Shown: piece by piece, positions 1 to 64,000 of the stretch
Numbering within the stretch: position 1 is the first letter of the stretch
How the letters are laid out: the number at the start of each line of letters is the position of its first letter
IMG/VR virus record: IMGVR_UViG_3300025150_000002
Coordinates: 139,522 to 203,521 of that record
From: a virus
Taxonomy: Duplodnaviria > Caudoviricetes
Length of the DNA: 64,000 bases
Direction: 5' to 3' (one strand)
Made by a program: the position numbers and the translations under genes
Notes under the pieces: generated by a model
Databases searched by the model: none
What the model was told of the DNA's origin: nothing
The model's input: only the letters and a program-made list of their open reading frames with translations

Positions 1-2011
1 CCTCCTCTTCAGAGAGCTTTCCAGACCGGAACTTCTCATAGTCGAGTTTGTTGTGAATAGCGAAGAGCCGACGACGAACCTGCTTGGTCGGCATCTCCAT
101 TGAGACAACCAGCAGGCACTCACCAGGCCCGAGCTCCGGATCTCCCTTATTTGTGACTGCGGTCCAGATGTGGTCAACCCACTTCAGCAAAAGCCACGTG
201 TTATGGACGATCACATCGTTAGCGATGAAGCAGTGAGTTGGGATCACGGTCAGATCAAAGACTCGTCTCTCACCAACGCTCTCGACCATCACGATCTCAT
301 CCCACGTGATGTTGTCGTCGAGAACCCATCTGAGGTCTGAGTTGTAAACGTCGCAGAAGGCTTCAAACACCTTCCTCCGAATGCGGCCCGACTTGTAATC
401 CAGGACGTGGCTCTTCTGGAACGCGAAGTCGTAGCCGAGCTCCTCTCCAACCTCCTTGACCAACTCAGGCCGGTCCGACATCTCGGCCTTGATCTGGTCC
501 CAGAGCTCCTCGTTACGGATCCAGCCGACTCGGCTCCGGCCCTGAAACTTGATCTCCTGGAGCTTTGCTGCCTTCGGCCCGATGAGGTGCTGTCCAACCG
601 TCTGCTTGAATTTCTCGATGTGCTCCATGCGGATCACCACCTCGGAGTAGTCGCGCTCACCGTCCCTGGTGTTCCGGTGAATGGTTCGCACTCTCGAAGT
701 GACGCCGAACCTGAGGAGCAGGTGCTGAACCTGATCAGCCATCTTGCGAGAGCCGGTGGAGTAGCTGACAACCCCCTTCTTCTCAACCGATCCATCACAC
801 GACCACAAGCGCCCTAGAAAAAGGGCCAGCTGATGATTCGGAAGAGAGAACACAGCGTCAGGAATCGTCTTGTCGATTGATAGCTTTCCGTGAAGGTTGT
901 AAGACTTCAGCAGTTCAACGACACCGTTTCTTCCTCCGTGGAGTGTTACAACACGATGATTTCCAGGCTCATACTCATTGAGAGTGTGATCGGTTGTAGA
1001 GAGCGCCCCGTCCATATCCTCGACAATCTCTGGCACCGCACTTGTAAATGTAGGGGTCGATGGCTTGGTGCAACCACCCTCGGCGATCATGTAGGCCAGC
1101 ACCTTGATGGTTGCTGGTTCCATACACACAGGCGTTATCGGCTCAGGAAACACCGCCACAGCTGCAGTGTGATGTCCCTCCTGGAGCTCGTCGATCCTCT
1201 TCCAACCCGTAGGAGTCATCAACGGGTGTTCTGGCGTAGCGATAAGCGATCGACCGGACCTCCATGTGATCTTGAGACATTCCTTGATTCCCATATCGAG
1301 GTAGGCATCCGGTGACACACTGCGGAGAGGGGACGCCTTATCCCACGTGTGGAGCTGCCGAGTCCCCTCTCTGACAAACTCCTCAATGGGAAGTTGCACG
1401 CCTGTTCTAGCACAAATCACTGGAGTATCAGGACTTAGGCACTTGCCGGACTTTCGCTTAGCTAGGAGAACGGTGACCTCACCAGCCTGAAGGCCCAGGC
1501 TCGCTTTGTCACGAGACGGCCAGGGTGACGAGAACCCGAGCAGTCCACCATCGCGGCTCTTTGCGTCGAGGTAGTCGTCTTCGATTTCTGAGATAGCAGC
1601 CGCCGAGTTGGTGCTTATCACCGAACCAAGGCTCCAAGTGGTCTCCTTGACCAGGTCTCCTAGCGCGTCCCGGGCGGCGAACGGATCCTTGTAGACTTGC
1701 TCCGTGATCAGGTCCAGTCCGTCGGCCAGCTTATTCTGCAGCGTACGACGCATGATGTCTTGCGCGCATAGATCGACATCAAATTCAACGGCTGTCTCTT
1801 CGATGTCGATCGAGTAGTGCTGCCGAATCGTTGCCACGTTTGGCATCTTGCCCTTCGGCAAGAACACCTCCTCGAACGCGACGAAAATAGTGCGGTCATC
1901 GGCAGCAAGGATAAATTCTGCCTCGACCCCCATCGTTTTCGCCTTCTGAAAAGCGGGCACGCCGCCTTGCATAATGCTGTAGATGAGTGCCCGGTCTGGG
2001 TGGGTGTCCAC
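1..2011 (-). CDS. dnaB: DnaB-family replicative helicase with intein; 3' end runs off the window
   Basis: Manual translation from GTG at 2011 (overlaps upstream TAG): LGLQAGEVTVLLAKRKSGK|intein|TWLLL...VVSMEMPTKQVRRRL; absent from ORF track because no stop lies in the window. Confidence 0.9.
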   Translation of the reverse strand, partial: MDTHPDRALIYSIMQGGVPAFQKAKTMGVEAEFILAADDRTIFVAFEEVFLPKGKMPNVATIRQHYSIDIEETAVEFDVDLCAQDIMRRTLQNKLADGLDLITEQVYKDPFAARDALGDLVKETTWSLGSVISTNSAAAISEIEDDYLDAKSRDGGLLGFSSPWPSRDKASLGLQAGEVTVLLAKRKSGKCLSPDTPVICARTGVQLPIEEFVREGTRQLHTWDKASPLRSVSPDAYLDMGIKECLKITWRSGRSLIATPEHPLMTPTGWKRIDELQEGHHTAAVAVFPEPITPVCMEPATIKVLAYMIAEGGCTKPSTPTFTSAVPEIVEDMDGALSTTDHTLNEYEPGNHRVVTLHGGRNGVVELLKSYNLHGKLSIDKTIPDAVFSLPNHQLALFLGRLWSCDGSVEKKGVVSYSTGSRKMADQVQHLLLRFGVTSRVRTIHRNTRDGERDYSEVVIRMEHIEKFKQTVGQHLIGPKAAKLQEIKFQGRSRVGWIRNEELWDQIKAEMSDRPELVKEVGEELGYDFAFQKSHVLDYKSGRIRRKVFEAFCDVYNSDLRWVLDDNITWDEIVMVESVGERRVFDLTVIPTHCFIANDVIVHNTWLLLKWVDHIWTAVTNKGDPELGPGECLLVVSMEMPTKQVRRRLFAIHNKLDYEKFRSGKLSEEE
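200..1441 (-). mobile_element. LAGLIDADG intein (414 aa) in DnaB Walker A
   Basis: Starts CLSPDTPV after GK, ends CFIANDVIVHN before T; motifs VLAYMIAEGG and FLGRLWSCDGS. Confidence 0.93.
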
Positions 2012-2667
2012 TAGGACTCCTGTTCGGGATCGTTGCCCTTACGCCAGTTAAACCCTCTTACGCTGATCGAGTAGAAGCGAGAAGGGTCGACCAGAATAGA
2101 ACTGACAGATGGGTATTGTTTGATCAGCTCGGGAACCGGAAGGTTCGTTGTGATATAGGTGACGAGCCGGTCGTCGTAGCGACGTCTAATCAACTCTTCG
2201 ATGATCCGGATGTCCCCGGCCTTGTAACCGCCGGAGGCGAGCTCTGTACCGAGATCATCGATGGTCAGTAGCTGACTCCTTGTCAGCACTTCCCAGATCT
2301 CAATCCCATCACTGTTGGTCTCTGTCCACCGCTTCTCATAGGCGTGCTCAATGGAGGATGCTAGGCGGTGATAGCACTGGCCCCCGCGTGCCATGGCGGC
2401 CTTGAGCATTATCGATGCCACGCTGGTCTTTCCGTATCCGTGGTTACCCACGAACACGGCACCCTTGCCATTACGCTCATCTCGCGGAAGGTTGCTGATC
2501 ATGCTGATCAGCTTCACCTTGTGTGAGCAGGTATCCGGGACTCTTTGAACGCTCACCGGCCAGTAGGAGCGTCCGATCCCCGCGTTGCGGAGCATGGCCT
2601 TGGTGACCGAGAACGATGGTTCGGGAGAAAGCGGTCGGTGATAGAACTCAAGATCGCCATCAGGCAT
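2011..2667 (-). CDS. DnaC/IstB-like helicase loader ATPase
   Basis: Walker A GNHGYGKT, Walker B LLTIDDLGTE, RRYDDRLVTYITTNL; adjacent to DnaB. Confidence 0.85.
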   Translation of the reverse strand: MPDGDLEFYHRPLSPEPSFSVTKAMLRNAGIGRSYWPVSVQRVPDTCSHKVKLISMISNLPRDERNGKGAVFVGNHGYGKTSVASIMLKAAMARGGQCYHRLASSIEHAYEKRWTETNSDGIEIWEVLTRSQLLTIDDLGTELASGGYKAGDIRIIEELIRRRYDDRLVTYITTNLPVPELIKQYPSVSSILVDPSRFYSISVRGFNWRKGNDPEQES

Positions 2668-2675
2668 AACCGTAC

Positions 2676-4262
2676 CTACCCGTTGATCTGAGCACGGACG
2701 GCCGCAAACGGATCGTCATCATCATCACCGCTGGTGGTTTTACCCTCACCATCTACGACAGCCGAAGCCTTTCCGTGTCGCTTCGCGTAATTGTCCGCGT
2801 AGGCACTGTAGCGAACAGAAGGTGGTGAAATGATGCCCACGCCGATCAGCTGAGCCAGTCGATCGGCGTTGCAGTAAAACTGCTCGTAGTTTGGGTGTGG
2901 TCCGCCAGCCCACTTGAAGAACATCTTTGAGCGCTCGATGTTCTCGTAGTCGTCCACGAGTACCTGGATCATCTCGTAGAGCTGCTTCCGGTCGTAGCGC
3001 TTCAGGAGCTCGCTGCCCCACTTCATGTATTTCCCATCCGGGGCCTTAGCGAGACCAGCAGAAGGGAAACGGGTGAGAACCACCCTCCTGAAGTGGGTGA
3101 AGACCTGCCACGGGTTCTTCGGAACCTCGTCTACCGTCTCGGGGTCCGGGGTCGCCTCCTCGTAGATCTTCGAGGTGTCGGGTGAGATACCCTTGTCGCC
3201 GCCTGCGGAGCCTCCTACTGGGCTCCTACTGGTGACCACGTCCTTGATACCAGTTCGTGGTGTTCCCTTGCCCCTGACGCGCTCCAGACGCGCCCGGCGC
3301 TCCTCCTCTTGAGCCTTGGATGGCCTAGCCACATCGGTCTCCTTTTCTGACGCAGCGCGGCGTACAGACTCCGGTGCGGCGCGGCGTACAGACATCTGCT
3401 CTTGGTCACTTGTTGCGGTAGCGGTCGCGCCGCGCGTACGAGGGGGGACGCCCAAGGCACTCTTGTGCCTTGGTCCGTCCATCCCGTAAGGGATATCTAA
3501 GCTCTTCTCTAGAAGTTCATCTGTACCGGGGAGCAGTGGGTTGCCAGTACGGTGGCAACTGGTTGCCAGTACTACTGGCAACTGGTTGCCAGTACGGTGG
3601 CAACTGGTTGCCAGTACTACCCCCCCTAGTACTGGCAGTGGGTTGCCAGTACTAGGTGGTTCACCCCCCAAAATTACTGGCAACCCACTGCCAGTACTTG
3701 AGTCCGGCAGCCTCACGTTTGCAGCCAGTTGGGTGGCTCCATCATCCCGAGGGTCATCGCTTACGTGCGTCTCACCCTCATCGGCAGGTGTCTCCAGCGT
3801 GAACCCTCCGGTATACGTCTCGGGTCGTCCGGTCCGCCTCACGGCCTGTCGAGGTCGATAGGGACGACGCTGGAGGGTTTTCACGCCGCCCGAGGTCTCG
3901 ACGTAGGTCTTGGCGTCCAAGAGTCGGTTTGAGAGAAGCTCCTCTGGAGACATTATTGGAGGGGTCTCGTTGATGATGTAGACCGGGTAACGGTGGTCGT
4001 TGCCCACCGGCTGGATGGAGATCAACCCAGCGCGTTCGAGACTCCGTGTCGAGTTGAAGATGGTGCGCTCCGAGACCTTCATGATCCCTGCGAGGCACTG
4101 CTTGGTAAGCCTGCAGATCCTCGGCTCATTCGACTTGGTCTTCCGACAATAGGAGACCATGATCATGAATAGTCTTAGGTCGTTGCTGGTGATGTCTGGA
4201 GACCTAATGATGTCGTCAAAGACCTGCGAGAACAGGCGGGTCGGCTTCTTGTTGTCGCTCAC
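2676..4262 (-). CDS. Phage replication initiator (lambda O-like): N-terminal winged HTH, central repeat region
   Basis: N-terminal ITSNDLRLFMIM...LAGIMKVSERTIFNSTRSLERAGLI; internal DNA repeats; directly upstream of loader and helicase. Confidence 0.7.
   Translation of the reverse strand: MSDNKKPTRLFSQVFDDIIRSPDITSNDLRLFMIMVSYCRKTKSNEPRICRLTKQCLAGIMKVSERTIFNSTRSLERAGLISIQPVGNDHRYPVYIINETPPIMSPEELLSNRLLDAKTYVETSGGVKTLQRRPYRPRQAVRRTGRPETYTGGFTLETPADEGETHVSDDPRDDGATQLAANVRLPDSSTGSGLPVILGGEPPSTGNPLPVLGGVVLATSCHRTGNQLPVVLATSCHRTGNPLLPGTDELLEKSLDIPYGMDGPRHKSALGVPPRTRGATATATSDQEQMSVRRAAPESVRRAASEKETDVARPSKAQEEERRARLERVRGKGTPRTGIKDVVTSRSPVGGSAGGDKGISPDTSKIYEEATPDPETVDEVPKNPWQVFTHFRRVVLTRFPSAGLAKAPDGKYMKWGSELLKRYDRKQLYEMIQVLVDDYENIERSKMFFKWAGGPHPNYEQFYCNADRLAQLIGVGIISPPSVRYSAYADNYAKRHGKASAVVDGEGKTTSGDDDDDPFAAVRAQING
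3533..3697. repeat. Six iteron-like imperfect palindromes, TGGCA-N6-TGCCAGTAC; putative origin
   Basis: TGGCAACTGGTTGCCAGTAC x3, GCAGTGGGTTGCCAGTAC x2, one inverted copy at 3676-3697, all inside the initiator gene. Confidence 0.85.
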
Positions 4263-4582
4263 TTCGCACCCGCGCTGGCCAACTGTCTAAGGAGACTGTA
4301 CCCGTTGTCCAAGTGAAGCACTTCGATGTGCAACCAGGTTGAACCTTTGTCGACGCTGAGAAGCTCTAGCCCTACAAGCTTCTTCAGACCCTTGCGGACC
4401 GTAGAGACGCTGAAGTGGGTCTCCTTGGCGAGCTGGTCATAGCTGCCGTAGTCAGAGGGGTTGTGGTAATGAGTCCGATACTCGGCTGCGACGAAGAGGT
4501 AGATCAGCTTCTCTGAAGCTGTCAGGCCTGCATCACGAATGATGCGACCCGTTACCTCCGTCAGCGGTCTACGCCTTGGCAA
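4259..4582 (-). CDS. Winged-HTH DNA-binding protein (HTH_36-like)
   Basis: LTASEKLIYLFV...YDQLAKETHFSVSTVRKGLKKLVGLELL. Confidence 0.7.
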   Translation of the reverse strand: MPRRRPLTEVTGRIIRDAGLTASEKLIYLFVAAEYRTHYHNPSDYGSYDQLAKETHFSVSTVRKGLKKLVGLELLSVDKGSTWLHIEVLHLDNGYSLLRQLASAGAK

Positions 4583-4919
4583 CGAACTGCTCCGACGAGC
4601 TATTAAGCGTGATCAACCCGGTGTAGGGACCGCGCCTACTCTCGCGGGAGATAAACCCACGCTCCTCAAGTCGGACGAGCACTTCGGCCACTGTTCGCTT
4701 GGCGAGGCCGGTTCGATCGGCGATACCATCAAGACCATCGTCGATTTCTTTCGACTCGGTGCACAAGTCCATCAGGACAGCGAACACCCTAACCTCAGAC
4801 GAGGACAGAGTCCGATCGCTTACAAGTTGTCGAGGGACACGAAGATACCCATGTTCGCTGATAGACACACGAACCTCTAATCGATGAGTATTTTGTTGAA
4901 CCTGGGCGTTACAGCCCAA
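4569..4919 (-). CDS. Winged-HTH DNA-binding protein; true start probably downstream
   Basis: LSSSEVRVFAVLM...GIADRTGLAKRTVAEVLVRLEERGFI. Confidence 0.7.
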   Translation of the reverse strand: MGCNAQVQQNTHRLEVRVSISEHGYLRVPRQLVSDRTLSSSEVRVFAVLMDLCTESKEIDDGLDGIADRTGLAKRTVAEVLVRLEERGFISRESRRGPYTGLITLNSSSEQFVAKA

Positions 4920-5294
4920 GGGGCGAGTCTAGAAAGACTGGCAAGAATTGCAAGTCTTTCTCTTAAGACATCACAAACCAACAGCCGCAACTGAAGACAC
5001 AGCTTCGACTTTTATCGGGACCGCCAGGCTGGTCTTGCGGTGATGACGTGTGACCGCCAGTTAACCGTGCTTCTAGGGAGACGACGGGCGCCGATAATAC
5101 GACGGAGTTCGATAGCGTTGGTGAAGTGACCACCTCGAACCACGCAATCCAACAGATGGTCGAACTGGCACGACAGATAACCGCCGTCCAACGACGGGCC
5201 GTGCACCAGGTCAAGTGTGTGGAGCTCGAATGCCCCTGACTCGTAGTCGATGAACCCTCGCGATGAGAACGTGACTAACCCCTGAGTGATGAGA

Positions 5295-7205
5295 TTACGC
5301 CAGCGAGCGAGATCGCCATGAAACCCGACATCCACCATTATCCCAGGCTCCCCTGGCGGCTCGCCTGATGCCTGTCTCAGGACCCGACTCGAATCCCCAG
5401 GCACGTCCGCGCTGTTGTGCGTCGGGGGTGTATGGAAGATCTGAGGCGACGGCTGACGGCCAATAGGATCGGACGGACGGCATTGTGAACCAGGTGAATT
5501 CTCCGATGAGAGATCGGTTGGCCGGGGCGCGACCCTGTAGACATCTTGATTCTTGTTCAAGCATGGCCGCAGTAGCGGCTCGGATAAAGCTGTCGTCTCT
5601 GGAGAGGAGAGGGGTCCACTTCTCGACGAGGCTTGCGATGATGGAGTCGGGGTGAAGGTGGGCTGGAAAGATTGTGCTAAGTGCGGCACCTCCAGGCCGC
5701 CCTCGTTCCAATTCCGTCATCTGGCTCGTCGAACAGGCGCGGATCTCTGATGACGATACTGGCTGTGTCACAGGGCCAGCTGAGGCCTCGGACCGCGACT
5801 CTGACGCCACCGTTGTAGGCTCTGTGGATTCTGGCGAGCTCCCGCTCCCAGATTTCACGTGGGTAGATGCGACTGCTGTTGATGGGATGGATACAGGTGA
5901 ACGGGCGGCTGATACGAAAGGGTGGTCACCTCGCTCTCCAGGCGGATCGGAGTCCACAATCTGTTGGTGCTGAGCTGAGCTGTTGCCAGATTCGTTCTGC
6001 GTGCCAGGGCACGTGGGGGTAGGACGGTCCTCTGATACAAGCTCCTGGATCTGAAGATCGTTCAGGAACACGGTCATCGTAGGGTCCGGGCAGACCTCGC
6101 CATGAGCGACGAACCCGCTCACCGGAGCACCAGACGTGTTCTCGGACCACATGCAGCGCGTCCACTCGAAGACATTGCCGCAGTTGTCGTGGAGGCCCCA
6201 GTTGTTGGGGTCCTTCAGACCAACAGCCTTGTGCCCCTCTTCCCAGTCTCCACCGAACCAGGCGATCTTCTCTAGATCACTGTCGTTGTCTCCGTTCGGA
6301 TAGCGAGTGGTCGTGCCAGCCCGTGCCGCGTATTCCCACATAGCCTCTGACGGGAGCTGAAAGCCGCACCTTTCACCCTTCGAGTTCCAGAGCCAGGACT
6401 GATACGCCTTCTCTACCGGCTCAGAGAAGATCAGCGCACCGAACTCGCTGATGTCCACCTCACCATCGCTACGACGTGTGATGGGACCAAAAGGCGTGAG
6501 GTCGGCGATTCCGAATTCGACATCAAGCCACCGCACGTAGTCGGATCGCTTGTCGCCCTTTCCCACCCGGAAGAGGGCGTTGAAGCGCCTCGCGAAGTCG
6601 ATGCGATTGATCCAGTCCTCGACCTCGCGACACCGGTCCCAACTGACGGACTCGACAGGGTGGTCGCCCCAAAGCCGTTCATGATCGTCCGCTAGGTCCA
6701 GACGCACGGTGTCTGGAATTGATGGAACGCTTCGAGAGTCCTCTGATGTCGAGAACTCGGGGTGCAACTCCTCGACCATTGCCCTGGTAGGGAAGTGGGA
6801 TGGAAACTCACCCGTGACCCGATGCCACTCGCGGCCGGTCCACGGATATTTTGCCATCAAGAATGGCTCGTCGAAGACCCTCCGAACTGGAGCTGGAGGG
6901 TCCTCGTTTTCGTCTTCCTCATCGTCTTCGATGTCCTCGTCTTCGATGGATCGAGTAGGGCCCATCATGAACTCGCCGGCCGGGAGCAACACGAAGAGCA
7001 TCCCGGTTGTCTTGTGACGAAACTCGGCAAGTCCCTGAGCATTCAGCCCCGCCGCCGAGTAGAGGGTCGTCTCCTCTACTCGAAGGTGGTAGGGGATTTC
7101 GGCCCCAGACCGGCTAATTGCTGAGATCAGCTCTAGAAGATCATCGTGGGTTCTAGAGGAGTTGCTGTATCGGCGTTCTGCGTCGCGCAACCTGGCATCA
7201 GACAT
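5295..7205 (-). CDS. FGE-sulfatase (SUMF1/CLec fold) domain protein with a large C-terminal insertion
   Basis: PAGEFMMG, HPVESVSW, QLPSEAMWEYAARAGT, PNNWGLHDNCGNVFEW. Confidence 0.85.
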   Translation of the reverse strand: MSDARLRDAERRYSNSSRTHDDLLELISAISRSGAEIPYHLRVEETTLYSAAGLNAQGLAEFRHKTTGMLFVLLPAGEFMMGPTRSIEDEDIEDDEEDENEDPPAPVRRVFDEPFLMAKYPWTGREWHRVTGEFPSHFPTRAMVEELHPEFSTSEDSRSVPSIPDTVRLDLADDHERLWGDHPVESVSWDRCREVEDWINRIDFARRFNALFRVGKGDKRSDYVRWLDVEFGIADLTPFGPITRRSDGEVDISEFGALIFSEPVEKAYQSWLWNSKGERCGFQLPSEAMWEYAARAGTTTRYPNGDNDSDLEKIAWFGGDWEEGHKAVGLKDPNNWGLHDNCGNVFEWTRCMWSENTSGAPVSGFVAHGEVCPDPTMTVFLNDLQIQELVSEDRPTPTCPGTQNESGNSSAQHQQIVDSDPPGERGDHPFVSAARSPVSIPSTAVASTHVKSGSGSSPESTEPTTVASESRSEASAGPVTQPVSSSEIRACSTSQMTELERGRPGGAALSTIFPAHLHPDSIIASLVEKWTPLLSRDDSFIRAATAAMLEQESRCLQGRAPANRSLIGEFTWFTMPSVRSYWPSAVASDLPYTPDAQQRGRAWGFESGPETGIRRAARGAWDNGGCRVSWRSRSLA

Positions 7206-7229
7206 ATGCTGCTCCTAGACGTAGACCTT

Positions 7230-8903
7230 TTACCCGAAAAGGGAGAAGAAACCTCGCTTTGCTCCGGTGATGACGACTGTGAAGCTGGCGCTGTTGTTCA
7301 GGGTGCGTCCGTCGACCACCAGCCGCACCAGCCCCTTGACCTTGTTGCGGCCCAGATCACTGGTCGTCCAGGTCAGCCGGTGGCGAAGACCGTCCGGGGA
7401 TGTCGCGTAGCGCTGGGCCACACCCCTCAGGGCGCAAACCTTCCACGACCTACCACCATCGAGCGAGTAGTCGATTGAGACCGTAACGGGCCGCGAATCG
7501 CTGTTACGCAGCACAAAGGTGAGCTCCAGGTCGCCCTTTCCGGCGAACGACCCCTCCTTGAACCAGGCGTAGGTCAGGCCGGTGCTCGCGATGTCGTGGG
7601 TCTGACCGCCGACCGACCCGCTGAGCTTGAGGAGCTCGTCGCTGTTGAGCGGGCCGCGAAGGTAGCTGTAGGCCCACCGAATCTTGGTCACGGCATGATC
7701 GCCGGCTCGCTTGAGCACCAGGAAGTGACGCTGGGGGATCGCCGACAGCGTAGCCTGATCGACGTTCCGGTTCTCCAGCTCCTTCTTGAGGTCGCGGGCG
7801 CAGTCCCGAGGACGAAGGTTCCCGAGGAACCAGGTACCGACGTTGGTCAGCGCCTTGTAGTCCATGTCGTTCGGGTTCTGAGTCCCGATCAACATGCCGA
7901 TACCCTGAGCACGGCCCTGCGCCAGGAGGGTGCAGATCGGCTTCTTGGTCGGGGGATTCTTCGGGTAGGGCGGCAGGTAACCGCGCGCCTCATCGATTAC
8001 GACGAGCAGCTTCAGCTTGTTGCTCGCCGGCATGCGGAACATGTAGTCGACAATCGATGACAGCAGCATCGCTGCGAAGAACTGCCGCTCGTTCTCGTCC
8101 AGGTGGCGCAGGGTGAACACCGACACCTTGGGCTTGTCGGATCCTACATACCTGTCGACCGACAGGGGACCACCGTCTAGCCACTTGGCCGCCTGACGGC
8201 GGAAGCCGACAATGGACCGCGCGATCTGCATCCGGCGCTTCTTCGGGAAGAAGTCGTCCAGCTTAAGACCATCGATGGTCTGGAACTTCGCGGGCGGGTT
8301 GTTGAGCACGGCGGCCCAGGTCTCCAGTCCGGCGGGGGTTTGCGTCTGCCAGGCGTCGACCACGACATCGGTCAAGAGCACGTTTGCCGGGTCCGTCATG
8401 GGGTCGGCCGTGTGCCCGATCGCGCTAAGGATCGATGCGACAAGCGATGCGGCCCGATCACGCAGCGCCTGCTCGCTGTGATCCCCAACCGGACGGTCAA
8501 AGGAGGCCAACACGTTGACGGCCTGTCCGCCACCCTGGGTCTTACCCGGCGCGTAGATGGTGACCTCGGCTGAGTCTTTCCACCTCTTGACGTTAGGTGC
8601 CAGGTGACCAAGCTCATCACGGGCGCGCTCCGCCGCCTCTACTGGATCCTTGCCGTCCTCCATCCAGGGGGTGAACTCCTCGCTGGTCAGGTTGGGGAAT
8701 GCGAGCGCCAGGTTGGTGAGGTCGCCCTTAGGATCGATCACGATCGCAGAGGCACCGCTGAGGACAGCCTCCTCAATGATGGCGACCGTGGCTCCGGTCT
8801 TACCCGAGCCCGTCTTCCCCAGAACCACACCGTGGGTCGTAAGGTCAGCCGGGTCAATGGTCAGCTGCGATCCATCGTTCGTGTATCCGATCAGCATGGT
8901 CAT
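7230..8903 (-). CDS. HerA/FtsK-like (DUF87/DUF853-type) P-loop ATPase with C-terminal beta-rich domain
   Basis: THGVVLGKTGSGKT, IVIDPKGD, VVIDEA, GRAQGIGMLIGTQNP. Confidence 0.8.
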   Translation of the reverse strand: MTMLIGYTNDGSQLTIDPADLTTHGVVLGKTGSGKTGATVAIIEEAVLSGASAIVIDPKGDLTNLALAFPNLTSEEFTPWMEDGKDPVEAAERARDELGHLAPNVKRWKDSAEVTIYAPGKTQGGGQAVNVLASFDRPVGDHSEQALRDRAASLVASILSAIGHTADPMTDPANVLLTDVVVDAWQTQTPAGLETWAAVLNNPPAKFQTIDGLKLDDFFPKKRRMQIARSIVGFRRQAAKWLDGGPLSVDRYVGSDKPKVSVFTLRHLDENERQFFAAMLLSSIVDYMFRMPASNKLKLLVVIDEARGYLPPYPKNPPTKKPICTLLAQGRAQGIGMLIGTQNPNDMDYKALTNVGTWFLGNLRPRDCARDLKKELENRNVDQATLSAIPQRHFLVLKRAGDHAVTKIRWAYSYLRGPLNSDELLKLSGSVGGQTHDIASTGLTYAWFKEGSFAGKGDLELTFVLRNSDSRPVTVSIDYSLDGGRSWKVCALRGVAQRYATSPDGLRHRLTWTTSDLGRNKVKGLVRLVVDGRTLNNSASFTVVITGAKRGFFSLFG

Positions 8904-8991
8904 AGTCTGTTCTGCCTTTTAGGTGATCTCGGGTATCACCTGATAGGCGAACTGGTGCGGATGCATCGAGTTATCCGAAGGGGATCAAGCC

Positions 8992-9519
8992 GTGGCCATG
9001 AACATCAAGGAATTTTTCAAGGCGAGGGACGACTCTGATCGAAGAAGTCGGTTCAACCCTAACCGTAACCTTCGGCTGTCCTATGTTCGTACGGAGCCAA
9101 AGGGATGGCCGCTGACACGGCCTGCCACCAGTATCGAGTGGGCGCATGTGCTCAAGGTTATGATCATGCGCCGCGTCCCGAAGTCGGGACCGATACATCA
9201 GATCAAACTGATCCGGTACGTATCAGAGGACTTGTTGGCCGCCAGCGCGGCGGGCAAGATCTACGTAGACAATGACTTCGTCGAGATGCGAAGGGTCATG
9301 GGAGTCTTCGAGAACATGTGCGGACGAGATAGGACGCTGCGCACAGCCCCTTTCATGGAGGATCCGGATATGGCCTATGAAGCACCAGCTGTTTACAGAA
9401 CGGACGCGGCAGATCGCTGGCTGGAGAGGGTCCCGGTCGTCGTTATGGCGGTTGTGAACCAACTCCCAACTACGAGTGTACTCGACATGATGGTCCAGGC
9501 ATTGTTGGATGATGAGTAG
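8992..9519 (+). CDS. Hypothetical protein with LDxL tag
   Basis: Ends TSVLDMMVQALLDDE. Confidence 0.6.
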   Translation: MAMNIKEFFKARDDSDRRSRFNPNRNLRLSYVRTEPKGWPLTRPATSIEWAHVLKVMIMRRVPKSGPIHQIKLIRYVSEDLLAASAAGKIYVDNDFVEMRRVMGVFENMCGRDRTLRTAPFMEDPDMAYEAPAVYRTDAADRWLERVPVVVMAVVNQLPTTSVLDMMVQALLDDE

Positions 9520-9718
9520 GGAACCCATCCCCCGAGTGGACCACCGTTTTTGTGGTTTTGATGATCTTCCAGCTCCCTGAGCTGGGTAGCCCTAGCACGG
9601 CCGACGCGACGGCCTTTAGCGCGGCGTCCTCGCTGGTGAACGCCCCAGCATTGCAGAGCAGGACCCCACGTCGACTAAACAGGAGCAGGGTGTAGTTGAC
9701 ATCGTTGGGTTGATCCAC
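9470..9718 (-). CDS. Hypothetical protein
   Basis: Co-oriented behind 9731 ORF; 3' end overlaps opposite-strand gene. Confidence 0.4.
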   Translation of the reverse strand: MDQPNDVNYTLLLFSRRGVLLCNAGAFTSEDAALKAVASAVLGLPSSGSWKIIKTTKTVVHSGDGFPTHHPTMPGPSCRVHS

Positions 9719-9730
9719 ATCAGGTCCTTG

Positions 9731-10159
9731 TCATATCTCAGCCAGCTTGTCCAGGATGTTGATTTGTTTGGCCGTTGGGCGTGGTACGGAATCCGACACG
9801 AACATCGGCGTGTTGAAGTCTACTGTGATGCCACCCTCTGGGTGGCGCGCGTAGGCCTCGCAGTGACGGATGGCTTGTAGCACGTCCCAGGCAATCTTGC
9901 CCCTCTCCGAAGGGCAAGAGGATATTCCGTAGGAGTGACTTGGTCCGCCGGTTAGGTCTGGGAAGATGCTCACTTTCACCTCCTCCATGAGGGCCTCGAT
10001 CTTGCCTACGTCGATGTCTTGGCAGAAGAACTGCTCCCTGATGGTGTGAAATTGTCCGATGTGGATCCGGGCGAGCACGTCAAGCGCGGTTACGACCACT
10101 CGTGCCTGCTCAGGGGTGAGGGTCACTCGGATAAAGTAGTTCTCGTCCCGTTGGGTCAT
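9731..10159 (-). CDS. Hypothetical protein with LDxL tag
   Basis: Ends INILDKLAEI; ATG 10159 lies 7 nt after a GGTATAAA box. Confidence 0.7.
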   Translation of the reverse strand: MTQRDENYFIRVTLTPEQARVVVTALDVLARIHIGQFHTIREQFFCQDIDVGKIEALMEEVKVSIFPDLTGGPSHSYGISSCPSERGKIAWDVLQAIRHCEAYARHPEGGITVDFNTPMFVSDSVPRPTAKQINILDKLAEI

Positions 10160-10225
10160 GGACGATTTATACCGCGTACGGTTGTCGGAGGCGCCAGGTA
10201 GAAGAACAGTGAAGGGGTGCGGGAA

Positions 10226-10693
10226 ATGAGCCAACCGACTAGAGACCCTAAGGTGGTGGCGAAAGCGGCTGCTAAGGCTCTATCGCGCGAGTATGAGGCC
10301 TCGCTGACCGACGAGCAGAGGCAAGACCTCGCCAAATGGTGGATGCTTAGCATGGCTCGAAGAGAGCCAATCCGCACAACATCAACTGATACTTCGGAGT
10401 CGGGGTTGACCGAGAGCTACGAGCCCGCGAAGGCGTTCGCCGAGCTACCTTCTGCGGTGCAGAAGCAGGTCAAGAAGCTCCTGTCGCAGTACAGCACCGA
10501 TAAGATCTATGACATTTGCCTGGGCCTAGCGCCTCGTATTCGTAGTTTCGTCAAGCGTATCTGGAAGCGAGAGGACAAGAACGGCGAGGACTGGCCCACT
10601 ATTGCGAGTGAGATGGCTGAGACAGCTCACAAGATCCTGATGCATCGGATTGACATCGTCCTTTTCTTCGGTGTGTGTGGAGCGAGACGGTGA
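10226..10693 (+). CDS. Hypothetical protein
   Basis: Follows GGTAGAA box at 10197; first of a + strand run. Confidence 0.6.
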   Translation: MSQPTRDPKVVAKAAAKALSREYEASLTDEQRQDLAKWWMLSMARREPIRTTSTDTSESGLTESYEPAKAFAELPSAVQKQVKKLLSQYSTDKIYDICLGLAPRIRSFVKRIWKREDKNGEDWPTIASEMAETAHKILMHRIDIVLFFGVCGARR

Positions 10694-10976
10694 GGTGCCA
10701 TCCGAGGATCGGATGTGTCGGATGACTCAGGCCAGACGCGAGTGCGATGCGCTTCTGACCGTCTTCGCGCATTATTTCACCATCGGATCTAGCACGAAGC
10801 TTGCGGCTAACTGCACTACTTACGCGATGGCAGATAACAAGGCACAGCTCCTGGGCGGGCTGATCGATGTTGTCGACTCCGGGCGAATCGATCCACAGCG
10901 AAGAAGATCTCGGGTCAACGCCGCCATGAACCTAATCAAGACCAACGGCTGGAAAATGCCTGAGAGAGATAAGTGA
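10650..10976 (+). CDS. Hypothetical protein (start uncertain)
   Basis: Tightly packed in + strand run. Confidence 0.5.
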   Translation: MTSSFSSVCVERDGEVPSEDRMCRMTQARRECDALLTVFAHYFTIGSSTKLAANCTTYAMADNKAQLLGGLIDVVDSGRIDPQRRRSRVNAAMNLIKTNGWKMPERDK

Positions 10977-10980
10977 TCTA

Positions 10981-11445
10981 GTGGCTAAGCGGAAAAAGAA
11001 GAAGAGCGCCGTTGCCGGACTGATGGATCTCATGGATGATGAGGTCGTAGAGCCGGTTTCTGATCAAGCTTCTGAGCCGGCGCACGCCGCTCCGAAGAAG
11101 GAGGCCGCTGTAAGCGCTCCAGGAACCTGCGGAGTGTGCAGCCAGATCAGGACCATCGCCTACTACGATGCCGACGAGAACTTGGAGCTACCTGGTCACC
11201 CAGATCGAATCGATCGACCGATCTGCGTTGACTGCGCCGCCGACTACGAGCTTCGAGATAAATGCGCTTACGCTGTTTTTGCGGCTATGCGCGTCGCGCT
11301 AGAGAAGCAGGGGCTGGGGGCTTACGAGGTGGATCAAGCGATTCAAGTCGCCTGGAGGTCCTTCATGGTCGCCAGTGATAGCGCCGCCCTCATCAAAACC
11401 GCCAAGCAGCTCAAGGTCAATCACCCCTGGCTGAACAAGAAGTGA
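10981..11445 (+). CDS. Hypothetical protein with CxxC pairs
   Basis: CGVC and CVDC; basic N-terminus. Confidence 0.6.
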   Translation: MAKRKKKKSAVAGLMDLMDDEVVEPVSDQASEPAHAAPKKEAAVSAPGTCGVCSQIRTIAYYDADENLELPGHPDRIDRPICVDCAADYELRDKCAYAVFAAMRVALEKQGLGAYEVDQAIQVAWRSFMVASDSAALIKTAKQLKVNHPWLNKK

Positions 11446-11497
11446 TCCCTCCCTTAGTCTAAGGGGAGAAGGTAGTCTCCATTTAGGAGGCTACCAA

Positions 11498-12274
<777 letters not shown>

Positions 12275-12278
12275 TGAA

Positions 12279-12785
12279 AAGAGCGCCGGGAGTCGAACCC
12301 GGGAGACCACCCATGGTGTCCTGTCTAAGTCGGACATGGGTGTGTAGTCGACAACCCTGAAACCAGTTAGCCAGGCAGTCTCGCATACGAGGTGCTAACG
12401 AGCAGGCGGCCCATTTGCACGACCCAACTCTCCCTCGACGTCGCTTTCATTATGAGCCCAACCAGTAACAGGTATCACCACGCCGCCACCTTACGGCGTC
12501 TCCGCTCTTGTTGATGCCAGGAACTCTCATCCTGGGGAGGCTTGACGATTTTCTAAAATCGCCACTTACCCGGACTTACACCGGTCCACCGGCCCTAGCA
12601 CTAGTGTTGCTCAAGAAACCTTCTCCCTCGTCCCCATTATCGCCCCTGACGGGGTCTATTAGTTCGAGGCATCCAGTCCCTGCACCGGTCGCTAGGGGAT
12701 CGGCACGCGGCCGTCATTCCGCGCTTACACCAACAGAGGTAGCGTAGCTCGGAAACATCCACTTCCAGTGGATTACCGCCCCACC
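12279..12785 (-). ncRNA. Candidate large structured ncRNA with tRNA-like 3' domain; 5' boundary uncertain
   Basis: 7-bp stem AAGAGCG/CGCTCTT, stem GAGAC/GTCTC, T-arm CCGGG-TTCGACT-CCCGG, many further hairpins; no convincing CDS. Confidence 0.6.
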
Positions 12786-12786
12786 T

Positions 12787-13053
12787 CTACCTCCATTTTA
12801 CCCCGAACCGACGAGGGCGTCGTGTCGTACGAGGGTCGATCAACTCATCCAGGACTGTTCTCTCTTCGAGGATCAGACCAGCGGAAAAGCCGAGAGCTTG
12901 AGCGACCAAGGCGACATCGCGCAACCGCACGTCTTGATGTCCGCGTAAGACGTCCCTGACCGTTCGACAGCTAATACCAAGGATCCGAGCGAGTTCCCGG
13001 GGCTTCAGGCCTCGATCTTCGAGCTCGGCGCGGAGCAGGGCGGGTCCAGGCAT
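12787..13053 (-). CDS. XRE-family HTH regulator with LDxL tag
   Basis: RGLKPRELARILGISCRTVRDVLRG...VAQALG then TVLDELIDP. Confidence 0.75.
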   Translation of the reverse strand: MPGPALLRAELEDRGLKPRELARILGISCRTVRDVLRGHQDVRLRDVALVAQALGFSAGLILEERTVLDELIDPRTTRRPRRFGVKWR

Positions 13054-13421
13054 CGGTGTCCCTCCGCAGCCATCCTATCCAACACTCCGGGCATCAGTGC
13101 GAGCTTGGCCGCCTTTATGGAGAGATAGTGTCTAACCGGCACGCCGTCGATGAAGATCCCCCATACCTTCTTGCTCTTACGGTATCGGATCTCACCGTTG
13201 GTGACCTCAAGCGACTTGAAGGGGGTGACCACGCACACCACGTATCGCGTCCGAAAGCGTCTCTTGCTGCGTCGGCGCAGCACAAATGAGCCTACTGGGT
13301 GTGCATTCCGATCGATGTAACGATCGTTGCTGCGGAAGAAGTCTACCCAGTGAAGAGTCGGGTGCTGCTTGATGTCCTCGTGCCAGTCCGTGAGGTTGTT
13401 CATCGGCTCGTCCTGTCCCAA
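13005..13421 (-). CDS. Hypothetical protein with LDxL tag
   Basis: PGVLDRMAAE near C-terminus. Confidence 0.55.
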   Translation of the reverse strand: MGQDEPMNNLTDWHEDIKQHPTLHWVDFFRSNDRYIDRNAHPVGSFVLRRRSKRRFRTRYVVCVVTPFKSLEVTNGEIRYRKSKKVWGIFIDGVPVRHYLSIKAAKLALMPGVLDRMAAEGHRCLDPPCSAPSSKIEA

Positions 13422-13460
13422 GTCAACGCCCGGTATAATCTGATCAGCACCGGAGTTGCC

Positions 13461-13649
13461 ATGTCTTCTACCCTAGATCAGCGTATCCGAAGCGTCGAAG
13501 CTATCCTGGGCTTCGAACTTCGCAGCTACCAAGACCAGGCCCTTCGGGCTTTAGGTGCCGGGAAGAACGTCATCCTTCACGTTCCAACTGGTGGCGGGAA
13601 GGAAGGCTACTTTGTGCTAGACTCTCTTTCAGAGGAGGTCGGTGTATGA
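13461..13649 (+). CDS. 62-aa duplicate of RecQ N-terminus (intact Walker A) ending in LDxL tag
   Basis: LGFELRSYQDQALRALGAGKNVILHVPTGGGK...FVLDSLSEE aligns with the first 47 aa of the next gene. Confidence 0.7.
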   Translation: MSSTLDQRIRSVEAILGFELRSYQDQALRALGAGKNVILHVPTGGGKEGYFVLDSLSEEVGV

Positions 13650-16600
13650 GCCCGATAGAGGGTCGCATTGAGTCGGTGGAAAGGCTTCTGGGATTCCAGG
13701 TCAGGTCATACCAAAGGCAAGCCCTCACAGCCCTGGGTCAGGGCAAGAGTGTGATTCTTCACGCTCCTACAGGCTGCCACGCGCCTGGTCAGCTGATTCT
13801 GATGCACGATGGCTCGACCAAGAAGGTCGAGGACATCAAGAAGGGCGACCTTCTTATGGGGCCCGATAGCAAGCCCCGTCGCGTTACTAGGCTGATTCGC
13901 GGTCGCGGTCGAATGGTCAAGGTCCACCCGAAGAAGGGCGAGCCGTTTGTGGTCAACGAGGATCACATCTTGACGCTCGTCCGGACCGGCGTGGTCAGGA
14001 CTCCGTCTGATGGTTCCAGGAAGCGTCGAGACTTGGGAGGTGAGCTCATCGACGTCAAGGTCAAGGACTGGGAGACCTGGTCATTGACCCAAAAGCACAT
14101 CCACAAGCTCAAGCGTACAGGCGTCACTTTCCGTAGTCGAGCGCCACTCCCATTGGACCCATATACGCTCGGCATCATCATCGGAGATGGGTCTATCAAG
14201 GACGGTACTCCTGGGGTCACCACCGCTGATTCTGAGATCGAAGAGGTTCTTGTGGCCTGCGCTGAGCGTCGGGGCCTTTACATCAGAGAGGAGGTTAAAG
14301 CGGGAAATGCGGCTACGACCTATCGCTTGTCTTCTGGGCACCGGAAGCAAAGGGGCCGTGCCGGCGGAACGAACTCACTGACTAACGATCTTCGCCAACT
14401 CGGTCTCTGGGGCAAGGGTAGTTCGGACAAGTTCATTCCGGGGACCTACAAGGTTGCTTCCAGAAAGAGCAGACTCGATCTCCTCGCAGGGCTCATCGAC
14501 GCGGATGGCTATCTACATCACAACAACCACGTCCTAACTACTGCTAGCGAACAACTCGCAGCAGACGTTGCTTTTGTCGCCCGGAGTCTTGGGTTCGCAG
14601 CCTATATCTACACCACCTCGAAGAGGTGCCAGACTGGCTACGAGGGCGACTACTTCAGGGTCTCTATTACTGGCGACAACTCCATCATCCCTTGCAGGCT
14701 TGAGAGGAAGACAGCCTCTCCGAGAGGCCAGGAGAAAGACCCTACGAGGACGGGCTTCACGCTTGAGGATGTTGGAGAGGGAGAGTTCTACGGGTTCTCC
14801 CTTACCGGTGATGGTCGATTCCTGCTCGGTGATTTCACCATCACCCACAACAGTGGTAAAACCGTGGCCTTCCAAGGTGCGCCATACGTGTCTCCGCACC
14901 CGGGGATAACGGTAATCCTCTACCCTCTTCGCGCCCTGGTGAAAGACCAGTCGCGACGGTTCAGCGAGCTTGGGCTCCCCAGCGTGACGCTCTACGGTGA
15001 GACTCCGACCACCGAGCGGGCCGCAATCTACGACAAGATCCTCTCAGGCTCTACCAAGATTCTGCTCACGACGCCTGAGTCCTTCGACATGAACAGGAAG
15101 TTGCAGGACGTCCTCAGGCAGCGCGGCGTGTCTGTTTTGACCGTCGATGAGGCTCATGCCTATGAGGAGTGGGCTGATGGATTTCGGCCCACCTACCGTC
15201 GGGCCGGAGCCGTCGCGAGGAGTGTCGGCGTCAAGCAGTTCCTGCTGTGCTCCGCCACTCTTACCGGTAAGGGCTTCCGAACCGCCTGCGACACCATCGG
15301 AGTGTCCAACTGGACCATCGTTCAGATCCCTCCACTGCGCTCGAACTTGATCTACAGGGACCTGAGCCAGCCTGAGAGCGAGATCCTCTGTCGGGCCGTA
15401 AGGGGCGATGGGCTGGAGGCCCCCGGGATCGTATTCTTCACGACCGTCAAGCGTCTGGAGGAGACGGCGTCCTTCGTTGAGACAAAGACTCGCCGGAAGG
15501 TGCTTCGTTATCACGGCGGCATGGCCGGCAAGGCGCGTCGAGAGGCACAAGAAGAGTTCATGACCACCGATACCTGGATCTTTGCGACCAAGGCATTCGG
15601 TATGGGAATCGACAAGGACAACATCCGGAACATCATCCACTGTCAGTTGCCGAGCTCGGTTCTGAGCTACGCGCAGGAGTGCGTTCACGGCGACACGCCG
15701 GTGATGACGTTGAACGGAAACCGCCCAGCGCGAGACATCAAGGCGGGCGACCAACTGGCCGGCTACGACCCGGTTACTGGTGAGGTGGTTCCGGCAGTCG
15801 TTAAGGAACTCTACCAGGGCAAGACGGGTGACTGGCTCGCCGTTCGGACCTCGGCTGGTGATGAGATTGTGGTGACGAAGAATCATCCGTTCATAGTGAA
15901 CGGTGGTGAGGTCCGTGCGGACCAACTCAAGGTCGGTGAACGCTTGGCGACGCTCAGCAGTTCCGCTCAGGTTGACCGTCCAATGCTTACGGCCGACTGT
16001 CTGATTGCCGATCAGACGTTCGCTCAGGTCGAACCTGGTCTTATCGATGCTCTTCGAGACAAGCTGTCTCCGACCGAGCTCGGTCAGATGTTCGGACTCT
16101 CTCGCCACCACGATTACTCCAGCTATCGTCGTGGTAAGGCGATCAAGCTCTCTGGACTGCAGGCCGCCGGCGACGCTGCTGGTATGCCTCGGCAGCAGAT
16201 CTATAGTCGCGTTCTTGCGCTGAAGTCCCGGAGTGGGAAGCCTGTTCGACTGCCTCTCACGCTCGATGACGCCGAACTGGGGTGGTTCGCCGGTATCGTG
16301 GCGACTGACGGCTACATCTACCGGTCGGACAAGTCAGGGTTCGGTAGTTGGAAGATCAAGCTCACGAATACGAATCACGCGATCGTTGACAAGTTCGCCG
16401 GAATCGTGAAGCGGTTTGGACTTCACTGCCACTCTTACATCAGGACTCATCGATCTGACGCGTTGTCGAAGCGCCCGGCTCACTGCGCCGAAGTTTCGAG
16501 CCCTGTGCTCTGCGACCTACTCAACCATCTCGGTATCCACGATGGTCGCAAGAGCACGACCGTGTCTTGTTCTGAAACCGCGCTGAGTGCTGGAAAGCTG

Positions 16601-17914
16601 TTCAAGGCCGGCTTTGCGGCGGGTGTCATCGATGGCGACGGGAACCTGAGTCCTCCGAGGAGCAGCAAGCCACAGGGTAAGGTGCGGTTTCACACCGCGT
16701 CCTGGCGCTTTGCATCGTGCTTCGCCAAGCTCCTCCATAGTCTTGGTATCCACGTTCGGTTGTCGACCGAGGACTACTTAGACAACGCGCACATCATGAA
16801 GTGCTCAGTCGATTCCGGCTACAATGGCGAGATCGGGCGTTTTGAGTCGCTGCGGCGGTTCGCGGACTCCGTTGCCCCGCATCTGGTCAAGCGGATGTTT
16901 CCGGTCAAGCTGATGAGCACGGATGCACGCGAGAGCATTGGACCGATCATCGTTTCCAGGGTCATCGAGATCCGCGAGCTCAGCACGGATCTGCCGGAGT
17001 CGACGTTCAACTGGCGTGTGGAGCCGCACCATCTTCTCTGGACCGCGAACACGCTGACTCACAACTGCGGAAGAGCTGGTCGTGACGGTTACGAGTCCAA
17101 CTGCTTCTTGACACAGGAGGAGCACGGCCAGTCGGCCCACTTCCTCATTGATATGAGCGTGCCGTCTATCGGGCATGTTAGGAAGGTGTGGAACGTTCTG
17201 CAGGTCATCGCGCTCGACTGGCCCGGTTGGTTCGAGGTTGATTGGCCGGATGTGGCGGCCCGAACCGGTCTGAGCCTTCCGGCTGTTCAGGCCTGCGTCA
17301 GCTGGCTTTTCACCGGGAAAATGATCGAGAAGAAGCAGAAGCGGTTGGCGTGGAAGTTCACCATTCATGACGAGTCCGACGCCAAGGCGATCAAGTACAA
17401 GCGGAAGACCCCAGAGCTCCTCGATGCGCTTCGTGGAGAGGCGATGGTCGATCAGGGGCCCGCTGTGTTCGAGCTCAAGCCAGACGTCTTGTCCGAGGTA
17501 GTTGGACAGCACTTCTCCAACTGGCAGGCCAAGCTTAGGAAGATGAACGAACTTGACATCATCCGGATCGAGGAGCCCCCGAAGGGGAGATCCAGTTACC
17601 GGTTCCTGCACGGCTCGTTCCACTTCGCCCAGGGGCAGAAGCAGTTGGAGAAGGCCCGGTCCAGTGCCTTCGAGCGGCTGGCAGCCATGCGAGACCTTCA
17701 GTCGTGTGCGGCCCACAAGCGTCGAGACTTGATCGAGGACGCGATCTCTTTGAAGCTCCCTCCCATGGAGGGCCTGGAGATCCTAGACACCGATCACACC
17801 GAGCCGGACCACACCGCCGAGCAGAAGGTCACCAAGCGACCTGTCATCAAGGCGGCGAAGCTAGCAGATGATGATCCGTTTGCCGAGGACGACGAGTTCA
17901 TCGTCCCCTTCTAG
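13646..17914 (+). CDS. recQ: RecQ-family helicase with two inteins
   Basis: HAPTG|SGKT, VDEAHAYEEWADGFRPTY, SAT, YHGGM, ATKAFGMGIDK, YAQE|CGRAGRDG. Confidence 0.92.
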   Translation: MSPIEGRIESVERLLGFQVRSYQRQALTALGQGKSVILHAPTGCHAPGQLILMHDGSTKKVEDIKKGDLLMGPDSKPRRVTRLIRGRGRMVKVHPKKGEPFVVNEDHILTLVRTGVVRTPSDGSRKRRDLGGELIDVKVKDWETWSLTQKHIHKLKRTGVTFRSRAPLPLDPYTLGIIIGDGSIKDGTPGVTTADSEIEEVLVACAERRGLYIREEVKAGNAATTYRLSSGHRKQRGRAGGTNSLTNDLRQLGLWGKGSSDKFIPGTYKVASRKSRLDLLAGLIDADGYLHHNNHVLTTASEQLAADVAFVARSLGFAAYIYTTSKRCQTGYEGDYFRVSITGDNSIIPCRLERKTASPRGQEKDPTRTGFTLEDVGEGEFYGFSLTGDGRFLLGDFTITHNSGKTVAFQGAPYVSPHPGITVILYPLRALVKDQSRRFSELGLPSVTLYGETPTTERAAIYDKILSGSTKILLTTPESFDMNRKLQDVLRQRGVSVLTVDEAHAYEEWADGFRPTYRRAGAVARSVGVKQFLLCSATLTGKGFRTACDTIGVSNWTIVQIPPLRSNLIYRDLSQPESEILCRAVRGDGLEAPGIVFFTTVKRLEETASFVETKTRRKVLRYHGGMAGKARREAQEEFMTTDTWIFATKAFGMGIDKDNIRNIIHCQLPSSVLSYAQECVHGDTPVMTLNGNRPARDIKAGDQLAGYDPVTGEVVPAVVKELYQGKTGDWLAVRTSAGDEIVVTKNHPFIVNGGEVRADQLKVGERLATLSSSAQVDRPMLTADCLIADQTFAQVEPGLIDALRDKLSPTELGQMFGLSRHHDYSSYRRGKAIKLSGLQAAGDAAGMPRQQIYSRVLALKSRSGKPVRLPLTLDDAELGWFAGIVATDGYIYRSDKSGFGSWKIKLTNTNHAIVDKFAGIVKRFGLHCHSYIRTHRSDALSKRPAHCAEVSSPVLCDLLNHLGIHDGRKSTTVSCSETALSAGKLFKAGFAAGVIDGDGNLSPPRSSKPQGKVRFHTASWRFASCFAKLLHSLGIHVRLSTEDYLDNAHIMKCSVDSGYNGEIGRFESLRRFADSVAPHLVKRMFPVKLMSTDARESIGPIIVSRVIEIRELSTDLPESTFNWRVEPHHLLWTANTLTHNCGRAGRDGYESNCFLTQEEHGQSAHFLIDMSVPSIGHVRKVWNVLQVIALDWPGWFEVDWPDVAARTGLSLPAVQACVSWLFTGKMIEKKQKRLAWKFTIHDESDAKAIKYKRKTPELLDALRGEAMVDQGPAVFELKPDVLSEVVGQHFSNWQAKLRKMNELDIIRIEEPPKGRSSYRFLHGSFHFAQGQKQLEKARSSAFERLAAMRDLQSCAAHKRRDLIEDAISLKLPPMEGLEILDTDHTEPDHTAEQKVTKRPVIKAAKLADDDPFAEDDEFIVPF
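13775..14851 (+). mobile_element. LAGLIDADG intein 1 (359 aa) in RecQ motif I
   Basis: CHAPGQ...FTITHN|S; LGIIIGDGS and LLAGLIDADG. Confidence 0.95.
15680..17065 (+). mobile_element. LAGLIDADG intein 2 (462 aa) in RecQ motif VI
   Basis: CVHGDTPV...TLTHN|C; WFAGIVATDG and FAAGVIDGDG. Confidence 0.95.
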
Positions 17915-17920
17915 TACAGA

Positions 17921-17953
17921 GAGACAGCCACGACCTGTGGTCGTGGCTGTCTC
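17921..17953. terminator. Bidirectional terminator hairpin between convergent genes
   Basis: GAGACAGCCACGACC-TGT-GGTCGTGGCTGTCTC, perfect 15-bp stem. Confidence 0.8.
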
Positions 17954-17973
17954 TTCCACGTTAGCGGTGTTGG

Positions 17974-18564
17974 CTAGTTAGCCGACACGTCGGCCGAGTT
18001 GTCGGCCGACACGCTCGACGCGGTAGCCTCGGCGAAGTAGTGCAGGCCACGACGCTTTCCCTCGGTCCGGATCTCACCAGCCTCGCGGGCCGAGTTGAGG
18101 ATGCGACGGATCACAGCCTGGGGCAGGCTTACCGCCCCCTCGATGTCCGTCATGTTGCAGCCGGCGTTGCTGCGGACGAAAGAGAGCACCACGTCCGGCC
18201 TGACTGGCTTCCGCTTGGTCTCCTTGACCAAGGCGATCTTGGGGGAGTCCCCCTTCTTGGCCACCTTCTTGGCAACCTTCTTGGTCACCTTCTTGGCAAC
18301 CTTCTTGGCCACCTTGGCCTTCTTCTCGACCTTCTTCTTGGTCGACGGCTTGGTGCGAGGCGCGTTCTTGGTGGTAGTAACCGACCCGCCGCCTACGGCG
18401 ATGGCAGTGGCCCGTTGGGCCACGTAGGTTGCACCTGCCTTGAACACCTTGGGCATCTGCTTCGCCATCTCTGGCGTCGCCGTGAAGACAACGTATCCGT
18501 TCGAACTACTCACTGAGAATCTCCTCCTTTGAGGGACTTGATTACGGGTGCTGGAAATCAACAC
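17974..18564 (-). CDS. Histone H1-like Lys/Ala-repeat protein with C-terminal winged HTH
   Basis: KKVAKKVAKKVTKKVAKKVAKK; VLSFVRSNAG...IRTEGKRRGLHYF. Confidence 0.7.
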   Translation of the reverse strand: MLISSTRNQVPQRRRFSVSSSNGYVVFTATPEMAKQMPKVFKAGATYVAQRATAIAVGGGSVTTTKNAPRTKPSTKKKVEKKAKVAKKVAKKVTKKVAKKVAKKGDSPKIALVKETKRKPVRPDVVLSFVRSNAGCNMTDIEGAVSLPQAVIRRILNSAREAGEIRTEGKRRGLHYFAEATASSVSADNSADVSAN

Positions 18565-18742
18565 CCAAGATCGCCGACCATTCGGCGGTTATTGGAGACG
18601 GGAGCCCGTAGCCCTCGTCATGCCTGATGGTTTACGCATCCCACTCACTAGGACTCTACATCTACTAATCGATCGTCACCAGTAATACCGGGACTTTTTA
18701 CGACAAATCAGATGCGGTCCATCAGTTAATCTTGCAGAACAC

Positions 18743-19267
18743 CTACCTGGTTGACCTCTTCGAGGTTCTTGAGGGTCGCGACGACCTCTTGGTTGACCGC
18801 TTGGGCCGCACCTGCATCTGCTTCGTGCGGGCGTAGCTGATACGCTTCTTGTCCTCCCGAAGGGATCGAATCTCGTTGAGTTGACCCTCGATGAAGGTGG
18901 CCCACTTGTCACCACGGTCGCCCCGGTCTCTGGCGATCAGGAACTCGGTCCACAGGACGCGGGCCACATCCGAGAGCGGTTGGCCGCGCTCCACGGCGTA
19001 GGCCCTCAACTTATCGGCGATCACCTCGGGCACGGCTGCGCCGAGATGCGCCAGCGGTCTCGGGAAGAGGCGCCCCAAGGGGGCTGTCGCTATCTGCTTG
19101 TCACTGGCCTCGTGGATCTCAAGCCGCACAAGCACCGTTACGGTCCTACCACGGGCCTCCTCAGACCGCCTGGCGCGGTTAATCGCAGCTCCGTAGTGGT
19201 CGAGCTCGGATTGGGTAACCTCGATTGAGGTGGACTCCAGTGAGTAGTTGAGGTGCATCTCGTTCAT
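18743..19267 (-). CDS. Hypothetical protein, possible ribbon-helix-helix domain
   Basis: IADKLRAYAVERGQPLSDVARVLW; basic tail. Confidence 0.55.
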   Translation of the reverse strand: MNEMHLNYSLESTSIEVTQSELDHYGAAINRARRSEEARGRTVTVLVRLEIHEASDKQIATAPLGRLFPRPLAHLGAAVPEVIADKLRAYAVERGQPLSDVARVLWTEFLIARDRGDRGDKWATFIEGQLNEIRSLREDKKRISYARTKQMQVRPKRSTKRSSRPSRTSKRSTR

Positions 19268-19449
19268 CGTTCCTTTGTTGATTTCGGGCTAATCTGACGG
19301 TTTTATACCGCCGATGGTGTTGGGATCGCCTAATGACCGGGTGGATTATCTGGTTTTTCGGCTGGACTTTAGGCACCAACTCCTTTCAGCACAAGAACTT
19401 GAGAAATCTCCGGAAAGGCTTGTTATCCAATCCGAGATCGCTATAACAG

Positions 19450-19780
19450 GGGCACTCAGCAGTTGCTGGGGGTCGTTTCGCCTCTTACGAGTGGTGTGCG
19501 GTCGTGACTGGGACGGACTTCAGCTTCGGCTAAAGTAGACAACGGTTGAGGGTGACGCCCAGGAGTCCGAGGTAATGCTCACTCCGAGGAAACGAGCTCG
19601 CTGAGGGTAAGGCCCTCAGAGGCGACACCAAGGCGGGGATGCGGCGCAGGGACCGGGTAATGCCGACCAGGTGGTAAGCGACTAGCGCTACGAATTACAC
19701 TCTCAAAGTGTGGAGCGTAGAGCCGAAGGCAACTGATGGGATACGGAGAGAGGCGGATCAGGGAAACCTGATCCGCCTCG
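19450..19780 (+). ncRNA. Candidate structured ncRNA in divergent intergenic region
   Basis: UUCG hairpin (19518-19536), CTGAGGG/CCCTCAG stem, two GTAATG-loop hairpins, 13-bp GAAA-capped terminal stem (19750-19779), upstream TATAAC. Confidence 0.55.
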
Positions 19781-19858
19781 CTTCATTTTGCTCAAACGGT
19801 GGGAGTCTGGTAGCATCACTTAGCAGAGCGATGTGGTTGTAAGACCCGTAGGAGCAAA

Positions 19859-20443
19859 GTGATGTCTGGATTTGCAGTCAGCGGCGAAGAGTCCGACCAG
19901 GTATTGGTTCCGTCCAGCCACTCGACTATCAACCACACAGGAATCCCCGGCGTACCAGCTGCCGAGACCTTCACCAGCGGTGTTCACGCCTCTACTGACC
20001 ACACGGGCATAACCGGCGTCAACAACTTCGACTCGACACTACACGCATTGACGGACCATTCTGTTATTCCTGGTGCAAACGGTGGCCTGGCCGTGGGTAC
20101 GTCCACGACGGTGCCCGCCAACACCCTCACCGCCGACGGCCACATGCTGATGATCTCCTTGCGCGGTACGGGCACTTTAGGGATGTCCAACGTCACGCTC
20201 AACGGGCAGGTCATCGCGCAGTCCGTGGCCTCTCTAGGCGGGGACCCTTGGGGTGGCACCCTCCTCGTCACCCGCACCGGTGGCTCGTCAGGCTCGGCGA
20301 CAGGCGCAGTAAGCGACGCCAACAACGGGCGAAGCTGCGTGGGCGTTGGCGGCGTGGGGAGCCTGAACTGGGGCGGCGCGCAAGTCATCGCCGTCAACGG
20401 CGGTGCGACCATCAGCGCCGTCGCCCTGGTCGCGTTCCGCTAG
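19859..20443 (+). CDS. Gly/Ser/Thr-rich protein, possibly virion-associated
   Basis: Three imperfect repeats TINHTGIPGV / STDHTGITGV / LTDHSVIPGA. Confidence 0.55.
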   Translation: MMSGFAVSGEESDQVLVPSSHSTINHTGIPGVPAAETFTSGVHASTDHTGITGVNNFDSTLHALTDHSVIPGANGGLAVGTSTTVPANTLTADGHMLMISLRGTGTLGMSNVTLNGQVIAQSVASLGGDPWGGTLLVTRTGGSSGSATGAVSDANNGRSCVGVGGVGSLNWGGAQVIAVNGGATISAVALVAFR

Positions 20444-20474
20444 CGTCGTGGCGGATGTGTCTGTAGAAGACCGC

Positions 20475-20924
20475 CTAGTAGTCCTCGAACTCCGCGTGTC
20501 CTTCTTCGATGAGGGTATCGCCTAGGCTTTTCCAGCCACCTCCGGCCTTGTACAAAACCACACAGAGCCACCGGCCGTACTTGCCCTTGCTCCCGTTCTT
20601 GAAGGACCAGATTCGGAGTTTCTGACCGACGCCGAGGAGTTCCTCAGCGCGGGCCCTGGCTAGGGCTCCTAGCTCCCTTTCCGGACCGCGCGTCTCCCAC
20701 GCGTCCACACAGTCATCACTCTTGTCGTCTGGCGTCAGCACCGCGCCCTCGGCTAGAAGCCGACAGTAGGCTCGCACATCAATCTCGAAGCCGACGTCTA
20801 TGCGAAGTCGGAAACTGTCTCCGTCTATGACGCCCTTGAGTTTGCCCATGTCTGGCACCACCTCGGCCTCACGCCAAGGTGTCGCGAAAGGGGTTGTCTC
20901 TTCGTCTGTCCATAGCTTACCCAT
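20475..20924 (-). CDS. Thermonuclease (SNase-like)
   Basis: VIDGDSFRLRIDVGF, KGKYGRWL, LIEEGHA. Confidence 0.85.
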   Translation of the reverse strand: MGKLWTDEETTPFATPWREAEVVPDMGKLKGVIDGDSFRLRIDVGFEIDVRAYCRLLAEGAVLTPDDKSDDCVDAWETRGPERELGALARARAEELLGVGQKLRIWSFKNGSKGKYGRWLCVVLYKAGGGWKSLGDTLIEEGHAEFEDY

Positions 20925-20966
20925 GACTGGCCTCCAGCTAGGTGCAGGCTACATCAGTTTTAGGGC

Positions 20967-20974
20967 GGTAGAAC
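20967..20974 (+). promoter_or_regulatory. GGTAGAAC putative -10 box (representative of at least 13 copies)
   Basis: Other copies at 24242(-), 25131, 26978(-), 26993, 33223, 38772(-), 42661, 49530, 54398(-), 61603, 62657(-), 63400(-); usually 6-7 nt before ATG. Confidence 0.7.
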
Positions 20975-20980
20975 AGACAC

Positions 20981-21343
20981 ATGGACCTCAAGACGCGAAA
21001 GTCGGTTATTCGTAAGCTGAGGGGCATGCTGGTGCGCTGGCCTCCGGCTTCAGTTGATGAGGCCTATGACGTAGGTCGCCTCGCCGCCTGCCTACTCCCA
21101 GACTGGCTGGAGTCTGAGCACAGGACGTTTGATGAGTTCCTGTACGAGCATGGATGGAGGTCGAACGTCGCTGAGCGCGCAGCCTGGCTCGCGCACAACT
21201 ACTACGAGGTGCCGTCACGGGGTATCTGGCGCCAATTGGACTTCTACCAGATAACCCGTGCGGCTCAACTCACTCAGGTTGATTGTCGCGAGCGGTTGCT
21301 CGCGTGCGGTATCAACGTGCTTGATTTGATGGCGATGATCTAG
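20981..21343 (+). CDS. Hypothetical protein with LDxL tag
   Basis: Ends GINVLDLMAMI; GGTAGAAC 7 nt upstream. Confidence 0.7.
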   Translation: MDLKTRKSVIRKLRGMLVRWPPASVDEAYDVGRLAACLLPDWLESEHRTFDEFLYEHGWRSNVAERAAWLAHNYYEVPSRGIWRQLDFYQITRAAQLTQVDCRERLLACGINVLDLMAMI

Positions 21344-22425
21344 ACGGCGGCCGCGACACCGATGCAGACTGTCTGGAGGATCCGAGCGCATACGCGATAC
21401 GGATCACAGTTGGCTCCGGGCCGCCGATCTTCGATGTATCCGTAGCCATGCTGGGCTACTTGGGCTGGAATGCGAATTGAGCAGCCACGATCGCTGTCCC
21501 CGACCTTGAACGTGTTGATGTCGCACGTCTCGTGCTTGCCGGTCAGGCGCTGCTCCAGGCCGAAGCCGTAGTCCTTGATGTGCTCATCGTGAACCTCCGA
21601 CATCGCCTTGATCGCCGAGGCGATGGCTGACTTGCCAGTGCCGGGATCGCGCATCTCCTTCGTGGAGAAGTTAGTGTGCGCGCCCGCGCCGTTCCAATCG
21701 CCCTGCTCAGGCTTGCAGCTGAGCGTGGCTGAGATGCCGTAGTCCTCACCTAGACGGAACAGAAGCCAGCGCGCGAAGATCAGGTGGTCCGAGACAGTGA
21801 GAGGGTCAGCCGACTCATTCGTGAAGCCGGGGCGATGGCCTATCTGAAACTCCCACTGACCGAGCATTACCTCGGCGTTTATCCCGTAGATCATCAGGCC
21901 GGCTCTCATGCAGGCGCTGAGGTGGTCCTCGACCATCCTACGGCCTGCGACCTCGTCAGCTCCGACGCCGCAGTAGTAGGGGCCCTGGGCGCGGTGGGGG
22001 ATCCCCCTCTCCGGCCAGCCGAGAGGGCGGCCCGAGTCGATGTTGTAGAGCGTGTATTCCTGCTCGAAGCCGAACCAAGGCTCATGAACCTCGGCGACCA
22101 TCATGATGTCCCGCAAACGACTACGAGTATTGGTCTCGTGCGGCAAGTCCTCTGGAGTGGTGACCTCACACAGGACGAGGAAGTTGGCACCACCTCGGAT
22201 AGGGTCGTTCACCACTCGCACAGGTGTAAGGACCTGGTCCGAGTTGGATGTCGTTGCCTGATTTGTGGACGAACCATCGAATCCCCAGACCGGAAAGGAC
22301 TCGTGGTTGATTGGGCTGGTCTGAGCGTCAGGCAGGTTGACCACTCGGGTCTTTGAACGTAGGTTCTGGACAGGGATGTTCACGGAGCCACCGTCCATCC
22401 AGATGTATTCAGCTCGCACGTGCAT
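21340..22425 (-). CDS. glnII: Glutamine synthetase type II
   Basis: AEYIWMDG, WGFDGSST, EQEYTL, QGPYYCGVG, NAEVMLGQWEFQIG, DWNGAGAHTNFST, RLTGKHET, EDRRPGANCDPY. Confidence 0.95.
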   Translation of the reverse strand: MHVRAEYIWMDGGSVNIPVQNLRSKTRVVNLPDAQTSPINHESFPVWGFDGSSTNQATTSNSDQVLTPVRVVNDPIRGGANFLVLCEVTTPEDLPHETNTRSRLRDIMMVAEVHEPWFGFEQEYTLYNIDSGRPLGWPERGIPHRAQGPYYCGVGADEVAGRRMVEDHLSACMRAGLMIYGINAEVMLGQWEFQIGHRPGFTNESADPLTVSDHLIFARWLLFRLGEDYGISATLSCKPEQGDWNGAGAHTNFSTKEMRDPGTGKSAIASAIKAMSEVHDEHIKDYGFGLEQRLTGKHETCDINTFKVGDSDRGCSIRIPAQVAQHGYGYIEDRRPGANCDPYRVCARILQTVCIGVAAAV

Positions 22426-22466
22426 ATGATCTCTTCCTTTGATGATTAGAGGCAGGAAGAGGCCTT

Positions 22467-22685
22467 TTATAGCGTACCCGGCGCCTCGTCGTCGAGCTGG
22501 TTCATCGAATCATCATCGATTATCTCTGGGTGGTTCCAACCACCCCAGCAATGACCACAGTTGGCACAGAACATGCCGTTTGCGGACCCACCGCCGATCT
22601 TGTTCGAGTCACACCTCGGACAGTGGCCGACACAGTGCTCGTCGCCGCACTCCGGACACACCCAGGGGGTTTGGTTATGGCTCAC
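22467..22685 (-). CDS. Small zinc-finger protein
   Basis: CPEC, CPRC, CANC. Confidence 0.55.
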   Translation of the reverse strand: MSHNQTPWVCPECGDEHCVGHCPRCDSNKIGGGSANGMFCANCGHCWGGWNHPEIIDDDSMNQLDDEAPGTL

Positions 22686-22769
22686 GCCAGGCCCCGGACG
22701 ATCATAGACCTGACGTCCATCAGAATGCGGCCCAGGTGGTTCTCACCCTCTCCCTCGCAGACCCCCCAA

Positions 22770-23126
22770 CTAATCGGGTGCATGCCTGCCACTCCAGCCC
22801 TTGTGCGCACGACGTCTTCCATTTACTACTTCGCTCATCTTGAACGGACTCAGGTTGTGGTTGCGGCAATGTGCTCTCATGTTTGTTACCTGGCTTTCCT
22901 CTCCATCAGGGCCGATGAGCAAGTAAGTTTTGGCGGTCGCCCTCAAAGCGTTAGCGTAGGCGAGCGGGGGTAGCTTCCTGCCCTTATAGAGATCGGACAA
23001 CTTGCGATTCGTAGACTCGGGTCTGGGCTTTCCCTTATGAGCCTCAGATAGTTGACGCCTGTGAGAGTCAGACAGTTTTCTGCCGGTTAGGGCGGCAGAG
23101 ATCTTTTGCTTTGTCTCCTCAGACAT
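22770..23126 (-). CDS. NUMOD3-motif DNA-binding protein, no catalytic domain seen
   Basis: SEETKQKISAALTGRK, SDSHRRQLSEAHKGK repeats. Confidence 0.75.
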   Translation of the reverse strand: MSEETKQKISAALTGRKLSDSHRRQLSEAHKGKPRPESTNRKLSDLYKGRKLPPLAYANALRATAKTYLLIGPDGEESQVTNMRAHCRNHNLSPFKMSEVVNGRRRAHKGWSGRHAPD

Positions 23127-23649
23127 TCGTCCCCTTCCTTGGAGTTGGGTCGATCAATCGGCGGGCCTCAGCCAGTCCATCCTCGATGTCAGACGGGTCG
23201 CGGTCCACCTGAATGGTTGTGACGTGCACAGGTTTGAAGCCTTTCCAGCGGCTCATCTCATCATCACTTGGCTGGCGCCACTCGCCGGTCCAGATCATGT
23301 CGCTGTCGTAGTCGGGAGGATCTAGTGGGTGTCCGCACCGACTCCAGACAAACTTGAGGTTTCCCTCGAAGACCCATATGCCCTTTCCGGGAGGCGCGTC
23401 GAGGCCGTAGTCCTCGATGTTGCTGGAGTTTAACAGCTCCATCGTAGAGTCGAGGATGTTGTTCCCCTCCTCGGTCCAGCCGAGAAAGATGCCCTCTCCC
23501 TGAAGCGGCACGGCCACGAAGACCGTGATGACGCTCTCCCTGGCTCCTCCGGCACTGAGCCCAGGGATGTGGATCTGAGGGGTGTTGTTACTGTCCATCG
23601 AGACGTAGCCCCTCTGCCTTAGCTTGGACCTCGGCGTCAGTGACCTCAA
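23119..23649 (-). CDS. Hypothetical protein (start probably 23594)
   Basis: Coupled in minus-strand run. Confidence 0.55.
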   Translation of the reverse strand: MRSLTPRSKLRQRGYVSMDSNNTPQIHIPGLSAGGARESVITVFVAVPLQGEGIFLGWTEEGNNILDSTMELLNSSNIEDYGLDAPPGKGIWVFEGNLKFVWSRCGHPLDPPDYDSDMIWTGEWRQPSDDEMSRWKGFKPVHVTTIQVDRDPSDIEDGLAEARRLIDPTPRKGTNV

Positions 23650-24235
23650 TGTCGCCGTAGTGGCTGATCGCGGTGGCCAGGAGGAAGATCTTCATGTCTT
23701 TGCGCTCCTCCTCGCTCGGATCAGGCCGCTCTCGCGGCTGTTGATGGAGATCGTGGGGGACCGTAATCCCCTGCTCCGTTAACCAGGCGATGAGCTCGGA
23801 GTATCGAATGAGCTCGGCTGCGGTCTTCCTCTCTGCCTCCATGACCTTGAACGGGGCGCTCATTGCCTCGAAGTTGCGCTCCAATGCCGCGAGCTCCTGC
23901 TGCTCGCGGAGCTTATCCGCGCGTAAGCGCTCCGCCTTCTCGTCCTCATCAGGCTCGCGGTTTACGCCGAAGTTGCGGCCCGCAGGCTCCACATCATCGG
24001 GGTAGACCCGGTAGCCGACACGCGGACGCTCAAACGGGTCACACGGGTTGTAGAAGAGGTCAACCCGGTCGCCCCACTTGGGTCCGTTCTCGCCCAATAG
24101 AGGGGAGTTGGAGAAGCGACAGGTGCCGTCTCCGAGATCTACCACCCACCCGATGTAGCCATCCGCGAAAGTGGCCCTCACGAGCTTGGACTCGTCGTAC
24201 CAGTCGGGGGTCTTGGGGGTCTCGTTGTTCTTCAT
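23588..24235 (-). CDS. Hypothetical protein
   Basis: GGTAGAAC box 7 nt upstream. Confidence 0.65.
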   Translation of the reverse strand: MKNNETPKTPDWYDESKLVRATFADGYIGWVVDLGDGTCRFSNSPLLGENGPKWGDRVDLFYNPCDPFERPRVGYRVYPDDVEPAGRNFGVNREPDEDEKAERLRADKLREQQELAALERNFEAMSAPFKVMEAERKTAAELIRYSELIAWLTEQGITVPHDLHQQPRERPDPSEEERKDMKIFLLATAISHYGDIEVTDAEVQAKAEGLRLDGQ

Positions 24236-24283
24236 GGTGTTGTTCTACCCGACACGAGGTCCGGGTATGAGAGTAGTAAGAAC

Positions 24284-25135
24284 ATGCTGCGCTTCTTCGA
24301 CAAGCAGGGCCGACCTATCTCCTCCGAGCAATGGAGCGACTATCTCTGCGATCCTGATTACCAGATCATCAATCAGACCTGTGGTTGCGGGAAAATGGTC
24401 TCCACCGTCTGGCTCGGGCTGGATCACAGCCACGGCACTGGTAAGCCGGTAATCTTCGAGACGATGGTGTTTGGCTCCAACGGCCCTGGAGACGAGCTCG
24501 ACTGCGTGCGGTACTCATCCTTGGAGGAGGCGGTGGCCGGCCACGAGCGTCTAGCTAAGGAGCACGCGCTCGTTCTCGATCAGATCGTGTCAGCCATCGA
24601 GCGGGTCGACAACACCATCACCGTCTGGTCGATCCAGAGACTGTCCGCCTTCGAGAGGCTTCAGGAGTCCGGCGCGATCCATGGTGACTGGCGTCGCGTC
24701 GATAAATACTTCAAGAACCCCTATCGGTGGCTCTGTGATCAGATGGAGTCAAACGGAATTAGACTCCACGGTCGATGTCCTATGTGGGCCTGGGCTCACA
24801 AGCCGGATTTGAGGTCCGTTGGGCACGCTGCCCGAGGCGAGGCTGCCGTACGGCTTGAGTTGGAGGTCCCGGTTGTGGACTGCCTGGTCTCGAACTTCTC
24901 TGCCTGGCATTGCGTGTTGAACGACCATTTCATGGTGATCAACGATGCCGAGATGGCGAAGGAGTTTGACGGGAAGGTCAGCGGCTACACCCGCGCCGAA
25001 ATCAGCCAAAGCTGGCTGCGGATCTTCGATCTAGCGCTCTGCGCAGACAGCGGCTACGGCGACTTGTGCCAGGTCACCTTTCCGGGCATCGAGCTTAGCC
25101 AGGTTCGCAAGGTCACGAGGTTCAAGGGAAGGTAG
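24284..25135 (+). CDS. Fusion: small phage domain + LDxL tag + DUF3841-like domain
   Basis: VSTVWLGLDH...IFETMVFG; VLDQIVSAI; VWSIQ...PMWAW...PDLR...FSAWHCVLN. Confidence 0.7.
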   Translation: MLRFFDKQGRPISSEQWSDYLCDPDYQIINQTCGCGKMVSTVWLGLDHSHGTGKPVIFETMVFGSNGPGDELDCVRYSSLEEAVAGHERLAKEHALVLDQIVSAIERVDNTITVWSIQRLSAFERLQESGAIHGDWRRVDKYFKNPYRWLCDQMESNGIRLHGRCPMWAWAHKPDLRSVGHAARGEAAVRLELEVPVVDCLVSNFSAWHCVLNDHFMVINDAEMAKEFDGKVSGYTRAEISQSWLRIFDLALCADSGYGDLCQVTFPGIELSQVRKVTRFKGR

Positions 25136-25144
25136 AACGGAGAT

Positions 25145-25411
25145 ATGACCGATAAGCCCAACCCGTTCGTAATCAAGGTTCAACCGGGCACGACCGAGGT
25201 TGACCTTGGTCCCATTCTGCGGCCCATTATTTTCTGGGTGCAGAGGAAATCCGGTAACCAAGCAGATCCTGACAGGGTCGACAACCTTATGGCCGATCTG
25301 GTAGATGAGCTTGATTACCAGCGACGGCTCCAAATGACGAGCACGACGCTCCTGTTGTCGCCGCCGCTCGATTGTCCAGGCGTTGAGGAGCTCTGGTCCA
25401 TAAACAACTGA
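25145..25411 (+). CDS. Hypothetical protein
   Basis: GGTAGAAC 7 nt upstream; overlaps an antisense ORF. Confidence 0.5.
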   Translation: MTDKPNPFVIKVQPGTTEVDLGPILRPIIFWVQRKSGNQADPDRVDNLMADLVDELDYQRRLQMTSTTLLLSPPLDCPGVEELWSINN

Positions 25412-25476
25412 GACGAGTAGGAGAAAGACCCCCATCGTCCACAGTAGGAGGTCACCTACATCAATAAGTGCCAGGG

Positions 25477-26163
25477 TCACTCGTTGGCCTCTACTCGAAG
25501 CGGTGCGATTGTTCGCACCTCGCCAAACCCGGTGAGGTTGACATCCACACGATCACCGGGGTTCCAGGCGGCCCACTCGTTGAAGTCGAGTGTTGTCCAA
25601 GTGCGGCCCTTGCCGTCCTGACACTCGACGAGCACGGTATAAGGCCTTCTGATTTCACCTACTTGGCACTGATGCTGAGTTCGCGCGTCCGTGGTTGGGC
25701 GCTCCAGGACGAAGTCGGTTGGTGGGTGTGGCGAGCGGTCAGTGCCGGTGACCGAGAACGTGCGGTGAGGAACCCACTCGTCGTGATCGTATGCGTGGTA
25801 GGTATCTACGTGTACATGGATAGAGGTATTACCCTTGCTATCGGTTGAGGTTGTAGTGCGGGCCTCCGTCCATGACCGAAAGTTGTAGACGCCACCGCAG
25901 AATGACTCGTCAGGGCATGATGATGGGTGGCGGTAACTGACACGCTCGTAGTGTCGCTTGTCCCATTTCTGCACGTCGATGTGCCATGCCCATCGACATA
26001 CCACCACCTTACCCGTCTGGTGCTCGACGCCGAAGAGCCCCCACCCCAACCAGGCGAACAACGACACGGCGAACGCCATCACGGCGAGCGCAACAATTCG
26101 CTGTGGGTGCGACAACTCACTCCACCTGGGCACTGACCGTCTGCGGTATCCATAGCTGCCCAT
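25477..26163 (-). CDS. Membrane-anchored hypothetical protein
   Basis: N-terminal TM segment IVALAVMAFAVSLFAWLGWGLF. Confidence 0.65.
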   Translation of the reverse strand: MGSYGYRRRSVPRWSELSHPQRIVALAVMAFAVSLFAWLGWGLFGVEHQTGKVVVCRWAWHIDVQKWDKRHYERVSYRHPSSCPDESFCGGVYNFRSWTEARTTTSTDSKGNTSIHVHVDTYHAYDHDEWVPHRTFSVTGTDRSPHPPTDFVLERPTTDARTQHQCQVGEIRRPYTVLVECQDGKGRTWTTLDFNEWAAWNPGDRVDVNLTGFGEVRTIAPLRVEANE

Positions 26164-26279
26164 CTATACCTCCTCTCGCTCCTTGACTGCCTACGTCATA
26201 CCGGACCCGACGTCCTGCTCTCCATTCAAATCGATAAAAGAAAGTGGAATCGGACCTATTCCAAGCATTGGAGGTGAAC

Positions 26280-26636
26280 ATGGCGGTTCCGAACCTGAGT
26301 AAAATCCAGCGTCTAGAGGCCGAGCTCGCGGCGGAGCGTAAGAAGCTCGACGAGTGGGATAAGAGGCCCGACGATGCGCAGAAGCTCGCAGAGCTACTCC
26401 ACGAGCGATTCTGTAGATACAACCACACCGACGGGTGCAGCTGGGGCTACGAGTGCGGATCCAGCCATCCGGCACGTCACGATCCGTGGGAGTTCGGATT
26501 TGCGCACAAGGAGTGGCTCGGCAAGGCTCGCCTTTTTTTGGACACGGCTGGCAAGATCCAGAAGACAGTTAAGGGAAAGAGTGGTTATCAGCTCGCTGAG
26601 GCGCTGCTGATGGAGTGGCCGTCGTTCCTTCGCTAG
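26280..26636 (+). CDS. Hypothetical phage protein
   Basis: SD GGAGG; LHERFCRYNHTDGCSWGYE. Confidence 0.65.
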   Translation: MAVPNLSKIQRLEAELAAERKKLDEWDKRPDDAQKLAELLHERFCRYNHTDGCSWGYECGSSHPARHDPWEFGFAHKEWLGKARLFLDTAGKIQKTVKGKSGYQLAEALLMEWPSFLR

Positions 26637-26971
26637 ATGTCAGCGAGGTCATCGAGGATCATCGCCTCTCGTAGACGAGGCAAGACAACGGTTGTGACAA
26701 GTTGCCTGTCGATGAAGCCGTCACTCAGCTCGTAGGCCTGCGTGTAGGCTCTGAGACGTCCATACCCATGGGGGCCGGTAAGGACGTCTATGATGATGCC
26801 CGGCCGCCACATTATCTTGAGTCCAGCTACACGAAGGCCTGTCGAGTTAACACGGGGCAGGGCGGTCAGGATAGGGCCGAGCAGGCGCATTGCACGGGCG
26901 TCGAGCTCCTCGACGAGCTGCCTCTGAAGCTCGTAGTCCTCTGGGGTTCCATCCTGATCGTCATCCCACAT
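26633..26971 (-). CDS. Hypothetical protein with LDxL tag
   Basis: Ends REAMILDDLADI; GGTAGAAC 7 nt upstream. Confidence 0.7.
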   Translation of the reverse strand: MWDDDQDGTPEDYELQRQLVEELDARAMRLLGPILTALPRVNSTGLRVAGLKIMWRPGIIIDVLTGPHGYGRLRAYTQAYELSDGFIDRQLVTTVVLPRLREAMILDDLADI

Positions 26972-27005
26972 GACAGCGTTCTACCTGGATCGGGTAGAAC
27001 GCTGT

Positions 27006-27557
27006 ATGCCTACGATGACGATCATGCGCGGTGGACCGGGTTCCGGAAAGAGCTACTACGTGGCCCAGCGGTGCTTCACGACCGGTGTCATCCCGACCGT
27101 CTGTTCGGCCGATGAGTTCTTCATCAACGATAACGGCGTCTACGACTTCGACCCGAAGTGGTTGGGCCGCGCCCACGGCGCTTGTTTGAAGAAGTGCGTC
27201 GAGTCGATGATGGCTCGACTCGATGTGATCGTCGACAACACCAACTCCAAGGCGGAGGAGTTGATCCCTTACCTCGCGCTCTGCCAGGCCTTCAGCTACA
27301 GCTGCGTCGTGGTTCGGGTGCTCTGCAACCCTGAGCTCGCGTGGCAGCGTCAAACGCACGCGGTTCCCCGAGACAAGTTCGACGACATCCACACGACCGT
27401 CCGTCAGCAGCAGGTACCCAAGATGTATCGCGGCGCTCATTGGTTGATGATCAGGGACGTTGGTGAGGTTGAGCTTCCTTGCAACTGTGGGGTCTCGATG
27501 GGACTGCGGTCCGACCACGAGGGTGAGTGCCAGGCCGCCTACCGAAGGGACCGGTGA
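27006..27557 (+). CDS. AAA_33/polynucleotide-kinase-like P-loop protein
   Basis: MRGGPGSGKS, CSADEFF, AHGAC, IVDNTN. Confidence 0.8.
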   Translation: MPTMTIMRGGPGSGKSYYVAQRCFTTGVIPTVCSADEFFINDNGVYDFDPKWLGRAHGACLKKCVESMMARLDVIVDNTNSKAEELIPYLALCQAFSYSCVVVRVLCNPELAWQRQTHAVPRDKFDDIHTTVRQQQVPKMYRGAHWLMIRDVGEVELPCNCGVSMGLRSDHEGECQAAYRRDR

Positions 27558-28018
27558 ACAGCCGTAAGGAGAGCACGAATCGGGTGCGGATCGACGACTG
27601 CATCGCCCGTCGGCTCTACAGGATCCGATCGCGCAGCCTCGGCCCCCTCGCCGTCTACAACGGCAATGAGGGTTTTATTGGGCTGAGGTGCAAGTTTACG
27701 AGCGTTTTCCTGTCTACCGAGTTTCACTGGGACCAGGGACCCCCGTTCGGTACGGTGTTTGGAGTCGAGGATACCGGCATTGATCTGCCGGAAAACATCG
27801 GGCTGTGCGAGTCGCCTGGTGACATCGATGAGGCCACCGGACGGTGGGTCGAATTCGACCCACCATCGATGGATGGTGGCCGTGGTTGGTATTTCACGGA
27901 TACCGGTGAGGCGTCAGCAGATATCCGACCCGTCGTCAAGCACAACGACGCCCTGTTCGGCTGGCTCTGGGATCATGGCGCTAACGAGAAGCACTGGAAC
28001 AGGCCAGAGAGAGTCTGA
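27527..28018 (+). CDS. Hypothetical protein
   Basis: In + strand run. Confidence 0.55.
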   Translation: MPGRLPKGPVNSRKESTNRVRIDDCIARRLYRIRSRSLGPLAVYNGNEGFIGLRCKFTSVFLSTEFHWDQGPPFGTVFGVEDTGIDLPENIGLCESPGDIDEATGRWVEFDPPSMDGGRGWYFTDTGEASADIRPVVKHNDALFGWLWDHGANEKHWNRPERV

Positions 28019-28031
28019 TAGACTCTCTCTG

Positions 28032-28496
28032 ATGGACACATCAGACCCCTTGTCATGCCCTCAGTGTGGGTCCCACCGGACTCTAGGTAAGCTACGGACC
28101 AAACACGCCGAGGTGAAAAAGCGGATAGCCGACCAAGCGAAGCCGCGCTATAGGTCGCCGCCGACCCCGCCTACCGTTGTTTACCCCTACGACATGCACA
28201 CGCACACCCTTTCTAGTCATTCGCACTCGGTCACCGATATCAAGATCGACCCAGCCCAGGTTGTGTTGGGGTATGAGGACGGTAAGGACCTGTGTATCTC
28301 CACGCCTGGCATAGATGATCAGGTAGGCACTGTGCTGATCAATGGAGCGCTGCTCGACGTGTGCGTCGATTGCGGCTCCTTCTACGCGCCCAATGCACGG
28401 GGGCTTGGTGAGCGGCTGCAGACCGAGATCTACGAGCTAGACCCTCTTGGTGCCCTTGCCGAGATTCCTAGTTCTGATGTGACCAATTCCGGGTAA
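28032..28496 (+). CDS. Zn-ribbon protein with LDxL-like tag
   Basis: CPQC, CVDC; ends LDPLGALAEIPSSDVTNSG. Confidence 0.6.
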   Translation: MDTSDPLSCPQCGSHRTLGKLRTKHAEVKKRIADQAKPRYRSPPTPPTVVYPYDMHTHTLSSHSHSVTDIKIDPAQVVLGYEDGKDLCISTPGIDDQVGTVLINGALLDVCVDCGSFYAPNARGLGERLQTEIYELDPLGALAEIPSSDVTNSG

Positions 28497-28505
28497 GAGA
28501 GATGT

Positions 28506-28784
28506 ATGAGGGAGGAGAAGCCGACCTATACATACGGCGAAGAGGTTGTGCTAACGCGCGCCAAGGTCTTCTACCGAGTAGATGATCGGTCCAGGCGGAC
28601 TCTCCCAAAGGGAAGCGTGGTCCAGGTCGACAGGCCTGAGGCCCTCTGCGACGATCACGGGCACTTCGGGCGGTTCTGGTATCACCTAAAGTACGAATTC
28701 TGGTGGTCGGCCATCGCCGAAGAGGGTGACATCACCAAGCCCGGTGTGTTGGATCGACTATCCATCATCAGAGGACCTGAATGA
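28506..28784 (+). CDS. Hypothetical protein with LDxL tag
   Basis: Ends PGVLDRLSIIRGPE. Confidence 0.65.
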   Translation: MREEKPTYTYGEEVVLTRAKVFYRVDDRSRRTLPKGSVVQVDRPEALCDDHGHFGRFWYHLKYEFWWSAIAEEGDITKPGVLDRLSIIRGPE

Positions 28785-29132
28785 GCGATGTCCAACTCTT
28801 CCGATCATCCGTGGAGATCCTCGTCTGGAACGGGTCTGGTCAGCTCCTGACGGTGACCAACCGCCGATGGGGAGGCTTCAGTTGTCCCGGCGGCAAGGTC
28901 GAGCCAGGCGAGAAGTTGATTGACGCGGCCCGACGTGAACTCTTAGAAGAGACCGGCTGCCGAGCCCTGGTTCTGCATGGCCTTCAAGGCCACGGTATCG
29001 ACTCCGCCCAGTCAACAAGAGGAGGGCACCGTGGTTGGCTGGCATACTCCTAGTGAGTTGGTCGAGCGATCGATCTACCCAGACTGGTACAAGTTTCTGT
29101 TTGGCTTGATGCCAGAGGTGTCGCTCAAGTGA
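28781..29132 (+). pseudogene. Nudix hydrolase, frameshifted near 28960
   Basis: Nudix box GGKVEPGEKLIDAARRELLEETG; plausible C-terminus EPWFCMAF...VGWHTPSEL...YPDWY lies in another frame. Confidence 0.7.
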
Positions 29133-29440
29133 AGGTCACCGTCGCTGAAGATTTCAATATCTTCGAGCTCTTCGTCCACGACAATGAGGCGATCCAAGCT
29201 GTCTGCCCCTACGCCCTGGCAGAGGCCATCAACGAGCATCTCGTAGACTGGCAGGTGATGGCACCTGAGAGCTTGGACCGCTTTACCTTGTTCTCAACCG
29301 ACGATGAGGACGAGCGCTACATAGAGCGCTACTATAGCGTGCAGCAGGTGAAGGACGCGCTTCCAGCGGAAGCTGTGGAGCAGCTTGAGGCGATCAACGA
29401 CATGGAGCTCAACCTCAGCGCCGGGTCGAGCCCAACGTAG
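29129..29440 (+). CDS. Hypothetical acidic protein
   Basis: GTGA coupling with the upstream Nudix stop. Confidence 0.55.
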   Translation: MKVTVAEDFNIFELFVHDNEAIQAVCPYALAEAINEHLVDWQVMAPESLDRFTLFSTDDEDERYIERYYSVQQVKDALPAEAVEQLEAINDMELNLSAGSSPT

Positions 29441-29442
29441 CC

Positions 29443-29962
29443 TCAGACGATGTCTACCCCGTGCAGGAGAGCCGACTTGAGATCGTGGTAGACCGGAATG
29501 GGGTCTACGGCGTCCGGTAGACCCAGATGTCGGGCGAATGTATTGACGCCACTGGCGATCGACTCCAGGTAGCGGTTCTTCGGAGCGTTCTCGGGGAATC
29601 CGAGGACCATGCGCTCAGGATAGATGGCTGCCATGAAGCCGAACTCGACGTTGGTCGTGAAGGCTGGCATAGTCTCAAGGTTTCGAGGGACCCAGAAAAG
29701 CACGCGCTCGGCGCGTCCTAGCGCGGCCCACTCCCACTCGACCTGACGCTTGTAGTCTCCACATCAGCCCCAGTCCTCTGTCTGAGGCACGAAGGCGTGG
29801 CCGTCGTAGCCGGCGCTACGGAGGATCTCCAGGGCCTCCTCTCTCCAGCCGTTCACATCACCTGATCTGGGTGTCGGTCCAGCCAAGAAAATGCTGTTTG
29901 GCGTGACGTGCCGGGGGGTGGGAGACGGGCGGCAAGGTTTGGGGCGCGAAGACGATCCTCAC
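29443..29962 (-). pseudogene. Nucleoside 2-deoxyribosyltransferase-like gene with frameshift and internal TGA
   Basis: SIFLAGPTPR...WREEA...DWG*CGDYKRQVEWE...FWVPR...TTNVEFG; TGA at 29764-29766; shift at C-run near 29915. Confidence 0.75.
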
Positions 29963-30171
29963 GGGTTGCTCCTGTAATGAACTCGCTCGTTGTGTTCGAG
30001 CCCTTCCCAGGCTTGAGCGCGACTGATGAGATAGAGCACGAGCTCGACTGGCACTTCGACAGAGGTTCTACCCTCCGACGCTTCGTTCTGGATCTTGACC
30101 TTGTAGGCCTCCAACATGTTGACCGTGATACTGAAGCACGCCTTCTCCGCCGAACTATCGGCGTCCAACAC
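29959..30171 (-). CDS. Hypothetical protein
   Basis: Coupled in minus run. Confidence 0.45.
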   Translation of the reverse strand: MLDADSSAEKACFSITVNMLEAYKVKIQNEASEGRTSVEVPVELVLYLISRAQAWEGLEHNERVHYRSNP

Positions 30172-30409
30172 TGGACCGCTCCTCTTCCATACACTGGGCC
30201 TCGTAGGCGCACGTATCTAGAATCGCCAAGAACGTGTCTGATGCTGTGATTCTGTCCCTCAGCTCTTCGGGCGTCGTCGCGCCTGAACTGGCGTAGAAGA
30301 ACTTTGGCAGGTGCTTCACCAGCCCGTCCAGCATTCGGCTTCTTATCTGGGCGAACCGCAGCTGGTCTGCATCACTTTTAGGGTCGGGCATATCACTTCT
30401 CATCCTCAA
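30155..30409 (-). CDS. Hypothetical protein
   Basis: Coupled in minus run. Confidence 0.5.
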   Translation of the reverse strand: MRMRSDMPDPKSDADQLRFAQIRSRMLDGLVKHLPKFFYASSGATTPEELRDRITASDTFLAILDTCAYEAQCMEEERSSVGRR

Positions 30410-30650
30410 CTATGGGCTGGACATCCCTAATGTCTCGCAGGGCGTAAGTTCTGATGGCATCCTTGTCCAGGTCCTTACCACGAACTAGCCACTGCGGCTC
30501 TGTGTGCCACTCGTTCGAACCCCAATAAACCCCGAGCATTACGGCTCGACGGCGACCAAACTCGCCCTTGTAGTTCACGTAGGAGAACGAGACCTTTCTC
30601 ACCCCAGTGATGGAGATGAGGGCGTTCTCCGGAAGATCTAGACGCGGCAT
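30393..30650 (-). CDS. Stand-alone WYL-like domain protein
   Basis: FSYVNYKGEFGRR...NEWHTEPQWLV...DKDAIRTYAL. Confidence 0.65.
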   Translation of the reverse strand: MPRLDLPENALISITGVRKVSFSYVNYKGEFGRRRAVMLGVYWGSNEWHTEPQWLVRGKDLDKDAIRTYALRDIRDVQPIVEDEK

Positions 30651-30680
30651 GGATAGCTCCGATTGAGGTAGAAGAGTGGT

Positions 30681-30989
30681 ATGACGACCGAGACGATTAC
30701 CGAGATCGAGACTAACACCCGTCTCATTCCACCTTGGAATGTGGTTCTACTCAACGACGACGACCATTCCTACGACTATGTCATCGTCATGCTTTACGCC
30801 GTATTCGGCTTTCAGCCGGAGAAGGGTGTGATGCACGCTAAGGAGGTGGACTCGGTCGGTAGAACCATCCTGATCACCACCAGTCGAGAGCATGCTGAGC
30901 TCAAACAGGAACAATGCCATAATTTCGGACCAGACCCCCTTGTTCCACGCTGCAAGGGTCCGATGACTGTGATCATTGAGCCGGCGTGA
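30681..30989 (+). CDS. clpS: ClpS N-end-rule adaptor
   Basis: PPWNVVLLNDDDHSYDYV, EVDSVGR, EHAELK, IIEPA. Confidence 0.9.
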   Translation: MTTETITEIETNTRLIPPWNVVLLNDDDHSYDYVIVMLYAVFGFQPEKGVMHAKEVDSVGRTILITTSREHAELKQEQCHNFGPDPLVPRCKGPMTVIIEPA

Positions 30990-30996
30990 GGGTCCC

Positions 30997-31635
30997 ATGA
31001 GGTCTACCCCTGTAGCTACTGGCGACCGGTTTGGTCGGCTGGTTATTGAGTGTGAGCTCCCAAGAAACAAGCACGGTCGGCGAATGTTCAAGTGCCGTTG
31101 CGACTGCGGAGGGTATCGAACAACCCGCCAGGACAGCCTGGTGACAGGAAGGACCACGTCATGTGGTTGTAAGCATCGCGAGCGAGCAAAGACTCTTGCC
31201 AAGACTTACTTAACGGCGCACGGTCACCACGGGTCGCCAGAATACGTCTCCTGGCGGGCGATGAAAACCCGCTGCTTAAATCCGAACCACGAGTGGTTTG
31301 ATCGTTATAGCAAGCTAGGGATCTGCGAAGAGTGGATCGAAGACTTCGAGAAGTTTCTCTCCGATGTTGGTCATCGTCCATCATCGGAGCACACGCTTGA
31401 GCGCATCGACAACAACAAGGGTTACTTCCCCGGAAATGTGAAGTGGGCTACTCGCAAGGAGCAGGCCAGGAACACACGTTCGAGTCGAATTGTGACGGTC
31501 GAAGGCGTGTCCCGAACTGTCACCGAGTGGTCCGAGATTACGGGAGTCCCTGCGACGGCGATCTTCAAGAGACTTGATGCTGGACGCGATCCAAAGGAGG
31601 CTGTCTGGAAACCTAGCCGGAGGAAGCGCAAGTGA
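30997..31635 (+). CDS. Free-standing HNH homing endonuclease
   Basis: RFGRL...CRCDCG...SCGC...MKTRC...TLERIDNNKGYFPGNVKWAT. Confidence 0.85.
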   Translation: MRSTPVATGDRFGRLVIECELPRNKHGRRMFKCRCDCGGYRTTRQDSLVTGRTTSCGCKHRERAKTLAKTYLTAHGHHGSPEYVSWRAMKTRCLNPNHEWFDRYSKLGICEEWIEDFEKFLSDVGHRPSSEHTLERIDNNKGYFPGNVKWATRKEQARNTRSSRIVTVEGVSRTVTEWSEITGVPATAIFKRLDAGRDPKEAVWKPSRRKRK

Positions 31636-31769
31636 GCGAGAATTCCTCCGAATATCGTGAGACTCTGGCCGCCGAGGTTATGAGAACGCGCCGGGTCCAC
31701 GCGTTCGGGCCTGATCCTCTTGTACCTCGGTGTCGTGGATCGATGACCTGCATAATCGAGCCGGTATGA
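31632..31769 (+). pseudogene. 45-aa ORF ending in a duplicate of the ClpS C-terminus
   Basis: VHAFGPDPLVPRCRGSMTCIIEPV versus ClpS CHNFGPDPLVPRCKGPMTVIIEPA. Confidence 0.8.
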
Positions 31770-31951
31770 CCCTAGAGCAGCGCGTAATAATTGAGGAGCT
31801 TCAGGGGAAGCTCGATGCGTTGCGCCGACTGTGCCGTGATACTGTCGCCAGCTCAAGCCTGGTTGACACCCCTACTGGGCCACGAGTGCTCATCAACTAC
31901 GAGCACTTCAAAGCCCTATCAGAGAGCGGTGAGGATGAGCGACCCGGTTAA
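31766..31951 (+). CDS. Hypothetical protein
   Basis: ATGA coupling to preceding ORF. Confidence 0.5.
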   Translation: MTLEQRVIIEELQGKLDALRRLCRDTVASSSLVDTPTGPRVLINYEHFKALSESGEDERPG

Positions 31952-32228
31952 CCTGGCCAGGCTGTCCAAGCCACAGCGTGCTGCGATGCAGGGTCTCAGC
32001 CCCTACAGGATCGTGGAGACCATGGTAAGGGGCGAGAGACGCCTCGCGCTACTGCTTCCGCCTGACATGTGGAAGACGCGCAACGCCCTTCATGCGCGCG
32101 GGCTGGTTACCGGAAGATCTCACCAACACGATGGCTCTGACCTAGAGCGCGTGCTGCTCACACCACTTGGTGAGCAGGTTTATCAACGACTGACATCAGG
32201 TGTAAAGGGAGTGACCGATGGGGTTTAG
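31935..32228 (+). CDS. Hypothetical protein
   Basis: In + strand run. Confidence 0.5.
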   Translation: MSDPVNLARLSKPQRAAMQGLSPYRIVETMVRGERRLALLLPPDMWKTRNALHARGLVTGRSHQHDGSDLERVLLTPLGEQVYQRLTSGVKGVTDGV

Positions 32229-32601
32229 TCACAGCGTCTACGTTGGTCCCTACCTTTACTGCAGCGTCCGGACCAAGCCGGTGACTAAGCGGGTCAAGGG
32301 TCGAGTTCAGTCCGAGATCAGCTCGTTTACGCTCAATGAGCTAACCAACGAGCGGCTTTCTGAGTACAACGGCAGCGACGCTGATGACGGTGTGCACCTA
32401 TTCATCCCCAACCAGGACTGGCCTCGTAGTTTCGATGTCGACCAGCAGGTAGGAGAGGTCTTGCGAGTCTCACCGTCTACGCGAGATGATGAGCTGCGTT
32501 GGTTCGAGACCAACTTCCAGGACGCTATTGCCAAGGCCGTGGAGCTTTACGGACCTGACATGGTGGTAGTGCGGTGGGGGGTGCTAGGCCAGTACTCGTG
32601 A
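32218..32601 (+). CDS. Hypothetical protein
   Basis: In + strand run. Confidence 0.6.
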   Translation: MGFSHSVYVGPYLYCSVRTKPVTKRVKGRVQSEISSFTLNELTNERLSEYNGSDADDGVHLFIPNQDWPRSFDVDQQVGEVLRVSPSTRDDELRWFETNFQDAIAKAVELYGPDMVVVRWGVLGQYS

Positions 32602-32921
32602 AAAGGACCCGCGTCGTCAACTGTAGAACGGAAGAATTCGACGTATACATCGGAAGGGCCGGCCACGGCTATGACGGCGAGTTCGGTAATCCTTTCAGGC
32701 GTCATCGTGATGATCCGCCCGGCTCGACTCTAGACAAGTTCGAGGCCTACTTTCTCAAGCGCATCGACGAGGACCCTGAGTTCAAAGAGCGAGTAATCGC
32801 TATGAAGGGTAAGCGGTTAGGTTGCTTTTGTCCCCCTAGAAAGACTTGTCACGGTTATACCTATGTTAGGTGGCTGGACGGTGAGCCTGAGCCAAAGGCG
32901 GAACAGCTGGAGTTCTTCTAA
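32598..32921 (+). CDS. DUF4326-family protein
   Basis: VYIGR...FGNPF...LGCFCPP...CHG. Confidence 0.8.
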   Translation: MKRTRVVNCRTEEFDVYIGRAGHGYDGEFGNPFRRHRDDPPGSTLDKFEAYFLKRIDEDPEFKERVIAMKGKRLGCFCPPRKTCHGYTYVRWLDGEPEPKAEQLEFF

Positions 32922-33220
32922 TGAGCGGACCTACTGATCTCTCGACTGCCGAGCTGAAGCGCATCTTGGAGTGGGGCATCGAGGACTACGCTTGCACTAA
33001 GGCGCGAGTCGAGGCCCTGATCAAAGAGGTTCTTCGCGAGCGCGAGCGCGCTGACGGCGCTGAGCAGAAGTTCTACAAAATGATGTCCGATCTGGAGATC
33101 CGGCGTGCACAACAGGGTGGCACGCAGAACAACCCCCGGTATTCGGACGGTATTCGTTACGCCTCCGACACACCGCGACCGCTTGGTCCTGACGGGTTTC
33201 CTCAACGAGGGATCATCTAG
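32921..33220 (+). CDS. Hypothetical protein
   Basis: TAATG coupling. Confidence 0.55.
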   Translation: MSGPTDLSTAELKRILEWGIEDYACTKARVEALIKEVLRERERADGAEQKFYKMMSDLEIRRAQQGGTQNNPRYSDGIRYASDTPRPLGPDGFPQRGII

Positions 33221-33236
33221 CCGGTAGAACAGGGGT

Positions 33237-33575
33237 ATGCGAGACATCCCCTACGACAAGATCGCGCTGATCGAGCTCAAGCCCTGCCCGTTCTGCGGCC
33301 ACACACAACGAGGCGTAGAGCCGGATACTCAGGTCCGGCTTGTGTTTTCCGTCATGGCCGCCTACGTTCAATGCGGGTGTTGCAGGGCTACAGGATTTCA
33401 CGTGGGCGTGCCAGGCCACATCGACGAGCTCAACGAGTTCATGGATATGGTCTCTGAGGTAGACGTCTTCGGCCTTCCGCCGAACCCTCGAAATTTCAAG
33501 GACGGTGATCTCGATCTCTGGATGGCACAACTCGCCGCCAAGTTCTGGAACAACCGGAAGCCTCCTCGTGCTTGA
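33237..33575 (+). CDS. Lar-like (restriction alleviation) zinc-finger protein
   Basis: ELKPCPFCG...VQCGCC...WNNR. Confidence 0.65.
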   Translation: MRDIPYDKIALIELKPCPFCGHTQRGVEPDTQVRLVFSVMAAYVQCGCCRATGFHVGVPGHIDELNEFMDMVSEVDVFGLPPNPRNFKDGDLDLWMAQLAAKFWNNRKPPRA

Positions 33576-34101
33576 GACCCTTAAGCGGTCCTGGACCTGG
33601 TTGGTCAGGCTGTTCCGGCCACGACAGCTGACGGAGTCAGAGGTCGTTACGGCCTACATCGCTGCTGGCGCCTGTTACGGTGATGCCTGCACCTATCCCG
33701 GCGGTATGGCCCCTTCTATTGGCAAGTTTTCTGCCAGGGAGGCATGGGGGGTGATGGAGAAGGAGTATGCTGCACTCGGCTACCGAACCATCCCCATCAA
33801 GGATCTGATTGACCTAGGAGGCTACGGTCAGCCGGTGACCAAGCTGGTCCGGATCAGTCGAGACATAGGCGAAGAGGCTTTGCTCTGGGAGCCGAGCATC
33901 GAAGGGCCGGTCCCGATGGGGCCCGACGTCCTCGACCAACTCGCGAGCATCGGCGACCCAAGGACGTGCCCGGAGTGCCGAACCGAACTCTTGGAGGCCG
34001 ATCGAGTCCACTGCACGTGGTGCCTGAGCTCTATCCTCAGAGGATCTTTCGATAACCACTTGGCCGCCAACATTGCTGAGACCTACCTACAGACCGAATG
34101 A
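33505..34101 (+). CDS. Hypothetical protein, internal LDxL tag followed by Zn ribbon (start uncertain)
   Basis: PDVLDQLASIG then CPEC...CTWC. Confidence 0.55.
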   Translation: MISISGWHNSPPSSGTTGSLLVLETLKRSWTWLVRLFRPRQLTESEVVTAYIAAGACYGDACTYPGGMAPSIGKFSAREAWGVMEKEYAALGYRTIPIKDLIDLGGYGQPVTKLVRISRDIGEEALLWEPSIEGPVPMGPDVLDQLASIGDPRTCPECRTELLEADRVHCTWCLSSILRGSFDNHLAANIAETYLQTE

Positions 34102-34628
34102 CAAGGGAAAGCGACGGACGAGAAAGGTACTGGCGGCAGGTCAGACAAATCGCCGATGAGCACGATGTCTCCATTCCGGAGGCGCGGGCCATGTGGTCTC
34201 GCCTCTTCAAGCCAGGTGGGATCAAGAAGATGGTGCTGGCCCTCTCAGTTAGCTCATCACCAGCGATGTCGACAGTCTGCCCGTTCTGCCGAACTGAGCT
34301 ACCAGTCTTACATCAACACGAGGGTGCGTGTGGCCGCTGTGGATCGAGTGACCACCCCGAGCCGGGCGATGTTGACTGTTCACCCGAGCCGGTGTGGAGC
34401 TGCTCGAACTGTAGGACCACCATGCACCAGGAGTGCTACGACGAGCTCGGTCGCTGCTCAACACTAGGATGTCGATCGTCTAGGATTGTGGCCCGTCTGC
34501 GGCCCGCGCCTGGTTATGAGCGAGACTACGCGGGCCTGCCCAGCCGTGGTGTCCTACTGTCCTTGGCGATGGTTGGTGTCGCGGGGCTTCTTCTCATCGT
34601 CCTCGCTGTTATTAGGCTGTTCTGGTAG
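34098..34628 (+). CDS. Prokaryotic RING-like protein with C-terminal TM helix
   Basis: CPFC...CSNCRTTMHQECYDELGRCSTLGC. Confidence 0.65.
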   Translation: MTRESDGRERYWRQVRQIADEHDVSIPEARAMWSRLFKPGGIKKMVLALSVSSSPAMSTVCPFCRTELPVLHQHEGACGRCGSSDHPEPGDVDCSPEPVWSCSNCRTTMHQECYDELGRCSTLGCRSSRIVARLRPAPGYERDYAGLPSRGVLLSLAMVGVAGLLLIVLAVIRLFW

Positions 34629-35622
34629 TTGCCAGGTCGACCGCTTCGGGCGTCTTGATGACCCGGAAGAACTCAGGTCGCACGACCGTGATCTTGTGAC
34701 GCGTTCGGATCGCGCGCCGCAGCGACATGCCGTTGGGGTCAACGAAGTTCGGCGTCACAGTCACCATCGTATAGGGGCTGTAGACGATGCCTGTATCAAG
34801 CATGCCGCCCTGGTACCAGGTCATCAGGTGGCTCTTCGGAAAGAGCGGGTCCAGGTAGACGGTCTTACTTGTAGGCCCCTCGCCTAGAGTCCCCACCTTC
34901 TGGACTTGACCGTTGCTGATCGGAACGCTGATGCCAAGTTTGACCAGCGTTTCCTCATTTCCGATGACCCTGTTGGCAGGCATTCGCTGGGTACGCTGGT
35001 GGACACGGTTCGACGTACGAGATAGCTCTTCTAGCAGATCACAGTCTTCTGATACCAGATCTGTGTTGCTCGGGAGCAGGGCTATGTTGAGCATCGTGCC
35101 CAGGATTTCGCGCGTGATCTCAGTCAGGAACTCCTCGACCGCTAGGTCGAGCACACTGATGTCGCCTATGAGAGATTTGACTCTTCTGGTTTCGGCACAG
35201 ATGTCCTGGTCGGCGATTTTCAACCTGATCTCAGGAACCGTGACCTGGGTCGGCTTACCGGTCGTCTGGTTGGTGACGGTTATCTCAACCGTCCCACCAG
35301 TCTTCGGCTGATACCACAAAATGATACCGATCGGCCCGAGCATTGGCTGCGTGCTGCAGAGGTCAGGCAGGGGGTGCGCCTGCAGCTGAGCTTTGAGGGC
35401 GTCCCCGATTTTCTCGTGCCAGGTGTCGGGAAAGACTAGACCTCTCGTCTCCTCAGCCAACTGCTTGAAGTGCTTGTCCTGGTTCTCCAGGACGGCGGCG
35501 ATGAGATTCGAGCGATCGTTGTCGTTTTCAAGACCCCACTTTGCGCGCAAGCGCTCCAGGGTCGCTAGAGTTGCGGTGGGCGGGTTGGTTGCCATGTTAC
35601 CTCCAGTGATGGATGGTACCAC
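34612..35622 (-). CDS. Divergent T4 gp23-like major capsid paralogue (start probably 35595)
   Basis: AAVLENQ, STQPMLGPIG, AETRRVK, EITREIL, VYLDP, DTGIVYSPY, RTRH. Confidence 0.75.
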   Translation of the reverse strand: MVPSITGGNMATNPPTATLATLERLRAKWGLENDNDRSNLIAAVLENQDKHFKQLAEETRGLVFPDTWHEKIGDALKAQLQAHPLPDLCSTQPMLGPIGIILWYQPKTGGTVEITVTNQTTGKPTQVTVPEIRLKIADQDICAETRRVKSLIGDISVLDLAVEEFLTEITREILGTMLNIALLPSNTDLVSEDCDLLEELSRTSNRVHQRTQRMPANRVIGNEETLVKLGISVPISNGQVQKVGTLGEGPTSKTVYLDPLFPKSHLMTWYQGGMLDTGIVYSPYTMVTVTPNFVDPNGMSLRRAIRTRHKITVVRPEFFRVIKTPEAVDLATTRTA

Positions 35623-35640
35623 AGCCTCATCAGATTGGCA

Positions 35641-35904
35641 TCAGTTACCGTGGGTCGCCACAACGATTTGATCCAACACGTCTAGCGCTACCAGCTCGTG
35701 TAGGTAGGCGCGGATGGACTGACGCGCCTGCCACGGCCAGGGTGTGCGGTCCCCCGGCCAGGGAACAAGATAGTAGGGCGGCAACAAGGAGCCGTCGATG
35801 TAGTCGACCACCCAGATCCCACTGTCAAACCGCGACCGAGCTCGCAGTGTTAGCCGAACCTTGTCGCCTATAAGCGGGTAGGTCTTACCCTTTCCCCAGC
35901 TCAC
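35641..35904 (-). CDS. Hypothetical protein with LDxL tag
   Basis: Ends DVLDQIVVATHGN. Confidence 0.6.
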   Translation of the reverse strand: MSWGKGKTYPLIGDKVRLTLRARSRFDSGIWVVDYIDGSLLPPYYLVPWPGDRTPWPWQARQSIRAYLHELVALDVLDQIVVATHGN

Positions 35905-36170
35905 AGCTCGCCTACGATCCTATCCAGGATGTTGATGGTATCGATCTTCTCGACCCACCTGGGTGAATACCAAATGCGCGGTCCGCGTGATGTCGTAAGC
36001 GGTCCACCAGTTAGGTCCCAATGAATCTGGACCTCTCCGTCGTCACGGTCGTTCTCAGGGAGACACTCGATGACGGTGCCCTGCCACATCCAGTCGTATC
36101 CACCGTCCCTCACGAAGACGACTCGGTCACCGAGGCCAAGGAAGTGCCCTCCAGGAGTTGCCCAGGCCAT
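35901..36170 (-). CDS. SH3/KOW-like small protein with LDxL tag
   Basis: GDRVVF...GTV; ends INILDRIVGEL. Confidence 0.65.
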   Translation of the reverse strand: MAWATPGGHFLGLGDRVVFVRDGGYDWMWQGTVIECLPENDRDDGEVQIHWDLTGGPLTTSRGPRIWYSPRWVEKIDTINILDRIVGEL

Positions 36171-36598
36171 TAGTCCTCAGTCGTCTCAGCTGTCTCAACG
36201 GCCATTCGGATCAGTACGTTGTTGAAGTCCTCGAAGTCGGCGAGCAGTCGATCGATCAGTTGTCTATCCGTCAGCTTAGGTTGGGCGCCCTCCAACGCCA
36301 TCGGGATTATGTCGTGCCAGATAGTTTTTGAGTAGGAGGTGTTCCCACCTTGGTATTTTTTGGCGAGGAACCTCTGGAACTCTCTGTTGATGAGAGATCC
36401 GGCGTGGCTCCGCGCCTCATTGGCCACACCGGTGATGATGTCGGCATCCTCGTAGCCCATCGCTACTCCGTCGATGTAGATCGCCGTGAGCTTGTAGCAC
36501 TCCTCGCCGACAAACATCGCCGGACGAGCGCATATTGCTCGGAACCGGGTAATGAACAGATCCTTGAACCTTGATCTACTCATCGAACGCCGACCCAC
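36170..36598 (-). CDS. Hypothetical protein
   Basis: Coupled in minus run. Confidence 0.55.
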   Translation of the reverse strand: MGRRSMSRSRFKDLFITRFRAICARPAMFVGEECYKLTAIYIDGVAMGYEDADIITGVANEARSHAGSLINREFQRFLAKKYQGGNTSYSKTIWHDIIPMALEGAQPKLTDRQLIDRLLADFEDFNNVLIRMAVETAETTED

Positions 36599-36902
36599 CG
36601 TCCTCGCCTACGATCTCGTGGGTCGAGTAGGCCGCAGCTGTCATGTCAGGGTGGACCACCCACCACACGTCGCCGCCGTGGCCACCAACATAGCCGGCGA
36701 GCCGGCCAATGGTTCCAGGGCGCCGGGCGTCGATGTATTTCTCGGCGACGATGAATCCGCCGGTTCCCATGAGAGGGTCGGTCGTCTTGATCATCTTTCC
36801 GCCGTTCACGCGCACTTGCTCACGGAGCAGCAGAAGGCCGTCGTCCTCGGATCCGGACAGCTGAAAGACGCGCTCCAACTCGCGAAGCCTGACGTCACTC
36901 AT
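36576..36902 (-). CDS. Hypothetical protein with MSDxRLRELER N-terminal module
   Basis: MSDVRLRELERVFQLSGSEDDGLLLLREQVR. Confidence 0.6.
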   Translation of the reverse strand: MSDVRLRELERVFQLSGSEDDGLLLLREQVRVNGGKMIKTTDPLMGTGGFIVAEKYIDARRPGTIGRLAGYVGGHGGDVWWVVHPDMTAAAYSTHEIVGEDGGSAFDE

Positions 36903-37233
36903 CAGAGTCCTCGGTTGCTGCGGCCAGGAGATCAAGCACGGTAGTGTTCGGCGGGCTGTGAAGGCCCTCTAGCTCGGGCGGGCAGAACACGGTGTTACCG
37001 TTTTTCGGAGAAAACCATACGGCGACGTGGCAAGTAAGTCGTGGGCACTCCTGTGCGAGGTCAAGCTCTCCAGACGACACGCGTGCTGTTCCGGTTGGGA
37101 CCAACTCGATCCCGTGGATCGGACAACAGTCACGGCTTAGGCGTTGGATGCGGTCCGCCTTTGACTGACGGGACCGACTCACTAGAGAGCCACCTGGCGT
37201 GGCTTGAGAAAGATGTGCCCGCAGTGCTTGCAC
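36895..37233 (-). CDS. Cys-rich hypothetical protein with LDxL tag
   Basis: Ends TTVLDLLAAATEDSDE. Confidence 0.55.
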   Translation of the reverse strand: MQALRAHLSQATPGGSLVSRSRQSKADRIQRLSRDCCPIHGIELVPTGTARVSSGELDLAQECPRLTCHVAVWFSPKNGNTVFCPPELEGLHSPPNTTVLDLLAAATEDSDE

Positions 37234-37340
37234 TGTAGCCCGTCCTTCGGGATGACACGGTGCATGATGGACTGCTCGGTGTAGCCGGTGTCCTTATGAC
37301 AGGACCGGCAAACGATTGGCTTAGGCGGAGGGACGGTCAT
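37182..37340 (-). CDS. Small Zn-ribbon protein
   Basis: CRSC...CKHC; ATGA coupling. Confidence 0.55.
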   Translation of the reverse strand: MTVPPPKPIVCRSCHKDTGYTEQSIMHRVIPKDGLQCKHCGHIFLKPRQVAL

Positions 37341-37810
37341 TGCGCGGACTCCTGTGCTGGTGTGTCGTGCTCCAGTCGGATCAGAAACGGCGGACGGTAA
37401 TTCGGAAACACCGCGCGAACCCAGTGGTCCCAGTGCGTGTTTTTCCAGTCGATCGGATCGACTATCCACGGCTCGAACTGGTAGTTGATGACGCCAACTT
37501 GTAGACAGGACGGGTCGGATAGCTTCATCGTCATGCTCGTCGGACGGGTCCAGTAAGCGAACACCAGAGCGTCTGCGTAAAGGGTGCCCTGGTTCGGCCG
37601 CGTGGACATGTCGAGTCCGACGATGACCTCCTTCGCGTCGCTAAGCTTGTTCCAGTAGTGGTTGATCAGCTGAGGAACGTCGACGGCTAGAGCATGCATC
37701 TCCAGCGTATCGTCCTGCTTGAGGACCAACATCTGGTGAGGGTAAACCCCCTCCTCGTCGATCGATCGCTCGATTAGCTCGAAGAACATCTGCGGAAGCG
37801 TCTTAGTCAC
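37337..37810 (-). CDS. Hypothetical protein
   Basis: Coupled in minus run. Confidence 0.6.
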   Translation of the reverse strand: MTKTLPQMFFELIERSIDEEGVYPHQMLVLKQDDTLEMHALAVDVPQLINHYWNKLSDAKEVIVGLDMSTRPNQGTLYADALVFAYWTRPTSMTMKLSDPSCLQVGVINYQFEPWIVDPIDWKNTHWDHWVRAVFPNYRPPFLIRLEHDTPAQESAQ

Positions 37811-38055
37811 TTGCCCACCTGCTCAGCATCGTTGATCGCCTTCACGATCCGGTCCAAGACCGGCACGGTCTCGTCGACGAGCTCCCATCCGTGGATCGAG
37901 CACATCAACCGGCACACCTCGCGGTCCATGTCAAACGGTCCCTCGATCTCGTAGTCGATGCCGGGAAATCTCTTCTCCATGAAGGTCCGAAGGTGACCAT
38001 CGATCTGCTCGACCGTCATAAACCTCTTCGTTGTCATGTAACCGTGGTTGGCCAT
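37807..38055 (-). CDS. Hypothetical protein with LDxL tag
   Basis: Ends PVLDRIVKAINDAEQVGK. Confidence 0.65.
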   Translation of the reverse strand: MANHGYMTTKRFMTVEQIDGHLRTFMEKRFPGIDYEIEGPFDMDREVCRLMCSIHGWELVDETVPVLDRIVKAINDAEQVGK

Positions 38056-38753
38056 TACGGTAACTCTGATGCCGCCGCCTCGTCGGCGAGGCGCTCAGCC
38101 TCCTCGTCGGCGAGACGCTCAGCCTCTCGCTCGTCCAGCAGCTCCTGAAGCTCGGCGTACGACCAGCCACGCAGGTCCATCATCATCCGCCGCCACAGTG
38201 GGTTATCCGGGTCGTTGATCCCATCAACCACGGCCAGCTGGCCGTTTGTTGCCGAGCCGTGGCCGCCACCAGCTCCACGGCAGTCCTCGTTCATCCACTG
38301 GAACTCGAACTCGCAGTCCGAGAAAAGAGAGGCCATCTTCTCGAAGACCGGAAAGGGAGGCGACCACGCCGTCTGGAACGCCACCGACGCGACGGTGGAG
38401 TCCGTGCCTACGCGCGCCAGCTGGTCCAGGACCCCGAGGTCACTGTCGACCTCGACCTCATATGCGTCCCACTTGGTGCCCCAGTTGTCGGGGTTCCATG
38501 TGTTCCAGCAGAACGGGTTCGGATCGCCGCCCCCGAGTCGGTGGTTGTAGTGGCTGTGAGAGCAGGTGTCGTTGTTGTAGTCAGGGTGGTCGGGAGGAGG
38601 CACGAACCCTCGAAACGAGAAGGCTCGGCGCTGGTAATCCGACACCTTGCCCGTCGCCGGGTCTATCGGCTCGTAGACACCTAGTGCCAGAAACTCTGCC
38701 ACCCGTGTTCTCGGACCGCTGATCGTGATCTTGTTTGATACGTGGTTCGGCAT
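38055..38753 (-). CDS. DUF1281/YubB-like protein with internal LDxL tag
   Basis: MPNHVSN, NWGTKWDA, FQTAWSPP; GVLDQLARV between them. Confidence 0.75.
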   Translation of the reverse strand: MPNHVSNKITISGPRTRVAEFLALGVYEPIDPATGKVSDYQRRAFSFRGFVPPPDHPDYNNDTCSHSHYNHRLGGGDPNPFCWNTWNPDNWGTKWDAYEVEVDSDLGVLDQLARVGTDSTVASVAFQTAWSPPFPVFEKMASLFSDCEFEFQWMNEDCRGAGGGHGSATNGQLAVVDGINDPDNPLWRRMMMDLRGWSYAELQELLDEREAERLADEEAERLADEAAASELP

Positions 38754-39012
38754 GCTTTCCTCCTGGTTGGTGTTCTACCCGGAAGGAGGTGCGCCCCAGA
38801 TGCATCGAGGTATAACCAACCCATCGCCTGCCGATGACGAGAGGGGGACGCCCCTCGGGAGCCAGAAGGGGTAACGCCTGGAGGCGGGGTAGGGGATCAG
38901 GGGACGTTGCACGGTCCCGCAGCGGCAGCTCACACGGCGGACCTGAGTCAGGACGCGCAGCTGTCTACGAAGTCAGCCCTGGGCTAGCCGGGGCTGACTT
39001 CGTTTATGGACG

Positions 39013-39300
39013 CTATGGCTTGATCCGAGCGAGAGACTCCAGCACTAGGTGCGCGCGAAGCGCTCTCAGTACCTTTGCGCACTCTCGCTTTTTTACGACC
39101 TTCTTCTGGCCCGGAGAGGTCGAGAAGACGAGCTGGTTTGAACCACGAGGGTCGTGCACGATAGAAGGCCGACCGTTGATCGATGTCATTATCAACCAAT
39201 CCCCTATCCAAGCCTCTTCGTGTTCCGCCATTCGACAGGATATTACGGCGAGCGCTACGAGCTCGGCCTCCAGTTCCTTCGTCCACGGCTGGTAGGGCAT
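39013..39300 (-). CDS. Hypothetical protein with LDxL tag
   Basis: Ends LRAHLVLESLARIKP. Confidence 0.6.
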   Translation of the reverse strand: MPYQPWTKELEAELVALAVISCRMAEHEEAWIGDWLIMTSINGRPSIVHDPRGSNQLVFSTSPGQKKVVKKRECAKVLRALRAHLVLESLARIKP

Positions 39301-39447
39301 ACCGTCGTTGTACCTACTCGGGGCTCACGGGGAGATTATGGCGGCTGCTCACGAGTTCGAGCTCTCGTAATAATTCAGCCGTAAGTTGCTCCAGCAGAAG
39401 GCGGATACCCATTATGCAACTTGCAGGCCTGCCTTCCGGTCTCATTT

Positions 39448-39927
39448 CTACGGGCCCTCCGGAGTATCCGTCGCCTCCGCCGCCTTCGAGGCTGCCGCTC
39501 GTTCGTCCATCATGTTCACCAGACGGATGATCTTGGCAATTCGCTCATCGGTTGTGAACGAATCACAGATCTTGTCGAGGACCTTCGTCCCCGCGTGCTC
39601 GATGATGGCCCGGACTTTCGGCTGCAACTGACTGATGTAGAACTCAAGGTGCTCCGGGTGAACCCTGATGTCCACGCGCTGATTGTTCAGTTGGGCGTAT
39701 TCGGGGACCCGGGGGATCACCTCTTCGAGGAGCCTGACCCGGCGGCCCGCCTCCTTGTCGCCCCACTTCGCGGCGAATTGGGTGAGGATCCTGGCCTTGA
39801 TCTCAGCCTCCGTTACGTCGTCGTCCATGGTCTCCCTATCCTCGTGGTTCAAGACCAACCTCCTATAACGCTCTGAGATAGGGTTCGCGGACGCAGTACA
39901 CAAGATTTTTCTTGTGTACTGCGGCAA
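39448..39927 (-). CDS. Hypothetical protein (start uncertain)
   Basis: Contains KVLDKICDSF. Confidence 0.5.
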   Translation of the reverse strand: MPQYTRKILCTASANPISERYRRLVLNHEDRETMDDDVTEAEIKARILTQFAAKWGDKEAGRRVRLLEEVIPRVPEYAQLNNQRVDIRVHPEHLEFYISQLQPKVRAIIEHAGTKVLDKICDSFTTDERIAKIIRLVNMMDERAAASKAAEATDTPEGP

Positions 39928-40060
39928 ACACGATCCCGTGAGCGGCTCTGTTGCTACAGATTAGCGAAGTCGTGGGTAGAAACCCAATGCCGAACCTAAG
40001 AATCAGTGGATTGCATCACGGGTATAAGAACGGCAGACCCAAAGCCACGGAGTAAATCAG

Positions 40061-40609
40061 ATGGCCTCGACAACTTCCATTCCCGCTGAAACCACCACTC
40101 GCTGTGATGCCAGGAAGATAAAGGTCGGCGACGTATTCTCGCGACACTCCTTCGGCAAGGTGACGGCAATCGACCGGCACAACGGTCTGCTGACGATCGA
40201 GAACAGCAACGGCAACAGCTGGAACATCGGACCAGAGATCGTCGAGCTGGAGTTCAGCTTCGCCGAGCAGTTCGAGACGGAGGAGACCGTCAGCCGCACC
40301 CGGCTAATCGAGCTCATGACCGAGCTTCCTCGCACGGCGATGACCATCAACTTCAACAAGAAGCCGGACCCCAAGGCAATCGCCAAGGCCCTGGAGGGCG
40401 GCAAGGGCAGCGAGAGCGCTAAGGCCTGGACCGCCAAGGTCGACAAGCTCATCGCCGGCGATGAGCGGACTATGGTCGGTTACCACACGCTCAGTTTCGA
40501 TGAGCACCGCCGTCTCCGCTTCCAGGAGAGCGGCAGCGGGCAGCGGCTGGTAGATCCGAGAACACTCAACTGGATGATCAGTTGCAGGACGAAGTTTGTG
40601 GTCAAGTAG
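40061..40609 (+). CDS. Hypothetical protein
   Basis: Strong codon bias; GGTATAA at 40021. Confidence 0.7.
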   Translation: MASTTSIPAETTTRCDARKIKVGDVFSRHSFGKVTAIDRHNGLLTIENSNGNSWNIGPEIVELEFSFAEQFETEETVSRTRLIELMTELPRTAMTINFNKKPDPKAIAKALEGGKGSESAKAWTAKVDKLIAGDERTMVGYHTLSFDEHRRLRFQESGSGQRLVDPRTLNWMISCRTKFVVK

Positions 40610-41261
40610 CTCGGCGCCGGTTTTTTCTGGGGGGCTCTGTCAAGGCCCTGCAGAGTGACCAGTTTTCGAGCCGATAGTCGAGGGCGTTAGGCGCGATGCC
40701 TAAACGGCGGGCCCACTCCGCCTTCACAAGAGTTTCCCCGGTGATGGGATGAGTCAGTTCTACATTGTCGCGACGGTTTTGGGCCTGCTGTTGGGCTGTT
40801 GCCCAGCGCAGGTTTCCGGGCTCATAGCCCAGTGCGTTGTCGATGCGGTCCAGGCTCATCCCATCGGGCCGTTCCCCGAGATTGGTTTCAACCCAGTTAA
40901 AGAACTTCGTGAAGTCGTCGGCCCACTCGCCGTGAAATGTGATGCCGCGACCGCCGTAGTAATTCCACTCACGTCTCTGGGGATTAGTGCAGGCGTTCTT
41001 TCTGCTCTGCCAGAGCGAGTAGAGGTAGTGGCGTTGGCCGGCGACAGCGAAACCGTGTTTCACGTGTCCGCTTACCACCTCTGCGCGGTAACACCCACAG
41101 GATATGGATTTTCCGTGACGTAGGTTACTGAGGTACACAATCCTCTCAACGCTGCAGTCGCAGCGAGCTTCAACGCGCCGCTGGCCGGGGCCGTCAACGT
41201 CTCGTATTACGGTCCAGTGACCGAACTTTGTTCCAGGGGTTATAGACAATCGTCTAGCCAT
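40602..41261 (-). CDS. Free-standing HNH homing endonuclease (same family as 30997)
   Basis: KFGHW...CDC...SCGC...YGGRGI...SLDRIDNALGYEPGNLRWAT. Confidence 0.85.
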   Translation of the reverse strand: MARRLSITPGTKFGHWTVIRDVDGPGQRRVEARCDCSVERIVYLSNLRHGKSISCGCYRAEVVSGHVKHGFAVAGQRHYLYSLWQSRKNACTNPQRREWNYYGGRGITFHGEWADDFTKFFNWVETNLGERPDGMSLDRIDNALGYEPGNLRWATAQQQAQNRRDNVELTHPITGETLVKAEWARRLGIAPNALDYRLENWSLCRALTEPPRKNRRRAT

Positions 41262-41312
41262 TTGGCTCAGGGTATCTCGAACCAATTACATCGTCAAATC
41301 AGGGAGGGCGAC

Positions 41313-41840
41313 ATGACTACAGGACTTCGGTGCCCCAACTGCGACACCACCATCAACCGACGAGTCGTCAGCGATTGGCTCGTCAACAAGAAGGACGCTC
41401 ACCTCAACTGCAGCAACATGTTCTGCAATACACGCTGGTCGCGCGCTGTCCTCGAACAGCATGCCGACAAGTTCCTCGGTGAGGTCAAGGCTCCAGAGCC
41501 CAAGAAGGCTGAGGATCCGACGCCAGTCGTCCACATCGAGGAGACGACGGTTCCGGCCCGCACAGCCCCCGCTTGTACAACCAGCCGGGGTTGGTTGGAG
41601 CGGATTAGGAAGGCTGCGCTGCACCACACGACGGTTCACGGGGTGGTCTCCATCGACGATCTCCGCGTGTGGGCTGATGCACACGAGGATCACCCGCCGA
41701 GCCCGAGCACCTGGGGGTCCGTCTTCTACGGGGAGCAGTGGATGAAGGTGGGCGAGAAGCGCTCCTCCTACTCCAAGAGCCGCGCCCGGAAGGTCAGCGT
41801 CTGGGCGCCTACGGCAGCAGCACCACTGGTGTATGCTTGA
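41313..41840 (+). CDS. Zn-ribbon hypothetical protein
   Basis: CPNC...CSNMFC; SD GGGAGGG. Confidence 0.6.
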   Translation: MTTGLRCPNCDTTINRRVVSDWLVNKKDAHLNCSNMFCNTRWSRAVLEQHADKFLGEVKAPEPKKAEDPTPVVHIEETTVPARTAPACTTSRGWLERIRKAALHHTTVHGVVSIDDLRVWADAHEDHPPSPSTWGSVFYGEQWMKVGEKRSSYSKSRARKVSVWAPTAAAPLVYA

Positions 41841-42538
41841 TACAGGAGCCGCAGACTGACGGGGAACTCCAGGTCCCCCATCATGTGTGGGTGCTTCCAC
41901 ACTTCCAGAGTTGGCTGCAGGCGCAGAAGGGGGCCGGGAACCGACTTGATGGCTTCAAGTCGGTCTTCCTGTTCCCAGACAGCGGTAAGCCTTTTTTCTG
42001 GGCGGCCCACGTCAACGTCTTCATCGCCTCAGAGAACCGGAACAAGGTCAACGAGGTGGTGATTTCGCGGCCCGACATCATGCACATTGTCCTGCTCCAC
42101 CGTCCGCTTAGGTCGACGGACAAGATCAGGGCCGTGATGGTCCGCGAGTTTCGATCTCCAGCGTCTACGTCAAACGGGTTTATCCTGGAGACGCCTGGTG
42201 GGTCGTCGCTCAAGGGAGATGACCCCTTCGGTACCGCCGTCGCGGAGCTCGAAGAGGAGACCGGTCTGCGGATCAGCCCTGACAGGATCGTTCCTGTCGG
42301 AACACGTCAGCTGATGGGCACGATGTCGGCCCACAACGCCCACGTATACGCGGTCCAGCTCAATGACGAGGACATGGCGGCGGTCATGGACCAACTCGGC
42401 AAGCCTCACAGCAACGAGGCCGACTCAGAAAGAACGTACGTCGAGGTCCACGACGTGTCAGGTCTCTTGCGTGACCCTCTAACCGATTGGTCCACGCTGG
42501 GTATGATCGGCGCCGCCATTGAGGCTCTAGGGCTGTAA
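41738..42538 (+). CDS. Nudix hydrolase (start probably near 41837)
   Basis: ETPGGSS...TAVAELEEETGL. Confidence 0.75.
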   Translation: MDEGGREALLLLQEPRPEGQRLGAYGSSTTGVCLIQEPQTDGELQVPHHVWVLPHFQSWLQAQKGAGNRLDGFKSVFLFPDSGKPFFWAAHVNVFIASENRNKVNEVVISRPDIMHIVLLHRPLRSTDKIRAVMVREFRSPASTSNGFILETPGGSSLKGDDPFGTAVAELEEETGLRISPDRIVPVGTRQLMGTMSAHNAHVYAVQLNDEDMAAVMDQLGKPHSNEADSERTYVEVHDVSGLLRDPLTDWSTLGMIGAAIEALGL

Positions 42539-42579
42539 TTCACTCCTGTAGCCCCGAAGTGGGCTTCTGACGTCCGTGG

Positions 42580-42612
42580 GAAGAGGCCGGGGCTAATAGC
42601 CCCGGCCTCTTC
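42580..42612 (+). terminator. Intrinsic terminator
   Basis: GAAGAGGCCGGGGCT-AAT-AGCCCCGGCCTCTTC followed by TTT. Confidence 0.75.
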
Positions 42613-42674
42613 TTTCGTGTACAGCTCGATGCATCGGCCGTCGTCTCCGTGTGCGCCAGAGGTAGAACGACACC

Positions 42675-42866
42675 ATGAGCACCAACACCCAGAGTTCCAA
42701 CGTCCCGTGCGACGGCCCCGAGTGCGTCCTTTGCCAGCTGACCGGGCCTCCCGATATGGTCCAGGTCTGGGTCAAGGACCTAGACGACGGCGAGTGGAAG
42801 TCGCTCACCATGAAGCGGGCGCGGGCGCTAGAGCTCGGCCTTATCAAGGATGCCACTGATGCTTGA
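42675..42866 (+). CDS. Hypothetical protein
   Basis: GGTAGAAC 7 nt upstream. Confidence 0.6.
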   Translation: MSTNTQSSNVPCDGPECVLCQLTGPPDMVQVWVKDLDDGEWKSLTMKRARALELGLIKDATDA

Positions 42867-43107
42867 GCCGAGAATCAGGGTGTTCTGGAGCGCAAAGGAT
42901 TACGACCTGAAGGCTGCATGGGACGCTGGGTGCGCTTCTCAAGACGGCGGCTACCTACTGTTCTTGCTTTTCAACAAGACGTTCCTGGAGGCGCTGGACG
43001 AGCGTGGCTACGACATCAAGACGCTCAGGTTCCAGATCAGAAAGAAGCCACCAAACGCGCTCGACCGAATCGTCAACGCAATCAACGAGGCAGAGGAGAA
43101 GGTGTAA
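42850..43107 (+). CDS. Hypothetical protein with LDxL tag
   Basis: Ends PNALDRIVNAINEAEEKV. Confidence 0.65.
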   Translation: MPLMLEPRIRVFWSAKDYDLKAAWDAGCASQDGGYLLFLLFNKTFLEALDERGYDIKTLRFQIRKKPPNALDRIVNAINEAEEKV

Positions 43108-43670
43108 TGGGCTACGAGACTGAGATTTACCTGGTAGACAAGGGCCATGACGACTGCCTCGTCCAGTGGCAGCCTGCCTCAGAGCACTGGTACACCGCGA
43201 CCAGGAACCCGCTCGACCGGTTGGTCGAGGCCACCGGCGAGGTCAATAAGGACCCGCTTCAAGGGGTTCCGGCCGACGCCCTGTTCTCGGATGGCGGAGT
43301 GATCATCGCTTCGCTGAGGATGGGTACGATCGGGAGTGGTGGCCACGACGATGGAGAGCTCGACGACTTCTTCGCCAAGAACCGCGAGAGGCAGAAGATG
43401 GAGAAGAAGTTCCTCCTCCTTAAGTGGATGCCGAGCGACTGCCTCAACACCAGCGAGTGGCCCGATGTCACCGACCCCTACGGCGACCCCTACGTCCTGC
43501 ACGACGCCCAAGGCACCCTGGATGCCCTCAATCGAACCATCGAGCGCAAGCTGAAGGAGAACGATGGAGTGCTGTATACGATCGATCGGCGCTATTCCAT
43601 GTTGAAGGCCATCCTCGTTCCTTTCATCGCTGGATGGCCGAACCCAGCGGTGGTGACACGTGGCTACTGA
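43107..43670 (+). CDS. Hypothetical protein with internal LDxL tag
   Basis: MGYETEIYLV; NPLDRLVEAT; TAATG coupling. Confidence 0.65.
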   Translation: MGYETEIYLVDKGHDDCLVQWQPASEHWYTATRNPLDRLVEATGEVNKDPLQGVPADALFSDGGVIIASLRMGTIGSGGHDDGELDDFFAKNRERQKMEKKFLLLKWMPSDCLNTSEWPDVTDPYGDPYVLHDAQGTLDALNRTIERKLKENDGVLYTIDRRYSMLKAILVPFIAGWPNPAVVTRGY

Positions 43671-43968
43671 GCGAGAGGACAACAAGCTGCTTCAGGCGGT
43701 CCGCGAGAGTCATTGTGACCGAAAGGACCGCAAGCACGCCTGCGCCGGTGTCATCACCATCTCGCCGCAGGGCTACAAGCTAGACTGCAACTTGTGCGGA
43801 GGTCTCGACTACAAGACCGAGCCCTGGAGTAATCAGGAGAGCGACGGGCTGGAGATCGTCAAGGCAGTGCTGCGGACCATCGGTCTCGACTGGTCAGCCC
43901 TGTCCGCAGATATCCAACTAGAGCTCATCAAGACGGTGAGCAAGATGCTCATCAAGAGGGGAGAGTGA
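43660..43968 (+). CDS. Hypothetical protein
   Basis: In + strand run. Confidence 0.55.
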   Translation: MATEREDNKLLQAVRESHCDRKDRKHACAGVITISPQGYKLDCNLCGGLDYKTEPWSNQESDGLEIVKAVLRTIGLDWSALSADIQLELIKTVSKMLIKRGE

Positions 43969-43969
43969 T

Positions 43970-44275
43970 ATGACGGACGAGCGCAACTACCACCGGGAGC
44001 GCGAGGAGCTGGTTCCTCTCACCGACTCCATCCTCGACGTCTGGACCACACATTTCGGCGCTCTGAAGAGGGCTGCCATCGAGATCCGATTCAGCAGGTT
44101 CTGGCTGGAGCGTATGGATTCAGACCGACGGGCCGCAGAGGCTGCTCTCGCGGAGTCGCTCCGACGCGAGGCGGAGCTGTCGGCAGTCCTTAGAGACATC
44201 CGAACCACCCTCTGGTCGTCCAACGATCGCGAGACCATGGTCGAGATCGATGAGAAGATCAAAGACATCTTGTAG
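43970..44275 (+). CDS. Hypothetical coiled-coil protein
   Basis: In + strand run. Confidence 0.55.
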   Translation: MTDERNYHREREELVPLTDSILDVWTTHFGALKRAAIEIRFSRFWLERMDSDRRAAEAALAESLRREAELSAVLRDIRTTLWSSNDRETMVEIDEKIKDIL

Positions 44276-44283
44276 GGATCCTT

Positions 44284-44808
44284 ATGCCTAAGCACGTCGA
44301 GCGCGAGCGGTTTCCTGTTCCTGGAGCGTTCGGACTAGAGCGGTCCAAGGAGCGATCCGAAGAGAACTGGCTACGCCGCACCCAGTCTAACTGGGACTAC
44401 CTCAACCGTGCCGGTTCCTACCAGGATCACCTCTACATCTACGTTGAGGAGGAGTACGGTTACCGTAGCCACGTGTGGACCTATCCTGGAACCGCGCAGG
44501 AGCTAGTCGAGGACTGGTGCGCTGGGCTCACTCCCTGGCAAGGTAGGTTCAAGGGAGATTTCAAACAGGTTGATTTCGTCACGTCAGGTGACCATCGAGG
44601 ACGTGATTACCCAAGAGCTATGAACCTTGTCCTGGTTCAGACCGGTGAGGTCTTCCCGGGCATCTACGAACTAGATGATTTTGATGGGGAGTGTCACATC
44701 CACGAGGATGATGACGCTTATCTGAAGGTGGGTTTCTACAGAGTGCGTGGACGCGACAACCCTGAGGTCGAGTTCCGGGTGCTAGACGCTCTGGCTTCGA
44801 TTAGATGA
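44284..44808 (+). CDS. Hypothetical protein with LDxL tag
   Basis: Ends FRVLDALASIR. Confidence 0.65.
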   Translation: MPKHVERERFPVPGAFGLERSKERSEENWLRRTQSNWDYLNRAGSYQDHLYIYVEEEYGYRSHVWTYPGTAQELVEDWCAGLTPWQGRFKGDFKQVDFVTSGDHRGRDYPRAMNLVLVQTGEVFPGIYELDDFDGECHIHEDDDAYLKVGFYRVRGRDNPEVEFRVLDALASIR

Positions 44809-45361
44809 AGCCCATGCTGCCCGAGTCAACACCCGCCTCGGTGTTCTTGATGCCGGCGTCGGGGGTTGAGACCAGGGGCATGCGGTCGAGTTCGTCGAAA
44901 TCGTCACCCGCAGCGCTGCCGTAGCGTTGGAGAATCAACTCCTTGGTCTCGTCGTCGATCAAGCTCTCAAGAGCTGGGAAGACCTTGACCTCTTCGTCCT
45001 CAAGGTGGCGCTCTAGCCCCTCCAGGATAACGAACACCAGCTGACGAGCTGGTTCTTCGATGTTCGTAATCCTTGCTGAAAACAGGAGTTGCGACAGCCG
45101 AGTAAGGCGGGCCATCGTCTCGTCGTGTTCTCGGAACAGCTCGGGGAGCTTCTTGTTGTCAGCCTTCAGAAACTTCATCCCGATCAGATAGAGCACCGAC
45201 TCTTCCTTCAGGGTGTGCGGCCGCGCCACATCGATCATGGCCTGAGCGGTGTGCCGCATGCCAGGCAGATCGAAACGCTCAGTGAAAGCGCGAAGCTCCC
45301 CGGCCAGCGTCCGCAGCTTGGCGTGGTCCTTCAGCAAAGGCTCAATGATGCTCTTAGCCAT
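44801..45361 (-). CDS. Hemerythrin-like (HHE) protein
   Basis: LLKDH, HTLKEE, EHD, HLEDEE..VFP. Confidence 0.8.
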   Translation of the reverse strand: MAKSIIEPLLKDHAKLRTLAGELRAFTERFDLPGMRHTAQAMIDVARPHTLKEESVLYLIGMKFLKADNKKLPELFREHDETMARLTRLSQLLFSARITNIEEPARQLVFVILEGLERHLEDEEVKVFPALESLIDDETKELILQRYGSAAGDDFDELDRMPLVSTPDAGIKNTEAGVDSGSMGFI

Positions 45362-45420
45362 GCGGGTCTCCCACTAGGATCTGACACCACAGGATAGCAT
45401 CACAAGGACTTGCGATCGAC

Positions 45421-45600
45421 CTAAAGCTCGGCAACTAGCCTATCGAGAACGTTGGCCTCCTCATTCACGTAGATCTGGTTGTTGGCCACGATGATGAAGC
45501 CAACGTCATCGTCGTTCTCCCCCTCCCAAGTCACCTTGCCCTTGAGTACGTAACCCCAAGGGGTTAGGAAGTTGGTGATGAGGTACTGCAGCCACTTGAC
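45421..45600 (-). pseudogene. Start-less 59-codon remnant of a conserved phage protein ending in LDxL tag
   Basis: VKWLQYLITNFLTPWGYVLKGKVTWEGE...NVLDRLVAEL; in frame right after the HNH stop. Confidence 0.65.
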
Positions 45601-46089
45601 CTACGTCCAGTTATCACCCTTGGCGATGTGTCGGATCATCGTCGGGCTCACACCGAACCGCCGTGCCAGAGCCCTCTTCGCGGTCCCCAGTTCCAGCTCA
45701 TATCGAATGGCTGCTACATCGGATGATGTGAGCTTTCGGTTCCTAGCGTTATTCCCTCTGGGAACGCTCCGACGCTTGCAGTTCTCTGAGCGAGTTTCCC
45801 ACATAAGGTTTTCGATGCTGTTGTTCGTCGGGTCGTCATCTAGATGACTGGCCTCCAATCCGTCCGGGCACGGACCAACGAATGTCTCTAGCACGGCTCG
45901 ATGGAGAAGTTTCATCACACGGCCGGACGCGCTCGACAGTGTGAGCTGGGTGTAGCCTCTCTTGGCCAGATAGCGTCCTTTCAAGACCCTTACACGGGGT
46001 TTTCCTCGCGGCCCGATCAGACTGCGCACTCGGCCCTCTGGGTGGACCTCGTATCGTCCTTCAAATCCAGGAAGCGGCGTCCATGTCAT
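45601..46089 (-). CDS. NUMOD4-HNH homing endonuclease with C-terminal HTH
   Basis: PGFEGRYEV...GRVRS, LHRAVLETFVG, SHLDDDPTNNSIENLMW. Confidence 0.88.
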   Translation of the reverse strand: MTWTPLPGFEGRYEVHPEGRVRSLIGPRGKPRVRVLKGRYLAKRGYTQLTLSSASGRVMKLLHRAVLETFVGPCPDGLEASHLDDDPTNNSIENLMWETRSENCKRRSVPRGNNARNRKLTSSDVAAIRYELELGTAKRALARRFGVSPTMIRHIAKGDNWT

Positions 46090-46121
46090 GGGCTAAGTGT
46101 AACACCGAACTTCTCGTCTAG

Positions 46122-46871
46122 CTAGTTATCGAAGGCGATGACGACTCGGACCCGATCCGGCGGGCCGAGCTTCACCATGTCTGAGATGGTTTCGATGAAA
46201 TCGGACACGAGGTCCCGATAGGTTCGTGGCAGCTCGATCCCACAGAAGATGCCGAGCTTCTCCTGCTGCTTGGATATTCGGTTCTTCCGCCACCTGACGA
46301 ACTTCTTGGTCTCCTCGGTGAGGAGCAGCAGGGTCATCTCCTCTTCGGTCACTTGTCGGTGGAACCCTTCTGGAAGACCCTTGTGCCACATCGATCGGCC
46401 GCCGGTGTATTCGGCGTGATCCAGACCCGGAGGGACCTTGCCGGTCTCCTTCCACTCCAAGTAGTCGTCCGCGAAGAGTGCCATCGTCTCGTGGCAGGCG
46501 ACGGCGTCCCAGTCTGTGTCCATGAGCTCTTGGACGTTAAACCAGGTGTGACCGTGGTAGTCGGAGTAACCGCCCATCTCCTCGTGTGTGGGGATGTCCT
46601 TGAGAGTCGCCTTCGAGACGTCGTGCGGGACCCCTCTCCTGGCGAAGTGGAGAGGCTTGATGTGGAAGTTCCGGATGTCCGCCAGCACGGCGAACAGGAC
46701 GTAGTTTCTGTTGCTGAGCGCGTTCATGTAAGACGGCCGCCGCGCGTCCATCTCGTCGTAGTTCCAGCCGTTCTTCTCTCGAAGCCGCCAGTAACGGGTC
46801 TTGGAGTCTCGCAGACCCCACCGACCGTTCTTGCCCTTCACCTCGATGCACGGGTGCGCGTCTGTTCCGAT
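46122..46871 (-). CDS. Conserved phage hypothetical protein; native start appears displaced (ATC at 46871)
   Basis: (I)GTDAHPCIEV...RNYVLFAVLADIRN...RGVP...RVVIAFDN. Confidence 0.65.
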   Translation of the reverse strand: MGTDAHPCIEVKGKNGRWGLRDSKTRYWRLREKNGWNYDEMDARRPSYMNALSNRNYVLFAVLADIRNFHIKPLHFARRGVPHDVSKATLKDIPTHEEMGGYSDYHGHTWFNVQELMDTDWDAVACHETMALFADDYLEWKETGKVPPGLDHAEYTGGRSMWHKGLPEGFHRQVTEEEMTLLLLTEETKKFVRWRKNRISKQQEKLGIFCGIELPRTYRDLVSDFIETISDMVKLGPPDRVRVVIAFDN

Positions 46872-46878
46872 GATGTCC

Positions 46879-47676
46879 CTACCTTTTGAGAAGCTCCAGG
46901 AACCGGTCGTGCTTGCGTTTGAGAAAGGGCCCCTCTGAGTACATCCAGAGACACAGCCTCTCTATCTGCCGATTCCCCTCCACGCAGAGGGAGTGAATGC
47001 TCTTCATCTTTCTGATATTGCCTCTTACTTCTACCGCCCTGGCCATCCGAGCCTGAACGCTTCTCAAGAATTCCTCACGACCCGCCATACACCATCGCCA
47101 TCGCTTGTAGTTAGGCGAGTTTCTCGGTACGACATGGTAGATCGAGCCGTCCCCATCGAAGTAACCACGGATAAAGTGAGCATCGAGTGTCTGAGGAATC
47201 TGGTTTGGATAGACCAGCTTGTGGGTTTTACTCTGCACCATGCCTTGCGCGGCGAGTGCTCGACTAAGCGCCACGCTTTTGATGCGACAAGCGTAGATCC
47301 TCTTGTGGCCTGGACGATCGCGGTTTAAGAGCTTCAACGTCTTCTTAGGGCAAAGTTCGTTACGGAACAGCACAACCAGTTCGTGATCCGTGAGGTCTAA
47401 TGAGACACATGAGCCCTCAATGTTGCAGCCATCAGCCATCAGCAACCCAAACAAGTAGGCCTTTGCCGGCGTGTTGATCGTATCGAAGTAGTCTTCGATG
47501 ATCTCGTGTTTGCGCTTGTGCGACCACGGGGTCCTGGGTTTGAACCCATCTAACTTGAGCAACCTATTCCGAACAGTGCCGAGATCGACGCCATAGAGCG
47601 CGCCGATAGTTTTGTAGGTCAGGCCGGCGTTGTAATGGTCGAGGAGAACAGTCGAGTCAAGGTGTTGATGTGACAT
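46879..47676 (-). CDS. Free-standing double-motif LAGLIDADG endonuclease
   Basis: AYLFGLLMADGC and HFIRGYFDGDGS. Confidence 0.9.
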   Translation of the reverse strand: MSHQHLDSTVLLDHYNAGLTYKTIGALYGVDLGTVRNRLLKLDGFKPRTPWSHKRKHEIIEDYFDTINTPAKAYLFGLLMADGCNIEGSCVSLDLTDHELVVLFRNELCPKKTLKLLNRDRPGHKRIYACRIKSVALSRALAAQGMVQSKTHKLVYPNQIPQTLDAHFIRGYFDGDGSIYHVVPRNSPNYKRWRWCMAGREEFLRSVQARMARAVEVRGNIRKMKSIHSLCVEGNRQIERLCLWMYSEGPFLKRKHDRFLELLKR

Positions 47677-47779
47677 TTCTCAACACTAGGATGAGCTGAT
47701 CAACCTGTCAAGGCGTCGGTTCCCAATTGCCACCTCCTTCTCTCTTTCCTTCTACCCGTGAGAGCGGAGATGCATCGAG

Positions 47780-48019
47780 TTAGTAGAGACCAGCTCCAGG
47801 ACCCCCGGATGATGGTGGACGTGGTAGGCCGCGTTTCGCTCGCAGCTTCGCGTCGATTACAGCAAGCTCATCGACGCGGGCCGTCCTCGCGAACGGCCGG
47901 AGGTCCCAATTCCACTGGCCGTTCAACTGAACGTTGAACGGTCCGACCCACAGATCACGTCGACCGCAGTAGGTGAACCCGCGCTCGATTAGGGCCTGCC
48001 GGTAGTCTTCAGGCGACAT
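47780..48019 (-). CDS. Hypothetical protein, paralogue of 49031
   Basis: RGFT...LWVGPF...LRAKRGLPRP. Confidence 0.6.
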   Translation of the reverse strand: MSPEDYRQALIERGFTYCGRRDLWVGPFNVQLNGQWNWDLRPFARTARVDELAVIDAKLRAKRGLPRPPSSGGPGAGLY

Positions 48020-48290
48020 CGTTCGAGCGCTTCCAGTAGTACCAGATGTGGCCTAGCCACAGTGAATTAGCGACGAACATCAGGAGCGCACCTGCGAAGC
48101 TCATCCACTGGTCGAGGCTTGGATAAAAAAAGAGGTTCCAGCAGCTCCAGGTGGTGAAAAACAGCGTGGGGTACCAGACGACACCCTTGAGCTCCTTATC
48201 TCGACGGATGGCCCGCACGTTGGCGAGCAACAGAAGTGCACCAACTAGCTCAAGTGATCCGTTGATCGCGTCCGGCCAGGACAGGGTCAC
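48009..48290 (-). CDS. Small membrane protein (PQ-loop/SemiSWEET-like)
   Basis: Three hydrophobic helices. Confidence 0.55.
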   Translation of the reverse strand: MTLSWPDAINGSLELVGALLLLANVRAIRRDKELKGVVWYPTLFFTTWSCWNLFFYPSLDQWMSFAGALLMFVANSLWLGHIWYYWKRSNDVA

Positions 48291-48700
48291 GACGCGTCAC
48301 GCTGGTGCAGGAAATGGTCTTCGGTGTTGGTCAGTGGGTTGTAGCGCAGATCCATCTGACGCCACCGGTTGTCGTTCTCCAGGATGGCCTTCTTCGGGAG
48401 GCTGATCCCCTGCTGCTCCATCCACTCCAAGAAGGCGAGTTCTTCAGATTGATCAGGATCGTCCGGCAAACCCTCGATCTTGGTTCCGTCTCTGACGGGA
48501 AAGCAGCACGGACCGTCGTCCATCGCAAGTGGGTTAAATCGCAGGTCCAGCTTGCCGCCTTTTTTGAGCTTGCCGGCTTTGAACTCGGCCCTCTTCTGCC
48601 TAAGCCACTTGTCTGTTGGACTTAGGACCTCTCTTCGTGGCCGGGGAGTTACCTTGTTCACCAGATGGGCATAGACCACCCTAAGTATTTGTAGTATCAT
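48287..48700 (-). CDS. Hypothetical protein
   Basis: Coupled in minus run. Confidence 0.5.
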   Translation of the reverse strand: MILQILRVVYAHLVNKVTPRPRREVLSPTDKWLRQKRAEFKAGKLKKGGKLDLRFNPLAMDDGPCCFPVRDGTKIEGLPDDPDQSEELAFLEWMEQQGISLPKKAILENDNRWRQMDLRYNPLTNTEDHFLHQRDAS

Positions 48701-48750
48701 GAGTTACCTTTGTGTACACTGTTCTTTGCACCAAATATGTTACCGAGGTC

Positions 48751-49065
48751 CTAGGTTGCCCCATTTGGTTCAGACTGACGCGCGAACCGAACGGTCATGG
48801 TTCGCGGCCCAACCTTCACGGTCAACTCCACATCAGCCAGGTCTACGTCGCCGTACCTGGCAGCCGTCTCCTGGGACGCTGAGCCTACGGAGAGGGCGAA
48901 TCGTCCGACCGGGTCTGCGAATAGCTCCCAGCCTGGCTTCGCTGGACGCTCAGGTGCCGGGTCCCCTTCGACTACGACGTTGAAGCCATTGATGACGCGG
49001 TGATAGTCATCCCAGGTGGGCATATGACTCCTAATGAACAGGTGGTGGCGAGTTTGGCGGATCAT
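48751..49065 (-). CDS. Hypothetical protein (start uncertain)
   Basis: In minus run. Confidence 0.45.
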   Translation of the reverse strand: MIRQTRHHLFIRSHMPTWDDYHRVINGFNVVVEGDPAPERPAKPGWELFADPVGRFALSVGSASQETAARYGDVDLADVELTVKVGPRTMTVRFARQSEPNGAT

Positions 49066-49381
49066 AGGACGGCCTGTGGAGAGGACGTGGTAGCCCGCGC
49101 TTGGCGCGTAGCTGTTCGTCCACCTGCGCGAGCAGCGTCTTCCTCAGTCCAGACACACCTGGACCGATTCCTCCACCGGTGATACCTGAGTTTCCTATCC
49201 CCTGCGCGTTGTTCGTGCCCGAGGCAGTGATGAAGTTGGCCTGGCTGGATATGCCGGTCACGGTCAGCCCGAACGGTCCGACCCATAACTGTCGACTCTG
49301 GTTCCAGGTGAAGCCGCGATGGGCGAGCGCGGCTTCGAACTGTTGCTGAGTCATGGGCGGTTTGTCGAACGGACTTGACAT
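49031..49381 (-). CDS. Hypothetical protein, paralogue of 47780
   Basis: RGFT...LWVGPF...LRAKRGLPRP. Confidence 0.6.
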   Translation of the reverse strand: MSSPFDKPPMTQQQFEAALAHRGFTWNQSRQLWVGPFGLTVTGISSQANFITASGTNNAQGIGNSGITGGGIGPGVSGLRKTLLAQVDEQLRAKRGLPRPLHRPSYDPPNSPPPVH

Positions 49382-49537
49382 GGTGGTTAGTTTAGCTTAA
49401 CCAGCCAGGAATCGTCTAAGGAACAGAACGGTGTGTACATTTTTCGTCAGGACCCCGTAGCTATTGATGCTCCACCATCGATCAGGAAAGAGGCCGTACC
49501 ACCAGGCCCAAACTCGATGCATTAGCGCGGGTAGAAC

Positions 49538-50170
49538 GTGAAGGTCGAGACCGACCACGAGGAACACGAGGAACACGAGGAACACGAGGAACACGAGGAA
49601 TCCATGAGTGTGAATGAGGACGCCAAGTCACTGTTGTCCAATCTCCGTAACCGGCGAGGTCGCTGGGTCGTGACCGGCAGCAACCCGATGTTCGGCCCGG
49701 CGATGTTCGAGGCCAGCGCGTTCGACGAGATGGTGGAGCTGTACATCGCGGCCCGCGAGTCAGCGGACACGACCGCACTGCGGAACGAGCTCGACGCCCT
49801 AAAGGAGAAGCACAAGAAGCTCTCCGAGGAGTCACACGACCTTCGCATAAAGGCGAAGAGCGCTGACAATATGAGGGACGCCTACAACCTCCAACGAGAG
49901 AGGTGGATGGCGTTGTCCACGCACCTCCTCCGCGAGGGCGACATCCTTTGCCTGGAGAAGTACAAGCGAAAGGAGCGGCGTAAGGTCATCAGCTACGATT
50001 TCAAGACGAAGTCGTATACGTTCGTGATCTGGGACGAGCGCCGCAAGACCTGGTGCACAACGGTTCACTCCAACACCATCGGTCTCATGCTCGACAACGC
50101 CGGAATTATCGTCCAGGTGACGCGACCCGGCGACATGGAGCAGGGTGAGAAGAGCGAGAAGCGAAAGTGA
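49538..50170 (+). CDS. Hypothetical coiled-coil protein; may start at 49538 (HEE repeat) or 49604
   Basis: GGTAGAAC at 49530. Confidence 0.6.
   Translation: MKVETDHEEHEEHEEHEEHEESMSVNEDAKSLLSNLRNRRGRWVVTGSNPMFGPAMFEASAFDEMVELYIAARESADTTALRNELDALKEKHKKLSEESHDLRIKAKSADNMRDAYNLQRERWMALSTHLLREGDILCLEKYKRKERRKVISYDFKTKSYTFVIWDERRKTWCTTVHSNTIGLMLDNAGIIVQVTRPGDMEQGEKSEKRK
49556..49600 (+). repeat. (CACGAGGAA)5 tandem repeat
   Basis: Five perfect 9-bp units; (HEE)5 if translated. Confidence 0.9.
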
Positions 50171-50586
50171 TCCAGAAGACTGTCTACAGAATCCGTATCA
50201 CTCGCGTGGTCCCCAACGAGTTCTTTTCTGATGAGCCGGTCGGTAGCTACAGCTACTTCAGCCCGTTCCCCGGTACAGGCCGCCGGTATACGTTCTTGCG
50301 GCGAGCCAACATCTGCGATGTGTGCGGTGACCACATCACGGCTATCAACTTCGCCACCATCGCCGAGGCTAACACGAGGCTCAAGACGGCCTGTGTGAAG
50401 GACATCCTTGAGTACTACGGCGATGAGGGAGTTTATCCAGGCAAACACGGTCCGCCCTATCGACTTGACATCGTTGAGGTCAAGCTAGATCGACGCGAGC
50501 GTTACGGGTGGTGCAAGACCAGCGAGCGAGTGGTTCGCCAGATTGTCCCTGAGCCCACGATCCTCGATCAGCTGTCGGTGATCTGA
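50167..50586 (+). CDS. Hypothetical protein with LDxL tag
   Basis: Ends PTILDQLSVI. Confidence 0.65.
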   Translation: MIQKTVYRIRITRVVPNEFFSDEPVGSYSYFSPFPGTGRRYTFLRRANICDVCGDHITAINFATIAEANTRLKTACVKDILEYYGDEGVYPGKHGPPYRLDIVEVKLDRRERYGWCKTSERVVRQIVPEPTILDQLSVI

Positions 50587-50834
50587 TGAGCAAGTTCAAG
50601 CCCGGTGATGTAGTAAGAGTCGCGGACTACTACGACCTACGACTCGTCGGACACGTGTTCACAGTTCTCGACTTTTCAACCCTGTACCACTGCTGGGACC
50701 ACCCAGTCATCTCTAACCCTTACTATGAGGAGGATGGTCAGTCCAACCCAGCTAGGTGGCCTTGTCTTTACATCAGATTCAGTCCCGATCAGTTGGAGCA
50801 CTGGACCGTACTTGATAGGTTGGCGAAGGTTTAA
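50586..50834 (+). CDS. SH3/KOW-like small protein with LDxL tag
   Basis: FKPGDVVRV; ends WTVLDRLAKV. Confidence 0.65.
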   Translation: MSKFKPGDVVRVADYYDLRLVGHVFTVLDFSTLYHCWDHPVISNPYYEEDGQSNPARWPCLYIRFSPDQLEHWTVLDRLAKV

Positions 50835-50888
50835 ACAGGCACCAGAAATTGGCCTACCTGCCATGATCCATATCAAGGGGTAATCCCA

Positions 50889-51407
50889 GTGACCGCCAGC
50901 CAACCAACCCCGTGGATGGAGAACGACGAGCTCGCAAGAACGTTGACCGAGGCCGGATGGAAGTGGCAACTATACGTAGCTCGCTTCTTCGAGGCGCACG
51001 GATTTGAGGTTGATGTTCCCGAGTACTCGTGGAGAAACTCCCGCGAAGAGATCAAGGACTACCTGCATACCTGGGATCTGAAGATCTGCGACCAGCGGAT
51101 CGAGGTCAAGTCCAGAGACTTGGCATTCGACACGTACTGGCGGACCTTTCCTTGGGAGCGTGCCCTTGTCGATACGGTCCATAATTACGAGGCCCACGAG
51201 GTCAAGCCCATGGCCTACATTTACGTGAGCCAGCATACCGGGGCGATGCTCACGACCCCTGGTAGTGTTGAGGCCCGCGACGCCTGGTGGGAGAAGAAGG
51301 ATGCCTTCGACCATGTGCGGAAGATCAACGACACCTTCTACACTGTGGGCCGCGAACACCTGGACCCCATCACCAAGCTGCTCGCGCGCCTCAAGGAACT
51401 GCAATGA
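50889..51407 (+). CDS. Putative PD-(D/E)xK nuclease
   Basis: WDLKI...IEVKSR. Confidence 0.55.
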   Translation: MTASQPTPWMENDELARTLTEAGWKWQLYVARFFEAHGFEVDVPEYSWRNSREEIKDYLHTWDLKICDQRIEVKSRDLAFDTYWRTFPWERALVDTVHNYEAHEVKPMAYIYVSQHTGAMLTTPGSVEARDAWWEKKDAFDHVRKINDTFYTVGREHLDPITKLLARLKELQ

Positions 51408-51817
51408 CGGATAAGCAAGGGCCAGACACCCGGATAGAGGCACGAACGGCCGTATTGATAGCCGTAACGATGGCTAACGAGCGTCGAGCTCGGGGCGATT
51501 CCGCAAGGGGACTCGACATCATTCTCGGAGTGGTCGACAACCTGATTGGTTCCACCGATGCACTTTTCTCTATGCTCGGTCACGAGGTTCCTGAGCGTGA
51601 CGAGAAGGCCTTCCTCGGCGTGAGTGACGCGCTCGAAGAGATCGATCCGACGGAGCTAGAGGCCTCGCACGTCCTCGCCCTACTCTCATCAACGTCTAAT
51701 CTACAGAGTCGGATTCCAAGCTACGCTGACTTCTACGGGCGCGCGCTGGCTCACTTCCGTGAGACGCGGCCCGACGAGCTCCAAGGTCTCTTAGGCGGCT
51801 TCGAGCCGGACGCGTAA
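51404..51817 (+). CDS. Hypothetical protein
   Basis: ATGA coupling. Confidence 0.55.
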   Translation: MTDKQGPDTRIEARTAVLIAVTMANERRARGDSARGLDIILGVVDNLIGSTDALFSMLGHEVPERDEKAFLGVSDALEEIDPTELEASHVLALLSSTSNLQSRIPSYADFYGRALAHFRETRPDELQGLLGGFEPDA

Positions 51818-52018
51818 CCACGCCTCAACTACATTGTCGTTGAGGTGGCACTGCGGCTATACCCGATTCGTACATGCGTCGGACGAAGCACGCATAGATA
51901 CCAAAGGTGGCCACCTTCCCTCGGGTATAACCGCGATGGAGTAAGACACTCCCTTCGGGAAGATCCTGACGATCTTCCGCTACGGAAACGGGGCTTCGAC
52001 AGTCCCTAGGAGTCTTCG

Positions 52019-53419
52019 ATGGGTCGCCATCTTCAGCGGTTCTATATCATCACCGGCGGGACCATGGTCCACGTCGCTCCTCACTTCTCCCTCTGCGCCC
52101 CCGCCTACGGAGCTGTCGGACGCCTGATCGCGTCACACCTCAAGGCGCAGCTTCTCAAGGAGGACGCGCCACCGCAGGTTCACCTGATCCGGACCCAGCT
52201 TGCCAGAGGTGAGAGCTCATTGACGTACGATGAGCGGGACGCCTTCGAGGCTGCAGGTATCAGCCGACTGGAGACCAACGACGACCTGGCGCAGCTCGTC
52301 ACCTCCCTGGTCGCGGACGATGAGACTCGGTGCATTGTTATGGCCGCCGCAGTCTGTGACTGGGAGCCGACCGACATCACCTACATGGCCAACGCCTCCG
52401 GCAACTCGATCTGCGACTTCGGTAAGGACCAGCCGCGACTCCGCACCTCTCCGCCCTATCCCGGGGCCAGCAAGGGGCTGTGCATGGGCCTCAGTCCAGC
52501 CCAGAAGATCATCAAGAGAATCCGCGAGCAACGAAAGGACATTTTCCTGGTCGGGTTCAAGGCGACCGCCGGTGAGTCCCCGCAGGAGACCTACAAGGCC
52601 GGGCTCACGCTGCTCAAGCAGAGCAGCTGCAATCTCGTCTTCGCCAATGATGTTCAGAATCACCACAACATGGTCGTCACGCCGGAGGAGTTCCCCTATC
52701 ACGACAAGAGTCGTAGGGCCTCGGTTCAGACTCTGGCTACGATGATCGCGGCCCGTACGAAACTCGACTTCGCCAGCACGATCATGGTTGACGATGCAAT
52801 GGCGAGCCCTCTTCTGCTGCACGAGAAGGGGGCCATTCCGCAGAACTTCGTTCCTGTGCTCAAGCACCTCATCGAGCGCGGCGCCTTCAAACCCTTCCTG
52901 GGGAAGACATCCGGCCACTTCGGCTGCAAGATTCTCGATTCTGACTACATCTATCGTCGGATCTCATCGGTCCGCAAGGTCGACCACAACAAGGTTTTCG
53001 AGGAGGGCATGGCGCGCATCTTCGAGGCGAGAGACGAGCGTCGAGGCGACCAGTCGATACGAGCTGGTGGCCGCAAACCATCCGTAGGTGAGCACACTCA
53101 GGCGTTGATCTATGCCAAGCTCGGAGACGCCGTCCACTCCATCGTGCATTTCCACTGCCCGATGCGAGAGCAGACGAATCTGGGACGCGACACGATCATC
53201 AACATCGCATCCCAAAAGGAGTTCGAGTGTGGGTCCGTCCAGTGTGGCGAGAACACCGCTCTCAACATGAGGATGATTGCTCACGGTGTTTGGGCGGTCC
53301 ACCTGGACGGACATGGTCCGAACATTGCCTTTCACAAGAACGTGTCGGCAGTCCACATCCTGGGACTCATCAACCAGTATTGGGACCTGTCCGATAAGAC
53401 CGGTGGGAAGATCATTTGA
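52019..53419 (+). CDS. CoaB/DFP-like domain fused to class II aldolase-like domain
   Basis: ITGGT, MAAAVCDW, KIIKRIRE..KDIFLVGFK, CNLVFAND; then SVGEH, IVHFHC, GHG. Confidence 0.65.
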   Translation: MGRHLQRFYIITGGTMVHVAPHFSLCAPAYGAVGRLIASHLKAQLLKEDAPPQVHLIRTQLARGESSLTYDERDAFEAAGISRLETNDDLAQLVTSLVADDETRCIVMAAAVCDWEPTDITYMANASGNSICDFGKDQPRLRTSPPYPGASKGLCMGLSPAQKIIKRIREQRKDIFLVGFKATAGESPQETYKAGLTLLKQSSCNLVFANDVQNHHNMVVTPEEFPYHDKSRRASVQTLATMIAARTKLDFASTIMVDDAMASPLLLHEKGAIPQNFVPVLKHLIERGAFKPFLGKTSGHFGCKILDSDYIYRRISSVRKVDHNKVFEEGMARIFEARDERRGDQSIRAGGRKPSVGEHTQALIYAKLGDAVHSIVHFHCPMREQTNLGRDTIINIASQKEFECGSVQCGENTALNMRMIAHGVWAVHLDGHGPNIAFHKNVSAVHILGLINQYWDLSDKTGGKII

Positions 53420-53724
53420 GCGCTAACTCGAACCCTCTTCGGTGGAATCCACCGATTCACTATTTTAAGGGCGAGCGTGTTCAGTATCGGTCTGTCTACG
53501 CTAATTTCGACACCAACCGGCCGCATGAACAACGCGGGACCGTTGACGAGGACGCCCCCACCAGCACCTTGACAGGCGTCTTGGTGCGGTGGGATAACGG
53601 TGAGCTCCAGGCGGTCTATGGCCACAGCCTGATCAAGCTGAACGTGCTCGATTTGTTGGCCGAGATCAACGCCTCAACGACCCCAGAGCGTCCAGAGGAA
53701 AGGCCGTCATCAGAGCGCTCATGA
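53416..53724 (+). CDS. SH3/KOW-like protein with LDxL tag
   Basis: FKGERV...VRWDNG; LNVLDLLAEI. Confidence 0.6.
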   Translation: MSANSNPLRWNPPIHYFKGERVQYRSVYANFDTNRPHEQRGTVDEDAPTSTLTGVLVRWDNGELQAVYGHSLIKLNVLDLLAEINASTTPERPEERPSSERS

Positions 53725-53863
53725 CTTTTCTCGCGTCGTCCTCGTTGAAATTCAGGACGATCTGACCGTCGTTGCAGATGAACTGCACCGGATAGAAAGT
53801 CTGGGTTTTGGTGATGAGTAGGTAGATGTCCGTGGTCAGGTCTACGCGAACCGGCTCGCTCAT
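53666..53863 (-). CDS. Hypothetical protein with LDxL tag
   Basis: Ends AFPLDALGSLRR. Confidence 0.6.
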   Translation of the reverse strand: MSEPVRVDLTTDIYLLITKTQTFYPVQFICNDGQIVLNFNEDDARKVMSALMTAFPLDALGSLRR

Positions 53864-54042
53864 TGAGCGCCTAACCGCCCTGAGTTGTGACCATACCGCA
53901 TGGTGGAGCGGAGTTCGGCCTGTCCCCGTCTACGTTGGCACATGTAGACGACACGACTGTTCCGGCTGCACGGCTCGCCGGTCTTCGCACCACACCACTG
54001 ATTCGGACAATCGATGTCGATCGCCCTTAGCTTTTCTGACAT
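53860..54042 (-). CDS. Small zinc-finger protein
   Basis: CPNQWCGAKTGEPC; ATGA coupling. Confidence 0.5.
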   Translation of the reverse strand: MSEKLRAIDIDCPNQWCGAKTGEPCSRNSRVVYMCQRRRGQAELRSTMRYGHNSGRLGAQ

Positions 54043-54063
54043 GGTCCATCCTGTTGGGCCCTA

Positions 54064-54148
54064 CGGAAGCAGAGGGATTCGAACCCCCGGAGGTGTGACC
54101 CTCTCCTGATTTCAAATCAGGTGCATTAGACCGCTCTGCCATGCTTCC
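54064..54148 (-). tRNA. tRNA-Ser(TGA), CCA not encoded
   Basis: GGAAGCA/TGCTTCC acceptor, anticodon arm CCTGA-TTTGAAA-TCAGG, long variable arm, GGTTCGAATCC T-loop. Confidence 0.93.
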
Positions 54149-54166
54149 TTCGTTAGTCCTGTTGTC

Positions 54167-54391
54167 TCAGATCCCGCTCAGAGCATCAAGCGGGTAGAGG
54201 TTGATGAGCGCGCGCAGGAGCGCCCGAGCCTCGTCCGATGAGAGCGGAACGGCGACTATCTTGCCGTCCACCATTGCGACATCGGTAGTGGTCACAGGCG
54301 TGACAGGAGCTCCGTGAGGGGGCTCGTTGAGAGGGTCGATGACCAGGCTGATCTCGTCGTCTCCAAGGTCTACCCAATGCTTATCGATCAT
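54167..54391 (-). CDS. Hypothetical protein with LDxL tag
   Basis: Ends NLYPLDALSGI; GGTAGAAC 7 nt upstream. Confidence 0.65.
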   Translation of the reverse strand: MIDKHWVDLGDDEISLVIDPLNEPPHGAPVTPVTTTDVAMVDGKIVAVPLSSDEARALLRALINLYPLDALSGI

Positions 54392-54475
54392 GTCCTTGTT
54401 CTACCCGGAAGAAATTCTCGTGTACTTGCGACCAGAGCCCCGTGGTCGTGACGGTGGGCCGGGTAGAAGAACAAC

Positions 54476-54619
54476 ATGAGCAAGATCGTTGACGCGCTGG
54501 CCGAGGAGGTAATCAGTATCGTCGTCATAGCCGGTGATGATGAGGACATCACGTATCGACGGAGAGGTGCGACAACGCTCGACTGGAGAGCCGAGACTCC
54601 CGCCAGAGGTCGGAAGTGA
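54476..54619 (+). CDS. 47-aa ORF not in track
   Basis: GGTAGAAG 7 nt upstream; GTGA-coupled to next gene; begins MSKIVDALAEE. Confidence 0.5.
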   Translation: MSKIVDALAEEVISIVVIAGDDEDITYRRRGATTLDWRAETPARGRK

Positions 54620-55716
54620 CGCACGATAAACTCACCATCCCAGAGAAGATCAAGGTCGGGTTCCAGAACCGAGAGGGGACTTACACCGGCAAGCTTGCCT
54701 TCGTTGTCTACTACGATGTCAAGGGCAAGCTCCGCATGGAGAGGAGCTGGGAGGGCTGGCGCGATAAGAAGATCGAGCCGATGGAGTTCGACAACGAGCC
54801 GATGACCGGCTTCGTGCTCAACAAGAAGGTCGGCGATTACAGCTCCCGTTGGGGAGGTCGCCGCGCTTGGATTCGTATCTACGATCCACGAGGATTCGAG
54901 TTCGAGATCAGCGTCGAGAACCTACTGTTTATCCTGGAGCACACGTCCGCCATCCAAGGAAAAGGGTTGGAGGGTGAGTTCGCCTACGCCTGGGGCGGCG
55001 GCAGCAACAGCAAGGTGATGCTGATTCCTACCTGTTCTGAGGACTACAAGGAGTCGGCCAGCTACACGAAGTTGCAGACCAAGAAGGTCGGCAAGAAGGA
55101 CATGCAGGAGGGGTGCGTTTACCGGACCAAGGACAACGTCGACGTCATGTATCTGGGCCGGCACGACTACTACGAGTTGAGCGGTTCTTCCTATTACTAC
55201 AACAACCGTCTGGTGACGCGGAGCAAGCAGCACATCTTCGTCAGCGTGGACGGTAAGAGCGACTACTGGGTCCAGAAGGGGTTCACTGGTCTCGCAGAGA
55301 AGCTCAGCGATGAGCCGTCGCCTCTCTACGCCGACGAGTTCGAGAATTACATGAAGTCGATCTACGGCAGCAAGGTTGTCGAGATCGTAGGCAATACGGC
55401 TAAGCCGGAGCTCAAAGATCGGTGGAGCGTTAGAGACACCTTCTACGTCAAGCGACCCGACGGCTTCCATCGAATCGAGTTCAACTATCGTTATGCAAAT
55501 TGCTGGAATTCTGCTGGTCGGATTACGCCCGATACGGAGACCTGGCAGATGCAAGAGTGCGCCGACGCTATAAAGGTGACGCCCGAGGGTGACCTTGTCT
55601 GGCCAATGGAGGGCAAATTCGGCCCTTACAAAAACGTCACCCATGAGGAGGTCGCCGAGATGGACTTCTTCGTCATCAGTGTCAAGAACGAGCAGGGCGC
55701 GGTCCGCGCCATCTAA
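54616..55716 (+). CDS. Conserved large-phage hypothetical protein
   Basis: KIKVGFQ...TYTGKLAFV...SWEGWRD...GFVLNKKVG...RIYDPRGFEFEISVENL, recalled from large phages. Confidence 0.75.
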   Translation: MTHDKLTIPEKIKVGFQNREGTYTGKLAFVVYYDVKGKLRMERSWEGWRDKKIEPMEFDNEPMTGFVLNKKVGDYSSRWGGRRAWIRIYDPRGFEFEISVENLLFILEHTSAIQGKGLEGEFAYAWGGGSNSKVMLIPTCSEDYKESASYTKLQTKKVGKKDMQEGCVYRTKDNVDVMYLGRHDYYELSGSSYYYNNRLVTRSKQHIFVSVDGKSDYWVQKGFTGLAEKLSDEPSPLYADEFENYMKSIYGSKVVEIVGNTAKPELKDRWSVRDTFYVKRPDGFHRIEFNYRYANCWNSAGRITPDTETWQMQECADAIKVTPEGDLVWPMEGKFGPYKNVTHEEVAEMDFFVISVKNEQGAVRAI

Positions 55717-55725
55717 GGAAGAGCG

Positions 55726-56175
55726 ATGAGCGACAAGGTTTCCAAGAACGACGAGAAGATCAAGCTGTTGATGGCGAAGGTAGAGGAGCAGAAGGGCTCT
55801 CTCGGCACCAAGCCACGAGCCAGGTGGAACACCAACGCGGTGTTCAAGTATCCCAACGGGGACTTCGTCAACCTGAACACCGTGGGCGCGGGCGACTTCG
55901 ACAAGCTCGTCGCCGCGTTGTCGTTCTTGCTGACGACAGAGGGGCTTCGCAAGACCGCAGCGGAGCGTCTGGGCGTGGAGCCTCCTCCCTTCACACACGG
56001 GGGTTTCACCGTCGCCGAGTGGGAGGAGGACTTCAAGCTGCGGATCAACGTCGTCGGTTACGATGGGCGCAAAAAGAAGCTTGACGCTACCACCCAGAAG
56101 CTCAAGAGCCTCATCAGCGAGGGAGCTCGTACCGAGATGGAGCTCGACGAGATCGAGGCTCTGTTGGACTCGTAG
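55726..56175 (+). CDS. Hypothetical coiled-coil protein
   Basis: Strong codon bias; SD AAGGAAG. Confidence 0.7.
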   Translation: MSDKVSKNDEKIKLLMAKVEEQKGSLGTKPRARWNTNAVFKYPNGDFVNLNTVGAGDFDKLVAALSFLLTTEGLRKTAAERLGVEPPPFTHGGFTVAEWEEDFKLRINVVGYDGRKKKLDATTQKLKSLISEGARTEMELDEIEALLDS

Positions 56176-56350
56176 GTCACGATGGTGCGGTGGATAGCTA
56201 GCCTGTTCGCTCCTCGGGTCGGGGTAATACCAGGACCGATCGGTCGGTTCTGGTGCCGCCTGGCCGGCCACCCACCTGGTCCGCTCTATCGTGGGTTCCA
56301 AGGTCGGGGAGCTGACCTTCGCTGCAGGGCGTGTGGAGTTGAGGTGCCGA

Positions 56351-56626
56351 ATGATCCCAGCTGAGGATTGGAAGGCGGTGAACCTACCAGGATTTCGTAC
56401 CGGCAAGGAACCTCGCCGGTTTCAGTGGCGGTTCAAGGACTTCAGGCGGGCGATGCAAGGCAAACGTCTAAAGCACGGTCGTAATGTCACCCATGACGAC
56501 AAGCTCGTCATGGGTGACATGGAGATGATGCACGGAGGTCGTTACTGGCCGACCACGGACGGAGGCCTGATCGCGCTGCCCTACGACTCGAAGAAGTTCG
56601 ACTTCAAGGAGTGGGTGGAGGAGTGA
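56351..56626 (+). CDS. Hypothetical protein
   Basis: In + strand run. Confidence 0.5.
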   Translation: MIPAEDWKAVNLPGFRTGKEPRRFQWRFKDFRRAMQGKRLKHGRNVTHDDKLVMGDMEMMHGGRYWPTTDGGLIALPYDSKKFDFKEWVEE

Positions 56627-56631
56627 ATTCA

Positions 56632-57123
56632 ATGAGTCAGCGAATGACCGATGTCGAGAAGCTTGAGGCCCAGCTCACCGAAGCTAAGGCCAAGCAGCTG
56701 TTCTGCACCTACTACTCCCCCGGGACCTTTTTCCTGGAGCAGTCGTCGTTCGAGGTTGAGACCCGAGACCTCGCCGCGTGTGCGGCCCGAGCTAAGGCCG
56801 ATGTGGTCGAGCGGTATGGGGCCAGGCCTTTCGCCTTCCGTTTCACGGACGGCAACGGCAAGGTGCTCTCTGGTCTTTACTACTTGACCGGCACCGTTCT
56901 CCGGCGCGATGACGTTCCGGATGACGGGGAACACCAGACAATGCGGTCCAACATGACCGACCCAGAGCGCTGTGTGGCTGTCGAGAACACCAACTCATTC
57001 AAGCATGTCTCGCACTTCAGCGAGGACGATGTAGTCGTCGACTGGGACGGCAACATCACTAGAAGGGGCGATGAGCCCGACCTGGTCGCCTACCGAGCTC
57101 GGTTCAAGGCGGAGCAGGACTAA
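56632..57123 (+). CDS. Hypothetical protein
   Basis: In + strand run. Confidence 0.6.
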   Translation: MSQRMTDVEKLEAQLTEAKAKQLFCTYYSPGTFFLEQSSFEVETRDLAACAARAKADVVERYGARPFAFRFTDGNGKVLSGLYYLTGTVLRRDDVPDDGEHQTMRSNMTDPERCVAVENTNSFKHVSHFSEDDVVVDWDGNITRRGDEPDLVAYRARFKAEQD

Positions 57124-57142
57124 CCACAGAAGAGGTAATCAC

Positions 57143-57523
57143 ATGATGGGAATCGGTCACGGACGGACCTACAAGGTCAAGATCTCGACTCTGCTGGATC
57201 ACCTGCGGAAGAACCGCAGCGAACACGTCGAGATCGTGGAAGAGGCGCAGGCGGAGTTTCGCCGGCTGGCCATCGAGAGGCTCGACTCGATGCTCAAGGA
57301 CGCTATGAGCGGCAAGGGGATCCAGACCAACCTCGGTCTCAAGGTTCCGACGGTTCACACCGACGCGTTCGACAATGCGATCGGTCTTCTGGAGATGACG
57401 AAGGACGCCGGCGAGGATCTCATCGAGATCGACTCGGGCGAGTACGAGAGGTTCGTTCGGAATAACTGGGATTGGACCGCCCAGTTCCGCGCCTCCAACG
57501 GCGGCTACTCCAGCAAGGTCTAG
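57143..57523 (+). CDS. Hypothetical protein
   Basis: SD GAGG; strong codon bias. Confidence 0.65.
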   Translation: MMGIGHGRTYKVKISTLLDHLRKNRSEHVEIVEEAQAEFRRLAIERLDSMLKDAMSGKGIQTNLGLKVPTVHTDAFDNAIGLLEMTKDAGEDLIEIDSGEYERFVRNNWDWTAQFRASNGGYSSKV

Positions 57524-57526
57524 GGT

Positions 57527-57829
57527 ATGGCCAGCGAGACGCACGAGATTCTGCGTCGGGTCGGGTACGACGGGCACTACTACCTGATCGTACCCGACCA
57601 CGCTGCCGGCCGTCGAAGGCGGTTCGCGGTCTACAAGATCCCGTCCAGCCCAGCTCGACGAACGCTCATCATCGGCAGGGACCTCACACTCGCTCAAGCG
57701 CGTCGTACCGCCGGACAGACAACCGAGTCGCGCACCGTGCCCAAAAAAGCCGAAGATCCTGCTGCCGTCTTCGAGTCGAAGACGTGCAGGCACGGAAAGC
57801 TGTGGATGGACTACTGCGACTATTGCTGA
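57527..57829 (+). CDS. Hypothetical protein
   Basis: Ends CRHGKLWMDYCDYC. Confidence 0.55.
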   Translation: MASETHEILRRVGYDGHYYLIVPDHAAGRRRRFAVYKIPSSPARRTLIIGRDLTLAQARRTAGQTTESRTVPKKAEDPAAVFESKTCRHGKLWMDYCDYC

Positions 57830-57915
57830 GCCTCAGGCTCGGACCGGGTCCGGAGGACGTCTAGTTGCAGTGTCATCTCAACGGCATCGTAGTTGAGACA
57901 GACTGAGAGACGTTA

Positions 57916-58305
57916 ATGAAGTCAAAAGAGCGCACCGATGTGGTTGAGCCTGTGGTTGAGCCCGCGCACCGAAGGCATCCCTGGAATGACGTCGTATTCT
58001 GCCTCTGCCTAGTCGGGGTCGGCTGGGCGTTGCGGGCGTGGTGGAGCTCGCCTGAGGGTCCTCCTCCGACCATCAGCTACTTCAACCGTAGTGGCGTCGA
58101 TGGAATGGTGCTTACCTACGAGGGAAACACTTACTACAACACCAACCCAGCAGGTCGGTGGGTCGACGAGAAAGGAGAAGAGGTTCTTTTGGGGAGACAC
58201 TACCCTTTCGTAGTCGACCAAGGCGAGCTGTTCGAGGTCCTGAATCAACTGGAGACGAAGGCCCGAGGTTGTCGCCTGGTTGATGCGGCCGACTCAAAGA
58301 AGTAA
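57916..58305 (+). CDS. Membrane-anchored hypothetical protein
   Basis: One TM segment near N-terminus. Confidence 0.55.
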   Translation: MKSKERTDVVEPVVEPAHRRHPWNDVVFCLCLVGVGWALRAWWSSPEGPPPTISYFNRSGVDGMVLTYEGNTYYNTNPAGRWVDEKGEEVLLGRHYPFVVDQGELFEVLNQLETKARGCRLVDAADSKK

Positions 58306-58318
58306 AGGTAGGAATCTG

Positions 58319-58546
58319 GTGTCTGAGGTTGGAAGGCGCTACAAGATCGTTCAACAAGTGTCCGTCGCGTACCTCAACGAGGGCGACCAGTGCGAGGTTA
58401 TCGTCTCTCCGGGAGCTGGAGAGTTCTGGTTCGATGGCTCGAACATCCTCTACGAGGACGCGAAGTCAGGACGGGTCGTCACCACCACCTGGACCAATAA
58501 CTTCATCGACTCCATGGTCGAGGCGGGCAGACTGGCTTCGGTATAA
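58319..58546 (+). CDS. Hypothetical protein
   Basis: In + strand run. Confidence 0.5.
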   Translation: MSEVGRRYKIVQQVSVAYLNEGDQCEVIVSPGAGEFWFDGSNILYEDAKSGRVVTTTWTNNFIDSMVEAGRLASV

Positions 58547-58583
58547 GGTGAGAGTGCCTGAGAGCTGTCCTGACGGAGACGAG

Positions 58584-59018
58584 ATGACCCAACGCCCGCC
58601 ACAAGGACCGACCGACTTCCGATTGTGCGAGCGGAGTGACATCAACGCTCTCATCTATCGATGCATAGACTACGTCGCCACGGCGTTAAACCCGTGGCCC
58701 GTATACGGTCACCCGGAGGAGGAGGACTGCTACACCAATTCCACAACCCTCTTCGGTGTCTGGCGTGTGGTGGCCGTCTGGACCGCCTCAGGTTGCCTGT
58801 TCGCGCTGACCGTAAACCAAGTGTCATCTCATGAGGTCGTCCTCAGCTACTACAACGCCGAGTTCGATGAGCCGGACGACTACATCGATGCACCTGATGA
58901 TCTACTCCCAGTAAACGTAGATCATATCGAGGTGTCCTCTGGATCAGAGGAGCTGATCGCATTGTTCTCGGCCGACCTGGGTACAGCGTTCGTGCTAGAC
59001 GCGCTGGCGGATATCTAG
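58584..59018 (+). CDS. Hypothetical protein with LDxL tag
   Basis: Ends AFVLDALADI. Confidence 0.65.
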   Translation: MTQRPPQGPTDFRLCERSDINALIYRCIDYVATALNPWPVYGHPEEEDCYTNSTTLFGVWRVVAVWTASGCLFALTVNQVSSHEVVLSYYNAEFDEPDDYIDAPDDLLPVNVDHIEVSSGSEELIALFSADLGTAFVLDALADI

Positions 59019-59287
59019 TGGACATCACCCTTCAACCTGGGGACCGAGTCGAGTGCTGGGTCTCTGGTCCAAGCTCATGCGGGCGCTACCTCATTAGCAA
59101 CGTGAAGCTCGCCAAGGGCACTTTTCATGGCTGGGAGGCTCAGGGTGTTGATCGTGGTCCGCACATCTACTACCCGAACGGAGCGTCATGGGCGAGGGTT
59201 CAGGTTGATGGCTCCAGCGATGTATACCGTGTTCGCCCTGAGAAGGTCTTCCGTCTGGGCGTCCTGGACCGACTGGCGGAGATCTAA
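59018..59287 (+). CDS. SH3/KOW-like protein with LDxL tag
   Basis: LQPGDRVE; ends LGVLDRLAEI. Confidence 0.65.
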   Translation: MDITLQPGDRVECWVSGPSSCGRYLISNVKLAKGTFHGWEAQGVDRGPHIYYPNGASWARVQVDGSSDVYRVRPEKVFRLGVLDRLAEI

Positions 59288-59658
59288 TGCACCCATCTGA
59301 CGACCCCAACAACGAGGACCTGGTCATTGAGATCCAAATGGTTGCGACCAGGATCCTTGCCGCGCTCAAGTTGCTCAACCCGAAGGACTACAAGGTCGTC
59401 TGGGAGAATCGGGAAACTCTCAGAACCCCGGTAGTCGGTTACACGGAGTGTTACGCCGAGACCGGCCGGTTAGGGCTTCGATGCTCAGATACCGGCTGGG
59501 TCACTGCGGTAGACCTTCTCCTACCGAGCCGCACTCTTTTTCATGCGTGGATCGGTAACGGTCCGCTGGAGTACGATTGGGATACTGACGTGGCCCGCAA
59601 ACTAATCATGCCAGAGTTGCGGCGTGTTCTGATCCTTGAGGACATGGCGAGGATCTGA
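59287..59658 (+). CDS. Hypothetical protein with LDxL tag
   Basis: Ends RRVLILEDMARI. Confidence 0.65.
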   Translation: MHPSDDPNNEDLVIEIQMVATRILAALKLLNPKDYKVVWENRETLRTPVVGYTECYAETGRLGLRCSDTGWVTAVDLLLPSRTLFHAWIGNGPLEYDWDTDVARKLIMPELRRVLILEDMARI

Positions 59659-59915
59659 TGCCCGACAAGTCATGGTGGACGGAGGGTGGAAATATCCTCT
59701 CGCTTTGCGAGCGGAGCGCCATCAACTTGACCTTCGATTCCGACGGTCGCGTGGCTGTCTGGACCAGCGGTGGAGACAGAGTCATCCTCGATCAGACCAG
59801 GATCGAGCAACTCACGAGGGTCATGCTCGATCGGCTTGGCCAGCCGGGCCGGGCCGCAATCATGAACGAGCTCATCAGCGAGATGCTGTTGGACGCATCG
59901 AGCCGCAAATTTTGA
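59658..59915 (+). CDS. Hypothetical protein
   Basis: TGATG coupling; contains VMLDRLGQ. Confidence 0.55.
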   Translation: MPDKSWWTEGGNILSLCERSAINLTFDSDGRVAVWTSGGDRVILDQTRIEQLTRVMLDRLGQPGRAAIMNELISEMLLDASSRKF

Positions 59916-59972
59916 AAACGAAGTGCGAGATTAGGCTGGATTCAACCTTCTAGATCATAAAGGAGGAGAACG

Positions 59973-60482
59973 ATGCCGAACGCACCTGTAGTGACCTGTC
60001 CGCACTGTCCGCACTGTCGAGCCATGGTGGCCGCCCACCCTACGCCTGTCTCTGAGAAGGCTCGTAAAACCCCCAAGATAGGTGAGTGCTCCTTCTGTAA
60101 CGTAGCCGCGACTTGCTCCGCTTGGGGCGTCGCGTCCTACGGACCTGGGGGAGGACTTGACGCCCACTGGGCGATCTTCCCGGCATGCGACCGATGCGCC
60201 GACTCTGATTGGGGCGCCCGGCCGGCCCACACCAGACCATCAACCTCGGCAACACGTCGGGTCGTAGGCGCACCGGCTCTACCCGAGCTTATCGAGTGCT
60301 CCTTCGTGATGTCTTGGGCTGGAATGTGCCACGTCAAGCACCCCAAGTCCGAGGGCAAGTTCTGCGCTCGCCACCGTGGACTGAAGTGTCGGTGTGGAAG
60401 AGCGGCTTCCACGGACTGCGACTCAGTAATCGGACCGATGGTCTGCGGGATGCCGCTCTGCGGCAGGTGCCGCTGTCACTAG
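59973..60482 (+). CDS. Cys-rich multi-zinc-finger protein
   Basis: About 18 Cys in CxxC pairs; SD AAGGAGGAG. Confidence 0.65.
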   Translation: MPNAPVVTCPHCPHCRAMVAAHPTPVSEKARKTPKIGECSFCNVAATCSAWGVASYGPGGGLDAHWAIFPACDRCADSDWGARPAHTRPSTSATRRVVGAPALPELIECSFVMSWAGMCHVKHPKSEGKFCARHRGLKCRCGRAASTDCDSVIGPMVCGMPLCGRCRCH

Positions 60483-60709
60483 ATTCGGGCCAGGTCGTCT
60501 AGCACGAACTCGCGGCCCAACAGCCTCATCAACTCCAATACCTCGTCCTTCATCATCCCAACCTGGCCAGCGAGCCTTCCTTCGCTGAAGCGACGCTCGC
60601 TTAGGACCACACGCTGCTTGTCGTCGCTGATGGCGAGCTCCAGCCGTATGAACTCGTCACCGCCATCTCTGGACAGAGACCGTCCGAATCGGGTCACTAC
60701 GTATTTCAT
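60479..60709 (-). CDS. Hypothetical protein with LDxL tag
   Basis: Ends REFVLDDLARI. Confidence 0.65.
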   Translation of the reverse strand: MKYVVTRFGRSLSRDGGDEFIRLELAISDDKQRVVLSERRFSEGRLAGQVGMMKDEVLELMRLLGREFVLDDLARI

Positions 60710-61299
60710 TGGACTCTCAGGAGGTGGGAGTGGTGGTCGCGGTGGGTCCTGATCTTGACCTGTGGAACGCCGGCCACCAGGATCCCGTGCTTGGTCAGCC
60801 AGGCGATTGTCTCGTCGAATGTCTCATCACGGCCCATCCTGGTTAACGCGACCTCGTCCCACTCGTGGTCATCCATGTTCTTGCGCCACTCTCCGCCGAT
60901 GTGGTGGACCCAGAGAATTCCCATGAGCGATGCGCGCGACTCCTCTCGGAAATCGTAGTCACCGGCCATGATCGAATCGCAGTTTCCGCCGTCAGGCTCC
61001 GAGCCCAGGCCAAAGCCCTTCAGAAGCCGACGCTTAGGGGAAGCGACCTGATAGTGGCCGAGCTCGTGGAGGATGTTCTGGACTGAGTCACCTCGAAGCG
61101 TCTGACTCTTGCCGTCCCATTGGTATTTCTGATTATCGAACGACCACTTGAACCCCTCCCACTTCAGTCCGAACGACTTCACGAGCTGGTCCATTTTGCG
61201 GACCAGGTCGCAGTTAGGGTCGGCCTTCAACACGTTTTCCCGAAGGCTACTGACGTGGTTCGAAAAAAGTGCGGCCCGAATCTCCTCCGCAGGTGTCAT
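60706..61299 (-). CDS. HExxH-motif protein (putative metalloenzyme)
   Basis: ILHELGHYQVA..KRR..KGFGLG.EPDGG. Confidence 0.6.
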   Translation of the reverse strand: MTPAEEIRAALFSNHVSSLRENVLKADPNCDLVRKMDQLVKSFGLKWEGFKWSFDNQKYQWDGKSQTLRGDSVQNILHELGHYQVASPKRRLLKGFGLGSEPDGGNCDSIMAGDYDFREESRASLMGILWVHHIGGEWRKNMDDHEWDEVALTRMGRDETFDETIAWLTKHGILVAGVPQVKIRTHRDHHSHLLRVQ

Positions 61300-61514
61300 G
61301 TAATGCGCCCCAGCATGTCCAAGGGGAACCGCTCATTGATCAGCTTTGCCAGATCCATCAGCGCCTCGTTCGCCACGACGATACGGAGGTCTCCCTCCCT
61401 CCCATCTCGGATTCTGATGATCGAGGAATACACGGGGCCGAACTGGATGGCTAGCTCCGCCCGGTAGTTCTTGTCGGTGTCTGATTTCTGGAAGACGATC
61501 AGCTCGTGACTCAT
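61296..61514 (-). CDS. Hypothetical protein with LDxL tag
   Basis: Ends RFPLDMLGRIT. Confidence 0.65.
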   Translation of the reverse strand: MSHELIVFQKSDTDKNYRAELAIQFGPVYSSIIRIRDGREGDLRIVVANEALMDLAKLINERFPLDMLGRIT

Positions 61515-61621
61515 ACCATTCTCTTACCCGGAGATCGCTCGAAAATGTTGCGGCCAACCACTCGATGCATTAGGACGGCCTGCACCTATCGGGTCAAACG
61601 CCGGTAGAACAGGAAGAGGAC

Positions 61622-62089
61622 ATGACACCTCAGATGAATTTGAAGCAACGCGTGTGGGGGCCGAGCGTTGACCACGATCCTCGCTGTGACCAGCGCATCT
61701 CCGGAGGCCATCTAAGCGTACGTTACACCTGCCTCAAGCGTTTCTACTGCGAGGGATGCGACGCCATGCACATGGACCGCAAGTGCCCTCGGACCGTGCT
61801 GGACCAGATCGTGGAGGCGGTCGAGTTCGAGAGGAAGACCCCCAAGCAGCTGATCGGCGAGATCCTCGACGCGGCTGAGGCTCGGGGAGGTTATCTCTCC
61901 GGACGTCCGATCGAGTTCCACATCAAGAGCCGGATCGAGGAGTTGGTGGCCCGGCACGGTAACCTCGGCATGACCCGAGTGAGGCTCTTCAACATGATTC
62001 GTAAGGAGATGCACCGCCGGTGGAATCGGGAGTACCGGCGGCTGTGGGAGGAGCGCCGTAAGGAGCGCGAGCAGGAGCGCGAGGAGTAG
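61622..62089 (+). CDS. Hypothetical protein with internal LDxL tag
   Basis: Cys/His N-terminal part, RTVLDQIVEAV, basic helical tail. Confidence 0.6.
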   Translation: MTPQMNLKQRVWGPSVDHDPRCDQRISGGHLSVRYTCLKRFYCEGCDAMHMDRKCPRTVLDQIVEAVEFERKTPKQLIGEILDAAEARGGYLSGRPIEFHIKSRIEELVARHGNLGMTRVRLFNMIRKEMHRRWNREYRRLWEERRKEREQEREE

Positions 62090-62092
62090 GGC

Positions 62093-62590
62093 GTGAGTGA
62101 TATGGGACACTTGCTGGAGCAGTTGCGGTCCGAATCACGGGACGAGGCCGTAGATGCGGCAGAGAGCCTCGGCCGACAACACAGCGCAGAGGCCGTCCCA
62201 GTCCTCCTTGAGGTTCTCCAAGAGACTGACGACAGGGTAATTCGAAATGCTGTGGCAATGGCATTGAGGGAGATTGGCGATAGTAGGGCCGCTGCGCCGC
62301 TTGCAAAGCTGATCGATCACGATCACACGTTGGGCTCAAGGGGCACGCTACTCTATGCTCTTGAGAGTTTTGACTGCACCCCCTTCGCTCCGATGCTGAT
62401 CCGCCTAGTCACCACAGGAGGTTTTGAAGTAAGAGCGCAGGCATTGCGCATTCTGATCGACCTCCTCGCCCCGGAGAAGAAAGTTTACCGCGTCGTCTTG
62501 AACTGCGAGGCTGAGCTTGATGAGGCTAGGAATCGGCTCCATCACCTGGAGTTGCTGTTCGACGCAATTGGCGCTTGCCAGGGCCCTTAA
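62093..62590 (+). CDS. HEAT-repeat (PBS-lyase-like) protein
   Basis: AAESLG...AVPVLLEVL...IRNAVAMALREIG. Confidence 0.8.
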   Translation: MSDMGHLLEQLRSESRDEAVDAAESLGRQHSAEAVPVLLEVLQETDDRVIRNAVAMALREIGDSRAAAPLAKLIDHDHTLGSRGTLLYALESFDCTPFAPMLIRLVTTGGFEVRAQALRILIDLLAPEKKVYRVVLNCEAELDEARNRLHHLELLFDAIGACQGP

Positions 62591-62702
62591 TTCGGCGGAC
62601 CCGGTTCACCAGTTGGAGAAGCACAGTGTCTTCGTCGGTCCAGTCCATACCTACCTGTTCTACCACCTAAGTCCATGCCGTTTCAAGAATTTGCGGCCCG
62701 TA

Positions 62703-62951
62703 CTAGGCTTGTCCTAGTGCGTCTAGTGGGGAGTCTTTGATGAGCCACCCCATGATGTCGCGGCGCGTCTCGGGTGCAGCGTGGGCGAGGAGAACACGAA
62801 GCAATGCGGCCCGCCTCGTATCGTCCATACCAACGCACCCTACACTGGTCCCATCCTTGGTCATGTAGAAGTCGGCGGCCCCATTCTCATAGAGCTCGAT
62901 GATTAGCTTAACCGACTCGTTCGAGTGGCTGGTGAAGGCGACGATTTGCAT
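62703..62951 (-). CDS. Hypothetical protein with LDxL tag
   Basis: SD AGGAG; ends DSPLDALGQA. Confidence 0.6.
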   Translation of the reverse strand: MQIVAFTSHSNESVKLIIELYENGAADFYMTKDGTSVGCVGMDDTRRAALLRVLLAHAAPETRRDIMGWLIKDSPLDALGQA

Positions 62952-62989
62952 TTGATCTCCTGGGTGTTTCAAAGGATTTGCGGCCCCTA

Positions 62990-63394
62990 CTAGGAGCCCA
63001 ACTCAGCCAGCATGTCCAAGACCATGAGCTCGTCCAAGAGCGGCTTTATGAGCTTGAGAACGACGTCCACGTGGGTGAGAGCGTAGTTGATGGCGTTGGC
63101 GCTATCGGCTGCGAGTAGTGTCCCTTCAACGGAAGGGTCGACGGAAGGATCGATGATACGTACGGTGCCGTCAGGGTCGAGGCAAACACGGTAGCCGCCG
63201 AGCCTGCAACTGCAGTTGCTGCAGCCGTAATTGCCGTTTAGGCCGTCCTGCCCGTCAGCGATCTGAACTGCCCTCTCACCGACGTGCTTGAGCCACCCCT
63301 GGTAGTCGTGGACGTTGGATCGGAGGTAGATTCGGAGGTGCCTGACAAGGGCCTCCAGCTGCTCGTTGGGCGGTGGGTTTAGTTGACTGTGCAT
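62990..63394 (-). CDS. Hypothetical protein with LDxL tag
   Basis: Ends ELMVLDMLAELGS; GGTAGAAC 6 nt upstream. Confidence 0.6.
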   Translation of the reverse strand: MHSQLNPPPNEQLEALVRHLRIYLRSNVHDYQGWLKHVGERAVQIADGQDGLNGNYGCSNCSCRLGGYRVCLDPDGTVRIIDPSVDPSVEGTLLAADSANAINYALTHVDVVLKLIKPLLDELMVLDMLAELGS

Positions 63395-63469
63395 GCGGGG
63401 TTCTACCCACCGTTTCAAAATTTTGCGGCCCAGATAGCTCTCCTACTAGGGGAGCTACTGCGAGCACAG

Positions 63470-63717
63470 ACACGAACACGAATGCGATCACGAACGCGAT
63501 CACGAACACGATCACGAACACGAGCGCGTGTCCAACGCATGGCACCGCACGGTGAGCAGGTTGAGCAGGTTGAGCAGGTTGAGCAGGTTGAGCAGGTTGA
63601 GCAGGTAGCGCGTCGGGACGACGCGGGGTGTCAAGGCGCTACCCCAGGAGCCAGGGATACCTGGGCAACACCGGGCAACACCGGGCAACACCGGGCAACA
63701 CCGGGCAACACCGGGCA
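63470..63717. repeat. Cluster of three short tandem-repeat arrays
   Basis: Degenerate CACGAAC(A/G)CGAT 12-mers (~63470-63522), (GAGCAGGTT)5 plus partial (63554-63606), (CCGGGCAACA)4 plus variants (63661-63717). Confidence 0.9.
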
Positions 63718-64000
63718 GGGCGTGTCCGAACAATCAGACACGACGTTCGACATTGACGAGGTCACCTGGGTAAGTCCTTGTTTACCAAGCGTCCAGATCA
63801 GACAAACACGCTGTCAGGGCGGAGTGCGCTTGAAAGTGAGATCAAGCACCTTGGATGTATTCCTTTAGGGGGTATTGTATGTTCGGACACGGGAGCATCG
63901 ATAACATAGGGTAACCCCAACAGTAGCAATGGGTTACCAGCAGGCGACGTAACCCCGTGTCGTTTGTACGTTTAGGTTTGTATGGGGTTTATAGGCGATT

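Follow-up and report, generated by a model that had tools for sequence, protein, structure and literature searches.

The locus described here raises the question of whether a large uncultured phage carries its vegetative replication origin inside the gene of its own replication initiator. It lies in a window of 64,000 nucleotides (positions 139,522 to 203,521 of the IMG/VR record IMGVR_UViG_3300025150_000002) and consists of consecutive genes, all on the minus strand, for two small stand-alone wHTH proteins, a 528-aa putative initiator, a DnaC-like helicase loader and a DnaB-like helicase (Table 1). An origin inside the initiator gene is a design established decades ago by lambda and SPP1. Our analysis makes it likely that window positions 3480-3697 serve this phage as its vegetative replication origin, located in the part of the initiator gene that codes for the linker of the protein.

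Table 1. Positions (in the window) of the candidate origin elements and the surrounding genes.
Feature	Position	Strand	Basis or description
DnaB-like replicative helicase with intein (LAGLIDADG endonuclease)	2..2011	-	runs off window start
DnaC/IstB-like helicase loader, 218 aa	2011..2667	-	phrog_50 'DnaC-like helicase loader' 8.3e-17, phrog_3277 1e-13
Initiator, 528 aa	2676..4262	-	ORF; AF2 models; wHTH fold; family of 40 representatives
Candidate DNA-unwinding element	3480..3527	.	nearest-neighbour dG; position relative to array in 7/9 loci
GGTACAGA box (coding strand)	3520..3527	-	immediately beyond last iteron
Iteron array	3531..3697	.	six dyad-symmetric units; sequence, shuffle enrichment, genome uniqueness, inverted repeats
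Iteron units	3531-3550, 3553-3572, 3573-3595, 3598-3617, 3630-3652, 3675-3697	+
Stand-alone wHTH, 107 aa	4259..4582	-	Pfam HTH_36 at 7e-8
Stand-alone wHTH, 99 aa	4569..4868	-	phrog_270 at 2.5e-11
Promoter-like block	4926..4960	-	TTGCAA 4953-4948, 16-nt spacer, TAGACT 4931-4926

The initial annotation had placed DnaC-like and DnaB genes after the initiator gene and a Gp23-like gene in the same phage, and all three were found. The 218-aa protein conforms to the DnaC/IstB-type loader ATPase: it matches Pfam IstB_IS21 at 6.4e-5 with 23.0 bits, just below the 24.1-bit cut-off, and a Walker-type GxxGxGKT motif is invariant in 6 loader homologues. The DnaB-like ORF gave hits to Intein_splicing (2.9e-20), LAGLIDADG_3 (1.5e-18) and a fragment of DnaB_C (0.0047), and the homologue in the related locus L037, which has no intein, matches DnaB_C at 4.8e-12. 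A temperate or plasmid-like lifestyle had also been suggested for this phage. The families Phage_integrase, Resolvase, ParB_N, CbiA/ParA, Tubulin and Peptidase_S24 had 0 matches in this record of 89% completeness, which leaves that suggestion unsupported. A search of window positions 1-9000 against Rfam gave 0 matches.

All six units of the iteron array end on their right side in TGCCAGTAC, which is preceded by TGGCA-N6 in five of them and by GAGCA in the unit closest to the AT-rich stretch. The six TGGCA-N6 units that had been described inside the initiator ORF are thus present, five of them exact and one with a degenerate left arm. Three units (3573, 3630 and 3675) form the full 22-bp palindrome TACTGGCA-N6-TGCCAGTA, and the right half-sites follow each other at start-to-start distances of 22, 23, 22, 35 and 45 bp. 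Units are present in both orientations, one 24-nt arm pair is 100% complementary, and the single-strand folding predicted for the palindromes is strong (z -8.45). The pattern TGGCA-N6-TGCCAGTA, searched on both strands with at most one mismatch, gave 8 matches, every one inside 3553-3696, where 0.08 were expected and where 0 of 100 shuffles reached this number. TGCCAGTA occurs 9 times in the window, all inside 3542-3696 (expected 1.06; 0 of 100 shuffles reach 9). Across all 203,521 bp of the record the 19-nt iteron pattern is exclusive to the array, the reversed control having 0 matches, and all five genome matches to TGGCA-N6-TGCCA fall in the array as well. Searches of viral contigs with the 22-nt palindrome returned 26 loci with a single site each, which we took as chance matches.

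For comparison we used a set of 11 loci, the window and 10 relatives, of which 9 cover the linker; L037 and L041 start beyond it and hence stand outside the array count. An array was found in all 9 linker-covering loci, with 3 to 7 units each by strict cores. The locus-specific core is restricted to the initiator ORF; in the 8 loci with an ORF start it maps to about residues 160-235. Most spacings are 21-23 bp or a multiple of this, and the repeat sequence is lineage-specific; in L043 most units are direct repeats and not dyads. The gene order is shared too, with a DnaC-like loader directly after the initiator and then a DnaB-like gene in 5 of the 10 relatives (L036, L037, L040, L043 and L044), and a DnaG-type primase and a ResIII helicase come next in relatives. 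Single-protein searches found no relatives, and an alignment-based search found none in genome contigs and no additional ones in viral contigs. Window positions 2000-5000 had no blastn match in phage records, and tblastn with the initiator against 50,697 phage and 72,556 plasmid records was likewise without a match. The initiator family is known only from metagenomes, where contigs of up to 368,865 bp carry the identical initiator.

The initiator consists of an N-terminal wHTH domain (residues ~15-100), a linker (129-311) that carries the array, and a helical C-terminal domain (361-500). Residues ~18-120 adopt a wHTH fold with Z scores of 8-10.6 to CRP and MarR DNA-binding domains, and the linker is predicted to be disordered, the iteron-encoded residues having a pLDDT <50 in the AF2 model. 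The 528-aa protein matched no Pfam family, its match to a PHROG 'replication initiation protein' family was weak (E 0.003), and a PDB sequence profile search returned weak generic wHTH rows only, at E 0.02 or worse. Among 19 family members, five matched the PHROG 'replication initiation protein' family phrog_270, five matched 'DnaD-like helicase loader' families, and the 'replication initiation O-like' families were matched by one member each. The Pfam hits of these 19 members were to generic wHTH families only (HTH_Crp_2 6, HTH_36 3, HVO_A0261_N 3, HTH_24 2, MarR 1, MarR_2 1). The regions differ in mean identity to the window protein: the N-domain has 34.8% (17 relatives), the linker 17.9% and the C-domain 42.6% (18 relatives each), counting those relatives in which the region is covered to at least 60%.

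The C-terminal domains of five family members matched no Pfam model at E values up to 10, Phg_2220_C included, and a BFVD search gave nothing at E <=1e-3. A comparison of the C-domain model (pLDDT 87) with 48,161 PDB chains gave a best Z of 3.9 and none >=5; SPP1 G39P (Z 3.8) and the DnaD-like 2zc2 (Z 3.4) appeared amid unrelated AAA+ lid rows. An ESM-Atlas feature search pointed to a Phg_2220_C cluster at 0.92, which we regard as a lead only. Since the C-domain has no clear structural relative, its proposed role in loader recruitment rests on analogy and gene order. In the N-domain, the four loci with GGCA-type iterons have the recognition helix ERT[IV][FY][ND]S, and the helix is different where the iterons differ. 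This co-variation, which is confounded by phylogeny, is indirect support for a binding of the repeats by the initiator.

The initiator is not the only candidate for an iteron-binding protein in this gene cluster. The two small upstream proteins had been annotated as wHTH paralogues of its N-terminus, and this holds at the level of profiles: in hhalign each of them aligned to initiator residues ~8-86 with 96% probability (E ~4-5e-9), and they aligned to each other with 90%. Pairwise BLASTP among the three proteins found no match. A small wHTH protein, most plausibly the 107-aa one, might then be the protein that mainly binds the iterons, or one that competes for them as an anti-initiator made up of a DNA-binding domain only, with the 528-aa protein mainly serving as a scaffold. 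The window and L035 differ in the 107-aa protein (60% identity) as well as in the iterons, and the stop of the gene for this protein overlaps the start of the initiator gene (GTGA), an apparent translational coupling. Its only other homologue is found in L043 (21%), so that it is present in three of six loci with readable upstream DNA, and a word search recovered its own cluster only; against a role as main binder, L038, L039 and L040 have arrays without the gene, and the initiator has a confident wHTH domain of its own. The 99-aa protein is a less plausible candidate. Its ORF stays open as far back as 4919; alignments and homologues of 96-99 aa point to GTG at 4868 as the likely start, and the 116-aa ORF matches Pfam TrmB at 8e-6 (26.1 bits versus a cut-off of 25.6). 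Homologues occur in 31 other clusters with 65-82% identity, and between the L035 and L040 lineages the recognition helix is identical and the wing differs by one residue, despite differing iterons. Given this near invariance while the iterons change, the protein probably does not bind them. We therefore consider it improbable that a small wHTH protein takes the place of the initiator at the array. The 107-aa protein may instead be an optional accessory, and the 99-aa protein would most likely target something conserved, e.g. the promoter dyad, rather than the iterons.

Such a dyad is present upstream of the first wHTH gene, where a palindrome with 14-nt arms and 2 mismatches (4960-4932) covers the promoter-like block. 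The motif GRAAAGACTTGMAAT...CTASACT is kept in all four aligned loci and has a single occurrence in the genome. In a generic scan for promoters and terminators nothing exceeded shuffles, and the sigma-70 scan did not flag the conserved block. We also considered autoregulation by the initiator at this promoter, based on an iteron-like half-site, TTGCCAGTC, in the dyad of the window. By eye it has no counterpart at the equivalent place in L035, L038 and L039, and autoregulation is therefore not claimed.

The array adjoins a stretch of low helix stability. Its least stable 40-mer, 3487-3526, has an A+T content of 62.5%, whereas the genome has about 58% G+C, and its nearest-neighbour dG is -46.9, the genome averaging -58.7 with an sd of 3.4 (z 3.5; quantile 4.9e-5 in the genome); the region is the third least stable in the genome. 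Within the ORF, the least stable 40-mer begins 19-35 bp past the start of the last iteron in seven of the nine loci, and in five of those seven it ranks first in the whole locus, while in L038 and L036 it is located elsewhere in the ORF. The GGTACAGA box was found, exact or one-off, in four of the nine loci (window, L039, L036 and L042), in three different frames, and looser versions are visible in further loci. Furthermore, the genome-wide minimum of the cumulative G-C skew lies at window position 3842, ~150 bp from the array. The minimum is a shallow trough of ~5.8 kb (window 1868-7628), so that this coincidence, taken by itself, has a chance of roughly 0.03. Plus-strand skew is lower left of the site than right of it, for plus-strand genes (p 0.014) as well as for minus-strand genes (p 0.004), in a test that is partly circular, since 'left' and 'right' are defined from the skew extremes. 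The single DnaA-box-like site of the window lies at 9711 (one mismatch), and none is near the candidate origin.

An array of this kind might also serve in partition (centromere-like), in packaging or as a transcriptional operator, with the origin located elsewhere. TubR-type wHTH proteins bind repeat arrays, TubR chains were among the weak Foldseek rows (E ~0.012-0.022), and the palindromes would fold strongly when single-stranded. We regard such other functions as very unlikely: the array always lies within the initiator gene, beside the low-stability stretch and upstream of loader and helicase, the skew minimum coincides with it, and the record has no match to the partition families Tubulin, ParA (CbiA) or ParB_N.

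The repeats are conserved as DNA and not as peptide. The six coding-strand TACTGGCA half-sites of the window are read in frames 2, 1, 2, 1, 2 and 2, and depending on the frame the iteron DNA encodes 'TGN..LPV' or 'VLATSC' peptides. By strict cores, units are read in more than one frame in seven of the nine loci, the exceptions being L038 and the window, whose two-frame result comes from the TACTGGCA half-sites; in L035 and L040 the unit is read in three frames. All nine 8-nt half-sites of the window are identical, with zero synonymous variation. Protein-level repeats with synonymous changes, which the initial annotation had considered as evidence against a DNA element, were thus not what we found. 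That the repeats are only a low-complexity peptide linker without a role as DNA is already contradicted by this frame analysis, for although the encoded linker is predicted to be disordered and repeated peptides occur in the linker of relatives too, one DNA unit is read in two or three frames without synonymous variation, units lie in both orientations with a fully complementary arm pair, and the GGTACAGA box is likewise read in three frames across loci.

Known counterparts of this arrangement are found in lambdoid phages and in SPP1. In lambda and Stx phages the origin is described as lying midway along the initiator gene, with 4-6 imperfect inverted-repeat iterons and an AT-rich stretch on one side, and additional iterons lengthen the protein by extra residues (PMC7466680). 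The logic of ori-lambda recurs in the window: six dyad units with a low-stability flank lie inside the initiator ORF, where it codes for the linker, and the loader gene comes next. Repeats with such a flank were found in seven of the nine loci. Unlike lambda O, 0 of 19 family members match a lambda-O Pfam model (Phage_rep_O), the C-terminal domain belongs to no family, and two extra stand-alone wHTH genes are present. The label 'lambda-O-like' therefore names the logic of intragenic iterons and not membership in the family. Lambda O is also shorter than 528 aa. Further differences are that the loader is DnaC/IstB-like and not P-like as in lambda, that the phage carries its own DnaB, and that the record, at least 203 kb long and with a Gp23-type capsid gene, is not that of a lambdoid temperate phage.

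For SPP1, an organizer-loader-helicase order (G38P, G39P, G40P) has been described, with oriL inside gene 38, AB-box repeats beside an AT-rich DUE, an initiator presented as lacking an AAA+ domain, and an assignment of G38P to pfam09524 (PMC5737612). The locus studied here shares the three-gene order, an initiator lacking an AAA+ domain, and the intragenic, oriL-type repeats beside a low-stability stretch. In contrast to G38P, the C-domain has no Pfam match, the iterons are dyad-symmetric and mostly phased at 22-23 bp, unlike in SPP1, and searches of the record found no second copy of the origin. A winged-helix initiator domain and repeats beside an unwinding element are also known from iteron-plasmid Rep proteins (RepA_N-type staphylococcal; 4pql, 4pt7 and 5kbj). 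These three structures were among the top Foldseek PDB rows for the N-domain, although the matches are weak (E 0.008-0.026, target TM ~0.44-0.48). Unlike in iteron plasmids, the origin is intragenic, and tblastn found no homologue in the plasmid records.

The array inside the initiator ORF, the loader and helicase genes next to it and the reading of its units in two frames fit an origin of the iterons-inside-initiator type, as initially proposed. From these observations we infer binding, unwinding, loader recruitment and regulation as follows. Dimers of the N-terminal winged helix of the initiator would bind the six iterons, which are mostly phased by about two helical turns, and the resulting nucleoprotein complex would strain and then open the neighbouring stretch 3487-3526. 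The helical C-terminal domain, itself conserved, would recruit the phage's DnaC-like loader and DnaB, both encoded just downstream, and bidirectional theta-mode replication would ensue. The module is probably transcribed from the conserved promoter-like block, and transcription from there would pass through the origin. The initial annotation had suggested that the two small wHTH proteins may control copy number or origin licensing. Tentatively, the three homologous wHTH domains may together govern replication in this clade, with a fast-evolving initiator that co-evolves with the iterons, a near-invariant 99-aa protein that is no more than a DNA-binding domain, and an optional 107-aa copy. The 99-aa protein might then be a dedicated trans-acting timer or licenser, acting through the operon-promoter dyad or through the initiator itself on a single bidirectional origin in a phage with a T4-type capsid gene.

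In principle the layout is unsurprising, as it follows the same logic as lambda O/ori-lambda and SPP1 G38P/oriL, and yet the initiator matches neither the lambda O nor the G38P family as judged from its sequence. The origin-within-initiator layout is extended here to an initiator family that is absent from Pfam, and the array is a clear natural case of a DNA signal that is retained across three reading frames. The strongly conserved 99-aa wHTH protein is a candidate replication regulator. For a clade of large uncultured phages without a relative in the searched cultured-phage collection, our analysis yields a precise candidate origin of ~220 bp together with an initiator-loader-helicase set, from which minireplicons or in-vitro replication systems could be built for these phages.

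We regard it as quite likely that a set of six dyad-symmetric units, lying in the linker-coding part of the 528-aa initiator gene, marks a replication origin that is bound by the 528-aa protein. Each unit ends in TGCCAGTAC, which is preceded by TGGCA-N6 in five units and by GAGCA in the sixth (3531-3550), and three of the six are perfect 22-bp palindromes. A 19-nt pattern gave 8 matches on both strands against 0.08 expected, and the 8-nt half-site gave 9 against 1.06 expected, all at 3542-3696; none of 100 shuffles scored as high for either one. Given this enrichment, and since a genome-wide search found the pattern confined to the array, the unit count, location and motif in the initial annotation were correct. 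Conservation of the encoded peptide, with the repeats varying as protein-level repeats, would be another way to explain them and was named as a refuting outcome in the initial annotation. However, the right half-sites start 22, 23, 22, 35 and 45 bp apart, so that the spacings do not keep to multiples of three, and the six half-sites on the coding strand fall into frames 2, 1, 2, 1, 2 and 2, so that the same DNA is translated as 'STGNPLPVL' or, in the second frame, as 'VLATSC'. With two frames in use, an invariant half-site and units in both orientations, the window repeat is a DNA signal and not a peptide repeat, and the finding withstands that check.

Features of the replication region and other loci discussed (window positions)
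Feature	Position	Strand	Remarks
HerA/FtsK/TrwB-like ATPase, 557 aa	7230-8903	-	DUF87 at 1.4e-9
636-aa protein	5295-7205	-	FGE-sulfatase domain (7.9e-24), long Ser/Thr/Pro-rich tail
Terminator-like hairpin	4983-5004	-	T-rich tail
Small wHTH ORF, open frame	4919..4569	-	most likely start GTG 4868 (99 aa)
107-aa wHTH	4582..4259	-	HTH_36, 7e-8
528-aa initiator ORF	4262..2676	-	cluster P0001
Iteron array	3531-3697	+	six units
Low-stability 40-mer	3487-3526		62.5% A+T
DnaC/IstB-like loader	2667..2011	-	phrog_50, 8.3e-17
DnaB-like helicase	2011..2	-	intein-split, LAGLIDADG endonuclease; continues beyond window edge
Weak Gp23-family match	34693-35151	-	E 2.2e-10; 342-aa open frame

In coding sense the array is adjoined by a GGTACAGA box and then by a 40-mer of the lowest stability within the initiator ORF, which is also the third least stable region of the genome (nearest-neighbour dG -46.9 vs. 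a genome mean of -58.7, sd 3.4; z 3.5, genome quantile 4.9e-5). Along the full 203,521 bp, cumulative G-C reaches its global minimum at window position 3842, some 150 bp off the array, within a shallow trough where values at most 30 units from the minimum span 1868-7628. For genes of either strand, plus-strand skew is lower left of the site than right of it (p 0.014 and 0.004); because the boundaries of this comparison were taken from the skew itself, all it demonstrates is that the effect is not wholly due to gene orientation.

The arrangement was compared with ten related loci, one from viral contigs (L035) and nine from metagenomes (L036-L044). L037 and L041 start after the linker, and in all nine loci that cover it, the window included, the array lies inside the initiator ORF. 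With strict cores specific to each locus, 3 to 7 units per locus were matched, confined to this ORF and placed at about residues 160-235 in the eight loci where the ORF start is present, with spacings of mostly 21-23 bp or multiples thereof. By these cores the units use more than one frame in seven of nine loci, the exceptions being L038 and the window, although the full half-site set of the latter uses two. The iteron sequences vary with lineage: TACTGGCA-N6-TGCCAGTA in the window, TACTGGCAGT-NN-ACTGCCAGTA in L038, GGGCAGT-NN-ACTGCCC in L035, ATGGAAC-N4-GTTCCAT in L040, CATGAACTCCAGTTCAT in L036, and other forms in L039, L042, L043 (mainly direct repeats) and L044. Except in L038 and L036, the 40-mer of lowest stability in the ORF begins 19-35 bp past the point where the last iteron starts; in five of these seven loci no 40-mer of the entire locus is less stable. 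The frame in which the GGTACAGA box is read differs between loci, with three in use. A CCTAACGG / CCTTACGG / CCTAATGG motif was also seen about 55-70 bp past the last-iteron start in eight of nine loci (not L043); it encodes Pro-Asn/Tyr-Gly, and P258 and G260 vary little or not at all across the family.

The initiator itself matched no family in a Pfam scan and only weakly a PHROG 'replication initiation protein' family (E 0.003). When 1.84 billion representatives were searched exhaustively with phmmer, 40 proteins reached E <=1e-3, query included, of which 19 near full length were aligned; neither 50,697 phage records nor 72,556 plasmid records gave a homologue by tblastn. Identity to the window initiator, computed over 17-18 relatives with enough coverage, is 42.6% for the C-domain, 34.8% for the N-domain and 17.9% for the linker. 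In the AlphaFold2 model the wHTH, at about residues 15-100, is confident and residues 361-500 form a helical C-terminal domain; between them lies a linker with pLDDT <50 at 129-311, of which the iterons encode about residues 189-244. The N-domain aligned with CRP and MarR DNA-binding domains at Z 8-10.6, and weakly with plasmid RepA_N initiator chains and TubR. Its recognition helix reads ERT[IV][FY][ND]S in the four loci with GGCA-type iterons and differs where the iterons differ, a pattern that fits co-evolution but is confounded by descent. The C-domain, folded alone from 37 rows (the window's domain and 36 relatives, excluding four hits that match the N-terminus only; pLDDT 87), showed no clear relative among 48,161 PDB chains (best Z 3.9), with SPP1 G39P and DnaD-like domains among unrelated low-scoring rows. 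The model had no BFVD match at E <=1e-3, nor did C-domains of five proteins match Pfam at E up to 10; the ESM Atlas suggests, as leads only, a Phg_2220_C cluster and C-terminal portions of phage replication proteins.

Pairwise BLASTP among the initiator and the two small upstream wHTH proteins found no similarity, though hhalign aligned each small protein to initiator residues ~8-86 at 96% probability; the two matched one another at 90%. The small proteins are thus distant homologues of the initiator DNA-binding domain, and the motif resemblance noticed initially is real at profile level. The GTG 4868 start of the 99-aa protein is favoured by locus alignments and by homologues of mostly 96-99 aa. 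It has relatives in 31 other clusters, all at 65-82% identity, which indicates conservation far above that of the initiator. In an alignment of 24 of the 32 clusters (eight shorter fragments excluded), its recognition helix is identical between the L035 and L040 lineages (clusters P0044 and P0047) and its wing differs by one residue, although their iterons differ, which argues that the iterons are probably not its target. A block GRAAAGACTTGMAAT...CTASACT upstream of its gene is kept in all four loci aligned; it occurs once in the genome, forms a dyad with 14-nt arms in the window and looks like a -35/-10 pair (TTGCAA, 16 nt, TAGACT), and a generic promoter scan did not flag it. We put the chance that the 99-aa protein regulates the operon at this block at about even. 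The terminator-like hairpin just upstream of the block may shield the replication operon from the gene that precedes it. Besides the window, only L035 (60%) and L043 (21%) have the 107-aa protein, which is absent from L038, L039 and L040; a word search recovered its own cluster alone, and it looks like an optional accessory.

Every gene from 4919 down to position 2 is on the minus strand. The loader gene directly follows the initiator in five of ten related loci, and then comes a DnaB-like gene; L037 continues with a Toprim/DnaG-like primase and a ResIII helicase, and L043 and L044 with ORFs of similar size. The window's DnaB-like gene carries an intein (Intein_splicing 2.9e-20, LAGLIDADG_3 1.5e-18). 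Its L037 homologue (461 aa) is without one, and those of L043 (870 aa) and L036 (at least 802 aa) are large enough for one. Beside the operon, the 636-aa protein has homologues of >1,100 aa with repeated 'PGE(P/R)GD'-like units in L035 and L039, and a partial ORF clearly similar to the 557-aa ATPase lies upstream of the L035 replication module.

The record is a linear virus of 203,521 bp, with the window as its final 64 kb and a CheckV completeness of 89%. An identical initiator is on record from a contig of 368,865 bp, as are identical 99-aa and 107-aa proteins, so the complete genome may be much larger than this record. The main Gp23-family capsid gene of the record (E 2.4e-60) lies at genome 7488-8612, beyond the window, and the weak match at 34693-35151 is a second one. 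Nothing supports the temperate or plasmid-like habit hinted at initially: Phage_integrase, Resolvase, ParB_N, CbiA, Tubulin and Peptidase_S24 each had 0 matches in the record, in searches positive in 9 to 14 of 14 control genomes, an absence that is not proof as up to 11% of the genome may be missing.

In design the locus matches two known systems, phage lambda and Bacillus phage SPP1. An account of the latter describes oriL, with AB boxes and a DUE, embedded in gene 38 and followed by the G39P loader and G40P helicase (PMC5737612). The term 'lambda-O-like' does not extend to protein family, since Pfam scans matched none of 19 family members to lambda O and none of five C-domains to the SPP1 G38P family. 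In contrast to these systems, the initiator family is metagenome-only with an unplaced C-terminal domain, the DnaC-like loader and DnaB are both phage-encoded, and separate genes encode one or two homologues of the initiator's DNA-binding domain. The origin-in-initiator design is already known, and the locus is a variant of this layout that differs in its initiator family, its loader/helicase set and its extra wHTH genes.

Follow-up and report, generated by a model that had tools for sequence, protein, structure and literature searches.

This window, 64,000 nucleotides of a Caudoviricetes genome (positions 139,522 to 203,521 of the 203,521-bp record IMGVR_UViG_3300025150_000002), raises the question of why many small, otherwise dissimilar phage proteins end in the same short peptide. 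An initial annotation counted about 29 such endings, of the type VLDRLAEI, and suggested a genome-wide addressing label. Here, we analyze the occurrence, conservation and protein context of this tag. With moderate confidence, we read it as a clade-specific, protein-level short linear docking motif on small accessory proteins, most likely for one common partner; we infer that there is a partner at all, and likewise that there is just one. We found no description of such a tag in the literature.

Occurrence of the C-terminal motif

In a gene call of the whole record (256 genes), 27 proteins, i.e., about one tenth of this phage's genes, carry the pattern [VIPA]L[DE]x[LIM][AVSG]x[ILVA] no more than 10 residues from the C-terminus, and 22 of the 27 fall inside the window (Table 1). 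Residue shuffles gave an expectation of 0.12 when whole proteins were shuffled and 0.18 when the last 30 residues were, and no shuffle exceeded 2; reversed proteins in the same control series yielded one match, and N-termini in the same gene call none. The C-terminal enrichment over a null model on which the initial annotation had made its proposal depend is therefore borne out (27 observed, about 0.15 expected). Its count of copies is also about right once weaker cases are added to the 27, namely ILDRIVGEL (35901), VLDLLAEI followed by 18 residues (ORF 53416-53724) and TVLDELIDP followed by 14 residues (12787); at least six further copies are internal. The coordinates it gave correctly mark ORF boundaries, but these are not the tag positions and are sometimes the start of the next gene. 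VLDSLSEEVGV, at the end of the reading frame at 13461, was rejected as a tag: this frame encodes the N-terminal piece of a RecQ-like helicase whose reading frame is uninterrupted in a relative.

The consensus reads [T/S/N/G]-[V/I/P]-L-[D/E]-x-[L/I/M]-[A/S/G/V]-x-[I/L/V], commonly with a hydrophobic residue at -5, and 13 of the 27 tags carry one to nine extra residues after the motif. Several sub-variants, such as PLDxLG preceded directly by a helix and VLDxIVxA running on into an acidic helix, need not have a common partner.

Table 1. Tag sites in the window. Residues between motif and stop codon are given in brackets; "-stop" marks motifs that directly precede the stop codon; id, identity to the orthologue in the relative G006.
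Motif	Positions	Strand	Gene and context
VLDMMVQA (+LLDDE)	9478-9501	+	end of gene 8998-9519; G006 (63% id): VLDLIVQALLDDE-stop
ILDKLAEI-stop	9734-9757	-	end of gene 9731-10159; G006 (56% id): ILDRLADI-stop
ALDVLARI, internal	10064-10087	-	gene 9731-10159, also C-terminally tagged
TVLDELIDP, relaxed, then basic tail	12790-13053 (whole protein)	-	HTH protein; G006: TVLDDLISK...
VLDLMAMI-stop	21317-21340	+	end of gene 20981-21343; G006 (43% id): VLDVMTLI-stop
VLDQIVSA, internal	24572-24595	+	residues 97-104 of 283-aa protein, directly before DUF3841 domain (113-249); G006: VLDKIVRK
ILDDLADI-stop	26636-26659	-	end of gene 26633-26971
VLDRLSII (+RGPE)	28746-28769	+	end of gene 28506-28784
VLDQLASI, internal	33928-33951	+	198-aa protein, 49 aa from end; then Cys-rich segment
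VLDQIVVA (+THGN)	35656-35679	-	end of gene 35641-35904
INILDRIVGEL-stop, relaxed	35904-35936	-	end of gene 35901-36170; SH3-like body (weak Pfam SH3_12); G006: NVLDQMAKELDDHSS-stop; L135: NILDRIVEEL-stop
VLDLLAAA (+TEDSDE)	36916-36939	-	end of gene 36895-37080
VLDRIVKA (+INDAEQVGK)	37837-37860	-	end of gene 37807-38019
VLDQLARV, internal	38409-38432	-	232-aa protein, directly before DUF1281_C domain (122-159)
VLESLARI (+KP)	39022-39045	-	end of gene 39013-39189
ALDRIVNA (+INEAEEKV)	43057-43080	+	end of gene 42859-43107; entire 16-aa tail missing in G006
PLDRLVEA, internal	43209-43232	+	near N-terminus of 187-aa protein
VLDALASI (+R)	44779-44802	+	end of gene 44284-44808; G006 (47% id): VLDALAAIT-stop
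ILDQLSVI-stop	50560-50583	+	end of gene 50167-50586; G006 (27% id): VLDRLAAIE-stop
VLDRLAKV-stop	50808-50831	+	end of gene 50586-50834; top HMM score
VLDLLAEI, possible	53644-53667	+	18 aa upstream of stop, ORF 53416-53724 (outside gene call)
PLDALGSL (+RR)	53675-53698	-	end of gene 53666-53863; PLDxLG subfamily
PLDALSGI-stop	54170-54193	-	end of gene 54167-54391; PLDxLG subfamily
VLDALADI-stop	58992-59015	+	end of gene 58584-59018
VLDRLAEI-stop	59261-59284	+	end of gene 59018-59287
ILEDMARI-stop	59632-59655	+	end of gene 59287-59658
VLDDLARI-stop	60482-60505	-	end of gene 60479-60709
PLDMLGRI (+T)	61302-61325	-	end of gene 61296-61514
VLDQIVEA, internal	61796-61819	+	151-aa protein, behind Cys-rich N-terminal segment
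PLDALGQA-stop	62706-62729	-	end of gene 62703-62951
VLDMLAEL (+GS)	62999-63022	-	end of gene 62990-63394

Conservation at the peptide level

Synonymous codon differences between copies, noted at the outset, extend across the tags: third codon positions carry 0.08-0.76 bits, and Leu is encoded by CTT, CTG, CTC, CTA and TTG, with TTA alone unused. The start codon of the next gene touches or overlaps roughly half of the tags, and at position 7 the tags frequently have E, R or K (GAG, AGG, AAG), which looks Shine-Dalgarno-like; both would suit a nucleic-acid signal that marks gene ends, be it a ribosome-binding or coupling cassette, a promoter or a terminator, and is translated by chance. Such a signal, already disfavored, is barely conceivable given the nearly free third positions, the seven tags that close convergent genes and the others that precede gaps of 200-400 nt. 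The motif is moreover frame-specific: in six-frame scans, the majority of 33 matches in the window and 28 of 50 in the whole genome lie within 10 residues before a stop, and other frames hold few matches.

The tagged proteins are otherwise almost all unrelated. With tails removed, blastp among the bodies returned one paralogue pair, and phmmer sorted 36 motif bearers into 33 sequence clusters; Pfam matches are absent or differ from protein to protein. The claim that these proteins have no other similarity needs amending for the clear paralogue pair and for a six-member PLDxLG subfamily alignable at 25-44% identity, and a MI[VM]RRVP segment is common to two tagged proteins. These similarities are what one would expect if the tail were the slowest-evolving relic of one ancestral small gene that was duplicated. 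We consider common descent highly improbable, however, in view of the number of clusters and of body types that include SH3/KOW-like, Cys-rich zinc-ribbon-like, HTH and winged-helix-like proteins as well as fusions with DUF3841 and DUF1281_C; keeping the tail alone would, in addition, still need selection on the tail. Replication enzymes, GlnII and ClpS are untagged, as initially annotated, and the family A DNA polymerase ends in ATKDQALP.

Retention, loss and drift among relatives

Free loss of the tag in orthologues had been named as grounds for abandoning the idea of a label. Instead, all but one of 11 orthologue pairs with identities of 27-63% keep the motif, as does a further orthologue at 20% identity; in the remaining pair, the G006 orthologue of gene 42859-43107 lacks the tail entirely. 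An alignment of five orthologues of one gene, the one at 20% identity included, has just 19 invariant columns, and the tag's L, D and L belong to them. Residue identity, which may reflect selection on the tag, is just modestly higher in tags than in bodies (64% vs 50%, p = 0.02, orthologue comparison). Hydrophobic helix positions tend toward conservation regardless. The tag is modular, i.e., gained or lost as a unit, as seen in the one orthologue without a tail and in internal copies at domain junctions, at least two of which immediately precede a second domain.

At the level of whole loci, G006 holds 12 DNA-pattern matches versus 1 in a control (54 kb). In an array of the farther relative L135, 10 of 32 small genes match a broadened pattern within 12 residues of the end (shuffles: 0.05); judged by eye, some 20 of the 32 (ca. 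60%) end in a P-L-E/D-x-L-A flavor. The consensus thus drifts by lineage, from V-L-D here to P-L-E there. The motif is absent from the sister clade, and no near-stop copy occurs in 14 unrelated phage loci (ca. 205 kb in total).

An unpacked tail and the docking reading

An AlphaFold2 model of a 127-aa tagged protein (pLDDT 80.4, pTM 0.77), the one confident model in total (the other reached pLDDT 52), has a body at 85-95 and, behind a coil linker, tag residues 121-127 below 50. In this prediction the body is folded, the linker loose and the tail unpacked, which points to a docking peptide rather than a structural element. A D/E following an S/T/N cap is a generic helix capping box, and part of the tag pattern, with D/E at helix position N3, could be structural; the frequent hydrophobic residue at -5 and the helix directly preceding the PLDxLG tags also suit a terminal capping or small oligomerization helix with no common reader. 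That the motif is altogether such an intrinsic or self-association element is nevertheless unlikely, since generic helix starts would hardly show a 150-fold excess at C-termini in one clade and be missing from its sister clade and the unrelated loci, and since one orthologue manages without the tail.

Peptide-level conservation, unrelated bodies, retention in orthologues, modularity and the unpacked tail together fit an addressing or docking peptide, and to this extent the label first proposed stands. The motif would form an N-capped, amphipathic helix of roughly two turns, joined by a variable, often Pro-rich linker to the C-terminus, or rarely to a domain junction, of differently folded small proteins. 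Its most likely job would be to dock these proteins on one common partner, much as SLDFL tails dock on gp45 in T4. If so, the consequence could be tethering, packaging, remodeling or turnover, and the partner could be of phage or host origin.

Turnover would follow directly if the tag were a degron that shortens the life of accessory proteins by handing them to an AAA+ protease, either one of the host or one modulated by the phage. Like C-terminal degrons (ssrA, MuA; read by ClpX and others), the tag is short, hydrophobic and C-terminal and could give unrelated proteins a common fate, its LAxI ending loosely resembles the LAA of ssrA, the tagged proteins are of the small accessory kind expected to act transiently, and a phage-encoded ClpS implies interference with Clp proteolysis. 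Degrons, however, need a free C-terminus in fixed register, whereas the trailing residues on half of the tags and the internal copies indicate that the tag needs no free carboxylate at a set distance, and ClpS reads N-termini. We therefore think a degron quite unlikely.

Comparison with known docking and targeting peptides

The clamp-binding tail of T4 is the closest known analogue of the tag. In the T4 record, gp43 ends in ASLDFLFG and gp55 in SPSLDFLYEAND; these tails (SLDFLFG in gp43, SLDFLYEAND in gp55, also gp33) are short hydrophobic-acidic C-terminal peptides with an L-D-x-L-h core that sit behind divergent flexible linkers on unrelated proteins and tolerate a few trailing residues or an internal position. 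T4-family tails are interchangeable, linker-attached and functional even when internal (PMC2988020), and the tag has the same linker-attached, hydrophobic-acidic C-terminal architecture. The frequent Ser/Thr-type cap is likewise found in both, although in the tag it lies one residue farther from Leu, with V/I/P intervening, and one tag in the whole genome reads VLDFLSLI-stop. The phage also encodes a clamp loader (phrog_5846, 7e-45) whose gene is present in the tag-bearing clade (G000, G001, G002) and missing in the tag-less sister clade, which has DnaN, and a 124-aa protein encoded beside the loader ends in SVLDVLAGK. A T4-type motif that binds the host beta clamp, or an unrecognized phage clamp loaded by this loader, is nonetheless improbable in our view. 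Searches of G000, G001, G002 and G006 for the gp45, PCNA and DnaN families gave no match, and gp55 or gp33 homologues were not found either; the polymerase, tagged in T4, is untagged here; and the aromatic residue of T4 is replaced by an aliphatic or small one. Among phage homologues of the loader, the nearest are DnaX/gamma-tau-like, which indicates a beta clamp, and the beta-clamp motif QL[SD]LF has other spacing and a Gln. Where T4 tags three replication and transcription proteins for a known reader, gp45, this phage tags about 30 orphan proteins, and we know of no precedent for thirty small orphan proteins riding one clamp.

Packaging, another conceivable consequence of docking, would be the outcome if the tag were a capsid or scaffold targeting signal and the tagged proteins were injected. 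T4 packages internal proteins via a common short signal, and both this signal and encapsulin cargo-loading peptides address unlike proteins to one shell or scaffold. The encapsulin peptides are C-terminal, sit behind a flexible linker as the tag does, and bind an HK97-fold protein, while the T4 sequence is N-terminal and is cleaved off; the consensus of neither is related to that of the tag. One operon that contains tagged genes closes with a short, 327-aa paralogue of the major capsid protein (34612-35595 of the window). G000 has this gene, in G006 it is duplicated, and the complete tag-less relative G005 does not have it, but many other accessory genes have the identical presence/absence pattern. 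The tagged genes, moreover, form arrays of the kind usual for early or accessory genes, outside the late morphogenesis module, and we give capsid targeting little credence.

Eukaryotic LD motifs (paxillin LDxLLxxL), which dock on four-helix bundles such as the FAT domain, resemble the tag as reusable docking peptides of about eight residues that form an amphipathic helix with an invariant Leu-Asp start, Leu at +3 and Asp at the edge of the hydrophobic face. They differ in being eukaryotic and in occurring in several copies per scaffold protein rather than as a proteome-wide terminal tag, and we imply no homology. An invariant acidic residue between hydrophobic ones also recalls the acidic ligands of vWA/MIDAS domains, although these are usually extended loops and the tag would be helical. 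Peptide capture by such domains has been proposed for MoxR-vWA pairs (PMC7159879). This phage has genes for such a pair, namely a CobS-like MoxR ATPase and a CobT-like vWA protein whose DxSxS motif is intact, but the tag-less sister clade has the pair as well.

A C-terminal tag on small proteins of a distant T4-like phage

The phage record (G000) is a single contig of 203,521 bp with a GC content of 58% and an estimated completeness of 89% (CheckV), and the window forms its last 64 kb. Genes were called by dynamic programming under a codon-usage model, which yielded 256 genes covering 91% of the genome. The phage is a distant T4-like myovirus, its T4-like content comprising a major head protein (phrog_138), a tail sheath, UvsX and a second Gp23-like protein. 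The replication set consists of a family A polymerase, intein-bearing helicases, a DnaC/IstB-like loader, a primase and a clamp loader; a CobS-like MoxR ATPase and a CobT-like vWA protein are also encoded, and the window contains GlnII, ClpS, a hemerythrin, a NUDIX protein and homing endonucleases. GlnII permitted no host assignment, as its homologues of ~60% identity are scattered over many phyla. A close relative (protein P0027, locus L134; CobT 71% identical) lies on a 400-kb NCBI contig of matching GC (57%) that was binned as a Nitrospira sp. MAG, which provides a host lead only, since binning of phage contigs is unreliable.

The initial annotation had described about 29 small proteins that share a VLDRLAEI-like C-terminal tag. 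Six-frame searches with the pattern [VIPA]L[DE]x[LIM][AVSG]x[ILVA] returned 33 matches in the window, mostly adjoining a stop, and 50 genome-wide, 28 of them within 10 residues of a stop. Among the called proteins, 27 carry the pattern within 10 residues of the C-terminus, as opposed to 0.12 when whole proteins and 0.18 when the last 30 residues were shuffled (maximum 2), one match in reversed sequences and none at N-termini. These counts confirm the shared tag and its enrichment over shuffled controls. Most tags (22/27) are located inside the window, the other five at genome positions 1.3, 1.7, 74, 75 and 125 kb. With a profile derived from the tag instances, some relaxed cases and six internal copies were added. 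Tagged proteins are small, with a median of 94 aa versus 150 aa for the whole proteome. No near-stop pattern matches occurred in 14 unrelated phage loci (~205 kb), and the exact DNA pattern for VLDRLAEI followed by a stop gave two matches across IMG/VR, which corresponds to chance level.

Coordinates of features discussed in the text; window coordinates (genome coordinate minus 139,521) unless marked as genome
Feature	Coordinates	Strand	Size
Replication protein with Pro-Phe tail	2-2011	-	
Replication protein with Pro-Phe tail	2676-4262	-	
Tagged protein with second, internal motif	9731-10159	-	
Second vWA protein	11498-12274	+	
N-terminal piece of RecQ-like helicase	13299-13649	+	116 aa
Remainder of RecQ-like helicase and inteins, Pro-Phe tail	13646-17914	+	1422 aa
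Staphylococcal-nuclease-like protein	20475-20924	-	149 aa
GlnII-like glutamine synthetase	21340-22425	-	
Short capsid paralogue	34612-35595	-	327 aa
Clamp loader, DnaX/gp44-like	genome 54200-55219 (L050:1203-2219)	-	
CobT-like vWA protein and CobS-like MoxR AAA+ ATPase	genome 118456-123105 (L030)		553 aa and 398 aa

Tag anatomy and level of conservation

The tag consensus is [VIP]-L-[DE]-x-[LIM]-[ASGV]-x-[ILV]. Position -1 is frequently N, T, G or S (F in 4/27), and position -5 is hydrophobic in 20/27. A cap residue followed by D or E at the third helix position constitutes a capping box, and a helical wheel would place V1, L2, L5, A6 and I8 on one face with D3 at its edge. The sequence upstream of the tags is variable and often Pro-rich. 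Two sub-variants stand out: in PLDxLG, a six-member subfamily aligning at 25-44% identity, a helix directly precedes the tag, and VLDxIVxA usually runs on into a few acidic residues.

Residue counts at tag positions (n = 27)
Position	Residues
1	V 16, P 5, I 4, A 2
2	L 27
3	D 25, E 2
5	L 20, I 4, M 3
6	A 15, V 5, S 4, G 3
8	I 17, A 7, L 2, V 1

Unlike an ssrA-like degron, which occupies the extreme C-terminus with a free carboxylate, the tag ends at the stop in only 14/27 proteins; the other 13 carry 1-9 more residues (1-2 in six, 4-9 in seven), and six copies are internal. At least two of the internal copies lie where two domains meet, one at residues 97-104 before DUF3841 (113-249) and one at residues ~107-114 before DUF1281_C (122-159). 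One tagged protein has a second, internal motif, TALDVLARI (residues ~24-32), inside an N-terminal helix; the motif, kept in the orthologue of the relative G006 as TALDLFARV, may have arisen by chance or may mimic the tail within the molecule.

For codon analysis we used 28 motifs within 20 aa of the C-terminus, i.e., the 27 and one whose distance from the end is 17 aa. The information at third codon positions is 0.08-0.76 bits, and the tag leucines are encoded by CTT, CTG, CTC, CTA and TTG. These free third positions and five Leu codons bear out the earlier proposal that conservation acts at the peptide level. Seven tags end genes that converge on an opposite-strand gene and other tags precede gaps of 200-400 nt, and the motif is therefore independent of a downstream start codon or ribosome-binding site. 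The position-7 codon is purine-rich in some coupled genes and may serve as a Shine-Dalgarno sequence at the same time, which accounts for one position at most.

The tag is a clade property with lineage-specific spelling

Three groups of IMG/VR relatives were compared. G001 and G002, with a capsid protein 94% identical and most other proteins 40-75% identical, cover only genome positions ~0.3-135 kb. G006, a fragment of 54 kb, is syntenic with the window, and its proteins are 27-88% identical. In a sister clade (G003, G004, G005) the capsid protein is 69% identical; G005 is complete at 275 kb, with 65% GC in the stretch read.

Free loss of the tag among orthologues, which the initial annotation had named as contrary evidence, was not seen: for tagged proteins with an orthologue in a relative, the motif is retained in 10 of the 11 pairs. 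Examples of stop-adjacent tags, given for the phage and then the relative, are ILDQLSVI and VLDRLAAIE (27% identity), ALDRLAQIR and VLDRMARL (39%), and VLDLMAMI and VLDVMTLI (43%). The eleventh orthologue ends 16 residues sooner, exactly at the start of the tail. Tag residues are 64% identical versus 50% for the bodies (p=0.02); more telling than these identity figures is the survival of the pattern while its free positions change. G006 contains 12 DNA-pattern matches versus 1 in the reversed control, and it also has tagged genes without counterpart in the phage. The sister clade is at background (14 vs 6, 8 vs 6 and 6 vs 3 in matches and control), and in G005 no tag was found in the 39.5 kb read and none of another spelling among the gene ends of an 18-kb stretch.

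A search with the CobT-like protein revealed ~40 further relatives. In two of them (CobT 71-76% identical), the orthologue of a tagged 127-aa protein keeps VLDFLSLL at its stop, and in another (CobT 58%) the orthologue, with no more than 20% identity to the 127-aa protein, still ends in NPLDLLASL. A five-sequence alignment of this protein places the tag L, D and L among 19 invariant columns. The locus of a farther relative, L135 (CobT 60%), holds an array of 32 small genes, 10 of which match a widened pattern no more than 12 aa from the end, versus 0.05 in shuffles; by eye, ~20 of the 32 end in a [N/G]-P-L-[E/D]-x-L-[A/S]-x-[L/I/V] flavour. The neighbourhoods of two farther relatives (CobT 54% and 47%, the latter with DnaN like the sister clade) contain no tag. 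From this presence in the phage, G006 and CobT relatives and absence in the sister clade and farther relatives, we conclude that the tag is a property of the clade with a lineage-specific spelling.

Outside the set of tagged genes, the staphylococcal-nuclease-like and GlnII-like proteins both share 88% identity with the G006 orthologue, with neighbours only 40-60% identical. For accessory genes, the two are under unusually strong constraint.

Protein bodies and a structural model

The bearers had been described as unrelated, which largely holds: blastp of tail-trimmed bodies recovered one paralogue pair, and phmmer grouped 36 motif bearers into 33 clusters. The PLDxLG subfamily and the paralogue pair are the exceptions, and some remote paralogy among bodies is likely, as suggested by this subfamily and by an MI[VM]RRVP segment common to two proteins. 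Pfam searches with the bodies gave nothing or differing weak matches (KOW, an SH3-like domain), and a helix-turn-helix is visible in sequence. Given these differing matches, the single pair and the 33 clusters, the bodies span several folds. A homologue search with one tagged protein returned only itself, and scans of related loci with a DFP-like protein and with a tagged-protein alignment added nothing new.

The 127-aa protein was modeled with AlphaFold2 from an alignment of five orthologues (pLDDT 80.4, pTM 0.77). Its body (pLDDT ~85-95) bears a weak, non-significant likeness to winged-helix regulators and is followed by a coil over residues 113-119; the tag (121-127) has a pLDDT below 50 and forms a short helix unpacked from the body. 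Strong conservation in sequence combined with low confidence in a structural model would be the usual sign of a docking motif that folds on a partner. A model of the PLDxLG subfamily (pLDDT 52) was too low in confidence to use.

Because the tail is protein-level, modular, selected and unpacked, we regard a shared docking function as its best explanation, a reading that we favor by a modest margin of confidence. Shared docking tails are a known principle, established for a few proteins (T4 clamp clients, degrons, encapsulin cargo); literature searches retrieved no account of a phage C-terminal tag of this kind or of a shared docking tail on dozens of orphans.

Candidate readers of the tag

By analogy to T4, the tag might be a sliding-clamp-binding motif with the clamp as its reader. 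In the T4 record, gp43 ends in ASLDFLFG and gp55 in SPSLDFLYEAND. The T4 motif (SLDFLFG, SLDFLYEAND) is likewise a short hydrophobic-acidic C-terminal peptide, and the L-D-x-L-hydrophobic core and the whole architecture are common to both. It also resembles the tag in its divergent flexible linker and positional tolerance, matched here by Pro-rich upstream sequences, the modeled coil linker and the internal copies. Clamp systems moreover differ between the clades: tag-bearing phages have a loader gene and no recognizable clamp, tag-less ones DnaN and no loader. Several observations speak against a clamp, however. The profiles PF02916, PF09116 and TIGR00663 match nothing in G000, G001, G002 and G006, although absence is unproven at the completeness of G000. 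The phage PolA ends in ATKDQALP without a tag, whereas in T4 the replicative polymerase and late transcription factors carry the motif; phmmer searches for gp55 and gp43 homologues found none. The nearest phage homologues of the clamp loader are DnaX-like, and the bacterial beta-clamp motif (QL[SD]LF or QLxLxL) differs from the tag, with a leading Gln and i, i+2, i+3 spacing as opposed to V, P, I or A, never Q, at position 1 and i, i+3, i+4 spacing.

In the sister clade (G003/G005), the gene for the DnaN beta clamp is flanked by those of the initiator and the helicase loader. A 528-aa protein of the phage, located where relatives carry dnaN, resembles a replication initiator (HTH_36/Rep_O-like features) rather than a clamp, and the clamp candidates g129656, g59869, g64785 and g123179 received no PHROG, PDB or Atlas support.

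A CobS/CobT-like MoxR-vWA pair could also read the tag by capturing its acidic residue on a MIDAS site, a concept of peptide capture discussed for such pairs (PMC7159879). The presence of an acidic residue at position 3 of all 27 tags and a DCSASM sequence in the CobT-like protein are in line with this reading; against it, CobS- and CobT-like genes also occur in the tag-less G005 and G003, so that reader and tag fail to co-occur. The pair is conserved in both clades, and ~40 metagenomic relatives carry it, often with a peptide deformylase gene in between. The second vWA protein has an intact DxSxS MIDAS; it is 56% identical in G006 and absent from G005. With an N-terminal signal or lipoprotein-like peptide and a (Pro-Thr)10 linker, it is presumably exported and thus an unlikely reader.

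Encapsulin cargo loading suggests, again by analogy, the short capsid paralogue as a possible reader, as the tag, like a cargo-loading peptide of the encapsulin type, is a C-terminal peptide behind a flexible linker. Relative to the major capsid protein of the phage itself, this paralogue is shorter by roughly the first 100-150 residues; it is 38% identical to the G001 capsid protein (tblastn), or 47% over residues 95-316 in a second comparison. Its gene, the last of an operon with tagged genes, is surrounded by accessory genes and distant from the head module. In G006 it is present as two copies in tandem (50% and 34% identical), the complete G005 has none, and a global protein library holds 17 representatives of the family at E<=1e-30 (35-52% identity, 246-347 aa). 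Possible roles include those of a vertex protein, a decoy against defences that sense capsids, and a cargo shell. One complex prediction combining the paralogue (34-row alignment), the CobT vWA domain (41 rows), Mg and a 34-aa tail (27-row tail alignment) scored 0.00 and counts for neither side.

Implications for orphan genes of large phages

Beyond shared docking, a more speculative and rather doubtful proposal is that a proteome-wide addressing system operates in a clade of large uncultured T4-like phages. One dedicated, possibly phage-encoded reader would recognize the two-turn C-terminal helix, new accessory genes would acquire this helix as a module, and its spelling (V-L-D vs P-L-E) would co-drift with the reader; dozens of orphans would thereby be given one common destination or fate, e.g., by being loaded onto a hub that is capsid-like or associated with the replisome. 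In large phages, small orphans with no hint of function make up most of the genes; if a tenth to a half of them bore a shared, selectable tail, these would fall into one functional class. Such a tail would also provide a direct experimental handle, one peptide leading to one partner by pull-down, and this partner would reveal how newly acquired genes are fitted into machinery that phages already have. As the consensus drifts between lineages, co-variation with it provides a natural test of any candidate reader.

A second tail type on replication proteins

A different C-terminal tail, in which acidic residues lead up to a terminal Pro-Phe, is found on three replication proteins encoded in the window. 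The final residues are DDDDDPPFDEESILID in the intein-bearing replicative helicase, DDDDDPFAAVRAQING in the initiator-like protein and DDDPFAEDDEFIVPF in the RecQ-like helicase; versions in relatives end in DDDDPFVIPF and GGIPF. The SSB C-terminal tip is DDDIPF, and T7 gp4 and gp2.5 have acidic, Phe-ending tails. Judged by their resemblance to these, the Pro-Phe tails may form a docking code of their own, for the replisome.

In the gene of the RecQ-like helicase, the frame is interrupted immediately past Walker A (HVPTGGGK), and the two resulting ORFs overlap by 4 nt. The shorter, which ends in VLDSLSEEVGV and had been counted among the tagged proteins in the initial annotation, is withdrawn from that list as the N-terminal piece of the helicase, which in G006 is one continuous 624-aa protein.

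What the first reader, a model, noticed from the sequence alone, without database searches (positions are those of the whole stretch)
19450..19780. Second large structured RNA candidate
Seen: a non-coding stretch after TATAAC (19442) with ACTTCAGC-TTCG-GCTAAAGT, GGAGT/ACTCC enclosing GAG-GTAATG-CTC, CTGAGGG/CCCTCAG, CGG-GTAATG-CCG, CTACG/CGTAG, GCC-GAA-GGC and a terminal GAGGCGGATCAGG-GAAA-CCTGATCCGCCTC. The repeated GTAATG loop and the UUCG and GAAA tetraloops point to a folded RNA rather than a simple terminator. I could not match it to RNase P, 6S, group I/II introns or common riboswitches by eye.
Basis: seen in the sequence. Interest (0 to 1): 0.62.

Follow-up and report, generated by a model that had tools for sequence, protein, structure and literature searches.

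The report
Uncatalogued folded RNA in jumbo phages
This stretch is very probably the gene for a folded, non-coding RNA of about 335 bases, with its own promoter and terminator, shared by one group of uncultured giant bacterial viruses; it matches no catalogued RNA family I could search, and its job is still unknown.

Summary
Confirmed and extended. The segment is a self-contained RNA gene in a 203-kb T4-like phage: promoter (19420-19447), inferred start ~19454, a ~290-nt body whose ends pair, and a 13-14-bp GNRA hairpin with a U-rich tail (to ~19789). I found six more full-length homologues (55-84% identical; one close pair 93%), two partial ones and a 5' fragment, all beside the same divergent gene. 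The consensus is a rod with two three-way junctions and a four-way head: 88 pairs, 87% of cells paired, 40 pairs with compensatory change (0/500 shuffles; the model came from these sequences). G-U outnumbers A-C 111:19, fixing the strand; no ORF is conserved. A second, mutually exclusive set of 5' hairpins is also conserved and looks like a co-transcriptional intermediate. A GUNAYR hexaloop module recurs up to three times. No Rfam, phage, plasmid or sampled cellular match; defining motifs of RNase P, SRP, tRNA and introns were not found. Best guess: a trans-acting RNA binding a protein through its fold. Expression and function are untested. The scan noted this same stretch twice, never on other DNA.

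The parts
19420..19447 (+). Promoter of the RNA: -35 (19420-19425), 16-bp spacer, -10 TATAAC (19442-19447)
   Evidence: TTG-type -35 box, exactly 16 bp, then TATAA(C/A) in 9 of 9 loci; the same -10 box stands in other intergenic gaps of this phage. Activity inferred.
19454..19789 (+). Whole predicted RNA, about 335 nt; start inferred 7 nt after the -10 box, end in the U-rich tail
   Evidence: Conservation starts at the -10 box and ends after the last hairpin; ends not mapped experimentally.
19455..19478 (+). 5' strands of P1 (19455-19457, 19460-19467) and P2 (19471-19478); alternatively hairpin H1 (19455-19460/19465-19470)
   Evidence: P1 pairs with 19728-19740: 88% of cells paired, 2 double changes; P(P1) 0.74-1.0 in seven full-length copies. 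P2 partner 19676-19683. H1 94% paired, mostly invariant.
19474..19500 (+). 5' strands of P3/P3b; alternatively hairpin H2 capped by a tetraloop (UACG here; UUCG, CACG, CUUG and others in homologues)
   Evidence: P3b 19492-19499/19622-19630: 94% paired, 3 double changes. H2: 94% paired, 3 double changes. The two are mutually exclusive.
19506..19547 (+). P4 arm: 4-bp stem, conserved purine-rich internal loop (GGACGG opposite AGANAAG), UUCG-type hairpin
   Evidence: Helices 97% and 83% paired, 2 and 5 double changes; invariant unpaired loop purines.
19550..19599 (+). P5 arm: stem with an invariant bulged A (19555) beside CG/CG, upper stem, 5'-side bulge, 3-bp stem and first GUNAYR hexaloop (19572-19577)
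   Evidence: The loop differs in the L130/L132 subgroup.
19601..19619 (+). P6: 7-bp hairpin with NRAGN pentaloop
   Evidence: 5 of 7 pairs with double change.
19643..19675 (+). P7 arm with the most conserved element: 3-bp stem plus GUAAUG hexaloop (19654-19665)
   Evidence: 100% paired, one G-C to A-U double change; loop the same in 7 of 8 copies, one substitution in the eighth; its AUG lies 204-209 nt from the start in all copies but opens no conserved ORF.
19683..19722 (+). P8: variable-length arm; in L126 it carries a third hexaloop hairpin
   Evidence: Base helix 4 of 5 pairs with double change in alignment columns; 17 to about 45 nt long in homologues.
19723..19740 (+). 3' strand of the end-closing helix P1, with a conserved GAA/AAA internal-loop strand
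19749..19789 (+). 3' hairpin (13-14 bp, GNRA loop) plus U-rich tail: probable intrinsic terminator, possibly also a docking loop
   Evidence: Terminator-like; 98% paired, 6 double changes; forms with probability 1.0 in all seven copies; tail U-rich in three copies, weaker (UUCUUCAC) in four.
19788..19816 (+). Separate promoter of the downstream gene (-35 19788-19793, 17 bp, -10 TAGCAT 19811-19816); context, not part of the RNA
   Evidence: A similar -10 box is present in homologues and in L124/L136, which lack the RNA.
18743..19309 (-). Divergent 174-aa gene of unknown family and its promoter box (19302-19309); constant neighbour, not shown to be a partner
   Evidence: 24 relatives; no Pfam hit; ribbon-helix-helix only as a weak lead (score 0.86); fold search inconclusive. 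Also present in phages that lack the RNA at this site.

Best explanation
A free-standing, single-copy phage gene for a ~335-nt trans-acting structured RNA of a previously uncatalogued class. Shown by sequence comparison: promoter, conserved nested fold, 3' hairpin, strand, no conserved ORF. Inferred: RNA polymerase makes it from its own promoter; while it grows, hairpins H1 and H2 hold the 5' strands; once the 3' partners appear it snaps into the rod with a compact four-way head; the terminator sets the 3' end. Guessed function: the folded RNA presents its repeated hexaloop modules and purine-rich internal loops to a protein (host or phage) and acts as decoy or scaffold during infection. About 0.9 that it is a real structured RNA gene, about 0.45 that protein binding is how it works.
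For: Homologues at 55-84% identity plus one found after the model was built (113.5 bits, 74 of 86 pairs kept). 40 of 88 pairs with double change against 18.5 in shuffles and 12-15 in slid controls. G-U 111 vs A-C 19; forward fold 26-40 kcal/mol below the reverse complement. Promoter with fixed 16-bp spacer in 9 of 9. Rod lower in energy than the local fold in 6 of 6; H1 dominates most short transcripts and is replaced by P1 at 290 nt in three of three tested; such conserved transient 5' structures are reported for RNase P and SRP RNA (PMC3695514). Independence of neighbours: downstream gene varies and has its own promoter; the terminator always forms. The hexaloop module occurs up to three times per RNA, a pattern typical of repeated binding sites (own knowledge); 32 invariant positions are unpaired in the model.
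Against: The structure was derived from the same eight sequences, which are related, so the shuffle counts are not probabilities; the late homologue is 93% identical to L127, a weak hold-out. In this window's own sequence the energy minimum differs from the consensus in the head domain (consensus-constrained -137.9 vs -151.0; P3b probability near 0 in three copies). No partner protein co-occurs specifically: the divergent gene is also in phages without the RNA at this site. The first hexaloop is replaced in two copies. Nothing ties the loops to a protein rather than to tertiary RNA contacts.
Confidence: 0.45

Rival explanations
1. A ribozyme or other RNA-only catalyst of a new class, for example one that processes this phage's tRNA-like RNAs.
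For: Invariant unpaired purines, an invariant bulged A and bulged G in the head; single copy; most large bacterial ncRNAs of known function are catalytic (PMC10861870); the phage carries a tRNA-Ser and other tRNA-like elements.
Against: No RNase P, group I or group II core motif in any copy; no conserved pseudoknot of 4 or more Watson-Crick pairs between loops; it interrupts no gene; sequence conservation is modest; the neighbouring double-tRNA RNA does not co-occur.
Confidence: 0.12
2. An RNA-only oligomer like GOLLD, ROOL or OLE, in which the hexaloops and the GNRA hairpin dock into neighbouring copies.
For: Phage-borne, ornate, unknown function, as GOLLD and ROOL, which form cages (PMC12286853); repeated loop modules and GNRA in 7 of 7 terminal hairpins.
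Against: About half their size or less; no Rfam similarity; no conserved loop-loop complementarity; the one palindrome (UCGA, head junction) is broken in 3 of 9 copies.
Confidence: 0.12
3. A two-state switch (riboswitch-like leader or attenuator) in which the alternative 5' fold controls read-through into the downstream virion-type gene.
For: Both folds are conserved: the local fold has 94% of cells paired and 4 double changes; consensus energy -17.4 vs -7.0 for column shuffles, 0/1000; layout promoter-RNA-terminator-gene.
Against: The terminator forms with probability 1.0 in all copies; the longest conserved competing helix is 5 bp; the downstream gene has its own promoter, kept in phages without the RNA, and differs between phages; single-sequence z-scores of the 5' fold are mostly weak.
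Confidence: 0.08
4. A mimic of the ribosomal GTPase-associated centre that decoys a ribosome-directed host factor.
For: GUAAUA is a known rRNA hexaloop (10.1101/354332); from memory it caps 23S helix 44 on a 3-bp stem after a 5'-side bulge, as here; the phage encodes a bL12 C-terminal domain.
Against: Closing pair G-C instead of C-G, last base mostly G, no helix-43 equivalent; no rRNA hit in Rfam scans; the resemblance is recalled, not tested.
Confidence: 0.04
5. A DNA-level signal (origin, packaging or recombination site), a coding remnant, or chance folding.
For: The DNA fold is also significant (z -5.2); neighbours include a RecQ-like helicase and a histone-like gene; no transcript evidence.
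Against: G-U/A-C asymmetry, RNA-type tetraloops, promoter and terminator; no ORF conserved in length or frame; no GC-skew turn at this site.
Confidence: 0.07

Closest known systems
GOLLD, ROOL and OLE ornate RNAs (PMC12286853)
   Same: Large, highly paired non-coding RNAs of unknown function; GOLLD and ROOL are phage/prophage-encoded.
   Different: Much shorter (~335 nt against ~600-800+), no sequence or model match, no pseudoknot detected, not beside a tRNA island, found in one phage clade only.
raiA motif RNA (PMC10861870)
   Same: Single-copy, trans-acting, 200-300-nt class with conserved junction nucleotides.
   Different: raiA is chromosomal, widespread and has two pseudoknots; no Rfam match here.
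Long (Alu-containing) SRP RNA and RNase P RNA
   Same: Similar size, paired 5' and 3' ends, long rod with distal multi-helix domain, conserved transient 5' structure (PMC3695514).
   Different: No SRP helix-8 motif, no RNase P CR-I/CR-V or P4 pseudoknot; no Rfam hit.
CsrB/CsrC/RsmZ protein-sponge RNAs
   Same: Own promoter and terminator, repeated loop module: the closest working analogy for the best explanation.
   Different: Loops are GUNAYR, not GGA; GGA count equals chance; the fold is a nested rod; only one copy gives a weak CsrC score (20.6 bits vs cut-off 61).
Candidate viral structured RNAs of Fremin et al. 2023 (PMC10690425)
   Same: Intergenic, covarying phage RNAs from IMG/VR.
   Different: Those are 29-151 nt and needed three IMG/VR regions; I found two IMG/VR records with this RNA. 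Their supplement is not held, so a fragment there cannot be excluded.

Membership tests
Any Rfam 15 family | Score at or above the family's gathering threshold | tested here: not met
   best on the RNA strand are CsrC 20.6/61 bits in one copy and gntR-DTE 23.8/63.6 in another.
RNase P RNA | CR-I and CR-V motifs forming the P4 pseudoknot | tested here: not met
   0 of 9 copies by pattern; no Rfam hit.
RNase P RNA | Cleaves pre-tRNA | not testable with these tools
   Needs an in-vitro assay.
SRP RNA | Helix 8 with symmetric loop and GNRA cap | tested here: not met
   0 of 9 copies.
6S RNA | ~180-200-nt unbranched rod with large central bubble | tested here: not met
   Consensus has three junctions and no large single-stranded bubble; no Rfam hit.
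tRNA / tmRNA / Y RNA | T-loop and acceptor-like domain; Ro60 partner for Y RNA | tested here: not met
   ARAGORN negative here; T-loop pattern 0 of 9; no TROVE gene in G000 or G006, both incomplete.
Group I / group II intron | Catalytic core motifs and interruption of a host gene | tested here: not met
   Patterns absent; free-standing gene; Rfam does detect a real group I intron elsewhere in this genome.
Retron / DGR / DRT ncRNA | Linked reverse transcriptase | tested here: not met
   No PF00078 in G000, 89% complete; none among the flanking genes.
CsrB/CsrC | Many GGA motifs in hairpin loops | tested here: not met
   GGA counts 6-11 vs 5.5-10 expected; apical loops carry other sequences.
Riboswitch / attenuator | Alternative fold competing with the terminator or ribosome site of a fixed downstream gene | tested here: not met
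   Terminator probability 1.0; separate downstream promoter; variable downstream gene.
GOLLD/ROOL-type RNA cages | Homo-oligomer formation | not testable with these tools
   Needs mass photometry or cryo-EM; no conserved kissing loops seen.
Stable non-coding RNA gene (general) | Discrete transcript in infected cells | not testable with these tools
Stable non-coding RNA gene (general) | Covarying, strand-specific secondary structure without conserved ORF | tested here: met

The most novel reading that the evidence does not exclude
A new class of phage RNA machine (catalyst, self-assembling particle or true two-state switch) whose two mutually exclusive conserved folds and repeated hexaloop modules carry out a function not yet known for any RNA, on a par with GOLLD, ROOL or raiA.
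Probability: 0.15. Interest if true: 0.85.

Novelty: new variant of a known kind. Interest (0 to 1): 0.52.

Why it matters
Structured RNAs of 300 nt or more are rare, and those whose function is known are mostly catalysts or core machines (PMC10861870). This adds a candidate class small enough to make in vitro, with nine natural variants, a defined core and two conserved alternative folds, so folding pathway, oligomer state, catalysis and partners can be tested directly. This one phage would then carry two unrelated large orphan RNAs within 7 kb that occur independently in relatives. The narrow range and the lack of function or expression data limit the score.

Tried and rejected
Loose DNA patterns in viral contigs gave chance hits only, apart from the known L120 record (screened in 17, 31, 50, 63, 88). 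No match in annotated phages or plasmids. 120 GTDB pattern hits scored at most 25 bits. The core model found nothing in 453 sampled genomes of the phyla around three handles, but only 21 candidates per genome were scored, so this is weak. No second copy in G000. A 14-nt identity with the glutamine synthetase mRNA (21862-21875, minus strand) is chance level (E 0.8) and the hairpin is not kept in L120. Peptide from the hexaloop AUG: 5 to 92 codons, not conserved. Partnership with the RNA at 12279-12785: L124 has that RNA but no model hit for this one in the 13 kb held; L120 and L125 have this one but no detectable copy of that one at its site. The divergent protein: low-confidence model, best Z 4.7, inconclusive. 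GCC-GAA-GGC hairpin rejected. A 3-bp pseudoknot in P4 and a palindromic dimer site lack covariation. Host not identified. Literature searches found no description.

Full report
Setting. The window is the last 64 kb of a 203,521-base virus record, 89% complete, with T4-like baseplate and capsid domains. The finding lies in a 590-bp gap between a divergent 174-aa gene (18743-19267, minus) and a 194-aa gene (19859-20443, plus).

Observation. The stretch folds at z -4.98, but much of that comes from the last hairpin: without it z is -2.4 here and -1.3 to -6.0 in homologues. The GCC-GAA-GGC hairpin is not real as a conserved element. Rfam has no match at gathering score and only noise at E up to 10, here and in six homologous loci.

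Homologues. DNA searches failed, so I followed the divergent protein. It has 24 relatives. Their contigs gave full-length copies in L120, L127, L130, L132, L135 and L302, partial copies in L125 and L126, and promoter plus 5' end in L172. All lie at the same site and orientation. Pairwise identity is 55-84% among the first six sequences; L302 is 93% identical to L127. The spacer upstream of the promoter is near shuffled level in most pairs. Four more distant or rearranged phages lack it at this site: L124 and L136 by sequence, two more by gene spacing only. The protein tree does not settle gain against loss, and whole genomes of these phages were not available.

Anatomy. A TTG-type -35 box, 16 bp and TATAA(C/A) precede the RNA in 9 of 9 loci; the start is inferred at about 19454. 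The consensus is a nested rod. P1 joins the ends (19455-19467 with 19728-19740). A three-way junction carries the variable arm P8. After P2 a second three-way junction carries P7, capped by a 3-bp stem and GUAAUG loop. P3 and P3b lead to a four-way head: P4 with a purine-rich internal loop and a UUCG-type cap, P5 with an invariant bulged A and a second hexaloop of the same type, and P6 with a pentaloop. L126 has a third such hairpin. A 13-14-bp GNRA hairpin and U-rich tail close the gene. The next gene has its own promoter, also seen in phages without the RNA.

Strength of the structure. On the sequence-only alignment 87% of 643 cells pair and 40 of 88 pairs show change on both sides, against 18.5 in shuffles and 12-15 in slid controls. 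The model came from these related sequences, so this is not a p-value. G-U pairs outnumber A-C 111 to 19, which fixes the plus strand. No reading frame is conserved. A core covariance model built before L302 was fetched scores it at 113.5 bits. Weak points: P2 is poorly aligned (69% paired), and in this window's sequence the unconstrained energy minimum folds the head differently.

Second fold. The first 50 nt can form two local hairpins that exclude P1, P2, P3 and P3b. They are 94% paired over eight sequences with four double changes; the consensus energy is -17.4 against -7.0 for column shuffles. The H2 loop moves among tetraloops such as UACG, UUCG, CACG and CUUG, the last with its usual G-C closing pair (the stability of such loops is my own knowledge). 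The rod is more stable in all six full-length copies tested, and growing transcripts switch from H1 to P1 by 290 nt. This matches transient structures that guard 5' strands of long-range helices in RNase P and SRP RNA (PMC3695514). It does not look like an attenuator: the terminator forms with probability 1.0 in every copy.

Mechanism. Shown: a conserved, strand-specific, non-coding fold with promoter and terminator motifs. Inferred: an independent stable transcript with a guided folding path. Guessed: it works in trans by presenting repeated hexaloop modules and purine-rich loops to a protein, as decoy or scaffold (0.45). Rivals are a new ribozyme (0.12), an RNA-only oligomer like GOLLD/ROOL (0.12; PMC12286853), a cis switch (0.08), a DNA element or artefact (0.07) and mimicry of the ribosomal GTPase centre (0.04). 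No partner could be named: no reverse transcriptase, no Ro60, the divergent protein also occurs without the RNA, and the neighbouring large RNA at 12279-12785 is distributed independently.

Comparison. It resembles the orphan ornate RNAs in kind and the Csr sponges in proposed working, but fails the tested defining features of RNase P, SRP, 6S, tRNA/tmRNA, introns, retrons, CsrB and riboswitches. Paper searches found no description; the 10,006 viral candidates of PMC10690425 are at most 151 nt and their supplement could not be checked. Earlier notes of this scan cover only this same stretch.

Verdict. Very probably a real, uncatalogued ~335-nt structured RNA gene of one jumbo-phage clade (about 0.9), function open, expression untested. 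Interest 0.52.

Noticed in passing
L174-L180: G000 82295-82633, 80507-81439, 77706-77982: The phage encodes a ribosomal protein bL12 C-terminal domain and an RlaP-family nucleotidyltransferase and carries a group I intron.
   Followed up: no
window 34615-35622 (minus): A 336-aa ORF with a Gp23 major-capsid domain far from the structural gene block; possibly a second capsid-like gene.
   Followed up: no
window 12279-12785: The other large RNA has a detectable homologue in L124 but no room at the same site in L120 and L125, where the flanking genes abut.
   Followed up: partly
L127:2790-3045 and L302:2080-2345: An extra ~230-bp stretch between the RNA's terminator and the next promoter, about 95% identical in both; no significant fold on either strand.
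   Followed up: yes
window 3530-3700: Very strong folding signal (z -8.5) from repeated, partly inverted words inside the 528-aa ORF 2676-4262; looks like iteron-type repeats in a replication-initiator-like gene.
   Followed up: no
window 17901-18020, 21201-21320, 26901-27020, 42501-42620, 56401-56520: Further strong local folds (z -5 to -8.5), probably terminators between genes.
   Followed up: no
window 21340-22425 (minus): Type II glutamine synthetase, 53% identical to actinobacterial GlnII; its motif reads NAEVML in this phage and L120, where from memory most GSII have NAEVMP.
   Followed up: partly
intergenic sites listed: Nine of 13 intergenic TATAA boxes end in C, mostly after GG or GC; this may be the promoter consensus of the host or the phage.
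   Followed up: partly
L120, L130, L132, L135, directly after the 3' hairpin: Four copies end the tail with a conserved CACAUCCA, absent from this window and L127/L302; a possible CCA-like 3' end in one subgroup.
   Followed up: no
window 30681-30986 and G000 121364-121912: ORFs that look by eye like ClpS and peptide deformylase; not checked against a family library.
   Followed up: no
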